In this document: piece by piece, positions 1-32,000 of the stretch
How the letters are laid out: each line of letters begins with the position of its first letter
How positions within the stretch are numbered: the stretch's first letter is position 1
Assembly: GCA_964543385.1 (NCBI GenBank)
Contig: CAZIYE010000001.1
Span: 480,001-512,000 of the forward strand
Origin: an uncultured Candidatus Saccharibacteria bacterium
Lineage (GTDB): Bacteria; Patescibacteriota; UBA1384; XYA2-FULL-43-10; 1-14-0-10-43-13
Length of the DNA stretch: 32,000 nucleotides
Direction: 5' to 3'
Notes under the pieces: model-generated
What the model was told of the DNA's origin: nothing
What the model saw: the letters and a program-made list of their open reading frames with translations, nothing else
Databases searched by the model: none
Program-made: the position numbers and the translations under genes

Positions 1-1
1 A

Positions 2-241
2 GTTCATACATCAATAAAAGCTTCTGGTGATGTAGATTTTGGAGACAGAAATACCAATAGCCCTGAAAAAGTTTCTCTTGCCACTGCAAAATCTCTGGTT
101 AAAGGAAGGGACCCGGTAGAATTTGATAGGATCATAAGACAGAGCATAGCCGCAGTCAATCAAGGGGATCAAGATCTACAATCAGCGCTAGACACAGCAG
201 CAAGAGACATTACAGATATTCTTCGTAAAGAAAATTGGTAA
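2..241 (+). CDS. 3' end of a CDS entering from upstream of the window (last 79 aa); possibly an ABC-type extracellular solute-binding protein
   Basis: The frame is open from nt 2 to TAA at 239-241 (...IIRQSIAAVNQGDQDLQSALDTAARDITDILRKENW*). It is absent from the ORF track because it has no start codon in the window. The resemblance to solute-binding-protein C-termini is a pattern impression only. Confidence 0.4.
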   Translation, partial: VHTSIKASGDVDFGDRNTNSPEKVSLATAKSLVKGRDPVEFDRIIRQSIAAVNQGDQDLQSALDTAARDITDILRKENW

Positions 242-247
242 AAACTG

Positions 248-658
248 ATGGGTAAAGAAATGTCAAAAAATAAAAAGACGAATCATCGCCTTAAAATTAT
301 AACCATGTTTATAATTGCGGCTTTCTTAATTTCGATAGCTCTTGTCTTTTTATTTCCTGAGTTTGAAGCGAGTAGCAGTGATGTTTTACCTTCTGGGATT
401 GATCTGGGTGCTCCTATTCCAGGCTCTGGAGCAACTAGCAATTTCTTTGAATATGTTACTGCTATAGTTGCATTCTGTACTAATATTCTTGGGCCAGTAC
501 TCGCGATAGCAATGATTATTTATGGAGGATATCGATACATCTTCTCCCAAGGAGATAGCACCGCCTTGACAGAAGGAAAAGACATTATCTTCGGCGCTAT
601 TATTGGCTATGCGATTCTTTTTCTGACAAAACTCATAATAAATATTATTGGGGTTTAA
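248..658 (+). CDS. TrbC/VirB2-like T4SS pilin-like small membrane protein, paralog 1 (136 aa)
   Basis: N-terminal basic and hydrophobic leader (HRLKIITMFIIAAFLISIALVFLF). C-terminal two-helix core LGPVLAIAMIIYGGYRYIFSQGDSTALTEGKDIIFGAIIGYAILF is shared with the next four ORFs. An alternative ATG lies at 260. Confidence 0.7.
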   Translation: MGKEMSKNKKTNHRLKIITMFIIAAFLISIALVFLFPEFEASSSDVLPSGIDLGAPIPGSGATSNFFEYVTAIVAFCTNILGPVLAIAMIIYGGYRYIFSQGDSTALTEGKDIIFGAIIGYAILFLTKLIINIIGV

Positions 659-666
659 CTATATTA

Positions 667-1029
667 ATGAAAAAAGTTATTATTGAAAAAATATACTATG
701 CCTCGTTACTAACAATAGTAATACTAGCGTCTTTTTCAACTGCAAAGGCTGCCACAGGCATCGAGATTAATAGTGGATCGAGCATGGATAGCCTGCCCGC
801 TATATTAGAATGGCTTATAAATGTATTTTTAGTTGGAATTTTAGGAATAATTGCCTTTGTTGCATTCCTTGTTGGAGGATTTATGTATCTTCTAGCTGGT
901 TCAGACGCTGCTAAAGCCGAAAAAGGGAAGAAGACTTTAGCTTATGCTGTCACAGGCATGATTTTAGCAATTTTCTCTTATTCTTTCACTTCCATAATAG
1001 TAGATATTTTGAATAATATTTTCCAATGA
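667..1029 (+). CDS. TrbC/VirB2-like T4SS pilin-like small membrane protein, paralog 2 (120 aa)
   Basis: Signal-peptide-like N-terminus ending AKA/A. Core ILGIIAFVAFLVGGFMYLLAGSDAAKAEKGKKTLAYAVTGMILAIFSY matches the paralog consensus (hydrophobic helix, GG-x-Y, S/A-G, K-x-GK, second helix). Confidence 0.7.
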   Translation: MKKVIIEKIYYASLLTIVILASFSTAKAATGIEINSGSSMDSLPAILEWLINVFLVGILGIIAFVAFLVGGFMYLLAGSDAAKAEKGKKTLAYAVTGMILAIFSYSFTSIIVDILNNIFQ

Positions 1030-1364
1030 TCAAATTAATAGAAAAAGTAAGTGCAGAAGTAAAAGTTAATTCCGATCCCATGCCAGATGGGATACTTGGT
1101 TTTGTCCGTCAATTTGGTGGTACAGAGGCAAGCTTGGGTTCCGTAGTAGCAATGATAGAGAAAGCGATTGAAGTAGGGCTCACTTTTGCCGGTGTCTTTG
1201 CTTTAATAATGTTTTTGTGGGGAGCATTCGACTATATGTTTTCTTTAGGTGATGACGAAAAAGTTAAAAAATCTAGCCAAACCATGCTTTGGTCATTCAT
1301 AGGTCTTGTAATTATTGCTGCTGCGCGTACAATATTAAATAGAGTAATTGATTTATTAAAATGA
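1026..1364 (+). CDS. TrbC/VirB2-like T4SS pilin-like small membrane protein, paralog 3 (112 aa)
   Basis: ATGA start/stop overlap with paralog 2. Core FAGVFALIMFLWGAFDYMFSLGDDEKVKKSSQTMLWSFIGLVIIAAA. No obvious hydrophobic leader. Confidence 0.65.
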   Translation: MIKLIEKVSAEVKVNSDPMPDGILGFVRQFGGTEASLGSVVAMIEKAIEVGLTFAGVFALIMFLWGAFDYMFSLGDDEKVKKSSQTMLWSFIGLVIIAAARTILNRVIDLLK

Positions 1365-1374
1365 GGAGGTGTTA

Positions 1375-1695
1375 ATGAGTTTTATTATCAAAGCATTGGC
1401 AGCCAATGATGATGTGAATACTGACAATCTTGGCCTTCAGCTCGTTGGTGGTGCTAGTGATATCCAGGGGTTGATAACGGCAGTTTTGCCATGGGTAAGT
1501 TTAGCAGCAGGTGTAATTGCATTTGCTTATCTAATTTATTCAGGCTTCCTTTATCTTTCAGCCGGTGGTAATGCCGAGTCTGCAAAGAAGGGCCAACAAG
1601 GAATTCTAAATGCAATTATTGGTTTGATTATTATTGCATTGGCCTACACTATCACCACTGCTCTGGTTGGAACATTCAATAATACCACCAGTTAA
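1375..1695 (+). CDS. TrbC/VirB2-like T4SS pilin-like small membrane protein, paralog 4 (106 aa)
   Basis: Core AAGVIAFAYLIYSGFLYLSAGGNAESAKKGQQGILNAIIGLIIIALAY. GAGGAGG at 1364-1370 sits just upstream of ATG 1375, so I prefer 1375 over the GTG at 1369 given in the ORF track. Confidence 0.7.
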   Translation: MSFIIKALAANDDVNTDNLGLQLVGGASDIQGLITAVLPWVSLAAGVIAFAYLIYSGFLYLSAGGNAESAKKGQQGILNAIIGLIIIALAYTITTALVGTFNNTTS

Positions 1696-1716
1696 TTCTA
1701 GCCATAAAGTCTTACA

Positions 1717-1752
1717 AAAAGCCCTTAAGTAGTGATGCTAAGGGGCTTTTTT
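1717..1752 (+). terminator. Rho-independent terminator after pilin paralog 4
   Basis: AAAAGCCCTTA (1717-1727) pairs with TAAGGGGCTTTT (1739-1750) with one bulged G and an 11-nt loop. A T6 run follows (1747-1752). Confidence 0.7.
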
Positions 1753-1815
1753 AGTAGAAGTTGGCAATATAGCTAATGAATAAATAGTCAGGAGTTTTAA
1801 AATAAAAACAAACAT

Positions 1816-2115
1816 ATGATCACTGCCGAAAATATAAAAAATTTGTTTGTCCCAATAATAAATCAGACTGTGACCGCGGAACAGCTTGTAGCTTCAATAG
1901 CCAATATTGCTGCTTCTGTTGCTGGTATAATAGCCTTCTTTTATCTTTTATATGCCGGACTATTATATATAACTTCTGGTAATAATCCAGATCAAGCAAA
2001 AAGAGCCCAGGCAGCTATTGCAAATGTTATTATAGGAATTATTGTTATTGCGCTATCTTATCTTGTGATTAGAGTTATAGGTAATTTTGCAATAACGATA
2101 ATTCAACCTAAATAG
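1816..2115 (+). CDS. TrbC/VirB2-like T4SS pilin-like small membrane protein, paralog 5 (99 aa), separately transcribed
   Basis: Core VAGIIAFFYLLYAGLLYITSGNNPDQAKRAQAAIANVIIGIIVIALSY. It is separated from paralogs 1-4 by the terminator at 1717-1752. Confidence 0.7.
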   Translation: MITAENIKNLFVPIINQTVTAEQLVASIANIAASVAGIIAFFYLLYAGLLYITSGNNPDQAKRAQAAIANVIIGIIVIALSYLVIRVIGNFAITIIQPK

Positions 2116-2117
2116 AA

Positions 2118-3764
2118 TTATGATTTGGTTACTCTCCAAACTTCTTCAATAGTAGTAGAGCCGGAAAGAGCTTTTATTAGACCATCTTGCTCCATTGTTA
2201 TAATCCCTGTTTTGGCTGCACATTTTTCAAACTCTGATATAGAAGCGCTTGCAGCTATCAACTTTTCTATCTCTTCATTTGGTACTAAAATTTCCACCAT
2301 GACTTGGCGGCCAGAGAACCCGGTTGTATTACACCTTTCGCATCCCTTGCCTCTGATCAATTTGACGTATTTATGGCTAATAAGTTCTAAAATATTTTTA
2401 GGAAGTCTATCAGAGATTCTGCTTAATGTTTCGACAACCGCTTGCCATGTCTGAGGCGCTGGAGAATATTCTTCCTTGCAATAAGGACAAATTTTTCTAA
2501 TTAAACGCTGTGCCATAATAAGATTGATTGATCCTGATAATAAGAATGGTTTTACTCCTATTTCAAGTAATCTTGCAAAAACTGAAGGCGCTGAATTCGC
2601 ATGAATTGTAGATAAAAGCAAATGACCAGTTAAGGCAGCTTGTACAGCAATTTCTGCCGTTTCTTGGTCGCGTATCTCTCCGACCATTAAAATGTCAGGA
2701 TCTTGGCGCAAGGAGGCTCGTAGACCATCTGCAAATTCATATCCTTGATTTGGACGGACCTGACTTTGCTCTATTCCCTCAATTTTGTATTCTACGGGAT
2801 CTTCTAAAGTAATGATTTTAACCCCTGGCTTCTTTACCTCCATTAAAAAAGCATACAAAGTTGATGATTTACCGCTACCAGTCGGTCCAGAAGTCATAAT
2901 CATGCCATGAGGCTTAGATATGGCCTCCTTTATTGCTGCTAATGCGTCAGGTCTGAATCCAAGATTATCTAGCCTGAGAATAGATTTCTCTTGACCCAAA
3001 AGACGTAATACTATAGATTCGCCATAAGCAGACGGCATGATAGAAACTCTAAAATCTATTTTTTCACTAGGAGAAGAAAAAGAGAATCTACCATCCTGAG
3101 GTTCATTAGATATATCCATTCGCAAGCTAGACAAGAATTTAATCCTTGAGACCAATTGCTTATGATATTGTAATGGCAAAACGACAACATCCTGTAGGAC
3201 GCCATCGATTCTAAATCTTACCAAGAACTCTGTTTCTGATGGTTCCAGATGTATATCAGAAGCGTTCAATTTCATAGCGCCAAGTAGGACAACATCTAAA
3301 AGTTTTGTCGTGTTGGCTTTCTTGGCAGCATCGGCAGCAGATTTAATATCTGTTACTTTAATATCGTCATATTCTTTTACTTTTTGTTGCTCTTTTTTCT
3401 CGACTTCAGCAATTTTACTTTTATCTGACTCGTAACATGAAATACCATAATAAAGACTGGTTTGAGACATTAATACCATTGTAATAGTTATCCCTGTTTT
3501 CTGTCCCAAAGCTTTCAGATATTGAGTCATTTCAGAATCGTCTGGATTCATCACTCCAATCTTTACCTCATTACCGGTTTTTAGATAGGGGACTACATGG
3601 TACCTTATAGCCATTTCTTCTGGAACAAGATCAAGGACATCTTTTACTATCGGATAGTTTGCTAAAGAGACATAAGACAAATTATGCTTTTTGGCACGCT
3701 CGATTGTGTGCTGTTCTTCTTGTTCTCTATTAAGATAATAAAGTGTGTCATTTATATCAGTCAT
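2118..3764 (-). CDS. PilB/GspE-family secretion (traffic) ATPase, 548 aa
   Basis: N-terminal T2SSE_N-like region (HNLSYVSLANYPI...AIRYHVVPY...GNEVKIGVMNPDD). Walker A is GPTGSGKS. The sequence DPDILMVGEIRD is the Asp-box/Walker B region. The His box is LTGHLLLSTIHAN. A tetracysteine cluster CPYC...CERC is typical of PilB/GspE. Confidence 0.9.
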   Translation of the reverse strand: MTDINDTLYYLNREQEEQHTIERAKKHNLSYVSLANYPIVKDVLDLVPEEMAIRYHVVPYLKTGNEVKIGVMNPDDSEMTQYLKALGQKTGITITMVLMSQTSLYYGISCYESDKSKIAEVEKKEQQKVKEYDDIKVTDIKSAADAAKKANTTKLLDVVLLGAMKLNASDIHLEPSETEFLVRFRIDGVLQDVVVLPLQYHKQLVSRIKFLSSLRMDISNEPQDGRFSFSSPSEKIDFRVSIMPSAYGESIVLRLLGQEKSILRLDNLGFRPDALAAIKEAISKPHGMIMTSGPTGSGKSSTLYAFLMEVKKPGVKIITLEDPVEYKIEGIEQSQVRPNQGYEFADGLRASLRQDPDILMVGEIRDQETAEIAVQAALTGHLLLSTIHANSAPSVFARLLEIGVKPFLLSGSINLIMAQRLIRKICPYCKEEYSPAPQTWQAVVETLSRISDRLPKNILELISHKYVKLIRGKGCERCNTTGFSGRQVMVEILVPNEEIEKLIAASASISEFEKCAAKTGIITMEQDGLIKALSGSTTIEEVWRVTKS

Positions 3765-3864
3765 ATTCTCCTATTTGATAATTATTTGTATTTTAAGTAT
3801 AGCAAAATTCAAGTTTTACATAAAAGATGGATTTTGGAGTTCAATTTTGCTATATTCTACGAGT

Positions 3865-3954
3865 GGAAGGTTGGCAGAGTGGTTTATAGCGCTGGTCTCG
3901 AACACCAGTTGGGTAGCAATACCCTCAGAGGTTCAAATCCTCTACCTTCCGCCA
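3865..3954 (+). tRNA. tRNA-Ser (anticodon CGA), class II with long variable arm, CCA encoded
   Basis: Acceptor stem GGAAGGT/ACCTTCC. Anticodon stem CTGGT/ACCAG with loop CTCGAAC. Variable arm GGGTA-GCAA-TACCC. T arm AGAGG-TTCAAAT-CCTCT. Discriminator G followed by CCA. The D stem has one A-A mismatch. Confidence 0.9.
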
Positions 3955-3985
3955 AAAAAGACTTGAATTACTTCAAGTCTTTTTT
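3955..3985. terminator. Bidirectional rho-independent terminator (serves tRNA-Ser on + and yidC on -)
   Basis: AAAAAGACTTGAA (3955-3967), loop TTAC, TTCAAGTCTTTTT (3972-3984). An A-run on one side and a T-run on the other allow termination in both directions. Confidence 0.8.
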
Positions 3986-4010
3986 AAATAATACAGAAAT
4001 TTCCAATGTC

Positions 4011-4892
4011 TTATTTTTTCTTTGTTCTCACAGTGACATTTACACCTAGCTTCTTTTCCTGTTTATCAAGCCTCTTATTCATCATATTTGTCATAAAATC
4101 CTTTTTATTAGGACTTTCAACCGCTTTTTTTACAACATCATTCTGGGCAGCAGCTAATTTTGGTTGTTCTGGTTTTGATGTTGCCCGCTGGACCATTATC
4201 TGTTTATTTACATACCATTGTTGACCTATACCAAAAACAGTAGTTGCAATCCAATAAATCACAAGAGCAGCTGGCATTGTACGACCAAAAAATACAGTGA
4301 TCAAGGGGGCAATAAACAACATTTGTTTTGTCATCATCGCTGTCGGATCGTTAGCTTCGGGCTTAACTATATTCTTTTGAGGCAACATTGTAAGGTATGA
4401 CAAACCAAATTGTAAAAGACCCGCAACAATCGGCAGAATCCAAGGATCAGGCTTAGTGATATCCATTCCAAAAAAGAATGTGTTTAACGTCTCTGGCCTT
4501 GGCAGAAATGAATAAAGATCTTTATAGCTACTTATATCTAAACCACTTTTAAAAACAGCAAAAAGAACCCAGATAATAGGAATTTGGATTAAAAGAGGTA
4601 GACAAGATCCAAAAGGGGAAAAACCCTCTTCTTTATACAAGGCCATTAAAGCCTTCGATTGCTCTTGCTGATCCTTTATTTCACTTCTAATTTTGTTAAT
4701 CTTCGGCTGCATCTCCAAGCTTCTTACTTGATGGTGAGCGGCCTTTATGGATGAAGGCAATAATATCAATCTAACTATAATAGTCAAAACTATAATAGCT
4801 AAAGCAATAGAATGGCCAGGAATAAGCCATGCTATAAAAATTAACAAATTAAAAAACGGCTGATATAAGACTGTGTGTATAAAAGCTTTCAT
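4011..4892 (-). CDS. yidC: YidC/Oxa1-family membrane protein insertase (short type, 293 aa) with basic C-terminal tail
   Basis: IALAIIVLTIIVRLILLP...MQPKINKI...LYKEEGFSPFGSCLPLLIQIPIIWVLF is the characteristic YidC core. The lysine-rich C-terminus (...RTKKK) also fits. The gene is syntenic with yidD-rnpA-rpmH. Confidence 0.9.
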   Translation of the reverse strand: MKAFIHTVLYQPFFNLLIFIAWLIPGHSIALAIIVLTIIVRLILLPSSIKAAHHQVRSLEMQPKINKIRSEIKDQQEQSKALMALYKEEGFSPFGSCLPLLIQIPIIWVLFAVFKSGLDISSYKDLYSFLPRPETLNTFFFGMDITKPDPWILPIVAGLLQFGLSYLTMLPQKNIVKPEANDPTAMMTKQMLFIAPLITVFFGRTMPAALVIYWIATTVFGIGQQWYVNKQIMVQRATSKPEQPKLAAAQNDVVKKAVESPNKKDFMTNMMNKRLDKQEKKLGVNVTVRTKKK

Positions 4893-4908
4893 ACTTTTTT
4901 AAAAATTA

Positions 4909-4957
4909 AGAATTAAGCATTAAAAACTGCTTATCAGCACTTAATGCTTAATTCTTG
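4909..4957 (-). repeat. Perfect 16-bp inverted repeat (stem-loop) between yidD and yidC
   Basis: AAGAATTAAGCATTAA (4909-4924) and TTAATGCTTAATTCTT (4942-4957) are exact reverse complements around a 17-nt loop. On the minus-strand RNA the hairpin is followed by AAUUUUUAAAAAAGU and then the yidC AUG. Confidence 0.8.
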
Positions 4958-4963
4958 ATTTGT

Positions 4964-5197
4964 TTATGCTGGGTCATGACCTCCCTTACTCCACGGATTA
5001 CATCTTAGCAATCTATAAGCTCCTTTGACAAGACCCTTGAGCACACCATATTTTATAATTGAATGTTTGCAATATTCAGAGCAGGTAGGATTATATTTAC
5101 AATAACCTCCAGGGTAATTACCCCTAAACCAACCATAGTCGGGAGAAAGGGTCCTTTGATATACCTCAATAATTTTAATTATTATCTTATTAATCAT
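4964..5197 (-). CDS. yidD: Membrane protein insertion efficiency factor YidD (77 aa)
   Basis: YQRTLSP...C.Y.PTCSEY...I.KYG...G......RLLRCNPW..GG.DP matches the YidD signature. There is an ATGA overlap with the rnpA stop. Confidence 0.9.
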   Translation of the reverse strand: MINKIIIKIIEVYQRTLSPDYGWFRGNYPGGYCKYNPTCSEYCKHSIIKYGVLKGLVKGAYRLLRCNPWSKGGHDPA

Positions 5198-5538
5198 TTA
5201 TACACCTTCAACGATTCTATACCCGTCTGAAAATCCTTATTCATCAGGCTAATATCACAAGGGGAAGGATATCTCTCTCTAACAATTATAATTATATCGT
5301 GACCAGGCAAAATTTTATCCAAATGCTGTCGTGATATTGCTCGGAGACGTCTTTTGATTGCATTTCGCCTAGTAGAGCGTTTATCAATCTTATTACTAAT
5401 CACAAAACCAAAGCGCACAAAAGGAGCTTTACCTTTGAGTACACGAAAAAATAATCTTCCAGCCACGACATTTCGCGATAAAGAAAAAATCTTTTTAAAA
5501 TCCTTGTCTTTTTTTAATCTGTTTCTGTTATCAAGCAT
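5194..5538 (-). CDS. rnpA: Ribonuclease P protein component (114 aa)
   Basis: A basic small protein (LKKDKDFKKIF...RFGFVISNKIDKRSTRRNAIKRRLR) located directly downstream of rpmH, which is the classical rpmH-rnpA arrangement. Confidence 0.85.
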   Translation of the reverse strand: MLDNRNRLKKDKDFKKIFSLSRNVVAGRLFFRVLKGKAPFVRFGFVISNKIDKRSTRRNAIKRRLRAISRQHLDKILPGHDIIIIVRERYPSPCDISLMNKDFQTGIESLKVYK

Positions 5539-5603
5539 TGAACTTGATTATAACACAAAATAACTGTTTTTAACAAGTTCCTCTATTCTAGCCATATAAA
5601 TTT

Positions 5604-5626
5604 AAAAAAAGAGCCCGTAAGCTCTT
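5604..5626 (-). terminator. Weak terminator/attenuator-like hairpin between rpmH and rnpA
   Basis: On the minus strand, AAGAGC-TTACGG-GCTCTT (6-bp stem) is followed by a T7 run. The stem is short, so it may only act as a partial terminator. Confidence 0.35.
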
Positions 5627-5654
5627 CTATATAGAAGCTGTTAGATATAAAGAA

Positions 5655-5789
5655 TTAGACAGCTAGTATTTTTCTACCCTTGGTTCTGCGTCTTTTCAAA
5701 ACAGTCCTACCGTTTAGGGTGGACATTCTCTCTAAGAATCCATGGACTCTTTGTCTTCTTCTTTTGTTTGGTTGATAAGTTCTCTTCAT
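5655..5789 (-). CDS. rpmH: 50S ribosomal protein L34 (44 aa); too short for the ORF track
   Basis: The reverse-strand translation is [44 protein letters not shown], an unmistakable L34 sequence. Confidence 0.95.
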
Positions 5790-5800
5790 AACTATAGTAG

Positions 5801-5829
5801 ACTTTAACACAAAAAAGCTCCAAAATCAA
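5801..5829 (-). promoter_or_regulatory. Putative sigma70-type promoter of rpmH
   Basis: On the minus strand, TTGATT (5829-5824), a 17-nt spacer, then TAAAGT (5806-5801). The predicted start is only about 5 nt before the rpmH ATG and no Shine-Dalgarno sequence is visible. Confidence 0.3.
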
Positions 5830-5928
5830 GGGTCATAGATTAGACAAATAAATAAAAAAACAAATGCTGTATTTTTCCCAATTTATATAGATTTAAAAAC
5901 AAGAAACCATGCTTCGAAATACGTTGTA

Positions 5929-5958
5929 TTGCATAGCTTGTGGATAACTTGTTATATT
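5929..5958 (+). promoter_or_regulatory. Putative dnaA promoter with a perfect DnaA box in the spacer
   Basis: TTGCAT (5929-5934), an 18-nt spacer, then TATATT (5953-5958). The spacer contains TGTGGATAA (5939-5947), the exact reverse complement of the TTATCCACA consensus. Confidence 0.45.
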
Positions 5959-5991
5959 GTGCGATAGATAGAATTAAATATTATTACCACA

Positions 5992-7377
5992 ATGGATCTA
6001 ACAGAAGTCTGGCGTAATGCGCTTGGTGAGTTACAAGTAACCTTATCAAAAGCAAACTTTGAAACATGGTTTAAAAATACTTTTATTTTTGAATATAAAA
6101 AAGACATTTTCACTATTGGAGTACCAACTTTCTTCGTTGAAGATTGGCTTAAGAAAAAATATTTTAAAGATATTCATAAGGCACTTCAAAACCAAGTAGG
6201 GGAACCAATACAGCTAATAAAATTTAAAATAGCCACACCCAAAGACGACCAACTAGTGAGCTTCGATAAGGATAAGGTTATCCACAAGCCTGTGGATAAG
6301 CCGACAGTCATCGCAACGGAAATATTCCGACGTGTTTCCCAGAATCCAACCCTGAACGATAACTATATCTTTGATAATTTCATTGTCGGACCCTCAAATC
6401 AATTGGCATTCGCTGCAGCACAAGCAGTAGTGGATAAACCAGGAACTCAATACAATCCTCTTTTTATATATGGCGATTCTGGTCTTGGTAAAACTCACCT
6501 GATGCAAGCTATTGGTCATGCCTATCTAAATAGATATCCAGACAAACGTGTACTGTATGTTTCCACCGAAACTTTTGTCAATGATTTTATTCAAGCTGTT
6601 GGTTCTGGGTTTGGAAAAGCCAAGGACTTTAAGAATCTTTATCGCAATGTAGATCTACTTCTTATCGACGACATCCAGTTTTTATCAACAAAAGAACAAA
6701 CACAAGATGAGTTTTTTCATACTTTCAATCATCTGCACCAGAACAAAAAACAAGTCATCCTAACATCTGATAGAACACCTAAGGAAATTAAAGGACTGGA
6801 AGTAAGATTAAAAACCAGATTTGAAGGTGGTATGGTCACTGATATTGGACATCCAGATCTAGAAACAAGAGAGGCTATACTCAGACAAAAAGCATTAAAA
6901 ATGAATAAAAGTATCGAGGGAGATGTCCTAACATTTATTGCAGAACGGGTAAAATCTTCCATCCGAGAATTAGAGGGCTCGTTGAACAAAATTATTGCCA
7001 CTTGTGAACTCACAGGAGCCACACTAAGCAAAGAGAAGGCTGCGGAGATACTATCAAGTATTATCGAAGAAAAACAACAGTTTATAACCCCAGAATTAGT
7101 CATAAGAGAAGTACATAAATATTATAGAATACCGATAGAAGAATTATTAGGTAAAAAGAGAACCAAGGATTTAGTCATGCCAAGACAAATTACCATGTAT
7201 CTATTGAGACATGAATGTAGTTTGTCATACCCTGAGATAGGAAGGAAAATGGGGGGCAAAGATCATTCAACTATTATGCATGGATGCGAAAAGATAGAAA
7301 AAACCCTTTTTACAGATAATAAAATGAAAGAAAGTTTAGTGATTATTAAAGATCATATTTTCTCTGTATACAATTAA
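5992..7377 (+). CDS. dnaA: Chromosomal replication initiator protein DnaA (461 aa)
   Basis: N-terminus WRNALGELQVTLSKANFETWF. AAA+ Walker A is GDSGLGKTHL and Walker B is LLLIDDIQF. The C-terminal DNA-binding helix-turn-helix is RQITMYLLRH...SYPEIGRKMGGKDHSTIMH. Confidence 0.97.
   Translation: MDLTEVWRNALGELQVTLSKANFETWFKNTFIFEYKKDIFTIGVPTFFVEDWLKKKYFKDIHKALQNQVGEPIQLIKFKIATPKDDQLVSFDKDKVIHKPVDKPTVIATEIFRRVSQNPTLNDNYIFDNFIVGPSNQLAFAAAQAVVDKPGTQYNPLFIYGDSGLGKTHLMQAIGHAYLNRYPDKRVLYVSTETFVNDFIQAVGSGFGKAKDFKNLYRNVDLLLIDDIQFLSTKEQTQDEFFHTFNHLHQNKKQVILTSDRTPKEIKGLEVRLKTRFEGGMVTDIGHPDLETREAILRQKALKMNKSIEGDVLTFIAERVKSSIRELEGSLNKIIATCELTGATLSKEKAAEILSSIIEEKQQFITPELVIREVHKYYRIPIEELLGKKRTKDLVMPRQITMYLLRHECSLSYPEIGRKMGGKDHSTIMHGCEKIEKTLFTDNKMKESLVIIKDHIFSVYN
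6278..6299. promoter_or_regulatory. Pair of perfect, inverted DnaA boxes inside the dnaA coding sequence
   Basis: TTATCCACA (6278-6286), AGCC, TGTGGATAA (6291-6299). The pair encodes VIHKPVDK in the variable linker (domain II) region of DnaA. Confidence 0.6.
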
Positions 7378-7753
7378 ATATTTGCTATATAAATAAATAG
7401 TTAATATAGATATTAGTAGTAATAAGGGCTGTGGATAGTGTTGATAAGTAAAAAAAAGATTGCCAGGAGACAATAATTAGTAAAAAGTTATGTGGAAAAA
7501 CCTGTACACTTGATTGCCTATAACTTGTTGATAACAAAATATAATTACTAAATACTGGAAAATCTTAAAAATTATAAACAGTTTTATGCAACTTATAAAC
7601 AAAGAAAAACTTAAAATTACCATTAATCCACAGATAAAAATTGTGTAATAAAAAAGATAGTCTGGCAAATGATTAATTAAAAGGTAAATATTATAATAAT
7701 CCACAACTTGTAAGAATCCTGTGGAAAAGATCATTAAATTAGAAAGGATAATA
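7378..7753. other. Putative oriC (dnaA-dnaN intergenic region) with a DnaA-box cluster and AT-rich unwinding region
   Basis: This 376-bp non-coding AT-rich spacer holds five one-mismatch DnaA boxes: TGTGGATAG 7430-7438, TGTGGAAAA 7491-7499, TAATCCACA 7624-7632, TAATCCACA 7697-7705 and TGTGGAAAA 7720-7728. A direct repeat TTATAAACA occurs at 7572-7580 and 7593-7601. Confidence 0.6.
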
Positions 7754-8863
7754 ATGAAGATTACAATCTTACAATCAAATTTCTCAAAAGCGCTGTCACA
7801 GATTTCCAGGGTAGTGGGGAATAGAACTACTCTACCTGTTTTGAGTAATGCTCTTATCGTGGCAGAAAAAGGAGGAATCAAGATTTCCGCGACCGATCTA
7901 GAGGTTGGAATTACTACACATACAACGGGCAAAATTGAAGCAGAAGGAAAAATCACTCTTCCTGCAAGAATATTGTCTGACTTTATTAATAATAATAAAG
8001 ATCAATCCATTTCAATCACTACTAGCGGAAACATAGCTACTTTAAAGTCAGAAAGGTTTGAAGCAGTAATACATGGAATTTCGGCCGAGGAATTTCCTAC
8101 TGTTCCTGAGTCACAGGATGCCCCCTTCATCTCTATCGAGAAAGAAATATTTTTAAGCGCCTTAAAAAAAGTTATAATAGCTCCCGCTCTTGATGAAACT
8201 AGACCTGTTCTAGCTGGCTTGTTCTTCTCTTTTAGTAATAAGGAATTGATTTTAGCAGCAACTGATTCTTATCGGCTTGCTGAGAGCAAAATAAAACTTC
8301 AGAAACCAATTGAGGTCAAAAAAGTTATTGTTCCAACCAGAACCATGAATGAGGTAGCTAGAATATTAGGCAATAGCGATACTGCTAAAGAGGTATTGTT
8401 ATATTTAACAGAGAACCAAATATCATTTAAGATAGGTGATACACAGATAGTCTCTAGATTAATAGAGGGAGCATTCCCAAATTATACCCAAATTATTCCA
8501 TCGTCTTCTAAAATAAAAGCTAAAACAGATTTGAGCGAAATGGTCTCGGCAGTAAAAATGTCAGCTCTTTTTGCTAAAGATTCCGCAAATAATAATATTC
8601 GTTTTACTATTAAAGATAAGATTTTTACTGTTTCCTCCACTGCAACACAGGCCGGTAGCGCAAAATCGACTATCAAGGCTGATATTGTCGGAGACGATCT
8701 CGAAATTGCTTTTAACGCTAAATATGTATTGGATGTTCTTGGTATTTTCCCTCAAGGTTCTATAACAATAGAATTCAATAATAATGCCTCTCCGTGCTTG
8801 GTTAAGACCGAAAAAGATGCAAACTTTATATATATCATTATGCCGTTAAAACTTGAGTCATAA
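7754..8863 (+). CDS. dnaN: DNA polymerase III beta sliding clamp (369 aa)
   Basis: MKITILQSNFSKALSQISRVVGNRTTLPVLSNALI... is a typical DnaN N-terminus, and the gene follows dnaA. I prefer ATG 7754, preceded by GAAAGGA, over the upstream GTG at 7721, which lies within a DnaA-box-like site. Confidence 0.93.
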   Translation: MKITILQSNFSKALSQISRVVGNRTTLPVLSNALIVAEKGGIKISATDLEVGITTHTTGKIEAEGKITLPARILSDFINNNKDQSISITTSGNIATLKSERFEAVIHGISAEEFPTVPESQDAPFISIEKEIFLSALKKVIIAPALDETRPVLAGLFFSFSNKELILAATDSYRLAESKIKLQKPIEVKKVIVPTRTMNEVARILGNSDTAKEVLLYLTENQISFKIGDTQIVSRLIEGAFPNYTQIIPSSSKIKAKTDLSEMVSAVKMSALFAKDSANNNIRFTIKDKIFTVSSTATQAGSAKSTIKADIVGDDLEIAFNAKYVLDVLGIFPQGSITIEFNNNASPCLVKTEKDANFIYIIMPLKLES

Positions 8864-8869
8864 CTCTAA

Positions 8870-9913
8870 ATGTTAAAAAATGTTATTTTAGAAAATTTCC
8901 GCAATCATTCTAAATATGAAATTGATTTAGGAAACACAACTATTTTGATAGGTCCAAATGGCATTGGTAAAAGTAATATATTAGAAGCCATTTCGGTTTT
9001 ATCTTCTTGCCGTTCTTTTCGAGAGGAAGATAAAAAAAATCTAGTATCAAACGAAGAGGATTTCTGCCGTATAAGAGGTGATAATCTTGAAGTCTTTATA
9101 CAAAAGAATCCCACGCTTTTGCTCAGAGCTAAAGAGAACGGAATATTTAAAAAAAAGTCATTATTCATAGGACTATTAAGAAGTGTTGTCTTTTCTCCCG
9201 AGACAATGTTATTGGCGACCGGTAGCCCAAGAACGAGAAGGCGATTTTTAGATTTGATGATATCTCAAAGAAATCAGGAATATCTTCGTGCCCTGATTTC
9301 TTACGAGAAAATTAGAGCACAACGCAACTCTCTTCTTCAGAGAATTAAAGAGAGGCAGGCTAGTGATAAAGAATTATCATTTTGGGATGATGGTTTAATT
9401 GCAGAAGGGACCACCATTATTAGGGAGAGAGAAGGGGCTGTTTCTCTTTTGAACAGCCTTATCAGTGATATCTATGGTAATATTTCTGGTGTAAAAGACG
9501 ACTCCTTATCAATTATATATCAGAAAAGTGAAGGATTTGAATATAACATTAGGGAATGTCATCAAAAAGAGATTTGGCAAGGCTGCACGCTTTTTGGTCC
9601 TCATCGTGATGATTTTATTATTAGTTTAAACGGATTGAACATAGCAAACTTTGCTTCGAGAGGTGAAATAAGAAGTGCAGTTCTAGCAATCAAAATTGCT
9701 GAGTTGGAATTTCTGAAGATAGGAAATAATAGCTCCCCAATTTTGCTTCTAGATGATGTATATTCGGAATTTGATGAAGAACGAAGAGAACATCTTAACC
9801 AGATAGTAAAAAACTACCAAAGTGTTGTTACTACAACTGATATGAGTCATTTATCTAAACAATTATTAGACAATGCTAAGATAGTAGAAATGAGTAAAAG
9901 TGGAAAAAATTGA
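8870..9913 (+). CDS. recF: DNA replication and repair protein RecF (347 aa)
   Basis: L..NFRN......GPNGIGKSNILEAI is the Walker A region. The SMC-like signature region follows. LLLDDVYSEFDEERR is the Walker B region. The gene keeps the dnaA-dnaN-recF synteny. Confidence 0.92.
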   Translation: MLKNVILENFRNHSKYEIDLGNTTILIGPNGIGKSNILEAISVLSSCRSFREEDKKNLVSNEEDFCRIRGDNLEVFIQKNPTLLLRAKENGIFKKKSLFIGLLRSVVFSPETMLLATGSPRTRRRFLDLMISQRNQEYLRALISYEKIRAQRNSLLQRIKERQASDKELSFWDDGLIAEGTTIIREREGAVSLLNSLISDIYGNISGVKDDSLSIIYQKSEGFEYNIRECHQKEIWQGCTLFGPHRDDFIISLNGLNIANFASRGEIRSAVLAIKIAELEFLKIGNNSSPILLLDDVYSEFDEERREHLNQIVKNYQSVVTTTDMSHLSKQLLDNAKIVEMSKSGKN

Positions 9914-10175
9914 TAAAATACTAAGCAGTGTCTTAGCTAAAAAAGGGCTTGCTAAGGCCGCACAGGGCGCAATGGTGTGTTTTTATGCTAAGGAATGGGG
10001 AAAGGGACTATTTGAGCCTATTTCATTCCAAAATGGTACTTTGAAGATCTCCGTCTGTTCATCTCCTGCTGCTTCAGAAATTCACATAAAAGAAGCTGAG
10101 TTAATAGATTTCTTGAATAACAAACTATCAAAAAGATCAGTACGTTTCCTGAGAATCGTAGTTAAGAATAGTTAA
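9900..10175 (+). CDS. DUF721 (DciA-like) small protein (91 aa)
   Basis: GTG start overlapping the recF end. The pattern ...VLAKKGLAKAAQGAMVCFYAKEW...FQNGTLKISVCSSPAASEIHIKEAELIDFLNNKL and the position after recF match the DUF721 family as I remember it. Confidence 0.6.
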   Translation: MEKIDKILSSVLAKKGLAKAAQGAMVCFYAKEWGKGLFEPISFQNGTLKISVCSSPAASEIHIKEAELIDFLNNKLSKRSVRFLRIVVKNS

Positions 10176-10187
10176 GAGCTATCTGAG

Positions 10188-13100
10188 CTAGAATCCGATA
10201 TGGGTCCAGGCAACTGTTTGAGGATTTTGCCATATGCCCATGCGGGTATCACTTTCACATCCGTTACCTTTTTTTGATCCACAAATACCACCGCATGAGA
10301 TTGAGTCGTTTCCTAATCTGGGCTGGCACATATTCACCGTTATCATCCCTGCTTGATCAAAATAATCTACATCTTCTTTTCGGCCTGTCATAATCTGGAT
10401 TGGATATATCGGCTCATTGTCAGTTGTATTATATTTCTCGTAATTTTGGATCCTCATCATATTTTCTATCAATTTTCTTGCCTTATTCTGAGAAGCCTCA
10501 ACCATTTTCTTTTTGAGTAGTTCGTTTATGTTGTTATTTTGCTTGATTTGTCCGCCCCATACTCCCATACCAGTTGTATCATTTATCTTTGGCTGAGGAG
10601 CTTCAATCTTTGGATAATATCCATCAGCAGTACAGTAATAGTAAATTTTTTGACCCAAAAGATATCCTGCCAAAGCTATAACTACTGCTGCTGTCCACCC
10701 CACCGGACCAAGACCAAGCAAAGGCGCGACCACGAGATTATAAACAGCCACAGTTATCAAAGGAGTCAGGGTGCCAGGGATCATTCCCAAGCTATCTTCT
10801 ACTCCCGCGATTTGCTTGTCTAAAAGCTTTTCTACTGCAATTGATACAATTTTGTATACCACTAATGTTTCCGCAGCAGTAAAAGCTTGTTTTGCTGCAT
10901 CTTTGGCTTCTGCTAAGTCAGAGATCTTATTTAATTCCATAAACTCTTTAGCGTTGCTCGACAGTTGAGCAATATCTTTCACTCTTGAAATCTCTTCATA
11001 TATCTTCCAAGACTTATAAAGATCATAACCAAGTTTAAATATTTCAAGAGACTGTCCAGCTTTAAGGCCCAGTGTTTTATCTGCCCAAGTAAAAAGCTTT
11101 GTCGTAATAACAGTAGTTAATACCCCCCCCACAGTTGGCAGAGACATAGTTGAACCATCAGCTACAATTGTATTATGTGTTGTGCTATCACCTTTAACAA
11201 TGTTATCTAGAGTTATTGATTTCAAGCCCCAGTCGCCGGTACCGACACCGACAAGAAGTCCTTTGGCCAAATCTCCACTTATTGGGAAGCCAAACCATTC
11301 CTCGGAATTATCTGAGAGGAAGTTGCTGAAGAAATCAAATCCATTACCACTTGCAAACGTTGTAAAGGCATCTTTATCTCCGGCCACAAAATCCTTAGCA
11401 AATTTTGCTACCTGGATCCATTCGTCGACATTTTTAATTGCCTCAAAATTTTTGCCTAGTAAATGGCCATTTGTAAGGCCTGTTTTAATATATCTGGCAA
11501 GGGCAGCTGCCTTTATCTCAGCATTACCCTGAAGCAGGTCTCTGGCCATGCCTGGGTAAGAGTTCTCGTCTAATTTCCAAAGAGCAATATCGAGCATCTT
11601 GAATTGGAGATTATCCAAAGAAGCTTTTCTTATTGATTTCTGTACCGTTGTTAGTAATTCTCCATTTTTGGGAGTAAAGTTTGCACCGCTTGGTTGATAA
11701 TAAGATTCTGGATTAGAAAGTCTGTCCAATCTGCCTTCTGGGTCTCCATTGTTTTTATTATATTCAGAAACACATTTATTATATTGGTCTCCACTCGCTT
11801 GGTTGGTCGATTTCTGGCAGGCCGCTGGAGCGGCTGCATTATTGCTCACAATGCTTGTATTTAACTCGTCGATCTTACTTTGCAAATTCTCCGGCGAATA
11901 ATTATATTGTTCATCAACTTGATTAGTTACTGATGTTGAAGTCGATGTTTCAGTATAATTTTTCCCCAGAGAATCGATCAAGGCATCACCGAAATTGCCG
12001 CTACCTGTTTTTGGGCAATTATCACCATTACATACCTTTCTTGTTTCCGGATTACTGTAAATACCATTAACATCAACCCAAGCCGCCCTCTGATATGCTT
12101 CGACATCAGGCGCCCCTATTATAGAAGTTTTTATGTCATCATAGGCTATGCGCATCTCTTGTGGAATTGCAGTCTTACACTCGTCGTCTCCATTTGCTGA
12201 GCAGTGACTTTTCCTTATATTGTCTATAGGAGCCATAACATAATTAACTCCTAGAGAAATCGCTGCAATTTGGAAATACTTCATATCCCCACTAACTAGA
12301 TTAGCGATATCTTCCAAAGGCATATCAACGCCGACTCTTATCTCTTTATTATTGTAATTTGCCTTAACGTTATATATAAAATCGTGAATTTTATCACTCA
12401 ATACTTCTTTACCCCATGCGACGATGTCCTCTTTAAACGATCCGTCAACATTTCCCGAAGGATTTTGGGAGATTGCGGCCTTGCAGATATTATATCGATC
12501 GTTGATCTCCTTGCTGAGGGTGGTTCTGGCCTGTTGGACTTCAGTGAGCGCAACCTTTAAATCTTCCTGCCATTTTTTATATTCGCTAGAGTTAATATAA
12601 TCATCCGTTTTTTGCCCATTCTTTGAAACAGGCTTCTGTTTTTCAAGTTCGGCAAGCTTGGCTTCTGCATTATGCAGACTAGTATCAAGCGGCGATACGG
12701 TAGGGTCCGAACTTGCTTCATTTAAACAGTCTTTTGTCTGTCCTGTCGGGCCAAAAGAAACATGAACAACGCGACTATACAATCCCGTAAAAGAAGCAGC
12801 TTTTGAAGAATCAAGCCCAAATTGGTAGTCTATTTTCTGCGCACCAATTTCCATCAAAATAGTTCCTGAGTTCATTGGATCAGCAATAATTCTTTGGAAG
12901 GTTCCCTCAGGCAAGTTTGCTCTTTCATCAAGCTGAAAAGTGAATATCTGATTTAAATGATCATATAACTTATCCCACTTCCCATACCATTCGTCTGTTG
13001 CCGAACCAGTTCGACAAACTTTTTGTCCGTCGGTTTCGATTATTTTCCCCTGGCACTTGAAAATATTATTTAAGTTCTTAACAAGAGTAAGAGCTGTCTC

Positions 13101-16100
13101 TGACTGATTTTGGTCTAAACCAAGGCTTTCTCCTATTTTGCTACCAACAAGTTTCAATCCTGTTTGTTCGCCAACTAGTTGATTGTATTTATCTGGAGTC
13201 ATACTATTCAAGCCAGCCAAGAGGTCATAAGTAGAGTTTGAGCTTATACCAAACTGTTTATCTAAATAATTCAACTGCTGATAAAACTCTATATTCCCAG
13301 AATTATTTTGTTGACTCTTGCCTGCAACAGCCAGTGCAGATTTCAGTCGATCTTTGATTTTTTGATCGATATTGTTAATTGCAGTAAGGGCCGGGCCATT
13401 TATAACCAACGATCCCCTTAAATGATTTTGAATTTGCCGTGCTTTGTATTCGGCGCCAGTATTTTTAATTTTCTTGGCATAGCTATCGCCAAAGATATCT
13501 ACCAGGGATTTCTCATCAAAAATTTCTTCACCATTATCATCAGAGAGGGGAATGTTGAAAGATAGAGCGATATTGATAGCGCGGGACCTATCAAAGGCTT
13601 CACCGAATGTTGCCCCAAAGAATGTTCCTCTTGGAAGATTCAATGATTGCTCAACTTTTGATTGTCCGAAGTTCGATACAAAATCACTAATTTTTTCGCC
13701 TTTTAGCGGGAAATAATCTAGGCCGATTAAGCTTCCAAGTATAGATCCGCCAACTTGATTTAGAGTACAGTTTCTTGATATTTGGTCTTTTGCATTAAAT
13801 ACCGATAGGACGGTCCCGGGCTTTAAATTTAGCTCCTGATCGATATAGTTAGTACTTATTCTGTATAACGATGTAAAATCACCGCCAAGGACATTGTAGA
13901 GGTCGTCGGGCCCAAATAATGATGGGTCAATGTTTAGGCCTGAAGCATCAAAAATTTTATAGTTAATTACTTTTTCTGCAACTGCTCTACCAACTAATAG
14001 TTTGTAATTGGGAACTGGTAAATTTGTGCTGTCTTTGATAAACAATTTACTTAGAATCTTTTTATCAATATTATTTTTATTGCCTATAGCATCGATAAGT
14101 TGTTGGGTTTTTTCTTTATTATTTCCAAATGCATATTGTACATTTTTATCAGTGATAAAAGACAACAGGTTATTTCTAATATCAGAGATTTGTGACTTAT
14201 CACTCGCACTGTCTGCTAATCTTTGGGCTAATTCCTCCAATATATTGCCATATCTTTGGTCTTTGTTAATCAGTGAATATCGCTGGGCTTCTTCGGGGCT
14301 TTTGAAACAATGACGACCCTTCTTGTCGTAATAACAGAAGGAGTTATTCTCTAGGCTGGTTTCATTTATCGAGAATCCATCCTGTTTAGTATAAGAAACA
14401 GGGCATTGATTGCTATCAGATGCGGTATCAGCATAAGGGTTTACAAATACATAGTCTGGGTTTAATACATCGTCGTTATATTGATCAAGCTCGCTAGGTA
14501 AGATCTTGCCGCTTACTAATTTTGTATAAATATCAAGAACATTCTTGCTTATCTTTAGATTGTTCTCGAGCAAATTTTGTTCATCGCTAGACAGATTTAC
14601 AGAGTAAAGATTCTTGTCCTTAGTAAATAGTGACTTCGTATCACCGTCTTCTAGGCCAAGAAGATTATCAATAGACAGGGCCTCTGAAAGTGCTTTTTGC
14701 CATGCCAAAACACCTCCAGATTTTAGTGCTTCGTAGTTTCCGCTACCAAGCCCTAATCGCATCATCAAGTCGCTTTCAGCAGATTTTAATGCATCGTTAA
14801 ATCCTCTATCCTTAATATTTTGAACGATACTATCAGTATTAAAACTGTTTGCATTTGTCTTGCTGCCAAATTGTTCAATTATTTTGTCTTGTTTTTGCTT
14901 CCAATTGTCTCTTGCTGAGGCAACCAATAAATCGTAATCAGGCCAGTTTTCAGCCTGCATCTGGCTCAAAACGTTTAATAATTTATTGCTACTATTAATA
15001 CCCGTTATATCGGTAGGTAATTCCCCCAGCGGCGATTTGGCTTTATTCAATTTACTTGCCAGGTAACTGTTTACTGCTTCATCAATCTTAGTTTTGTCTG
15101 CATACTTTAATAATTCTGAGGCATTTGTAGCAAAATCAGCCATTGTAGAGACCGAATTCTTTTCCTGAAAATAGAATGGTGGCATCGAAAAGACTTCCTC
15201 AATCTTAGCTTGGCCGATAGACTTGAAGAACGCGTCACTTCCCCCCATTCCTTTTTTCTCGAAATTCTCAACTAAATATAAGAGAGAGTTACTTGGTAAA
15301 CCAAGCTTTGATTCTGCCATATTGGCACCAAATGAGATAAAAAGATCAGTCGGCGATACATTACCTGCCAAGAACCCAAATATTAGAGAGGAGGCCTTAA
15401 ACGGCGAGATATTATTATTTCCTCCTCCGCTATCATTGCTAGTCAGATCCATACTATTTATTTGAGAAAGTTTAAGGGAGTCCGAAGTTGGTATCTCTCG
15501 GCCGGATATGATTTCAGAAGATATCCTAAGGAGTTCGTTGGCATTAAAGATAATAGAATTCAGTTCATCAATCTTGTTATTTGCCTCTGCCTTGGCGGTG
15601 GTGAAGTTCTTAATTGAATCTAGCTGGGTGACTATAGAGTCAATCTGGCTTGTTGCAGAACTCATTTTCTCCCACGTATTTTGTATTTTTATTGTATTTG
15701 CATCACTAGATTCAAAAACATTTTTGAGATTACTAATTAAATCATTAATTTCAGTATATGTATTCTCGAAACCTGAATCCTTGCTTGCAAAGATTTTCCA
15801 ATCACCCTTAATATCAGCCAATAATTTTTGTGCCTGATTCAATCTTGATGTATAAAATGCGATAGTACTGTTGCTAATTCTTAATTCTGGATTCGTGTTT
15901 AATAAATCTATTTTGGTTTTGTCTTCTTTGTTGATTAATTTGTTTGCAACACCTGTATATAAAATTTGTGAACCGATCCTCTTGAAGACGGGGCTATTAT
16001 TAGCTGTAGAACAACCAAAGATCCTTTGCAGGTCAAGTTTCTCGAGCCCAGCTAGCATGGACTTTTCTTCTGTCACAATAAAATCATCAGTTCGTGTTTC

Positions 16101-18608
16101 CACATTTTGGTCAGAGTATACTAGTGAATACTCAACTTTTTGTGTTATTGGAATAGCTGGTAGAGCGTTAGAAATCTTAGAACTGCCTTGAAAAATAATT
16201 TGTCCCTCTGGTGTAATTTCATAGTCTAGAGTTTTGTTTAGCTTTGGGGCACTACATTCGTTGCTTGATTTTTGAATGTTTCCACGAAGCCACTGTCGGA
16301 AAATAAATCTGCCAAATTCATCTGGATTAATATCTTGTGTTACGCCCCCTTCGATAACTCGGATTTTTTTATAACTCTGGTCTGAGCTTCCCTTTGGTGC
16401 TACGCTATCATCTGCTAGGAGCCGTGCCAGAGTGTAGATGCCGATAGTTGATAGGCTCTCATGATCACCACTTAGCGCTCCCTCCCAAGTGTCTCTAATA
16501 TCCGGTTGTTTCTCTGTTGGGCCTGGTAATTGATAAGCACCATTATTCATTGAAAAATATTTTAAACCATAGAGTGTGTCATCAAGTCTCTTCTTGCCTA
16601 CCATCGCAGCAAAATCTGCAGAATTGATTCTTTCTAGAATAAAATTATTTGCCGTGCCTGCACCAAGATTTAGGTCATTATCAATCAATCCAGGATTGTT
16701 TTTAATCAAAGTCGACCTCAATGAGCCGATTTTATCCGAGAGGTTGCCGAAGGTTACTGCTTCTTTCGGCCAAGAGTTGCCTGCTAGATTCAAATCTTTT
16801 TCGATAACTTTTGCGCCTACATAGTTAGCGAAAACATCATTTTTTGAAGTAACAAAGGCATCTAAATCACCAGCGTTCAGATTCATCTCATGTTCTAACT
16901 TTCTCTGGCCAATCTTGATGAGAGTTGATGGCAGGTCACTACCTGATAGCGAGCCAAAAGGTATTCCTAGCTTCTTCTCAATTGCTGATCGGCCGATAGT
17001 GTATTTTATTTTCTCAATGTCTGAAAGATTCTGACCAATAAATATTTCTCTTGGCAACCCTAAATAATCAGCAACATAAGTACTTCCTAGCTTCTTGAGG
17101 GTATCTTCTACATTAAATCCGGCAAAGTTCAGACTCTTCGATTCTAAGACATTACCTAACAGGGATTTTCCTAATATCTGAATTATATCTTCAAAATTAG
17201 CCTTGCTGAGATCTCCTTCATAAGAAGAGATGTCGCTATTCAAGTTGCCCAGCAAACCATTGACTGATTCGGAGGCAGCCGATTTTAGAAGACTCATCAT
17301 ATCAAATGGATCTCTCTCTCCGGATGCATTCCAGCCGTCGGTAGTTTGCCAAGCTAATTTAATTGGTTGTATCGGTTGTTTATATTTCTTTGTGCCTCCA
17401 GTGTTCTTTTTAACAACCTTCGTACACCTGATATCATCGATCTCTGATATATCTATAGCTTGCCCTTCAGCATGAGAGGACAGATTGCGTTCCTCTACAA
17501 AAGAGTCCTCCTTTTCGGTAAGGCTAGTTAGGTAGGCCTCATATTGAGCACCATTCTTATCTTCAATTTCAAGATCTGGGGTCGTTCCTTTTTGTTTGCC
17601 ACAGTCAGCGGCAGTCATTTCATCGCTACAACCTTTAGACACAGACTTTTGGCTATTAGCCAGAGTTTGTACCACAGAATCAGATTCTGTTGATTTATCC
17701 TGCCTTTGCAGAATGCGATTAACTCTTATTCTCCAGTGGCCAGCCCCACCCTGATTTTTTGGAGTAATTAGGTAGACCAAGGTTTTAAGAACCCTTACAT
17801 CAATATTCAGCGAGTCTATAGATTCTTTTAGTTTTTCTGCTAAATATGGCTTATCGTGGTTAACATAATTAATAATTCTTTCGCGCCCGATTCCTGTCAC
17901 ACAAACCAAAGTGTCTAAATCAACAGAAGGAACTTTTCCTTTTTTTAAATTATCTTCTTCATCTGCCCAAATATCTCTTATTTTATTTTCGCCAACATTC
18001 TTTCTTGCAGCTTCGGCAAGACGATTAAAAAGTTGCAGATTGTCGAATCTCTCAGTAGAGGTTAGGTTATCTCTTCCGATCTTCAAATATTTTAAATATT
18101 CAATTGGCGTCTTGAAATCTTTGTTAGATTGCAAATTTTTATCTACGATCTCTGTTTGATCCTTAGGCAAGTTTTTATATAGGGCATCAAAATCTTCATC
18201 AAAATTTGGGAGTATATTGGAAAGACAGGAAAGTGATTTCAAGGCCGCTAAATCACTTTGTTTCATAATTATTTTCTGTTCTGATGAATTTGTTAACAGA
18301 TCATCAAAAGTAATAAGGCTATCTTGATCGGAGAACTGAGCCATTGTTTCTAATAATTTCTTATATGCCAAAGAGTCGCTCAGTGTTTTTTTTACCTTAC
18401 ACTGCTGGTTATCTTTAGTTGGTATATAAGAATACTTTTTCTGATCAGCAACTTTTATTAGCAAAGGAATCTCTGGATCATAATCAATCTCTCCATCGTT
18501 GTCATCGGCTGCTTTTGCATTCAAGGCAAAAGCATATCCTGTGGATCCAAATGCGATTGATATTATCAATAAGTAAATAACAGTCTGTTTTAAAATATAT
18601 TTCAACAT
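10188..18608 (-). CDS. Giant secreted, membrane-anchored protein (about 2806 aa); last gene of the T4SS-like operon
   Basis: An uninterrupted 8.4-kb ORF. My preferred start is ATG 18608 (TAATG overlap with the upstream stop), giving the signal peptide MLKYILKQTVIYLLIISIAFGSTGYAFALNAKA/ADD. The ORF track's start is at 18641. A LAS-like SSHAEGQAID motif lies near 17450-17480. A degenerate L(G/N)LP-type motif is repeated many times. A hydrophobic hairpin (LITVAVYNLVVAPLLGLGPVGWTAAVVIALAGYLLG, about 10650-10790) precedes a Cys-containing C-terminal domain of about 150 aa. Confidence 0.85.
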   Translation of the reverse strand: MLKYILKQTVIYLLIISIAFGSTGYAFALNAKAADDNDGEIDYDPEIPLLIKVADQKKYSYIPTKDNQQCKVKKTLSDSLAYKKLLETMAQFSDQDSLITFDDLLTNSSEQKIIMKQSDLAALKSLSCLSNILPNFDEDFDALYKNLPKDQTEIVDKNLQSNKDFKTPIEYLKYLKIGRDNLTSTERFDNLQLFNRLAEAARKNVGENKIRDIWADEEDNLKKGKVPSVDLDTLVCVTGIGRERIINYVNHDKPYLAEKLKESIDSLNIDVRVLKTLVYLITPKNQGGAGHWRIRVNRILQRQDKSTESDSVVQTLANSQKSVSKGCSDEMTAADCGKQKGTTPDLEIEDKNGAQYEAYLTSLTEKEDSFVEERNLSSHAEGQAIDISEIDDIRCTKVVKKNTGGTKKYKQPIQPIKLAWQTTDGWNASGERDPFDMMSLLKSAASESVNGLLGNLNSDISSYEGDLSKANFEDIIQILGKSLLGNVLESKSLNFAGFNVEDTLKKLGSTYVADYLGLPREIFIGQNLSDIEKIKYTIGRSAIEKKLGIPFGSLSGSDLPSTLIKIGQRKLEHEMNLNAGDLDAFVTSKNDVFANYVGAKVIEKDLNLAGNSWPKEAVTFGNLSDKIGSLRSTLIKNNPGLIDNDLNLGAGTANNFILERINSADFAAMVGKKRLDDTLYGLKYFSMNNGAYQLPGPTEKQPDIRDTWEGALSGDHESLSTIGIYTLARLLADDSVAPKGSSDQSYKKIRVIEGGVTQDINPDEFGRFIFRQWLRGNIQKSSNECSAPKLNKTLDYEITPEGQIIFQGSSKISNALPAIPITQKVEYSLVYSDQNVETRTDDFIVTEEKSMLAGLEKLDLQRIFGCSTANNSPVFKRIGSQILYTGVANKLINKEDKTKIDLLNTNPELRISNSTIAFYTSRLNQAQKLLADIKGDWKIFASKDSGFENTYTEINDLISNLKNVFESSDANTIKIQNTWEKMSSATSQIDSIVTQLDSIKNFTTAKAEANNKIDELNSIIFNANELLRISSEIISGREIPTSDSLKLSQINSMDLTSNDSGGGNNNISPFKASSLIFGFLAGNVSPTDLFISFGANMAESKLGLPSNSLLYLVENFEKKGMGGSDAFFKSIGQAKIEEVFSMPPFYFQEKNSVSTMADFATNASELLKYADKTKIDEAVNSYLASKLNKAKSPLGELPTDITGINSSNKLLNVLSQMQAENWPDYDLLVASARDNWKQKQDKIIEQFGSKTNANSFNTDSIVQNIKDRGFNDALKSAESDLMMRLGLGSGNYEALKSGGVLAWQKALSEALSIDNLLGLEDGDTKSLFTKDKNLYSVNLSSDEQNLLENNLKISKNVLDIYTKLVSGKILPSELDQYNDDVLNPDYVFVNPYADTASDSNQCPVSYTKQDGFSINETSLENNSFCYYDKKGRHCFKSPEEAQRYSLINKDQRYGNILEELAQRLADSASDKSQISDIRNNLLSFITDKNVQYAFGNNKEKTQQLIDAIGNKNNIDKKILSKLFIKDSTNLPVPNYKLLVGRAVAEKVINYKIFDASGLNIDPSLFGPDDLYNVLGGDFTSLYRISTNYIDQELNLKPGTVLSVFNAKDQISRNCTLNQVGGSILGSLIGLDYFPLKGEKISDFVSNFGQSKVEQSLNLPRGTFFGATFGEAFDRSRAINIALSFNIPLSDDNGEEIFDEKSLVDIFGDSYAKKIKNTGAEYKARQIQNHLRGSLVINGPALTAINNIDQKIKDRLKSALAVAGKSQQNNSGNIEFYQQLNYLDKQFGISSNSTYDLLAGLNSMTPDKYNQLVGEQTGLKLVGSKIGESLGLDQNQSETALTLVKNLNNIFKCQGKIIETDGQKVCRTGSATDEWYGKWDKLYDHLNQIFTFQLDERANLPEGTFQRIIADPMNSGTILMEIGAQKIDYQFGLDSSKAASFTGLYSRVVHVSFGPTGQTKDCLNEASSDPTVSPLDTSLHNAEAKLAELEKQKPVSKNGQKTDDYINSSEYKKWQEDLKVALTEVQQARTTLSKEINDRYNICKAAISQNPSGNVDGSFKEDIVAWGKEVLSDKIHDFIYNVKANYNNKEIRVGVDMPLEDIANLVSGDMKYFQIAAISLGVNYVMAPIDNIRKSHCSANGDDECKTAIPQEMRIAYDDIKTSIIGAPDVEAYQRAAWVDVNGIYSNPETRKVCNGDNCPKTGSGNFGDALIDSLGKNYTETSTSTSVTNQVDEQYNYSPENLQSKIDELNTSIVSNNAAAPAACQKSTNQASGDQYNKCVSEYNKNNGDPEGRLDRLSNPESYYQPSGANFTPKNGELLTTVQKSIRKASLDNLQFKMLDIALWKLDENSYPGMARDLLQGNAEIKAAALARYIKTGLTNGHLLGKNFEAIKNVDEWIQVAKFAKDFVAGDKDAFTTFASGNGFDFFSNFLSDNSEEWFGFPISGDLAKGLLVGVGTGDWGLKSITLDNIVKGDSTTHNTIVADGSTMSLPTVGGVLTTVITTKLFTWADKTLGLKAGQSLEIFKLGYDLYKSWKIYEEISRVKDIAQLSSNAKEFMELNKISDLAEAKDAAKQAFTAAETLVVYKIVSIAVEKLLDKQIAGVEDSLGMIPGTLTPLITVAVYNLVVAPLLGLGPVGWTAAVVIALAGYLLGQKIYYYCTADGYYPKIEAPQPKINDTTGMGVWGGQIKQNNNINELLKKKMVEASQNKARKLIENMMRIQNYEKYNTTDNEPIYPIQIMTGRKEDVDYFDQAGMITVNMCQPRLGNDSISCGGICGSKKGNGCESDTRMGIWQNPQTVAWTHIGF

Positions 18609-20326
18609 TATTGTCCAAGAACTTTCTTCATATTGTTCCACAAATATTCGCCCCAGGATTTTCCTTCAGTCTGCTCATATTCAATCTTATCGAGAAGTGT
18701 TGTGGTGACGGGGACACCACAATAACTAAGCTCGAGATGCAATTGAGAATAGTCTGATATTGTAGCCACCTTACCTATAGTCTTGTCCCGAGTGACGCCG
18801 GTGCCTTCTCCGACATTCTTATCCAAGTCAACATGGGCGTATAGAATTTCATAATCACCATTTTTAATAACAATCTTCTTATGACCTGTTCCATCGTCTG
18901 AAATATTAGTGACCTGGCCGTCGAACATTGGGTAGACCAAAGTATCCTTATTAGTATAGAGGTCAACTGCATCAGCTTTACCCTGACCATAGTACATGTA
19001 TGTACTATGTCCGCTTTCATTGCTAGGCATTTCTTTTCGTAAGGGAGTGCCATAATGGAGCTCCCAATTAAACCCAGATATATTTTCTAATGGAAGTCTG
19101 GTCTTTGCTTGCATAATAGGAGATTGCTGGTCAGCTGATTCCAAAATAGATTTTACTGAAGTTATAATCTCTCGTCCAAGAACAGGGTCGTTATTTACTA
19201 AATACTGGTCGATTTTGGATGAAGTATCAGCTATTTTGTTTTTAGTTTCTTGATTTGATGATGATACATCTGTTCCGGTGGATGCTTCCAATTGCGATAG
19301 TTGCTTTTGAATATCGGAAAATGTTTGGTTATTTAATTTAGCTTTTGCCTCTTTATCACCTGATGCCATAATTGTTTTCTGAATCGCAGCGGAATCTGTA
19401 ACAGGATCCGCAGGCTTATTAAATGTTGATCCTGCTTTTCCAGTCCCAGCATCTCCTATAATGGCAGACATAATTGCAATGCCCGCTACAATGATGACAA
19501 TTGCCAAAATAATCCACGGTAAATATGGCAAGATTGCTTTCCATAGGGCAGCTAGGGCTTCTTTGGAAAACTTTTTCTTTAATTTATCAATTATCTTTTT
19601 ACGTGCTTCCTTATTTAACCAATCCAGCCAAGAAGACTTCTGCTGGTTTTGTGCTTGATCATCTTGGGATTTTTTTTGCTCAGCTGCGTCAGAATCAGCT
19701 TTCTCTTGGTCTAATCTTTCTTGATCAGGATTATTTCCATCGTTTTCCTCATTACCATCACTCTCTTCCGATTGTCGTGCTCCCATAACCTGGATCGTCA
19801 TGGAGCCAGGAGTACCGCTCTTGCTACCAATGGCAGTAATATATAAAACTCCATTCTCACACTCGGGGCTAGTTTTGATAATAAATGACTTACTTGAACC
19901 ATCCTCAGTCTGGTCACTCACTCCATGGAATACCCCGCTCACCCCACCTTCGGCTTCCCAGAAATATCCTTCATCCTCGGTAAAATCTATAGTTCCGCCT
20001 GACAAAGTAACACTCTGATTCGGGCCGACCGACGATGGACCGTCAATAATAACTACTGGTTGGATAGGAGATACAAGGGCTCCTCTCGTTACTGCAGGCG
20101 ATCCGCTTACGGCTTTTTGGCGCGCCTCACGAAGTTTTGAATTGAAGAGGTTTAGCAATTCTTGTGCCTTCTTCTTGTTTTTTATTTTTTTTAGCTGCTC
20201 ACTAAAATAGCGGCTGGCTTGTGCACTATTCCATGCGCCGCTTTTTACTTTATTTATATAAGAAGGTATTGATCTTTCTACAAACCTAATGAATTTTGCT
20301 TCTTTGTCGTCCACAAACCCCTCCAT
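18608..20326 (-). CDS. Single-pass membrane protein with C-terminal M23/LytM-like peptidase domain (about 572 aa)
   Basis: AGGTG lies 5 nt before ATG 20326 (the ORF track uses GTG 20332). A basic stretch is followed by a TM helix (LWKAILPYLPWIILAIVIIVAGIAIMSAIIG). The C-terminus VYPMFDGQVTNIS...IVIKNGDYEILYAHVD...GVTRDKTIGKV...SQLHLELSY resembles the M23 fold and its HxH-type motif. The first metal-binding motif is non-canonical. Confidence 0.6.
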   Translation of the reverse strand: MEGFVDDKEAKFIRFVERSIPSYINKVKSGAWNSAQASRYFSEQLKKIKNKKKAQELLNLFNSKLREARQKAVSGSPAVTRGALVSPIQPVVIIDGPSSVGPNQSVTLSGGTIDFTEDEGYFWEAEGGVSGVFHGVSDQTEDGSSKSFIIKTSPECENGVLYITAIGSKSGTPGSMTIQVMGARQSEESDGNEENDGNNPDQERLDQEKADSDAAEQKKSQDDQAQNQQKSSWLDWLNKEARKKIIDKLKKKFSKEALAALWKAILPYLPWIILAIVIIVAGIAIMSAIIGDAGTGKAGSTFNKPADPVTDSAAIQKTIMASGDKEAKAKLNNQTFSDIQKQLSQLEASTGTDVSSSNQETKNKIADTSSKIDQYLVNNDPVLGREIITSVKSILESADQQSPIMQAKTRLPLENISGFNWELHYGTPLRKEMPSNESGHSTYMYYGQGKADAVDLYTNKDTLVYPMFDGQVTNISDDGTGHKKIVIKNGDYEILYAHVDLDKNVGEGTGVTRDKTIGKVATISDYSQLHLELSYCGVPVTTTLLDKIEYEQTEGKSWGEYLWNNMKKVLGQ

Positions 20327-20425
20327 TATCACACCTAAACTTTGTCTATACCGCCAAAAGACCGGTCATCATATGTCTAACTGGGATTCAAGCACTTTCT
20401 AAATTATAATAACAGTATTATGCTG

Positions 20426-21688
20426 CTATTCGACATTTAATGCTCTGATCGCCTCATTATCTTGGTAAATAATGATGTTGTTATCATCGGTCAGCACTAG
20501 ATTGTGAATAAAAGTATCCCCAAGATTCTTGATAACAAAACCATTCTGCTGTCTTTTTTTTGTGTCATATTTGAATATTGATTCCTCTTTTGTATCGGGG
20601 TCATAAGTAGCCACAATAATATTTTCAGAATCCTTGCTCCAAGTAGTCTTTTTCAGTTCGGCTCTGATGTCCAGCGATTTTTTATTAGTGCCATCTTTAT
20701 CCATAATAGAAAGGATTGATTCTACTGGCCCTTCTTGGCTTTTAGAATATGTTGAATAGAGTATTTTATTGCCATCAGGGGAGAAATTAGCATCAAGCTG
20801 GTTTCCTATGTCGGCAATCTCTGATATTTTTCGTGAATAGGAATTAAATAAATAAATCTTATTCTTTTCGGTATCCTCATTGCGGGGAATTATTAAAAGC
20901 CATTCGGAGTCAGGAGACCAACGTAAAAGGGGATTATCAATTCCATAATCATTAAAATTGAGCACTCGCGTAATTTCTTTATTTGCTGCGCCAGTAAAGA
21001 TTAATGACTTCTCGCCATCTTCCGGTGCATAGTAGTATGCGATCTTAGAATTGTCTGGAGCCCAAGCGATGCTACCAATATTATTACCCCACGAATCTTC
21101 ATTTTGATTGATAAAGTCATATTTTTTCAAATCAAAAAAGGAAATGATTTCAGGCTTACGTAGCAAAGCTAGATCTTTTGTTGGAGACCAGATAATTTCA
21201 TCTATGTCTGATATTACAGGATTTGTAACGGCTCTTTCTTCGGCCAACTTTACTCTTTGTCCGACATCTGTTTTTGTGCGTACCCTATATATTGTTGTCC
21301 CATTTTGGTAATAAATATCATTAAAATCATTACCCTTATTTAAAAACTTTCCGCCGATAGAAATAGTCAGAGGATCGGGGGTTCTATCTAGGCTGATAGT
21401 AATTTTCTTAGGCATACCCCTTTTAAAATTCATTTCCTGATTTATGCCGATATATCCTCTTGCTTCAATTCTGATCATATGTAGGCCTGGAGAGATAAAA
21501 CGACGTATTAGACCAGAGTCGGGAACAGCAAAAGGCTTGCCGTCGATTGAAAATGAAGAATTAGTGGGCTCTAGCTGAATATTCATAAATGAATGAGTAA
21601 TAAACCATAGGAGCACAATCAAAGCCAGAGTAATTGCTGATATTACTAGAAATATTGAACGTGTTAATTTTTTAATTTCTTTATGCAT
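20426..21688 (-). CDS. Membrane-anchored TolB-like beta-propeller protein with PEGA-like N-domain (420 aa)
   Basis: N-terminal anchor SIFLVISAITLALIVLLWF. PEGA-like segment FSIDGKPF...PGLHMIRIEARGY. PD40/WD40-like blades recur: WSPTKDLALL, WAPDNSKIAYYY, WSPDSEWLLI, FSPDGNKILYS and WSKDSENIIVA. Confidence 0.65.
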   Translation of the reverse strand: MHKEIKKLTRSIFLVISAITLALIVLLWFITHSFMNIQLEPTNSSFSIDGKPFAVPDSGLIRRFISPGLHMIRIEARGYIGINQEMNFKRGMPKKITISLDRTPDPLTISIGGKFLNKGNDFNDIYYQNGTTIYRVRTKTDVGQRVKLAEERAVTNPVISDIDEIIWSPTKDLALLRKPEIISFFDLKKYDFINQNEDSWGNNIGSIAWAPDNSKIAYYYAPEDGEKSLIFTGAANKEITRVLNFNDYGIDNPLLRWSPDSEWLLIIPRNEDTEKNKIYLFNSYSRKISEIADIGNQLDANFSPDGNKILYSTYSKSQEGPVESILSIMDKDGTNKKSLDIRAELKKTTWSKDSENIIVATYDPDTKEESIFKYDTKKRQQNGFVIKNLGDTFIHNLVLTDDNNIIIYQDNEAIRALNVE

Positions 21689-21728
21689 TTTTATCTATTT
21701 TTATTTTATAATAAATTGAATATTTTTG

Positions 21729-23006
21729 TTAGTATTGCTCAATTCTTAAGTGAAAGTGGGCCTTGTGCTTATCCCATGCTACCATGCGCCCTGGCTTTTT
21801 ATTTTCTATAGCATAGCTATTTACTGCCGCTATAACCTCTGAGTCTTCGTAACCAATCCTTGTGGCGCCACAATTGATCAGAAGTTTACCCAGGTCTATC
21901 ATCATTTGTCTATTTGCAGCATCATAATTATTATTAGCTATAGCTGGTCTCTCCCTAACATTCATCATGTGGCCAGGTAGTAATATATCAGCGTCGATTC
22001 CTTTGGCGTGGGAGGCATGACCGTCAGCCTTTTTGCATTGCCCGCTCAATTCACCGATAACAAGTTTTGGTCTGCCGGCTTCAGCCCACTGTTTGCTAAC
22101 AGATACAAGAATATTAATTAATGACGGCTTGCCCCAATGTTCTTCTTTATCGCCGCTCTTTGTGTAATACTTTTCAAGTGCTGGAACTTCTACCCAACCG
22201 CAGGATGAGCCCTTATAACCAAGGTTAAGGTTTGTTTTGCAAAGAAGAGAATTTGGAATGAGTTTAGTAGTTACCGATGCAAGTGAGAGACAGCCATTAT
22301 TAAGTCCTTGAAAATTTTTCCATGTGCGCAATGCATATCCTGGTCCATTTGGGTTTGGGTAAGGTGCTCCCCAATTCCACCCAGGGTTTTTCGTATTCTC
22401 TGGTGCCCTATCTAGAGGAAAACCCATTTTTTTCCACTCCCTTAATCTGGCGGGGCCTCTGTTATAAAGCATTCCCGCAGCCTTCACAGTTTTTTCGTCA
22501 GCCCCGTCTGCTTTCAAACCATTATCTTCGAGATGGTATTTTATATATGCAGCTGCGGCTAATGCAGAATCAGCGAAATCGTCTGGATTACCTGTGGGCT
22601 TATCTGAATATTTTTTATAAATATTACCGGCCCACTTACCGTCAAAATCCTCAATCTGAAAAGGTCCCTTTGCATTTCCGCCTCGTGCCCAAATTCCATT
22701 AGCACCAGCAGAAGCCTTAATAGAATCACCGTGCTCTGCCATGAATATAGCTCCAAGCAAGGCAGGTTGTATCCCAACCTTGTTAGCAGCTTCCTCAATG
22801 GCCGATTGATACCCGCTAGGAGCTGCATCCCAGGACGTACAGCGTATATTGCCAAATAAATTAACAGGGTTTACGGTTTCCTTTATTCTTCCGCTCCACA
22901 GAGATGTTCCAGCTGCAGTAAAAGCGAGTGAAAGTACTGCGGCCAAACCTAAAACAGCCAGTATTATACCGGCCTGAGTAAAACCCTTGCTGTTTCTGTG
23001 AAACAT
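21729..23006 (-). CDS. Bifunctional cell-wall hydrolase: SLT-type lytic transglycosylase + LAS (MepA-like) metallo-endopeptidase (VirB1/CwlT-like role)
   Basis: N-terminal signal anchor. SLT-like motifs are AIFMAEHG (catalytic Glu candidate), GPFQI and AAAAYIKYHL...LYNRGP. C-terminal LAS motifs are GHASHAKGIDADILL (H-x(3-6)-D) and HKAHFHLRI (H-x-H), as in the MepA family. The start is ATG 23006 or GTG 23009. Confidence 0.7.
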   Translation of the reverse strand: MFHRNSKGFTQAGIILAVLGLAAVLSLAFTAAGTSLWSGRIKETVNPVNLFGNIRCTSWDAAPSGYQSAIEEAANKVGIQPALLGAIFMAEHGDSIKASAGANGIWARGGNAKGPFQIEDFDGKWAGNIYKKYSDKPTGNPDDFADSALAAAAYIKYHLEDNGLKADGADEKTVKAAGMLYNRGPARLREWKKMGFPLDRAPENTKNPGWNWGAPYPNPNGPGYALRTWKNFQGLNNGCLSLASVTTKLIPNSLLCKTNLNLGYKGSSCGWVEVPALEKYYTKSGDKEEHWGKPSLINILVSVSKQWAEAGRPKLVIGELSGQCKKADGHASHAKGIDADILLPGHMMNVRERPAIANNNYDAANRQMMIDLGKLLINCGATRIGYEDSEVIAAVNSYAIENKKPGRMVAWDKHKAHFHLRIEQY

Positions 23007-23010
23007 CACA

Positions 23011-24864
23011 TTATTGTCCTAATAATTGCTTTGGATCAGTGGTAATTATCTGATCTTCTGTATATGAAGCAACAGCCTTGAATGCAACATGATTTAATCC
23101 CGCAAAGAACAGTCCTTCCCCGACGTCGGACTCAAGAAGAAGGTATTTCTCTCCTTCGGTTAAATTAAAAGTTTCAGCTACGATATCTATTGATGCCGTT
23201 GATTGTTTCATAAGTATTTGCATTGATGAGTTGGCCACTACTGCTTTACCAAACCTACTGCCCAAGAAATCCTCAACATCTTGGCTTATTATTGTAAGGC
23301 CAAGATAATATTTTCTGGCTCTTTTTGCCAATCCATGAAGAAATTTTGCAGAATCCTCATATTGCATCATCCACCATGCTTCATCTACTATCATCAAGCG
23401 CTGCTTCATATTCATGCGGACTTTGGTCCAAATATAATCAAGAACGGTGTAGATTGCTATTGGTCTCAGCTGTTCTTCGAGATCCCTAACGGAGAAGACC
23501 ACAAAGCCGGGGTTTAATTCGAAATTCGTTGGCTGATTGTATAGATTTGCAAATGAACCCTCTACATATTTTGATAATCTTGCTCGAAGTGACCCAGTTC
23601 CTTCTAGATTAGATAAAATATTATAGAAATCTTGAAGGAGGGGAGGTTCATTTTTCTGACTTGCTGGATCGACAGTGATGTCTTTTATTGCGTATGTTTC
23701 ATAAAGAGCTTTGTCTATAATAGAATCTTCTTCAGGGCTGAGTCCGCCCGCCATCAAATTAATAAGTCCATGTAGGGAAGAAATATTTGAACGGAGAACA
23801 TCTTCTCCTGCCTCATTTGGATTGAGGGGTAGATCGAAAGGGTTGATTCTTTTGTCGGAGTTTAATGATATTTCCAGATAGCTGCCACCCACTGAATCGC
23901 AAAGAGTCTTATATTCATTCTCCGGGTCTATTACAATGACATCTGTCCCCAGCATCAAATATCGGAGCGCTTCTAGTTTCACAAAGTAAGATTTACCAGA
24001 ACCAGATTTTGCCAATACTATAGAATTAGCATTTTCCAATGAAAATCGGTCAAATATAATTAATGAGTTATTGTGTCGATTTATTCCGTACAATATCCCA
24101 TCATCCTGAGTCAATTCACTTGATGTAAAAGGAAATGTTGAAGATAGAGAAGCGGTATCGAGATTTCTAAGAACACTAATCCTATCAGACATGATCGGCA
24201 GCGTGGCAGTAAAGCCTTGCTCCATTTGGAATATTGATTGTTTTGTATAGATTAGCATTCCGCCAAGGGTTGATTCTACTTGGTCAGTTATCGTTTTTAG
24301 TTCCTCCTCTGATTTTGCGTACAGTGTGAAGTAGAGTCCAAACTGAAAAAGTCGAACCTCTCCTCTTTGAAGGACATCTCTTAATGATTCGACGTCGCCT
24401 AGCGCAGTTTCAAGCTCTGGATCCCTAGGTGAGCCTTTTTCTGCTTGAATTTGCATTGTGGATTCAAGTTTTCCTACCTGAGTTTTGAGCTCAGTCATCA
24501 CATCTTTAGATTCTAATGGGTGGATGTATAGCCCTATGTCCATTGTGATGTCATAGTTTATGATTGGAGATAGCCAGTTTGTTTCTAAAAATCGGGGGTA
24601 AGTAAAGACGAATAATGTTTTAGTAAATTGAGTGCCAACTTGGAGACTGTTTGGGCTCACAATAAATGAGGCTGGTGCAATAATATCTCCAATAGCCACA
24701 GTCCCTTTTCGGAACTGTTCTTGGAGTTTTTTGCTCTGATCCCAAAAACCGTTTTCCTTAAGCTTTTTTGATTCGACTTCCCGTTGCTGTAGGTTGGCCT
24801 GAGCCATTGATCTTGGGTCTGGTGTTTGATTTTGTCCTGCTAAAACAGGGTTATTATTGTCCAT
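23011..24864 (-). CDS. virB4: VirB4/TrbE/PrgJ-family T4SS ATPase (about 617 aa)
   Basis: N-domain pattern TKTLFVFTYPRFLETNWLSPII. Walker A is LAKSGSGKS and Walker B is RLMIVDEAW. The downstream region is ...LGLTIISQDVEDF. I prefer ATG 24864 (MDNNNPV...), which overlaps the upstream stop by 11 nt, over the TTG at 24930 in the ORF track. Confidence 0.88.
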   Translation of the reverse strand: MDNNNPVLAGQNQTPDPRSMAQANLQQREVESKKLKENGFWDQSKKLQEQFRKGTVAIGDIIAPASFIVSPNSLQVGTQFTKTLFVFTYPRFLETNWLSPIINYDITMDIGLYIHPLESKDVMTELKTQVGKLESTMQIQAEKGSPRDPELETALGDVESLRDVLQRGEVRLFQFGLYFTLYAKSEEELKTITDQVESTLGGMLIYTKQSIFQMEQGFTATLPIMSDRISVLRNLDTASLSSTFPFTSSELTQDDGILYGINRHNNSLIIFDRFSLENANSIVLAKSGSGKSYFVKLEALRYLMLGTDVIVIDPENEYKTLCDSVGGSYLEISLNSDKRINPFDLPLNPNEAGEDVLRSNISSLHGLINLMAGGLSPEEDSIIDKALYETYAIKDITVDPASQKNEPPLLQDFYNILSNLEGTGSLRARLSKYVEGSFANLYNQPTNFELNPGFVVFSVRDLEEQLRPIAIYTVLDYIWTKVRMNMKQRLMIVDEAWWMMQYEDSAKFLHGLAKRARKYYLGLTIISQDVEDFLGSRFGKAVVANSSMQILMKQSTASIDIVAETFNLTEGEKYLLLESDVGEGLFFAGLNHVAFKAVASYTEDQIITTDPKQLLGQ

Positions 24865-25825
24865 TATTTTGTATGGTTGTATTAATTGGTTGAGCAGGGG
24901 CTGATTGTATAGGCATATTATTTGTATCAACAGCCGATGGTATCTGTTGGATTTGCTGTATCAATTGGTCAGTTGTATTTGATTGTATAGTATTGTTGCC
25001 AACGACTGGTTGTGTTCCTTGCGGGGTTTGTGCTGTCTTATCGGCTTCTTGGCGTCGTCGTGAGGCGATTTGCCTTTGTTGTTCCTCTACCATGTCAGCG
25101 TTATCAATTGATTCTTGAGAATCAACTTGTTCTACCGGTTGTTGTGTATTCTCAGAAATCTCATTCCTCGCAATTATTACTGGCGCTGACAATGTCTCCG
25201 CATCGCTAACCCTTTCCTTCGCCGACTCATCAGGATTATATATCTGGTAGAAGAGCTCTATTATTTGTTCAGTAGAAAGCTGGAAGCAATGTAAGCCCAT
25301 GCTAGCCAAGCCCGAGGCAACAATACTCGCTCTTTGCCCTAGTTGGTCAGTAGATGATTTGAACTCCGTATCAGTAACTTTGATATGGTCAAACGTTTGT
25401 GTCTTGGCAAACAGACTATCAAAGACATTTAATTTTTTTATATTAATTGGATCGTAGGGGACGACTAGATAAAAGGTCTTTTTCATAATATTGGCTATTG
25501 AGATCAGTTTTGACACAAAATCAACATAATCACCAATTTGCATTTTTATAAGTTCATTGATGCTTTTTTCAGAGGCCCTTTTTATTTTTTCAAGATAGGG
25601 ATTCAAGTCTAATCGTCTCGATCTAATAACAATTTCAACAGGGAAGTGTAGAGAATTAAGAAAACTCTGATATTGAAATATAAGTGAGTTTTGTTCTTGT
25701 TCACTTTTCAATGCAAAATTTACGGCAGATACTTCTAAAATCATGCGGTAACTACCATCTTTCAATATCATTATACCGTCTTTGATACCGGCTATAGGAA
25801 CAGATTGTTGGGTCGATAATGCCAT
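24854..25825 (-). CDS. VirB4 N-terminal-domain-like protein lacking an NTPase domain, with a Q/T/N-rich disordered tail (323 aa)
   Basis: SVPIAGIKDGIMILKDGSYRMILEVSAVNFALKSEQEQNSLIFQYQSFLNSLHFPVEIVIRSRRLDLNPYL resembles the N-terminus of Firmicutes-type VirB4 proteins as I remember them. No Walker motifs are present. The C-terminal roughly 110 aa are Q/T/N-rich and low in complexity. Confidence 0.45.
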   Translation of the reverse strand: MALSTQQSVPIAGIKDGIMILKDGSYRMILEVSAVNFALKSEQEQNSLIFQYQSFLNSLHFPVEIVIRSRRLDLNPYLEKIKRASEKSINELIKMQIGDYVDFVSKLISIANIMKKTFYLVVPYDPINIKKLNVFDSLFAKTQTFDHIKVTDTEFKSSTDQLGQRASIVASGLASMGLHCFQLSTEQIIELFYQIYNPDESAKERVSDAETLSAPVIIARNEISENTQQPVEQVDSQESIDNADMVEEQQRQIASRRRQEADKTAQTPQGTQPVVGNNTIQSNTTDQLIQQIQQIPSAVDTNNMPIQSAPAQPINTTIQNNGQ

Positions 25826-25842
25826 ATATTAACTTTAAATAA

Positions 25843-26265
25843 TTATTTTCTAATTAGCGGGCTGTTGTCACCCGAGTCGGATTTTTTAGCCAGGATGTCT
25901 ATTTGTGATTGACTAATGTTCTTATGTTGGATTTTTTGTTCGTTACTTTTTTCAACATGATAAATTTCTATATTTAAATTACTACCTAGGCTTTGATGCC
26001 AGAACCTTCTCTTTGGTGTAGCGGCATATTCTATGGCAGAAATAAAGAAATCTAAAAATGGTCTCTCATTTACTTTGACGAAATCAAGACAAACAACAAA
26101 AAGTGCTATAGGGGCAATTAAAAAGTATGACGCCGGACGAGGCAAGCTCATATAGATGGCATAGCATGTGCCAAATCCAACTACCGCATAAACAAACTGG
26201 ATCATTGTTAATGGTCCTAAAATGCGATCCTGCATATCTATATTTTGTGGAACTTTAAATTGCAA
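25843..26265 (-). CDS. PrgI/VirB3-like small membrane protein (140 aa)
   Basis: TTG start preceded by a strong GGAGGGG at 5-nt spacing. (M)QFKVPQNIDMQDRILGPLTMIQFVYAVVGFG... followed by two hydrophobic helices matches the PrgI-family pattern. Its position upstream of VirB4 is typical. Confidence 0.6.
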   Translation of the reverse strand: MQFKVPQNIDMQDRILGPLTMIQFVYAVVGFGTCYAIYMSLPRPASYFLIAPIALFVVCLDFVKVNERPFLDFFISAIEYAATPKRRFWHQSLGSNLNIEIYHVEKSNEQKIQHKNISQSQIDILAKKSDSGDNSPLIRK

Positions 26266-26331
26266 TTAACCCCTCCAAAGATATTCTTCAATTCAATTTT
26301 ACCATTAAGATGAAAGACAATCAATCAAAGG

Positions 26332-27150
26332 TTATTCGGGCAATGGGATAATATAATCAGTCTTGTTTTGCATTGCTAAGTCTTCTTCTTCAAACCAATA
26401 AGCCGCAATTTGATCTATTAACTGTCCTTTTGACGGGTTATTTTTCGGATTTATTTTTCTGCACTTCATAACAGCATTACCAGCCGTAACCATTCTCTCA
26501 ACGATTGTCATAAGCATACCGGCAGTCTTCGTTTCGAGCATATCTTTTGGGTGTCCTGCCTTGGTTAGTGCCTCTATTGCCCTTCTCTTGGCATCGTTTG
26601 GTACTAGAATTAAGACTTTAAGATCAGCATGAGTATAGACAAGCTCACTGACCTCTGCTGCTACTTCTTCATATATCATATTCACATATCGACTACAGTA
26701 TGGCAATATTTCCAGAAATTCCTCCCAATACTCAGTCACCCTCATAATCTTTTTTGACTTCTCGAGCAGAATGATCCTTCCAATCGATTTGACGGTTTCT
26801 TCAAAATTATTTTCATCAACCTTAAAATCGATGTTATTTTTCTCACAAGTTTCGTTTAGTTTACCAATCACAATTTTCTTATCAGCTTTCTTAAGGACAT
26901 CAATATTCATTTTTGATGCAAGGTCGATGAATTTTATTCGCTGGTCTCCGATAGTAATATTTAAAACATCACAGTAAGATCCCTCGGCCAGAGAAGCAGA
27001 CATCATAATGGGGAACGATTCCTTTCTTATAAGATCTATATATTCGGCCTTTTTATTGCGCAGAAAAACCAGACTCTCACTAAAAGAACTGGTGTTAACG
27101 GCTGACAGGATAATATCATGTAATATTTTTTTTGCTTCCTCTTCTTGCAT
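26332..27150 (-). CDS. Hypothetical soluble protein (272 aa), no recognisable family
   Basis: A clean ORF with AAGGT upstream of the ATG. It has no TM segments or signal peptide and is embedded between the VirB6-like and PrgI-like genes. Confidence 0.6.
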   Translation of the reverse strand: MQEEEAKKILHDIILSAVNTSSFSESLVFLRNKKAEYIDLIRKESFPIMMSASLAEGSYCDVLNITIGDQRIKFIDLASKMNIDVLKKADKKIVIGKLNETCEKNNIDFKVDENNFEETVKSIGRIILLEKSKKIMRVTEYWEEFLEILPYCSRYVNMIYEEVAAEVSELVYTHADLKVLILVPNDAKRRAIEALTKAGHPKDMLETKTAGMLMTIVERMVTAGNAVMKCRKINPKNNPSKGQLIDQIAAYWFEEEDLAMQNKTDYIIPLPE

Positions 27151-27167
27151 TTTTTACCTTTTGAATA

Positions 27168-29792
27168 CTAAGTTGGCGCACCTGGCAATAATTGTGTTTC
27201 TACGGCATCGTTTAAATGGCGACGATCGGAATTCTTTGGATAAGTTTTATAATAATCCACCATTAGTGTTCTCAGAGTTTCAGTGTCACCATTTGTGACC
27301 GCTGTCTGAAATGCATCCCAAAGTGCTGCAGCGGTCTTCGAGTCTGTACGGTGATCTTTCTTTAGTTCTTCAACAAGCCATTTTTGACCGATAGATAAGA
27401 CATCGGATTCCGGCGCTTGGCTAAGAATTGCCTCGGTGGTCTTGGCGCTATCTGCTTCACTATTCAAGTGGTACCTCATCCCCTCGGCATTAGCATAAAT
27501 TCTACTCTCCTTATTTGAATCTTCAATTACCTCACCATTTCTTAGTCTTGATGTTAGCTCTTCGGTTAAGCCATCTTTTAGATCGGAGCCAAAGAAAATA
27601 CTAACCGTCTCTTCAGCACTTCGCTTGGCATAGTCATTTGCAGCTCGACTATTCGTTTTGGTCATAGCAATACCTTTGTTTCTGGTATATACAACTCTTT
27701 CCATTAGTCTGATATCATCGACTCTGCCATCTTTGTCTAAATGGACCATATCTCTGAGGTGTGAATCGATATAGCCTTTATCGGGATCATCTAATTGTTT
27801 ATTTAATTTATCAATCATCCTTTGCCTATTTGTTGTTGCCTTCTGTACTGCATGCGAAAATCTTTCGCTATCGAGAACTAATTGTTCGCCTTCTTGGAGA
27901 ATATTCTGTGATGCAAGGATATTGGAGACTCTGCGACTGGTTGACATTACATCGAGGACGGCTTTCCTTCGTTTCTCGGTCGCTGTAGCTTCCTCTTTTG
28001 TCATTTGATCTGTCTTTGTAATCTCTGCAAGGGCTCTGGCATGTTGTCTTTTCTCATCTGCCGTCAACTGGTCGAGCGCTTTCTTTCTTGACTGCAGGTA
28101 TTTGATGAGCTCTCTAACTTCTGCCGAGGAAGAATCTGATAATTTCTTGATCTCGTCTAGCATCATAACAGCCAATTGCCTTTCTTGAAGAGCGCTTCTT
28201 TCAAGAGCTGGTTTTACTGAAGCGTCGTTGAGCATTTTTTCCATACCGGCCTTTGACGATTCTTCGGCAGATCTTGCTCTGCGAAACAATTGCTGGAAAA
28301 GTTCTGCTTCTTTTGCGTCAGTACCAAGAAGCGCCAGATTTGATGCTTTTCTTTTGGCAAACTCTTCTTTGCTTTCATGATCCTTTTGACTTCCGCCGCC
28401 ACTTAGCCATAAATATTGACCATTTTGTCTTAAGGCGTTATCCATACTTGTAGCAGCCCCCATCCGACCCGCGGCCATACCAGAGCCGGCTCTCCATTTC
28501 TCGTATTGCTTCCACATCGGATTTTCAGGGTCAGTGATACCTAGTTTTTGCAGTGCTTCAAGTCCATAGGCTTCATATTCGCCGACTTCACCATTACGGT
28601 TTTTTATCCACTCAATTTCCATCGTGCGGCTAAGGCCCTTATCGAGGTTATACCTCCCCTGTATACCCTCGGTAATTCCCTTAGATAATCGCGATACATG
28701 TGCTTCGTCTGCTGCTAATTTGTCCCCACCACTTCCAATCCAATTTTTACCAAGCCATCTGACCCAACCAAACTTGCCCTCTCTTTGCATATTGAGTCCA
28801 AACTTCTTATATCTTTCCCAACCAAGACTGGCTGTGGCTTTAACTCGACGACCCCAATAGTCTTTGGCATTGTTTGCAAGGAATTTAGATCCGGTGTATG
28901 TCCAAAATTTATCCATAACTACGCCACCCATCTTGAATGGTATGGCAATGGCGGCATATAAACAAAGGCCAGCCAATAAGGCACTAACTATAGGTGACGG
29001 CAGCCATGAGGTTGCTACGATAGGATTCTCAACGAATATAGTCCCAAGCCATAGGAAAAAGATTGCTGGCACTGGCATGAATGTCCATTTTAAAAATTCA
29101 CTCCACCATTTACTAAAATATGGTTTTGTTTGAGGAAGAGCCAGTGTCATGAAAGCGACGGAAGAAACTATTGTCAAAAGATATATCATCCATGTTCGAA
29201 CAATAAATATAAAACTGAGTACGAGGGTAAGAGCACTTCCAACAAGCATAAATAATATTTTTACAACAACATCAAAGAACATCGAGTAAGTGAACTTTGC
29301 GAAATCTATAGATTCGCCCATCAATTTATCTCTAAAAGTATATTTATAAGTATCTCCCATGCCAGACGCTTGGCCTAGTAGGTTTGGGTCGGTAAATAAG
29401 GTGATAGACATATTGGCAAAGTCTATTACCAATTTACATATAAGATAACTAAATTGGGCAGCAATGATTGCAAGTAAAAGGGTAGGCAATATCTTTTTAA
29501 AACTGTAAGTGTCAATTTTTAAGTGCAGTATCTCAGCGAAAGCTACTACTACTACTACTAGGATGATAGGTATATTAATAATATTTAGAAATCCAGTATG
29601 TAGATTCTTAATATCATTATTACTTCTTAGTGTTTGTTGTATGGTCTCTGCATGGGCTTCTGAAGGCATCAAAATAATCACCATTAGAATTGTCAATAGA
29701 ATAGAGAAGGTGATGTATCTATTTAATTTTAATTTATTGTTAATTAGGTGCATATTTAAATTCACATTTTGTTTCTTTAGCACCAATAGCAT
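27168..29792 (-). CDS. VirB6/TrbL-like polytopic membrane protein with a C-terminal helical extension of about 560 aa (861-874 aa)
   Basis: Signal-peptide-like N-terminus (...ILMPSEAHA/ETIQ). An alternative ATG at 29753 gives a more conventional leader. About six TM helices lie in the first 300 aa or so. A long, charged, helix-rich tail follows (EKRQHARALAEITKTDQMTKEEATATEKRRK...). The VirB6 call rests on topology and context only. Confidence 0.5.
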   Translation of the reverse strand: MLLVLKKQNVNLNMHLINNKLKLNRYITFSILLTILMVIILMPSEAHAETIQQTLRSNNDIKNLHTGFLNIINIPIILVVVVVAFAEILHLKIDTYSFKKILPTLLLAIIAAQFSYLICKLVIDFANMSITLFTDPNLLGQASGMGDTYKYTFRDKLMGESIDFAKFTYSMFFDVVVKILFMLVGSALTLVLSFIFIVRTWMIYLLTIVSSVAFMTLALPQTKPYFSKWWSEFLKWTFMPVPAIFFLWLGTIFVENPIVATSWLPSPIVSALLAGLCLYAAIAIPFKMGGVVMDKFWTYTGSKFLANNAKDYWGRRVKATASLGWERYKKFGLNMQREGKFGWVRWLGKNWIGSGGDKLAADEAHVSRLSKGITEGIQGRYNLDKGLSRTMEIEWIKNRNGEVGEYEAYGLEALQKLGITDPENPMWKQYEKWRAGSGMAAGRMGAATSMDNALRQNGQYLWLSGGGSQKDHESKEEFAKRKASNLALLGTDAKEAELFQQLFRRARSAEESSKAGMEKMLNDASVKPALERSALQERQLAVMMLDEIKKLSDSSSAEVRELIKYLQSRKKALDQLTADEKRQHARALAEITKTDQMTKEEATATEKRRKAVLDVMSTSRRVSNILASQNILQEGEQLVLDSERFSHAVQKATTNRQRMIDKLNKQLDDPDKGYIDSHLRDMVHLDKDGRVDDIRLMERVVYTRNKGIAMTKTNSRAANDYAKRSAEETVSIFFGSDLKDGLTEELTSRLRNGEVIEDSNKESRIYANAEGMRYHLNSEADSAKTTEAILSQAPESDVLSIGQKWLVEELKKDHRTDSKTAAALWDAFQTAVTNGDTETLRTLMVDYYKTYPKNSDRRHLNDAVETQLLPGAPT

Positions 29793-31818
29793 TATTAAAA
29801 AGACAGAAAGAGAACTTCCATATTGAAAATGCTAGATCATGGATAAACTTTAAAATATTACATAGTGCCCAAGCAAAAGGGTCCAGCCCTTTGCCAGTAA
29901 TAGATATTTTTGGACATGTTGAATCAAACCATGGGGATGATTTCAGTATGCCCAAAAATCTTAAAACAGCAATACCGAGTAAACCTGCCCCTACAAGGAC
30001 TTTTTTGATTGCTCCAGGTATCATCCCTATCCATTTTCCGACTATTTCGGCACCCTGAAATAGTCCATACAATGCTTTTCCTATCAACCCCTTGAAGCCT
30101 GGCTTTGCCATCAGATCAACAATTTTAACTCCGAGTGCTGTCCATAAAAGTTTCAATTTGTTTCCAGCTCCCGCAAAAAAGGTAATTTTACTTAGCAATC
30201 TTCCTATTGGACCAAGTGCTAATTTGCCAATCCAGCCGACTCCTTGCAATAATTTTCCTGCGGGTATTAATGAAATAGCCATCCATATCGATGCCTTTAC
30301 GATGTTTCCCGCATTCTTACTCTTTATTGCGTTATAAAGATCAATGCCAGAGATTACAATACCTGCCACATACAAGACCGCAACTGCTGCGGCCAATGGG
30401 GCGATGGCTTGTGCCCTTTGCGGTCTTAGCCCACCTATTACTGCCCCTTCTTCATTTATTCTTAGCTCGTCCATGCTATTAATTTTATCTTCAGGATCTT
30501 TGGATAGTTCATTTGCTACTTCATTTCCCATTTCGGGCCAAAAAGGAAGCTCCTGTAACTCCTCTTTGGTTTGTGGGTCATATGATGCAAGTTTCACTTG
30601 GTATTTATCTATTGCTTTAAGAGCTGACATCATCTCTGGTGCCATCAGTATCTCTTCTGAATATTTTGGCATCTCAAACCCTCTTTGATTGTCAATTTGT
30701 TCATCCATGTAGCTTATCAAGTCTGTCATCATGGTGAGATTAAAAAAAGCTTTTGCCGCTTCTTCTTTATTTTCGATCTTCTGACTATCAAGGTATCGTT
30801 TATATGCGACAACGCTATCAGAAAGTTCGGTAGCATCAGCATCATTAAACTTATTTGGGTATGAAATCTTATTGCTTTGATCAAGAGTAAAATTACCGTT
30901 GGCGGCTGCCTTGGCTAAATGATCCTGAATTTGTTTCCTAGTTTTACAATCATTTTTGCTGTTGCATTCAAGTTTCTTTAGCCAAAAGTCATTAAGACTA
31001 CCATTCTCATTGAGATAATTGTTCCAGAAACCATCCTTTTCAATCCCGTTCCATGTCTTCTCAACCACCTCAATTTCTCTGGTTATTGGCTCTTTGTACA
31101 AAACGAACTTATCATCTTTCTTTTGATAAACCTCTACAATCACTTTGTGTTTGCTTCCAGATTTATCTGCCACAGATTGAGCCAGAAAAGTGTCCCATGT
31201 ATAAATAAAGTTAAGTTGTTTCTTATCCTTATAATTGATAAATGAGTCCTTAAAACTAGTTCGTCCGTTAGATTCTTGTATTGAAATATTAATTTTATCT
31301 ATTGTTTCTTCCGAGCTATCTTTAATCCAGAAAGATACAGATATTGGCGTGGTTGCTCCAAGAGCTACTTTGTCAGCGGTTTGGAGCAAAATTGCAACAT
31401 CCGGCATCTCTGAATCGTCGGGCACATTCGGAACTACCACTTCAGCGTTACCTATATCGCTGTTCTCCGATGAATCATCTGTGGTTGTGGGGGAATCTGA
31501 TGAATCTGTTTCAGTGTTGTCAGTTTCATCGGCGTCCTCATTTACACTATCTTCCGTATCTAGTAGATCTTCTTCGGGAGTTAGCATTAGTTCTTCTTCT
31601 GCATTGGCTTTATTGATGAGATTTGATAGAGAAGCCTTTTTACTGCTGTTTTTAAAATTTTCAACCCCATCTGCCAAATATTTTAGGCGGTTGTTGACTC
31701 TCGCAATTTCCGCATTGAGATTATTTTGCTCTATTTCCTTGACCTGAATCAAGGGTTGAAACAGCAAAAAAACTAAGCTAAAAATTAAAGCCCAAGATAT
31801 TATGCTTCTGAGTTTCAT
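29740..31818 (-). CDS. Hypothetical secreted/membrane protein (692 aa); first gene of the operon
   Basis: GAGAGGG lies upstream of the ATG. The signal peptide is MKLRSIISWALIFSLVFLLF. An acidic D/E/S/T-rich linker follows (EEDLLDTEDSVNEDADETDNTETDSSDS...), then a central globular region, then a Gly/Lys-rich C-terminal region with several hydrophobic helices (AIAPLAAAVAVLYVAGIVISGI..., VLVGAGLLGIAVLRFLGIL). No family recognised. Confidence 0.6.
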   Translation of the reverse strand: MKLRSIISWALIFSLVFLLFQPLIQVKEIEQNNLNAEIARVNNRLKYLADGVENFKNSSKKASLSNLINKANAEEELMLTPEEDLLDTEDSVNEDADETDNTETDSSDSPTTTDDSSENSDIGNAEVVVPNVPDDSEMPDVAILLQTADKVALGATTPISVSFWIKDSSEETIDKINISIQESNGRTSFKDSFINYKDKKQLNFIYTWDTFLAQSVADKSGSKHKVIVEVYQKKDDKFVLYKEPITREIEVVEKTWNGIEKDGFWNNYLNENGSLNDFWLKKLECNSKNDCKTRKQIQDHLAKAAANGNFTLDQSNKISYPNKFNDADATELSDSVVAYKRYLDSQKIENKEEAAKAFFNLTMMTDLISYMDEQIDNQRGFEMPKYSEEILMAPEMMSALKAIDKYQVKLASYDPQTKEELQELPFWPEMGNEVANELSKDPEDKINSMDELRINEEGAVIGGLRPQRAQAIAPLAAAVAVLYVAGIVISGIDLYNAIKSKNAGNIVKASIWMAISLIPAGKLLQGVGWIGKLALGPIGRLLSKITFFAGAGNKLKLLWTALGVKIVDLMAKPGFKGLIGKALYGLFQGAEIVGKWIGMIPGAIKKVLVGAGLLGIAVLRFLGILKSSPWFDSTCPKISITGKGLDPFAWALCNILKFIHDLAFSIWKFSFCLFNNAIGAKETKCEFKYAPN

Positions 31819-31865
31819 TTCCCTCTCTTTGTTATAGTTGGCCCCACCAATTACTGTCTATATAA

Positions 31866-31895
31866 ATTATAAACGATTGAGGGGTAAAAAGTAAA
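31866..31895 (-). promoter_or_regulatory. Putative sigma70-type promoter of the 10-gene operon
   Basis: On the minus strand, TTTACT (31895-31890), an 18-nt spacer, then TATAAT (31871-31866). It lies about 45 nt upstream of the ATG at 31818. Confidence 0.4.
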
Positions 31896-31941
31896 TGAAA
31901 ATTAAATAACAATCTTCAAAATAAAATGACTTAATCTATAC

Positions 31942-32000
31942 TCATTTTATTTTCTTCAATTCTTCTAAATAATCTTTTGTCGGCTGATATTCAGGGTCGA
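31942..32000 (-). CDS. 3' end of a minus-strand CDS whose body lies beyond the window edge (last 18 aa only)
   Basis: The minus-strand frame reads ...DPEYQPTKDYLEELKKIK* with TGA at 31944-31942. It is too short to identify. Confidence 0.3.
   Translation of the reverse strand, partial: DPEYQPTKDYLEELKKIK

Follow-up and report, generated by a model that had tools for sequence, protein, structure and literature searches.

[quoted passage not shown]

Our analysis indicates that the region studied is a chromosomal, origin-proximal, and non-conjugative type IV secretion system (T4SS) characteristic of Patescibacteria (CPR). We put the probability of this reading at roughly 0.85. The ten genes concerned, g1 to g10, lie in a window of 32,000 nucleotides, which is the whole stretch of DNA analysed. 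The original prediction was of a T4SS-derived, non-conjugative machine through which an episymbiont interacts with its host; genomic context, conservation, and published work on Patescibacteria T4SSs support this. The novelty implied was overestimated, because the same conclusion has already been published for Patescibacteria (PMC10633639; PMC12102498; review PMC12857230). Hence, the system type is known from the 2023-2025 literature. The conserved giant g10 family is the part for which, unlike the rest of the system, we found no published description. The features are as follows.

248..2115, plus strand: five tandem VirB2-like T4SS pilin genes (PF18895 T4SS_pilin)
2118..3764, minus strand: PilB/GspE-type secretion ATPase, abutting the pilin array (T2SSE and PilB models)
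5992..10175, plus strand: dnaA, DnaA-box cluster, dnaN, recF, and DciA-like gene (context block)
10188..18608, minus strand: g10, 2,806-aa giant envelope protein (homologue and synteny comparison)
18608..20326, minus strand: g9, bitopic protein, transmembrane (TM) helix at aa 274-292, C-terminal M23/LytM-like domain (Pfam)
20426..21688, minus strand: g8, N-terminal TM anchor, PEGA-like domain, and PD40-type beta-propeller (Pfam, NCBIfam)
21729..23006, minus strand: g7, membrane-anchored VirB1-like wall enzyme (Pfam, TM prediction)
23011..24864, minus strand: g6, VirB4 ATPase of MPF-FATA/CD1110 type (Pfam, NCBIfam)
24854..25825, minus strand: g5, TrsD-like protein, VirB4 N-terminal domain encoded by a gene of its own, Q/N/T-rich tail (NCBIfam)
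25843..26265, minus strand: g4, PrgI/VirB3-family protein (Pfam PrgI, predicted 2-TM hairpin)
26332..27150, minus strand: g3, 272-aa soluble all-alpha orphan (AlphaFold2 model)
27168..29753, minus strand: g2, extended VirB6-like polytopic membrane protein (orthologue matches, TM prediction)
29740..31818, minus strand: g1, 692-aa secreted or membrane orphan (no family match, TM prediction)
31866..31895, minus strand: candidate operon promoter, TTTACT-18-TATAAT (top sigma-70-like match, in the 125-nt gap 5' of g1)

An ORF check found all ten minus-strand frames between positions 10188 and 31818; each starts at the upper coordinate listed. The junctions from g1 to g10 are -14, +17, +66, +17, -11, +4, +40, +99, and -1 nt (overlaps negative). 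These re-derived spacings match exactly those described earlier for ten tightly joined, same-strand genes. Independent gene calls on public contigs contain the same ten genes, with products of 692, 838/871, 272, 130/140, 323, 617, 425, 420, 568/572, and 2806 aa. A single promoter had also been proposed. The best sigma-70-like site is indeed 5' of g1, and the g1 ATG is preceded by a Shine-Dalgarno-like GAGAGGG motif. However, promoter-like sites in the region are at chance level (67, compared with 59.7 ± 7.9 in shuffles), and some are within the operon, for example at 26324..26296 in the g3-g4 gap. Hence, one promoter for the whole operon is plausible and no better than that. No excess of terminators was found.

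By homology, the identified parts of the T4SS are VirB4 (g6), a TrsD-like protein (g5), PrgI/VirB3 (g4), a VirB6-like protein (g2), an SLT+LAS wall enzyme (g7), and pilins. Profile-HMM searches with all ten proteins bear out the earlier VirB4 and PrgI assignments. Thus, g6 exceeds the curated cut-off of NCBIfam model conju_CD1110 (1e-110, 371 bits, cut-off 325), matches P-loop_TraG (6.8e-29), and has Walker A (GSGKS) and Walker B (MIVDEAW) motifs. Weak matches to the archaeal DNA-import ATPases CedB (6.3e-14, 51 bits) and CedD (1.9e-5) were also detected. Similarly, g4 is above the Pfam PrgI cut-off (2.2e-10, 41.4 bits, cut-off 27). The gene first described as VirB4 N-domain-like is a known TrsD-type split. 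Its product, g5, matches NCBIfam models VirB4_plasma (9.2e-11, model positions 104-282), CD1110 (1.3e-6, positions 2-92), and TrsD (3.2e-6), and has a precomputed Pfam annotation of TraC-like PF26593. Between them, g5 and g6 span positions 2-92 and 181-735 of the CD1110 VirB4 model. In two relatives, L035 and L045, the TrsD-like and VirB4 parts are one fused protein (873 and 895 aa, respectively).

The VirB6-like call for g2 stands in part. The protein has 7 predicted TM helices within the first 275 aa, followed by a 590-aa hydrophilic C-terminal domain, but no direct match in Pfam or NCBIfam. Five of 14 positional orthologues match Pfam TrbL/VirB6, TrbL_3, or TrbL_4 (best 8.6e-8), and the N-terminal domain is kept in 30 loci. 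Note that the putative VirB6 assignment is, therefore, transitive only. Wall hydrolases had been predicted, and g7 and g9 both have supporting domain matches. In g7, an SLT-like lytic transglycosylase domain (5.7e-4, 19.9 bits, slightly below the cut-off of 21.3) is combined with a LAS (M74-type) metallopeptidase domain (Peptidase_M74, 4e-11, 43.4 bits), and the translation retains the LAS H-x6-D and HxH motifs. For g9, the match to Peptidase_M23 (1.8e-8, 34.9 bits) is above the cut-off of 28.7, but two histidines are missing from the domain, that of HxxxD and the first one of HxH; the motif positions in the orthologue alignment read KADAVD and QLHLE. Both are canonical catalytic or metal-binding residues, and the domain may have no hydrolase activity.

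The recognisable parts were originally limited to an inner-membrane core and wall hydrolases. This overlooked the five VirB2-like pilin genes, with products of 136, 120, 112, 108, and 99 aa. All five exceed the PF18895 cut-off of 26.6 (31.3-40.6 bits) and have a predicted signal sequence and 2 TM helices. For four of the five, the top NCBIfam match is the Mbov_0395 pilin-like family. We consider that the array belongs to the T4SS, though it is 8 kb from the operon and across oriC. The adjoining ATPase is PilB-like (T2SSE 3e-121, PilB 8.5e-147, VirB11 just 4e-11). Such a gene also adjoins the pilin arrays of L032, L034, L036, and L087, and in L085 it comes after the giant gene; its link to the T4SS is unproven. 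The operon converges on the dnaA-dnaN-recF-DciA block, from which it is separated by 12 nt, and lies about 2.5 kb from a cluster of DnaA-box-like sites. There are 24 such sites, compared with 10.2 ± 2.8 expected, and seven are inside 7430-7728, which is the probable oriC.

A genome scan for g6 VirB4 gave at least 570 confirmed relatives, and we compared the loci of the best 80. These are 54-94% identical to g6 and nearly all from MAGs labelled CPR. The best plasmid-borne relatives, from Bacillota/Actinomycetota, are 30-38% identical. Across the CPR genomes the gene order is kept: VirB6-like, X, PrgI, TrsD, VirB4, hydrolase, PD40, X, and giant, ending at the reversed DciA/recF/dnaN/dnaA block. 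The PrgI gene is directly 5' of TrsD-VirB4 in nearly all 80 loci. The closest named relatives of the source lineage are labelled Berkelbacteria.

The orphan status first given to g1 and g3 is upheld. The g1 protein starts with a signal/anchor, contains a low-complexity acidic stretch, and has a hydrophobic region with Cys at its C-terminal end. It has no match in Pfam or NCBIfam, and just 3 homologue clusters at 60% identity or above. The last 49 aa align with the product of the same-position gene in related clusters (hhalign P=1.1e-4, probability 57%). For g3, which has only 6 homologue clusters, the AlphaFold2 model is confident (pLDDT 87.2, pTM 0.76, 14 helices). This model has no match in the PDB by Foldseek (best E=1, TM no greater than 0.19), and hhalign found no similarity between g3 and positional analogues. 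We conclude that g1 and g3 are fast-evolving lineage orphans.

The g8 protein was initially called a TolB-like propeller. PD40 repeats are present (1.3e-4), yet the TolB model itself scores only 38 bits against a cut-off of 343 (7.4e-10). A PEGA-like domain precedes the repeats (0.0049, 17.2 bits against a cut-off of 20.8, model positions 10-70 of 71). Proteins of this type are encoded 3' of VirB4 in about 27 loci. The ORF of the giant protein closing the operon was verified, and g10 belongs to a conserved, unannotated family. An N-terminal signal/anchor comes first, and a conserved N-proximal domain at aa 263-449 carries an SxHxxGxAxD motif. Helical 'LxLPxGS' motifs are dispersed in the sequence, a pair of TM helices lies within aa 2609-2648, and the protein closes with a conserved C-terminal domain that contains Cys and ends in THIGF. 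Neither the whole protein nor any of 9 segments matches Pfam or NCBIfam, and the AlphaFold2 pLDDT is 57.7. There are 62 full-length homologues, all annotated 'hypothetical', and a profile of the N-proximal domain picks up 185 clusters (50% identity), almost all of them made up of large proteins. In each of the 27 loci examined, a gene of the giant family comes last 3' of virB4, on the same strand and 1.3-6.8 kb downstream. Among the 80 genome loci, the family occurs in 21, only downstream of virB4 and nowhere else; same-strand ORFs of the family are downstream of virB4 in 20 of the 52 loci with at least 6 kb of downstream sequence. All six looked-up or truncated members share this context. More distant CPR classes that retain the T4SS core lack the family.

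By analogy with canonical T4SSs, VirB4/TrsD would dock on PrgI and VirB6 to form a membrane translocon, and power polymerisation of pilins into a tube, while g7 would open peptidoglycan. Strict synteny suggests that g8, g9, and g10 belong to the same apparatus as outer components specific to the clade; they would probably fix it in the wall of the parasite and make contact with, or break through, the host envelope. Note that roles for g1, g3, g8, g9, and g10 are drawn from position alone. In our view, the machine most likely serves as a contact-dependent conduit to the host cell. It may bring in macromolecules of the host, nucleic acids for example, though this is tentative, and effector export is somewhat less likely; adhesion or another role takes the remainder of this rough split. 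In Southlakia epibionticum, the Patescibacteria T4SS is essential (PMC10633639), and the Tn-seq table classes every gene of locus SEML1_0004-0019 but one as essential (PMC10633639, supplementary tables). A 2026 preprint describes tubular structures, possibly T4SS pili, that extend to the host, and uptake of host RNA (10.64898/2026.06.21.733656).

The core is homologous to Gram-positive conjugation genes (CD1110-family VirB4, PrgI, and TrsD), as expected of a decayed ICE that has lost its relaxase, coupling protein, and integrase, or has them just beyond the window. Consistent with the original prediction, profile searches of the window and readable flanks detected no VirD4, relaxase, VirB8/9/10, or VirB11 families. 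Within about 46 kb there is no relaxase, T4CP, island boundary, or phage-type integrase. In many CPR genomes, VirD4-like genes are far from virB4 (PMC12102498). A tyrosine recombinase is encoded 2.6 kb upstream of the operon and a tRNA-Ser gene is at 3865-3954. However, the recombinase is of XerD/XerC type (1.9e-78), not an ICE integrase, and its neighbours are housekeeping genes (the upstream 10 kb encodes BacA, PAP2, Mur ligase, FemAB, TsaD, and this recombinase); yidC, rnpA, dnaA, dnaN, and recF stand between the tRNA gene and the operon. No direct repeats of 14 nt or more flank the operon, and GC content (0.388, compared with 0.352/0.379 in the flanks) has no compositional break. Furthermore, neither the ORFs nor the Walker motifs are disrupted, and even very divergent genomes keep the cluster at the same chromosomal site, which suggests that it is inherited vertically under selection. 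Decay of an ICE is largely refuted and very improbable. Since a coupling protein, a relaxase, an oriT-type context, and an island boundary are all missing from the neighbourhood, this is not a conjugation machine, and the claim that it is no ordinary conjugative element holds.

The operon could instead house two machines, a T4SS (g2 and g4-g7) and an independent envelope module (g8-g10) for wall growth/division, or serving as a surface adhesin, that shares with the T4SS nothing but its site near the origin. LytM factors EnvC and NlpD regulate division amidases, and the degenerate M23 domain of g9 resembles such factors. Canonical T4SSs have no homologues of g8-g10, distant CPR classes keep the T4SS core without the giant, and giant surface proteins encoded by CPR genomes are thought to be adhesins (PMC8080830). 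Against this, the giant gene keeps its place downstream of virB4 in 27 of 27 contexts, the junctions are tight, down to the 1-nt g9-g10 overlap, and SEML1_0004-0007, at the equivalent position in S. epibionticum, share essentiality calls with the T4SS core. Two machines are, to our minds, improbable. A functional sub-case of our main reading is a dedicated nucleic-acid uptake T4SS, like Helicobacter ComB or archaeal Ced. The cluster lacks a relaxase and T4CP, g6 weakly matches CedB and CedD, and host RNA uptake is described in the preprint above. Uptake through the T4SS has been suggested on the grounds that Patescibacteria do not synthesise nucleotides and that S. epibionticum can do without comEC (PMC11665869). 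Conversely, the CedB score is far below that for CD1110, ComB- or Ced-specific subunits are absent, and transport data exist for no CPR T4SS. Such dedicated uptake is conceivable, and we hold it loosely.

Compared with known systems, the T4SS described here shares with ComB and Ced a VirB4-based, relaxase-free, and possibly importing design, but its VirB4 is much nearer the CD1110 type. The closest plasmid-borne VirB4 (37.7% identity) is on the Pontibacillus sp. ALD_SL1 megaplasmid (NZ_CP062975; L088), where the order is pilin-like (Mbov_0395 family), 779-aa protein, TraL/VirB3-like, TrsD-like, VirB4, and 1,050-aa metalloendopeptidase. That cluster is also relaxase-less, on a replicon typed non-mobilizable. 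It differs in having a free-living Bacillota host, one pilin gene, no giant, and no nearby chromosomal origin. MPF-FATA conjugative T4SSs of monoderms (pCF10 Prg/Pcf, pGO1 Trs, and CTn2/CD1110-type ICEs) share the CD1110-family VirB4 and an inner-membrane and wall-crossing core of PrgI, TrsD-like N-domain protein, polytopic VirB6-type protein, and bifunctional wall hydrolase. Unlike these, our locus has VirB2-like pilins and a fixed chromosomal position rather than a mobile element, with no coupling protein, relaxase, oriT context, PrgB-type adhesin, or VirB8-like PrgL.

The nearest likeness is to S. epibionticum ML1 and the Patescibacteria VirB4 clade. In a survey covering 2,474 virB4 loci from Patescibacteria, these formed a monophyletic clade inside MPF-FATA; TrsD, PrgI, VirB6, and VirB2 arrays accompanied them, relaxases were rare, and dnaA was close by (PMC12102498). 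Locus SEML1_0004-0019 has the same order, beside dnaA-dnaN-recF, and encodes a PEGA protein, lysozyme/peptidase proteins, VirB4, TrsD-like, PrgI, and VirB6-like proteins, and a pilin array, with no coupling protein or relaxase (PMC10633639). Compared with ML1, our pilin array is across oriC and adjoins a PilB-like ATPase, only a single VirB6-like gene is present, against two in ML1, and an NTF2/VirB8-like protein was not found. In addition, PEGA and a PD40 propeller are joined in one fusion protein, the M23 domain is of a degenerate kind, and g1 and g3 have no sequence-detectable counterparts. The operon ends with the 2,806-aa protein of an unannotated family, rather than a 1,113-aa M15B-type protein. 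Shared with ML1 and the clade are the chromosomal site beside dnaA-dnaN-recF, converging on recF, a divergent VirB2-like pilin array, a cluster free of relaxase and coupling protein, and the order VirB6-like, PrgI, TrsD-like, VirB4, then wall hydrolases and a PEGA-type protein.

Judged by its genes, the cluster is a Patescibacteria T4SS, a system already known. Its ten genes, g1 to g10 (numbered 5' to 3' along the operon), are consecutive ORFs on one strand. The original prediction had described ten such genes with tight junctions; all of the ORFs were found and the nine junction values, from g1 to g10, are identical (-14, +17, +66, +17, -11, +4, +40, +99, and -1 nt). Note that the start codons used are those implied by that prediction, and that they agree with independent gene calls on public contigs encoding identical proteins. 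Transcription had also been attributed to a single plausible promoter. The best minus-strand sigma-70-like match does lie 5' of g1, inside a 125-nt gap. However, because shuffled sequence gives such matches just as often, and several are within the operon, a single promoter is only plausible. The positions referred to below are as follows.

248-2115, plus strand: five tandem small genes
2118-3764, minus strand: PilB/GspE-type ATPase with an MshEN domain
7430-7728: cluster of seven DnaA-box-like sites, in the AT-rich spacer between dnaA and dnaN
10175-10188: stop of a DciA-like gene, 12 nt from the stop of g10
10188-31818, minus strand: the ten operon genes, 21.6 kb
10188-18608, minus strand: g10, a giant protein of 2,806 aa
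18608-19045, minus strand: C-terminus of g9, with its M23/LytM domain
24854-25180, minus strand: C-terminal ~110 aa of g5, a long Q/N/T/P-rich low-complexity tail
26332-27150, minus strand: g3
31895-31866, minus strand: best sigma-70-like match

Profile-HMM searches with all ten proteins placed VirB4 and PrgI above their cut-offs, in line with the earlier calls. For g6, the NCBIfam model conju_CD1110, a family of Gram-positive conjugation ATPases, scored 371 bits (1e-110; cut-off 325) and P-loop_TraG matched at 6.8e-29. The translation retains both Walker motifs, A (GSGKS) and B (MIVDEAW), and g6 is a VirB4 ATPase. The g4 product, a PrgI/VirB3-family protein with two predicted TM helices in a hairpin, scores 41.4 bits against Pfam PrgI (cut-off 27) and adjoins the TrsD-virB4 pair. 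The next gene, g5, shares 11 nt with the start of virB4. It matches TrsD and, of the VirB4 models, the N-terminal part only. Since g5 and g6 jointly cover the CD1110 model (positions 2-92 and 181-735), and since the TrsD-like protein and VirB4 form one ORF in two related loci (L035, 9113-11734, 873 aa; L045, 7971-10658, 895 aa), g5 is the known TrsD-type split-off VirB4 N-domain. It had been described, rightly, as VirB4 N-domain-like. The case of g2, called VirB6-like, is mixed. The protein itself has no direct family match in Pfam or NCBIfam, but five of its 14 alignable positional orthologues match Pfam TrbL/VirB6 (best 8.6e-8). With seven TM helices by prediction, followed by 590 aa of hydrophilic tail, g2 is a candidate extended VirB6-like protein, on transitive support. 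No family match to a VirB8-like (NTF2-fold) subunit was obtained for the ten operon proteins, and the structural model of g3 is all-alpha rather than NTF2-like. VirB8 is seldom detectable in CPR (PMC12102498).

A genome scan with VirB4 recovered at least 570 relatives. Of the best 80, which are 54-94% identical, almost all carry CPR/Patescibacteria MAG labels; Berkelbacteria is a frequent label in the 60-73% range, and among homologues of the giant. This is consistent with g6 falling in the Patescibacteria VirB4 clade, nested in MPF-FATA. Gene order is conserved too. PrgI-TrsD-VirB4 is present in nearly all of the 80 best loci, and upstream, at a distance of a few kb, lies a VirB6-like gene. 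Within the closer clade the order continues, with a hydrolase, a PD40 protein, a LytM-like protein, and the giant, followed by recF-dnaN-dnaA in reverse. Identity to the nearest relative, locus L014, falls from 94% for VirB4 to 84% for PrgI, 75% for TrsD, 69% for the VirB6-like protein, 61% for g3, and 59% for g1.

The original prediction had limited the recognisable parts to an inner-membrane core. The core parts stand, but five VirB2-like pilin genes had been missed. These are the tandem small genes at the left of the window, all of which exceed the cut-off for Pfam T4SS_pilin (PF18895). Rightward from the pilins, the order is PilB/GspE-type ATPase, tRNA-Ser (the only Rfam match over the window), yidC, rnpA, dnaA, dnaN, recF, and the DciA-like gene. 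The distance from dnaA to the operon end is 2.8 kb. DnaA-box-like sites number 24, where 10.2 +/- 2.8 are expected, and seven cluster in the dnaA-dnaN spacer, the probable replication origin, oriC. Therefore, given this gene order and the DnaA-box cluster, the T4SS operon and the pilin array flank the probable origin on opposite sides, and the operon is transcribed towards it. If oriC is in the spacer, operon transcription would be head-on to replication. The same orientation occurs in Southlakia epibionticum and in five of the compared loci (L025, L035, L045, L086, and L087).

The PilB/GspE-type ATPase gene abuts the pilin array; further genes for a type IV pilus are not visible nearby. This adjacency recurs in L032, L034, L036, and L087; in L085, the ATPase gene directly follows that of the giant. 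Instead of driving a type IV pilus, the protein could serve the T4SS as a VirB11-like partner. Four of the five pilins find their best NCBIfam match in the Mbov_0395 pilin-like family of Mycoplasma ICEs, with values of 1e-8 to 3e-4 that stay below the model cut-off. A member of this family above the cut-off sits in a cluster from Pontibacillus (Bacillota) with the same gene order. These matches suggest that monoderm systems of MPF-FATA type have VirB2-like pilins. Because of them, and of the Bacillota cluster, the pilus may have been inherited with a monoderm T4SS instead of being acquired from diderm systems. The origin of the pilins was left open in PMC12102498.

A rival reading takes the operon for a decayed ICE. 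The window had been reported to lack VirD4, a relaxase, VirB11, VirB8/9/10, and an integrase, and this extends to its flanks. Across ~46 kb (the window, 10 kb upstream of g1, and 3.9 kb past the left edge) we found no relaxase, VirD4/TcpA, VirB8/9/10, or VirB11 family. The upstream 10 kb encode BacA, PAP2, a Mur ligase, FemAB, TsaD, and a XerD/XerC-like recombinase (1.9e-78); past the left edge are a ComF-type protein, Hsp20, a nucleotidyltransferase, and a solute-binding protein. The flanks hold housekeeping genes, and the XerD-like recombinase is the sole recombinase, with no element integrase. The flanks share no direct repeats of at least 14 nt, no island boundaries were seen, and GC content is even (0.388 in the operon; 0.352 and 0.379 in the flanks). 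A decayed ICE is very unlikely, given the type of recombinase, the lack of both repeats and a GC break, the intact ORFs and Walker motifs, and the unchanged chromosomal position in very divergent genomes; the tRNA-Ser gene is also set apart from the operon by yidC, rnpA, dnaA, dnaN, and recF. With no relaxase, coupling protein, or island boundary in these ~46 kb, the proposal of a non-conjugative, host-interacting machine is supported, and this reading of the T4SS is already published. Separately, the upstream 10 kb include two 23S_rRNA_IVP-family genes (453-812 and 7383-7763 of L001), one of which adjoins the XerD-like recombinase gene. The first proteins of this family to be found were encoded by intervening sequences of 23S rRNA.

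The operon had been thought to encode wall hydrolases and a TolB-like propeller. The first of these descriptions fits g7. This membrane-anchored protein has an SLT-like domain, slightly below cut-off, and a LAS metallopeptidase domain (Peptidase_M74, 43.4 bits) that retains the H-x6-D and HxH motifs. It fits g9 less well. Although g9 is bitopic, with a C-terminal Peptidase_M23/LytM domain (34.9 bits), the sequences KADAVD and QLHLE replace HxxxD and HxH, where motifs are placed by family consensus. The nearest g9 orthologues (L005 and L006) read likewise, and a phmmer search of PDB with the M23 domain gave no match. By its motif positions, g9 may be a LytM factor without catalytic activity, and not a hydrolase. 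The TolB description of g8 is not upheld: g8 scores 38.3 bits against TolB, over ~100 residues, compared with an equivalog cut-off of 343, and has only the PD40 repeat type in common with it. Its architecture is a TM anchor, a PEGA-like domain (a sub-threshold but almost full-length match), and PD40 repeats.

Three proteins, g1, g3, and g10, have no family match in Pfam or NCBIfam. Because only three homologue clusters for g1, and six for g3, were found among 5.8 billion proteins, both genes are fast-evolving and lineage-specific. A 49-residue C-terminal motif of g1 is shared with the same-position gene of related clusters (hhalign P=1.1e-4). For g3, hhalign detected no similarity to positional analogues. 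A confident AlphaFold2 model of g3, built from six sequences, has 14 helices and is all-alpha (pLDDT 87.2); Foldseek found no fold match to it in PDB (best E=1).

The giant has 62 full-length homologues of 2,300-3,160 aa, none of which is annotated. They conserve the following features.

N-terminus: signal or anchor
aa 263-449: N-proximal domain
dispersed: short 'LxLPxGS' helical motifs (in g10, about ten 'IGxxxIExxLxLPxGS'-like copies)
near aa 2609-2648: two TM helices
after the TM pair: strongly conserved C-terminal domain with cysteines, ending THIGF

Run against 1.84 billion representatives, a profile of the N-proximal domain retrieved 185 clusters (50% identity). With few exceptions these proteins are 1,300-3,300 aa long and have the domain in the same relative position. 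Giant-family ORFs occur in 21 of the 80 genome loci, always downstream of virB4 at a distance of 1.3-6.8 kb and on its strand, never elsewhere. Individual look-ups of five distant or truncated members (P0062, P0059, P0113, P0114, and P0120) revealed the same context. Since these 21 loci and five members agree, we conclude that association of the giant with the T4SS operon is strict within the clade whose VirB4 identity to g6 is at least about 57%. In this one large Patescibacteria clade, the virB4 operon always ends with the gene for the giant, a membrane-anchored protein. More distant loci, such as those of Doudnabacteria, Falkowbacteria, and Peribacteria, lack the giant.

No described family matches the features of the giant (SxHxxGxAxD, LxLPxGS repeats, or C-terminal domain). 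Nothing credible was obtained from NCBIfam, or from Pfam with the whole protein and nine overlapping segments; ten distant family members gave no credible Pfam domain, with one sub-threshold RIFIN match only. SxHxxGxAxD, a LAS-peptidase signature, is invariant in the N-proximal domain (aa ~377-386). There is no conserved downstream His, and the position reads W-Q. The idea of a LAS peptidase, raised by this motif, is tentative: matches of the domain to the LAS clan are sub-threshold (Peptidase_M15_4, 0.17; M15_3, 0.11; Extensin-like_C, 0.078), and comparison with the LAS domain of g7 gave hhalign P=0.39. A profile search of PDB sequences returned coiled-coil and designed-helix noise only. The AlphaFold2 model of aa 235-715, from 27 sequences, has a pLDDT of 57.7, with the conserved domain below 50. 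No description of the family was found in the literature searched. We suggest, with a probability of roughly 0.3, that the giant is a previously undescribed class of T4SS component, perhaps host-facing, acting as a wall-spanning stalk or as an envelope-breaching or binding module with a divergent LAS-like core. If true, a host-facing giant would account for the reach of a monoderm-type T4SS into a second bacterium.

A mechanism can be proposed from what was observed, namely core-part homology, gene order, conservation, and chromosomal context. VirB4 and the TrsD-like protein, with PrgI and VirB6, would form a membrane translocon and polymerise the pilins. Peptidoglycan would be opened by g7, and g8 to g10 would make up a lineage-specific outer part touching the host. 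We tentatively lean towards import of host macromolecules, at somewhat under even odds; export of effectors is judged somewhat less likely. The Patescibacteria T4SS is a leading candidate for how ultra-small parasites tap their hosts. The window offers no new kind of system; it shows the known one complete and cleanly laid out, in a Berkelbacteria-like lineage. What it adds are testable candidates for lineage-specific outer components, namely the giant, the PEGA-PD40 protein, and the degenerate LytM protein, and pilins whose monoderm relatives bear on the origin of the pilus. We consider the locus of moderate interest, because the giant family is strictly coupled to the T4SS operon and the pilins have such relatives.

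The closest plasmid-borne VirB4s, of the CD1110-type monoderm group, are from Bacillota and Actinomycetota (30-38% identity). The nearest, at 37.7%, is on the Pontibacillus sp. ALD_SL1 megaplasmid (NZ_CP062975; L088), where the order at 351801-361354 is a pilin-like protein, a 779-aa VirB6-sized protein, a TraL/VirB3-like protein, a TrsD-like protein, VirB4, and a 1,050-aa metalloendopeptidase (M23). Unlike our cluster, this one belongs to a free-living member of the Bacillota; it is compact, beside flagellar genes, on a non-mobilizable 898-kb replicon, and no relaxase is annotated in the 25.8-kb stretch examined. A survey of 2,474 Patescibacteria virB4 genes describes one monophyletic clade that falls within MPF-FATA (Quinonero-Coronel et al. 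2025, PMC12102498). In that clade, TrsD, PrgI, VirB6, and VirB2 arrays are frequent, relaxases are rare, and dnaA is close (PMC12102498); the window has the TrsD-like protein and PrgI beside virB4, the pilin array, no nearby relaxase, and dnaA proximity. A 2025 review regards the Patescibacteria systems as the newest superfamily members, and as the first T4SS reported essential for growth of its owner (PMC12857230). Neither the giant protein, nor PD40, nor Berkelbacteria is mentioned in PMC10633639, PMC12102498, or PMC12857230, and the accessory module is undescribed within the literature searched. Tubular structures are reported at the host interface in a cultivated relative (preprint 10.64898/2026.06.21.733656). 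In S. epibionticum, which belongs to another class, SEML1_0006-0019 are essential for epibiotic growth (Wang et al. 2023, PMC10633639). The locus includes essential pilins and has no recognisable coupling protein or relaxase (PMC10633639). Beside dnaA-dnaN-recF, it encodes PEGA and lysozyme/peptidase proteins, among them a 1,113-aa M15B/Hedgehog-DD-peptidase protein, with VirB4, TrsD-like, PrgI, and VirB6-like proteins and six pilins (PMC10633639 supplement). The layout of our cluster, next to dnaA-dnaN-recF, is that of S. epibionticum.

Follow-up and report, generated by a model that had tools for sequence, protein, structure and literature searches.

A giant protein with a predicted signal peptide and membrane hairpin closes a type IV secretion operon in Patescibacteria

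Introduction

A large part of the bacterial diversity that has not been cultured belongs to the Patescibacteria, which probably live on other cells. In monoderm conjugation systems, the wall-opening and outside roles are taken by membrane-anchored VirB1-like hydrolases and by surface adhesins; PrgK of pCF10, TraG of pIP501 and CwlT of ICEBs1 are VirB1-like examples from monoderm type IV secretion systems (T4SSs). Very large T4SS components are known in diderms, such as CagY/VirB10 of Helicobacter. Phage tape-measure proteins such as T5 pb2 join a muralytic domain and a hydrophobic hairpin to a long helical body.

VirB1-like hydrolases are encoded within T4SS operons, are exported or membrane-anchored, and cleave peptidoglycan to open the wall for the machine (PMC12102498). 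A 2025 survey of Patescibacterial T4SSs found adhesins to be absent and VirB8- and VirB1-like components to be scarce (PMC12102498), and an enlarged T4SS component, the “extended VirB6”, has been described (PMC12857230). In cultured Southlakia epibionticum, a saccharibacterium and the sole member tested genetically, epibiotic growth on the host requires the homologous T4SS-like operon (PMC10633639). This operon encodes SEML1_0007 (1114 aa), an essential protein whose residues 951-1105 were classed as a Hedgehog/DD-peptidase fold, with “Peptidase M15B/M23 domain-containing” proteins as nearest structural neighbours (PMC10633639 supplement).

Here, we describe a giant gene in a stretch of DNA of 32,000 nucleotides, called the window below, whose product is conserved, lineage-specific and probably an extracytoplasmic component of the chromosomal, origin-proximal T4SS-like machine of Berkelbacteria-type Patescibacteria, which are ultrasmall cells; no mention of its family was found in the literature searched. 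The giant protein resembles VirB1-like hydrolases in being encoded in a T4SS operon and in its predicted export and anchoring; these hydrolases, however, have a few hundred residues and recognisable SLT, CHAP or LytM domains, whereas the giant protein has 2806 aa and an M15-type motif only, its putative partner motifs lie apparently about 2400 residues apart, and its operon already holds two ordinary hydrolases. SEML1_0007, compared by its published description, is likewise large, otherwise unannotated and encoded in a homologous origin-proximal T4SS operon, but it has a contiguous C-terminal peptidase domain, and its gene lies between virB4 and a lysozyme-like gene and not at the operon end.

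Results and Discussion

One intact gene

In the ORF list of the window, the giant gene appears as a single unbroken frame at 10188..18641 (−), 2817 aa long when counted from a GTG; from the ATG at 18608, where the database copy P0001 also starts, the product has 2806 aa, with a mature form of about 306 kDa and a pI of 5.1 (Table 1). The stop codon TAA of the upstream M23 gene lies at 18610-18608 and its last A is common to the ATG of the giant gene; the TAATG overlap is therefore real, and so is the coupling to an M23 peptidase gene that the first-pass annotation had proposed. No intrinsic terminator was found 3′ of the stop codon.

Unusual length is the one point that speaks for an artefact, be it a pseudogene in decay or separate genes that errors in sequencing or assembly have joined, and the first-pass annotation had itself named frameshifts between several genes as what would undo its reading of a single 2806-aa ORF. 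An identical 2806-aa product is, however, encoded on six independent contigs from different sequencing runs, full-length collinear homologues of 2400-3300 aa are found in dozens of genomes, and the N- and C-terminal modules, both conserved, occur together in 145 of the 169 large members. The artefact reading, whose probability we place next to nil, was thus rejected: the ORF is one intact, real, conserved gene.

Table 1. Features of the giant gene and of its operon in the window.
Feature	Position	Strand	Residues	Remarks
874-aa protein	27168..29792	−		Homologue of the TrbL_3 (VirB6-like) gene in locus L001
T4SS core, whole	23011..26265	−		
PrgI/VirB3-like	25843-26265	−		T4SS core
TraC-like/TrsD-type N-terminal piece	24854-25825	−		T4SS core
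VirB4 P-loop ATPase	23011-24930	−		T4SS core
Cell-wall hydrolase	21729..23009	−		SLT-like + Peptidase_M74; VirB1-type function
TolB/PD40-like beta-propeller protein	20426..21688	−		
Upstream gene, 574 aa	18608..20332	−		Central hydrophobic segment + C-terminal Peptidase_M23; translationally coupled to the giant gene
Giant gene	10188..18608	−		2806 codons + TAG stop
Sec-type signal peptide	18510..18608	−	1-33	Predicted cleavage AKA/ADD
Conserved N-terminal module (N-dom)	17334..17825	−	262-425	Conservation, AF2
SSHAEGQAID	17451..17480	−	377-386	Fits the SxHxxGxAxD (H-x6-D) zinc-ligand motif of M15/VanY-type LAS peptidases
Helical-hairpin region	16419..17099	−	504-730	AF2 + repeat HMM
Rest of body	10773..16418	−	731-2612	
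Hydrophobic two-helix hairpin	10644..10772	−	~2613-2655	LTPLITVAVYNLVVAPLLGL-GPVG-WTAAVVIALAGYLLGQ; hydropathy
C-terminal module (C-dom)	10191..10643	−	2656-2806	

Linkage to the T4SS operon

The giant gene closes a PrgI / TraC-like / VirB4 / wall-hydrolase / beta-propeller operon located beside DciA-recF-dnaN-dnaA; it shares the strand of the T4SS operon, with minimal or negative intergenic distances, and virB4 is within 20 CDS on the same strand, together with PrgI/VirB3, TrsD/TraC-like and VirB6-like genes. The sequence shows the giant protein to be the final product of the PrgI/TraC-like/VirB4/hydrolase/beta-propeller/M23 operon, coupled in translation to the gene before it. Its place as terminal gene of a T4SS-like operon, first proposed for this window alone, was borne out by a search for the virB4 neighbourhood of homologues, which are always linked to it in informative loci: VirB4 and the beta-propeller gene lie upstream in every one of the 24 species loci whose upstream DNA spans 5.6 kb or more, and two remote homologues (2095 and 1405 aa) show the same linkage. 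Of 36 comparison loci, 31 have the beta-propeller gene upstream; it is missing from short or upstream-truncated ones. Synteny with the T4SS core, next to DciA-recF-dnaN-dnaA, is invariable in the 24 informative species loci and is also seen for homologues P0024, P0039, P0059, P0062, P0104 and P0121.

Housekeeping genes, including yidC, rnpA, dnaA and dnaN, cluster at the origin region, and a peptidase-like motif (see below) is compatible with wall maintenance; the giant protein could, on these grounds, be an envelope protein unrelated to secretion, such as a wall-remodelling or division scaffold sharing an origin-proximal, highly expressed neighbourhood. The common strand, tight spacing and translational coupling with the T4SS operon argue against such a role, as does the co-occurrence with VirB4 in every informative locus, for homologues down to about 23-26% identity, and we regard it as very improbable.

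Family and conservation

An exhaustive HMM search delivered a superfamily of 241 cluster representatives at 50% identity, with complete members of 1288-3282 aa; 62 homologues of 1762-3160 aa can be aligned over their full length, at identities as low as about 26-30%. P0182, a naturally minimal homologue, has both terminal modules within 1189 aa (residues 100-1288). The giant protein has 0 matches in Pfam (searched with the whole protein), in NCBIfam and among PDB sequences, and only insignificant ones, of unknown function, in PHROGs; PDB profile searches with the family alignments gave no match, and neither did 19 members searched against the Pfam M15 families at E ≤ 10, so that no significant M15 family-profile match was obtained by any of these routes. 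The statement that no family is recognisable over more than 95% of the length thus holds with regard to databases; the protein is not wholly featureless, however, as its most conserved module carries an M15-type zinc motif. In a 40-sequence superfamily sample, D270, G288, G290, Q421, G2791 and H2803 are invariant, and R272, H379, A384, D386 and D391 are conserved in at least 90% of the sequences; the N-terminal module is the slowest-evolving part of the protein.

Signal peptide, hairpin and topology

The N-terminus, MLKYILKQTVIYLLIISIAFGSTGYAFALNAKA followed by ADD, has the basic n-region, the hydrophobic core and the A-x-A at −3/−1 of a Sec signal peptide, in agreement with the cleavage site AKA/ADD predicted from ATG 18608, and nearly all full-length homologues keep a hydrophobic N-terminal stretch with an A-x-A-like site after it. 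In a Kyte-Doolittle scan (19-aa window, threshold 1.5), only residues 2-31 and 2609-2644 stood out as hydrophobic, the second stretch extending to 2651 when the threshold was 1.6 and peaks were split; about 2570 residues free of hydrophobic segments precede this C-terminal two-helix stretch. Both the long non-hydrophobic body, which is a family-wide trait, and the hairpin, announced near 10650-10790 and found at about 10644-10772, were thus recovered. The hairpin, made of two helices of transmembrane length joined by a short turn as in a C-terminal helical-hairpin anchor, keeps its position in nearly all members of the family, 117-196 aa from the C-terminus.

From hydropathy and from the Cys argument developed below, the following topology can be proposed: after export and cleavage, about 2570 residues would be outside the cell, the two hydrophobic helices (~2613-2655) would dip into the membrane as a hairpin, and, because both enter the membrane in this way, the last 150 residues would be outside too. 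We are quite confident that the giant protein is a T4SS-associated, exported and membrane-anchored component.

CagY and the extended VirB6 share with it a lineage-specific enlargement and large hydrophilic repeat regions, but the giant protein has no VirB6 or VirB10 homology and has two hydrophobic helices against at least five in VirB6. A VirB6/TrbL reading was rejected on the grounds that there are two adjacent hydrophobic helices only, no Pfam match, and a separate TrbL_3/VirB6-like gene at 27168-29792 in the window.

The N-terminal module and its M15-type motif

The N-terminal module (N-dom) is recognised by the landmarks D270xR272, GGAGH291, S377xHxxGxAxD386, DDIRC395T and KLAWQ421T, with an insertion at about 300-375. 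In its AF2 model, residues 268-297 and 388-417 have a pLDDT of 83-97 and the SxH segment one of only about 48-63; in a model of residues 225-730 built from 19 sequences, the conserved module stays below 50. Foldseek found no match of the N-dom model in PDB and BFVD (best E-values 0.88 and 0.82) and nothing meaningful for the 225-730 model.

The segment S377-S-H-A-E-G-Q-A-I-D386 places an H-x(3-6)-D pair of potential zinc ligands in the SxHxxGxAxD context. When N-dom is compared by hhalign with a bona fide Peptidase_M15_4 protein of a homologous operon, the motif alone aligns (P=0.0008-0.007), over 16-18 residues and no more, in tests of low power run against one to five operon hydrolases. In sister lineages, genuine Peptidase_M15_4/VanY enzymes are encoded where this operon has its hydrolase. 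The third zinc-ligand His (DxxH, ExxH or HxH) that M15 enzymes have some tens of residues further on within the domain was not found; there is no conserved His between 386 and 2802, and H2803, at the far C-terminus, is the only candidate for this hypothetical role. A word-indexed search returned four fragments only with the N-dom profile and nothing with the M15_4 hydrolase domain; a match of N-dom to the window's own M74 hydrolase was dropped, there being no signal. Because the fold searches and Pfam gave no confirmation, the M15 peptidase fold is treated as hypothetical throughout.

The C-terminal module and its M15-like end

The C-terminal module (C-dom) is marked by C2659-TADGYYP, an AAQYKA-type helix, PxQIMTGRxED, C2761, C2784, G2791, H2803 and the end THIGF-COOH. 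The Cys-bearing end domain that had been described is present, with CQPRLGNDSISCGGICGSKKGNGCESD (residues 2761-2787) inside the last 150 aa, but of its five Cys only C2659, C2761 and C2784 are conserved in the 62-member family, and none superfamily-wide.

The extreme C-terminus (…WTHIGF) resembles the third-ligand motif of M15 enzymes: G..W...HIGF aligns on WG..F..DPMHFQY of the operon M15_4 enzymes, His on His (hhalign, P=0.04). Taken together, the giant protein has two likenesses to M15/VanY/M15_4 enzymes, SxHxxGxAxD as H-x6-D and a C-terminal G-x(11-12)-H-hydrophobic-x-aromatic close to WGG...DxxHF; it differs from them in lacking any profile or fold match and in having its motifs 2416 residues apart, with a membrane hairpin in between. 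In locus L014, an ORF directly upstream of the giant gene has both motifs contiguous (SQHMTGDAMD ... 57 aa ... HNHIHIGF) and a weak M15_4 match. Tyr replaces H2803 in about 10 of the C-termini listed and in 6 of the 146 scored sequences; H379 and the C-terminal His are lost together in four sequences from two lineages, and the pair is discordant in four of about 146.

Do the two modules pack together?

Cys395 in N-dom and Cys2659, four residues past the hairpin, are kept or lost together: 91 sequences have both, 28 have neither and 11 are discordant, these numbers being 90, 25 and 1 among sequences that keep xDGYYP. C395 is, among 52 N-dom columns, the one that correlates best with C2659, and at least three independent co-losses can be placed on an NJ tree; one clade of nine sequences is discordant. 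The raw Fisher test (P=2e-18) is confounded by phylogeny and is not taken at face value, because shared ancestry gives equally strong correlation to many other pairs of N and C columns. The covariation suggests that the N-module is tied back to the C-module at the membrane. On sequence grounds, contact between the two modules looks to us like an even call, and a Cys395-Cys2659 disulfide would probably be what staples them.

From the covariation and the motifs, N-dom (262-425; D270, R272, H379, D386) would pack against C-dom (G2791, H2803) at the outer face of the membrane, and the packed modules would resemble an M15/VanY-type (LAS) zinc peptidase, with the H-x6-D half N-terminal and the last-His half at the very C-terminus. 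That both modules build a composite M15-like metal site is a tentative proposal, which we would rather doubt than assert; we are equally hesitant about a complete split enzyme, in which an R272/H379/D386 half and a G2791/H2803 half, stapled by Cys395-Cys2659, would form an M15-like zinc peptidase with a loop of about 2200 residues and the hairpin inserted. We know of no precedent for a peptidase domain interrupted by about 2400 residues and a membrane hairpin.

These data also bear on another arrangement, a surface fibre or adhesin hung from its C-terminal anchor, with a helical stalk and the N-module as a free distal head that would bind, and perhaps cut, the host wall; such a protein would stand in for the PrgB-type adhesins absent from Patescibacterial T4SS clusters. 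The signal peptide, the long non-hydrophobic body and the C-terminal anchor fit this picture, the most conserved module does sit near the N-terminus, and the published survey lists no adhesin in these clusters (PMC12102498). PrgB-type adhesins, too, are large, exported and T4SS-encoded, with a possible role in cell-cell contact. The giant protein, however, has no LPXTG (absent also from all 169 family members scanned) and no Ig-like or adhesin domain, is mainly helical where modelled and is anchored by a hairpin; with no LPXTG and no Pfam domains, a PrgB-like adhesin was rejected. Moreover, the N-module is the slowest-evolving part, whereas adhesin heads usually evolve fast, and the Cys395/Cys2659 covariation puts it at the membrane-proximal C-module. 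We therefore consider a fibre unlikely. In the first-pass annotation, the protein was a large extracellular body tethered by its C-terminus and an “adhesin, fibre, substrate or effector”: the conserved signal peptide, body and hairpin speak for the former, minus the free fibre, and among the latter the adhesin has no domain to its credit and the classical T4SS substrate is disfavoured because of the Sec signal peptide.

The reading we prefer, with middling confidence, is an extracytoplasmic T4SS arm whose ends would be packed as a peptidase-like module at the membrane and whose middle would be a giant helical loop; the protein would then serve the T4SS as a scaffold on the outside and as the arm that opens the wall. 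Its members are giant, predicted to be exported and strictly linked to the T4SS, and both their ends evolve slowly; spread over 241 clusters at 50% identity, the family is an obvious candidate for the missing extracellular T4SS part across a whole branch of the phylum, and may be the missing outside part of a machine on which related bacteria depend for life on their hosts. Were the split enzyme real, a small enzyme fold would be unusually interrupted by more than 2000 residues, and it would be through the loop that the Patescibacterial T4SS reaches outside the cell, with local wall cleavage where epibiont and host meet coupled to the secretion channel. H379, D386, H2803 and the Cys395-Cys2659 pair offer concrete targets.

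The middle region

In AF2, residues 504-730 form helical hairpins (pLDDT 70-90, 59% helix, no strand), and a repeat HMM finds there four tandem copies of a 20-aa motif, IGxxxIExxLGLPxGsf, at 507, 538, 566 and 597. The roughly 2200 residues between the modules, largely helical hairpins with this motif, would form a giant closed loop or arm, which would cross the wall of its own cell and extend in the direction of the host.

The giant protein, being long and helical and having a peptidase-like motif and a single hydrophobic hairpin, also brings to mind a released translocator or conduit comparable to T3SS translocators, whose hairpin would enter the membrane of the host and not that of the producer, as a channel through which the epibiont would draw or deliver macromolecules. 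The same three traits are those of T5 pb2-type tape-measure proteins, with their long helical body, hydrophobic hairpin and wall-cleaving motif; the giant protein differs from them by its Sec signal peptide and by the lack of any PHROG match or phage context. The cluster has no coupling protein or relaxase (PMC10633639; PMC12102498), which leaves room for such a function. However, no tape-measure PHROG was matched and no phage genes are nearby, and a Sec-exported protein with a two-helix hydrophobic stretch is normally retained in the producer's membrane; we judge this explanation quite improbable. A phage tape-measure protein as such was rejected, PHROGs matches being insignificant and the neighbours being T4SS and replication genes.

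Further copies of IGxxxIExxLGLPxGsf are dispersed in the body at 1094, 1131, 1588 and 1648, with weak ones at 1895, 1921 and 2603; residues 731-2612 are moderately conserved, with variable low-complexity stretches.

Gene Integrity and Homologues

The giant gene is a single intact gene: the ORF listing of the window gives one unbroken reading frame, which encodes 2806 residues when read from ATG 18608. The upstream M23-peptidase gene ends in a TAA (18610-18608) that shares one base with this ATG, so that the TAATG coupling described in the first-pass annotation is indeed there. That annotation had considered frameshifts or sequencing errors joining several genes. Such an artefact, or a fusion, is excluded because six contigs, which stem from different sequencing runs (one contig of 671 kb), encode the identical 2806-aa product, and because collinear homologues and a whole HMM family exist. 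A word-indexed search returned 62 homologues, 1762-3160 aa long, all unnamed or “hypothetical” and collinear with the query at identities down to 26-30%; the assemblies that encode them are labelled Berkelbacteria or “Patescibacteria group”. An exhaustive HMMER search, using residues 225-730 as the query, gave 241 cluster representatives at E<=0.001, 159 of them at E<=1e-30; the median length of complete members of this superfamily is 2512 aa (1288-3282 aa). No description of the giant family was found in the literature searched.

Genomic Context and Synteny with the T4SS

The chromosome is a small Patescibacterial one, and the window is its replication-origin region, in which the giant gene is the last member of a densely packed minus-strand operon. 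Its order is as follows: a 692-aa protein, a TrbL_3/VirB6-like 874-aa protein, a 272-aa protein, PrgI/VirB3, a TraC-like (TrsD-type) piece, the VirB4 ATPase, an SLT+M74 hydrolase, a TolB-like beta-propeller, the M23 peptidase and the giant gene (see the table for coordinates). To the left of the dnaA-dnaN-recF block lie yidC, a PilB-type ATPase gene and five tandem T4SS pilin genes, the latter and the T4SS operon being on opposite sides of the origin region. The dnaA-dnaN intergenic region is probably oriC; a scan with the pattern TTATCCACA (at most one mismatch) found seven DnaA-box-like sites clustered there, for 24 in the whole window, where chance would give about 10. No intrinsic terminator showed up in the gap separating the DciA-like ORF from the giant gene.

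Features of the origin region, the T4SS operon and the giant protein.
Feature	Window position	Strand	Residues	Remarks
Five T4SS pilin genes	248-2115	+		tandem, divergent; PF18895, weak TrbC/VirB2 match
dnaA, dnaN, recF, DciA-like ORF	5992-10175
dnaA-dnaN intergenic region (probable oriC)	7430-7728			GC ~0.30
DciA-like ORF	9900-10175	+		91 aa; converges on the giant gene, gap of 12 nt
Giant gene, unbroken ORF	10188..18641	-
M23 protein	18608-20332	-		574 aa
TolB/PD40-like beta-propeller	20426-21688	-
SLT+M74 hydrolase	21729-23009	-
TraC-like ORF and VirB4	23011-25825	-		separate 323-aa TraC-like (TrsD-type) ORF before VirB4; 77-nt overlap
N-module			262-425	D270xR272, GGAGH291, S377xHxxGxAxD386, DDIRC395T, KLAWQ421T
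Cys pair of the N-module insertion	~17601-17630	-	327-336	C-x3-MTAA-x-CG
C-module, start			from C2659	C2659-[TS]-ADGYYP, four residues past the second hydrophobic helix
C-module, end			to C-terminus	R-x-G2791-x-W-x-N-P-Q-T-x-x-x-T-H2803-I-G-F-COOH

The operon is the Patescibacterial T4SS of Quinonero-Coronel et al. 2025 (PMC12102498), which sits beside dnaA and for which “VirB2 arrays” are reported, matched here by the five pilin genes; no PrgB-like adhesin was detected in that system, and the giant protein goes unmentioned (PMC12102498). We regard the giant family as a lineage-specific giant component of an already known T4SS, and its link to this machine is firmly supported. The homologues P0024, P0039, P0059 and P0062, all from the first search, of which P0062 is the most distant, each end the same operon near origin genes; the first two directly adjoin DciA/recF/dnaN/dnaA, and the other two are a few genes off. 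We then took one genome per GTDB species, giving 32 loci, and compared them with the proteins of the window by tblastn. In 24 loci the upstream DNA extends for 5.6 kb or more (the other eight are truncated); all 24 have VirB4 and the beta-propeller gene upstream of the giant gene, 23 of them in the same orientation. Two remote members retrieved by the exhaustive search only, P0104 (2095 aa) and P0121 (1405 aa), are likewise placed. The proposal that this is the terminal gene of a T4SS-like operon thus holds well outside the window, and the check for homologues away from T4SS genes, which would have spoken against it, clearly does not refute it.

Anatomy of the Family

The first-pass description of the protein proved factually accurate throughout. 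Its N-terminus, MLKYILKQTVIYLLIISIAFGSTGYAFALNAKA/ADD, shows the n-, h- and c-regions of a Sec-type signal peptide; the hydropathy scan is positive solely at residues 2-31 and ~2609-2651, leaving a long body devoid of hydrophobic segments; the second stretch reads as two helices with a G/P turn, LTPLITVAVYNLVVAPLLGL-GPVG-WTAAVVIALAGYLLGQ; and the Cys-rich stretch of the end domain is found in the last 150 residues. A signal-like segment is near-universal in full-length members, nearly all of which also carry a hydrophobic stretch 117-196 residues ahead of the C-terminus. Export, anchoring and operon membership are the sole points for which the sequence speaks directly; a rival, less probable reading is a released translocator that would insert in the host membrane.

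The query is best conserved at residues 250-700 and over its final ~150 residues, and N-module and C-module occur together in 145 of 169 large members. GGxG and SxH are separated by ~36 residues in remote members versus 86 in the window protein; residues ~300-375 are therefore a lineage-specific insertion. The Cys pair of this insertion is present in relatives that have it and absent from remote members that do not. Remote members end in WDHIHIGF, VDHVHVGY, WDHLHVAW and the like. In the AlphaFold2 model of residues 225-730, residues 504-730 (pLDDT 70-90) are 59% helix with zero strand, as would fit an array of helical hairpins. They hold a 20-residue motif (consensus IGQAKIEKELGLPRGSFDGY) four times in tandem. 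It is found again at 1094, 1131, 1588 and 1648, with weak copies at 1895, 1921 and 2603, of which that at 2603 lies just ahead of the hydrophobic hairpin; most superfamily members have the motif, with a median of four copies.

A Peptidase-like Signature, Possibly Split Between the Two Ends

The N-module carries SxHxxGxAxD, known in VanX, VanY and M15-type LAS peptidases as their H-x6-D zinc-ligand motif. In other lineages, this operon has genuine Peptidase_M15_4/VanY enzymes in its hydrolase slot, for example at locus L003 (5713-6879, ...NSSSHAFGLAIDIN...DPMHFQYGGNWQ*). With hhalign, three versions of the N-module profile aligned with this enzyme at the motif only (P=0.0065, 0.00077 and 0.002), and the last 45 residues of the family placed G..W...HIGF on WG..F..DPMHFQY, His on His (P=0.04). 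At locus L014, the gene just before the giant one (~7617-9260, +) encodes a 549-aa protein that has a weak M15_4 match (E=0.037) and carries SQHMTGDAMD, 57 residues and KHNHIHIGF in one contiguous stretch. This protein looks like an unsplit form of the two terminal motifs and links canonical M15_4 enzymes to the two separated motifs of the giant protein. No Pfam M15 family matched any of 19 giant-family members even at E<=10, and PDB profile searches with giant-family alignments were negative. The AF2 model of the N-module (46 sequences, mean pLDDT 69.8) is confident at 268-297 and 388-417 and poor around SxH; Foldseek with it gave no match in PDB or viral predicted structures. A composite M15-like peptidase is our hypothesis; it lacks one feature of family membership.

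Covariation between the two ends was scored across ~130 sequences. Cys395 and Cys2659 are both present in 91 and both replaced in 28; the C-side Cys stands alone in nine, from a single clade with a remodelled C-module start, and the N-side Cys in two, both doubtful alignments. Among 116 sequences with the xDGYYP motif, the counts are 90/25/1. C395 is the top-correlated of 52 N-module columns for C2659, which itself ranks second of 54 C-module columns for C395, and double loss occurred in at least three separate lineages (NJ tree from an independent region). Many other N/C column pairs correlate as strongly, and the uncorrected Fisher value of 2e-18 is not a contact probability, because shared ancestry raises many such pairs. 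His379 and the C-terminal His are both present in 138 sequences, both lost in four and discordant in four; double loss concerns two lineages, D386 being also gone in one.

We give even chances to a contact between the two modules, probably by a disulfide. Such a contact would place both on one side of the membrane and thus support the hairpin topology. The giant protein may instead, less probably, be a free adhesin fibre; with an N-C contact, the ~2200-residue middle would be a closed loop and not a free fibre. We favour the reading that the protein serves the T4SS as an extracytoplasmic scaffold and wall-opening arm, anchored by its hairpin, in which the two conserved ends would form a membrane-proximal, M15-like module and the middle a giant helical loop.

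Southlakia epibionticum, whose epibiotic growth strictly requires its T4SS cluster (Wang et al. 2023, PMC10633639), offers a comparison. Its homologous operon (recF, 0004, 0005 (PEGA), 0006 (lysozyme-like), 0007, 0008 (VirB4), 0009, 0010 (PrgI), onward; PMC10633639) lacks the giant terminal gene, unlike that of the window. SEML1_0007 (1114 aa) is essential, and its residues 951-1105 are classed as Hedgehog/DD-peptidase, with Peptidase M15B/M23 as nearest structural neighbours (PMC10633639); a large LAS-peptidase protein is therefore an essential part of such a T4SS. By analogy, a peptidase-like role for the giant family is plausible.

In a remote clade of ~2850-3280 aa (P0062, P0151, P0156, P0168, P0170, P0175, P0176, P0181), the H-x6-D motif has decayed, with M, L, I or Q in place of D386, and Tyr often replaces the C-terminal His; should the metal-site idea be right, this clade may be a pseudo-enzyme branch.

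Other Genes of the Operon

The arrangement of TraC-like ORF and VirB4 as two genes is found in all comparison loci. The slot after VirB4 holds SLT+Amidase_2, Peptidase_M15_4, Peptidase_C39_2 or YkuD elsewhere (L001, L003, L005, L006, L041, L042), which suggests repeated hydrolase swapping between lineages, perhaps tracking host wall chemistry. A beta-propeller gene precedes the giant gene in 31 of 36 comparison loci and is a candidate partner. The middle of the M23 protein is acidic and of low complexity, and its sequence reads as strongly hydrophobic in a segment (…LPWIILAIVIIVAGIAIMSAIIG…) ahead of the M23 domain; other lineages have in this slot proteins of 412-617 aa, without Pfam hits or with Peptidase_C39_2/C70. 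Small genes with 23S_rRNA_IVP/bAvd domain matches (four-helix-bundle proteins) are inserted in or near the T4SS operon of some genomes (L001, 6450-6812; L003, 27436 onward).

Follow-up and report, generated by a model that had tools for sequence, protein, structure and literature searches.

A large fraction of uncultured bacteria belongs to the Patescibacteria, and we know of no T4SS other than theirs that is essential for its owner's growth. The nearest known system to the locus described here is that of Candidatus Southlakia epibionticum ML1, encoded by SEML1_0004-0019 (Wang et al. 2023, PMC10633639; surveyed by Quinonero-Coronel et al. 2025, PMC12102498). Already on record downstream of its virB4 are two lysozyme-like domains, a Cys peptidase, a LAS domain of the Hedgehog/DD-peptidase type, and a PEGA protein, all of them essential (PMC10633639 supplement; PMC12102498). 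PrgK of Enterococcus faecalis pCF10, from the nearest T4SS class known, is the VirB1-like hydrolase of an MPF-FATA system (Sun et al. 2024, PMC11323569) and unites LytM, SLT, and CHAP domains in one protein. Of these domains only SLT is active in vitro, while the LytM domain is degenerate and the side domains have regulatory roles (PMC11323569). TraG of pIP501 (SLT and CHAP) is a two-domain, membrane-associated protein of a monoderm T4SS operon that pairs glycan- with peptide-cleaving functions (PMC12102498; PMC12857230).

The window analyzed here, a stretch of 32,000 nucleotides, holds a gene cluster with the same layout as SEML1_0001-0019. As in S. epibionticum ML1, the cluster adjoins dnaA-dnaN-recF on the opposite strand, contains multiple T4SS pilin genes (five in the window), and runs through PrgI, a TrsD-like gene, and VirB4 to several hydrolase chemistries and a PEGA protein; a VirB6-like gene is also present. 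The ORFs scanned in the window yielded neither a relaxase nor a coupling protein, and the S. epibionticum cluster likewise lacks a relaxase. The window cluster is therefore an origin-proximal Patescibacteria T4SS, a local version of a known system. Differences lie in domain architecture. In the window, GH23 is fused to a MepA-like LAS domain, PEGA is fused to a seven-bladed propeller, and the M23/LytM domain sits on a separate bitopic protein, while the large protein has 2817 aa with a LAS-like motif near its N terminus, in contrast to the 1113 aa and C-terminal LAS domain of SEML1_0007. The features are as follows (positions are those of the window).

23011..24930, minus strand: VirB4 ATPase, 639 aa, the anchor gene of the module (Pfam TraG P-loop, 101 bits)
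21729..23009, minus strand: putative bifunctional peptidoglycan hydrolase, 426 aa, the VirB1/TraG/PrgK equivalent; its start abuts the VirB4 stop
22275..22847, minus strand: predicted GH23 (SLT or goose-lysozyme-like) domain, aa 55-245 of the 426-aa protein, with AEHG (Glu92), GPFQI, and LYNRGP
21732..22187, minus strand: short MepA-like LAS (Peptidase_M74) domain, aa 275-426 of the 426-aa protein, with H-x2-H-x6-D (GHASHAKGIDAD) and H-x-H (HFH)
20426..21688, minus strand: bitopic 420-aa protein with a TM helix, a PEGA-like beta-sandwich, and a seven-bladed beta-propeller (AF2, Foldseek, weak PD40 match)
18608..20332, minus strand: bitopic 574-aa protein with a C-terminal divergent M23/LytM domain (Pfam, PDB profile search)
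18707..18973, minus strand: M23/LytM domain, aa 454-542 of the 574-aa protein (Pfam, 34.9 bits; residue table of 24 orthologues; PDB profile alignment)
10188..18641, minus strand: giant surface protein, 2817 aa, ending the module, with synteny in every complete relative
17190..17810, minus strand: conserved N-terminal domain of the giant protein, aa 278-484, with GGAGHW, SAHxxGQAxDI (17451-17480), DDIRCT, and KLAWQT invariant

Loci of relatives were gathered from genome searches and a metagenome scan; a search of genome contigs alone with the hydrolase alignment recovered 3 loci. The order VirB4-hydrolase-propeller-M23 slot-giant is kept in about 35 distinct loci, with tight or overlapping spacing after VirB4. 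The wall module is thus a fixed four-gene block, and its fixed order across the family is new here. Leaving aside the window's own genus, VirB4 identity over the distinct loci of the family ranges from 71 to 86% (91% in L025), and 141 of the 151 genomes of the class carry a VirB4 match at E<=1e-150.

We propose, with a probability of roughly 55%, that these genes form the extracytoplasmic wall module of a chromosomal, origin-proximal Patescibacteria T4SS, a relative of monoderm MPF-FATA systems, and that the module opens the producer's own wall. The 426-aa protein would be tethered to the producer's membrane and act as a VirB1-type enzyme, its GH23 domain cutting glycan strands and its MepA-like LAS domain cutting peptide cross-links. 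The local hole so opened would let the VirB6/VirB3/VirB4 channel through, along with the pilins and the giant surface protein.

The 426-aa protein (given as 425 aa in a preliminary description of this DNA, which read it as an SLT-like transglycosylase joined to a MepA-like LAS endopeptidase) starts with a hydrophobic anchor at about aa 13-36, comparable to those of TraG and PrgK, and homologues conserve this stretch of about 22 residues. Pfam SLT (PF01464) scores the protein at 19.9 bits, just below the gathering cut-off of 21.3, but orthologous N-terminal domains, 25 to 41% identical to that of the window, reach 24 to 49 bits. A profile of 18 N-terminal domains matches goose-type lysozyme 3gxk (E 0.004) over the Glu-Ser, GLMQ, and AYNxG (AYNTG) stretches. 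Glu92 is invariant in the 18 sequences, G-P-x-Q and the tyrosine of Y-N-x-G are conserved, and the Glu of 3gxk aligned with Glu92 is the catalytic residue of the lysozyme. These alignments point to a GH23 domain, SLT or goose-lysozyme-like, with the catalytic-Glu motif kept.

The second half of the protein matches Pfam Peptidase_M74 at E 4e-11 (43.4 bits, cut-off 25), and genus-level homologues likewise score as M74. In a phmmer alignment to Escherichia coli MepA (Peptidase M74, 1tzp), GHASHAKGIDAD pairs with GHASHQTGLDVD and HKAHFHLRI with HRAHMHVRL. The HxxH-x6-D and HxH motifs thus align residue for residue, so all five LAS His/Asp residues are kept; they are also conserved in homologues P0002-P0004. 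The match spans profile positions 16-114 of 240 plus the HxH strand, which makes this a shortened LAS core and not a full-length MepA domain. MepA is a soluble periplasmic enzyme with a profile of about 240 positions, whereas the window domain has about 150 aa, is fused to GH23, and is membrane anchored. The reading of the preliminary description is therefore upheld for both halves, and the catalytic residues of the GH23 and M74 domains appear intact. CwlT of ICEBs1 pairs a muramidase with NlpC/P60; the second domain is a Cys peptidase in the TraG and CwlT systems, in contrast to the predicted MepA-like Zn endopeptidase here. The fusion of GH23 with a MepA-like LAS domain turned up in only about 5 proteins in a search of 5.8 billion.

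The 574-aa protein (572 aa in the preliminary description) consists of a cytoplasmic N-terminal region of about 265 aa, a TM segment at about aa 268-296, a linker, and a C-terminal domain that scores 34.9 bits with Pfam Peptidase_M23 against a cut-off of 28.7. A phmmer search of the PDB with the whole protein gave no match; a profile of the domain was needed, and it matches ShyA, DipM, SpoIIQ, LytM, and lysostaphin, including the non-catalytic DipM and SpoIIQ. The M23/LytM fold proposed earlier is thus confirmed, while the canonical active site is not, as the window domain has AxxxD and QxH instead of HxxxD and HxH; of the five motif positions (A, D, H, Q, H) it retains the Asp, the YAH His, and the final His. 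None of the 24 orthologues has the first His of HxxxD (C in 11, A in 6, G in 6, and S in 1), and 11 of them retain the leading His of HxH. Without two canonical histidines the domain is probably non-catalytic. A conserved upstream His (GH[SG]TY, in 19 of the 24) or Cys could, however, rebuild a metal site, and the domain may remain active. That possibility, together with the SLT score of the window protein below the Pfam cut-off, is counted against the proposal of own-wall opening.

Most likely, the 574-aa protein does not cut but serves to bind peptidoglycan or to regulate or position the hydrolase. It resembles the N-terminal half of PrgK, with a cytoplasmic domain, a TM segment, and LytM. 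More broadly, PrgK and the window set share LytM, SLT, and peptidase domains, a degenerate LytM, an N-terminal cytoplasmic region, a TM anchor, and a monoderm T4SS. The trio is one polypeptide in PrgK but split over two genes in the window, with the propeller gene between them, and the CHAP domain of PrgK stands against a metallo LAS domain here; PDB searches returned no sequence match to PrgK. The idea that the degenerate LytM domain activates an amidase, in the way EnvC and NlpD do with Amidase_3 enzymes, was also considered and set aside: compared by eye, slot 3 (M23 or LAS-like) and slot 1 show no obvious pairing.

The preliminary description had counted three peptidoglycan-hydrolase chemistries and regarded them as more than a T4SS needs. 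The GH23 and M74 parts of that count hold, with residues kept, while the M23 domain is probably inactive and the LAS assignment in the giant protein is unproven. Nor is the number an excess, since PrgK holds a LytM, SLT, and peptidase trio in one protein and the published S. epibionticum locus carries a comparable set; in this respect the window is not special.

For the 420-aa protein, AF2 gives a model (pLDDT 89, pTM 0.82) with a TM helix at 2-31, a beta-sandwich at 33-99, and 28 strands forming seven blades at 107-418. The top Foldseek matches are Lp49, TolB, and WD40 proteins, with TM-scores of only 0.38-0.51 at 14 to 16% identity for Lp49 and TolB, and of 0.37-0.40 for TolB taken singly. 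Leptospira Lp49 likewise has a beta domain N-terminal to its propeller. The Pfam PD40 match is weak, and Pfam PEGA finds nothing at E<=0.1, so that the PEGA-like label rests on the sequence pattern and the S. epibionticum annotation. TolB has a six-bladed propeller and an N-terminal alpha/beta domain in a Tol-Pal context. Because the 420-aa protein has seven blades, lacks the N-terminal domain of TolB, and is flanked by T4SS genes instead of Tol-Pal, we rejected membership in the TolB family; of the TolB-like PD40 propeller with a PEGA-like domain described earlier, the propeller and beta-sandwich are retained, and TolB-likeness applies to fold class only. The same description had called the propeller a non-standard T4SS component. 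This view does not survive the distribution, which is new here: of 151 genomes sampled across the class, 118 have a match to the protein, and a by-eye comparison of 18 genomes from other families places its gene <=5 kb downstream of VirB4 in 16. Identity is 34 to 57% across loci outside the window's genus. The TM-PEGA-propeller protein would be a class-wide scaffold, probably holding parts of the machine in the wall zone.

The giant protein carries SSHAEGQAID at 17451-17480, in which S, H, G, A, and D (SxHxxGxAxD) show no variation, or almost none, among 26 sequences. A third metal ligand (HxH or ExxH) was sought in this domain; there is no downstream His, and KLAWQT stands in place of E-x-W-H. 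The motif without a third ligand reported earlier is thus confirmed, while a LAS fold found no support. The AF2 model from the 26-sequence alignment is unusable (pLDDT 54, pTM 0.24, motif region <50), a PDB profile search returned only a chance ribosomal-protein match, and Pfam at E<=10 on the 26 members gave only faint matches to LAS-clan families. Comparison by hhalign gave 3% to Pfam-verified M15/VanY, 1.8% to the M23 set, and 54% to the slot-3 LAS-like set, a test of low power because its positive control (slot-3 LAS-like versus M15) reached only 34%.

Across orthologous operons, gene order and the GH23 Glu are kept, but the second domain of the hydrolase is not. Nine types occur at this one operon position: M74, Amidase_3, Amidase_2, CHAP, NlpC/P60, VanY, M15_4, C39_2, and M23. 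Unrelated hydrolases are found in operons whose VirB4 pairs are 93 to 96% identical, and the second-domain label is distributed near-randomly on the VirB4 tree (17 to 19 changes against a shuffled mean of 22). Median identity is 32 to 46% for extracellular parts and 79% for VirB4. This exchange of second domains among close relatives is new here.

Such rapid, non-homologous replacement is compatible with a host-wall target, and being almost random on the VirB4 tree, it is explained more easily if the substrate is external and variable than if it is the producer's own wall. The hydrolases would then act mainly on host peptidoglycan at the epibiont-host contact, the pilus or channel or the giant protein would reach the host membrane, and the second domain would be swapped to fit the host wall or to escape inhibitors. 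The divergence of the extracellular parts and the need for the T4SS in epibiotic growth of S. epibionticum point the same way. So does the genome's other T4SS, of conjugative type, which lies on another contig together with the T4CP-relaxase fusion: one small canonical M23 suffices for it, and it has fewer wall-directed domains than the window operon. We nevertheless consider host-wall breaching possible rather than probable. The enzyme has a TM-like anchor and no cleavable signal, and hence a short reach; monoderm conjugation systems also mix hydrolase modules, with no host-wall role shown there; the source lineage has no known host; and the turnover may be neutral, as all nine types could open any peptidoglycan. 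More speculative still is the idea that the slot after virB4 is a fast-swapping cassette fitting the machine to host wall chemistry or hydrolase inhibitors, with the propeller an undescribed core T4SS subunit positioning the enzymes; if true, the hydrolases would set the host range of epibiotic Patescibacteria. For wall crossing, and possibly host range, the conserved propeller, the degenerate LytM protein, and the fast-replaced second domain offer testable candidates.

It is improbable that all three wall-directed domains are non-catalytic modules anchoring the machine to peptidoglycan, even though the M23 domain lacks two canonical His, the window SLT score is below cut-off, and only one of three PrgK domains is active in vitro. 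Replaced catalytic residues across orthologues, the mark of mere binding modules in the preliminary description, are seen at the first M23 His but not at the GH23 Glu, which is strictly conserved across the family; the five MepA His/Asp residues are equally strict within the genus, and the replacement domains in relatives exceed the cut-offs of Pfam enzyme families by a wide margin. Own-wall opening by active enzymes is also preferred over housekeeping hydrolases merely adjoining a T4SS, a highly improbable reading although M23, SLT, and LAS enzymes commonly act in growth and division, given the fixed order and tight spacing after VirB4, the propeller gene's place near VirB4 in other families, an enzyme replacement unlike that of core division genes, and better-scoring canonical M23 and SLT genes elsewhere in the genome. 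Those genes may fill the housekeeping role; the canonical M23 genes score 105 to 117 bits in a six-frame search, and one of them belongs to the second T4SS.

The window belongs to a 0.9-Mb genome (98.7% complete), and its minus strand carries a type IV secretion system (T4SS) operon of ten tightly packed genes, listed below together with their surroundings. The gene of the giant surface protein immediately neighbors recF, dnaN, and dnaA, which makes the operon origin-proximal.

Operon gene 1, minus strand: 692-aa protein
Operon gene 2, minus strand: VirB6-like protein, 874 aa
Operon gene 3, minus strand: 272-aa protein
Operon gene 4, minus strand: PrgI (VirB3-like)
Operon gene 5, minus strand: TrsD-like protein, 323 aa
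23011-24930, minus strand: VirB4
21729-23009, minus strand: 426-aa protein (hydrolase)
20426-21688, minus strand: 420-aa protein (propeller)
18608-20332, minus strand: 574-aa protein (M23/LytM)
10188-18641, minus strand: giant protein, 2817 aa
5992-9913, plus strand: dnaA, dnaN, recF, directly adjoining the giant gene
4011-4892, minus strand: YidC, farther out, past recF-dnaN-dnaA
2118-3764, minus strand: PilB-like T2SSE ATPase
248-2115, plus strand: five tandem small T4SS pilin genes, each matching Pfam T4SS_pilin (31-41 bits)

The same layout is seen in Candidatus Southlakia epibionticum, whose origin-proximal T4SS (SEML1_0001-0019) was found to be essential by Tn-seq (PMC10633639), and the five-gene pilin cluster resembles the one in that species. 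VirB4 is present in all 23 family genomes searched. Relatives are labeled as Patescibacteria, Berkelbacteria, or Saccharibacteria MAGs. Synteny was compared in 20 loci that were fetched and 33 that came from metagenomes, with about 35 distinct loci among them. The order VirB4, hydrolase, propeller, M23 slot (the gene just before the giant), and giant runs through the distinct loci, with propeller and hydrolase swapped in a few. Relative to the window, VirB4 has a median identity of 79% and the propeller one of 46%; the giant, the protein of the M23 slot, and the N-domain of the hydrolase each have 32%. Small genes, possibly selfish, are lodged between wall-module genes of two relatives (L016:11577-11954 and L015:3425-3787) and encode a PD-(D/E)XK nuclease and a 23S rRNA intervening-sequence protein.

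The 426-aa hydrolase bears out its preliminary description as an SLT-like domain joined to a MepA-like LAS peptidase. Pfam Peptidase_M74 scores 43.4 bits (cut-off, 25), and a phmmer search against the PDB found Escherichia coli MepA, aligning GHASHAKGIDAD to GHASHQTGLDVD and HKAHFHLRI to HRAHMHVRL, so all LAS ligands and the catalytic His are retained. By Pfam score the N-domain misses assignment to GH23/SLT (19.9 bits, slightly under the gathering cut-off of 21.3). It is homologous to orthologous domains that exceed this cut-off (maximum, 49 bits), and a profile of 18 such N-domains, in which Glu92 is invariant, matches goose-type lysozyme 3gxk (E value, 0.004) across the Glu-Ser, GLMQ, and AYNxG stretches. 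An N-terminal hydrophobic segment of ~22 residues, conserved in homologues, reads as a putative membrane anchor. Few proteins combine SLT with M74: among 5.8 billion proteins searched, ten relatives were recovered, and M74 is present in five of these. In the same-genus genome G150 (L005:8265-9624), the orthologue is broken into a pair of overlapping ORFs of 186 and 331 aa, through either a frameshift or an assembly error.

The AF2 model of the 420-aa protein, built with 26 orthologues (pLDDT, 89), displays a TM helix (residues 2 to 31), a beta-sandwich (33 to 99) whose sequence agrees with the PEGA pattern, and 28 strands forming seven blades (107 to 418). Foldseek placed Lp49, TolB, and WD40 proteins at the top of the matches, with TM-scores of 0.38 to 0.52. 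The protein is a propeller of the PD40/WD40 kind, and its blade count and N-terminal domain set it outside the TolB family; the earlier assignment as a TolB-like PD40 propeller with a PEGA-like domain stands, with the likeness to TolB limited to fold class. It is no stray component of the locus: the propeller profile has a match in 118 of the 151 genomes sampled for the class, and by-eye comparison of 18 genomes from other families placed that match on the VirB4 contig, no more than 5 kb downstream of VirB4, in 16. In one family, the profile matches the PEGA part only, in agreement with SEML1_0005, a 211-aa PEGA protein of S. epibionticum.

The 574-aa protein does end in an M23/LytM domain, which exceeds the Pfam M23 cut-off (34.9 versus 28.7) and whose family profile matches ShyA, DipM, SpoIIQ, LytM, and lysostaphin, but two metal-motif positions are lost. 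Aligned to the family HMM, the window's domain has Ala in place of the leading His of HxxxD and Gln in place of that of HxH, and it retains the Asp, the His of YAH, and the final His. None of 24 distinct orthologues has the leading His of HxxxD (Cys in 11, Ala in 6, Gly in 6, and Ser in 1), and 11 have that of HxH; an upstream GH[SG]TY His, which might serve as a replacement ligand, is found in 19. Canonical M23 genes elsewhere in the genome score 105 to 117 bits in a six-frame search. The domain is probably a divergent, non-catalytic LytM comparable to that of PrgK (PMC11323569), and a basic stretch preceding the single TM segment places the ~265-aa N-terminal region, as predicted from sequence, in the cytoplasm, also PrgK-like.

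Within the giant, the LAS-like motif SSHAEGQAID (17451-17480) lies in a 207-residue block (aa 278 to 484) that is 85% identical to the window inside its own genus and 45 to 53% identical in other genera of the family. GGAGHW, SAHxxGQAxDI, DDIRCT, and KLAWQT are invariant or almost so. The motif and the missing third His downstream were correctly noted, but at fold level LAS drew no support from searches of the PDB and Pfam, from the AF2 model (pLDDT, 54), or from hhalign, and neither Pfam nor PDB searches matched the block to a known family. The LAS reading is a motif-level lead.

In orthologous operons the three genes are kept as positions; the second hydrolase domain and the M23 slot vary. 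In the protein after VirB4, the TM anchor is kept, as is an N-terminal glycosidase domain, which is GH23 except for Glucosaminidase in two loci. As a second domain, M74 is confined to the genus of the window; other loci have Amidase_3 (with or without NlpC/P60), Amidase_2, CHAP, NlpC/P60, VanY, M15_4, C39_2, or M23. Mapped on a tree of VirB4 from 34 loci, the second-domain label requires 17 to 19 changes (minimum, 8; shuffled mean, 22), and operons with VirB4 93 to 96% identical encode hydrolases without alignable similarity. In about nine distinct loci (L009, L012, L015, L019, L002, L029, L033, L037, and L041), the C-terminal M23 is replaced by a domain of ~150 aa that Pfam does not recognize, with SxHxxGxG/AVD and DHxHIGF motifs that match a LAS signature. 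In a more distant locus group (L049:5584-9353), the genes before the giant homologue encode a YkuD L,D-transpeptidase with PG_binding_4 and a canonical M23 (55 bits).

The preliminary description regarded three wall chemistries as excessive for a T4SS. Comparable sets are carried by PrgK, which combines LytM, SLT, and CHAP with in vitro activity of the SLT domain only (PMC11323569), and by the S. epibionticum locus, with two lysozyme-like domains, a Cys peptidase, and a LAS domain (PMC10633639); Quinonero-Coronel et al. described essential homologues of peptidases and lysozymes downstream of virB4 (PMC12102498). Given these precedents, three kinds of wall-directed domain are no excess for a monoderm T4SS. 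The wall genes are best read, with a probability of roughly 55%, as a self-wall-opening and scaffolding module. That the hydrolases target the wall of a host is a less likely explanation, kept alive by the rapid, non-homologous exchange of the second hydrolase domain. The searched literature yielded no description of a GH23+M74 fusion, of a PEGA-propeller as a class-wide T4SS-linked protein, or of quantified cassette-like hydrolase turnover.

Another contig of the same genome (L058; C3:33000-52000) carries a second T4SS, of conjugative type, whose 596-aa VirB4 is 41% identical to that of the window. This system includes a pilin-domain protein, a 1230-aa fusion of a coupling protein with a Replic_Relax relaxase, and one canonical 207-aa M23 directly downstream of VirB4; the origin-proximal T4SS thus has the richer wall module. 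Defence-like DUF2326 and ABC-3C CTD10 genes adjoin this second system.
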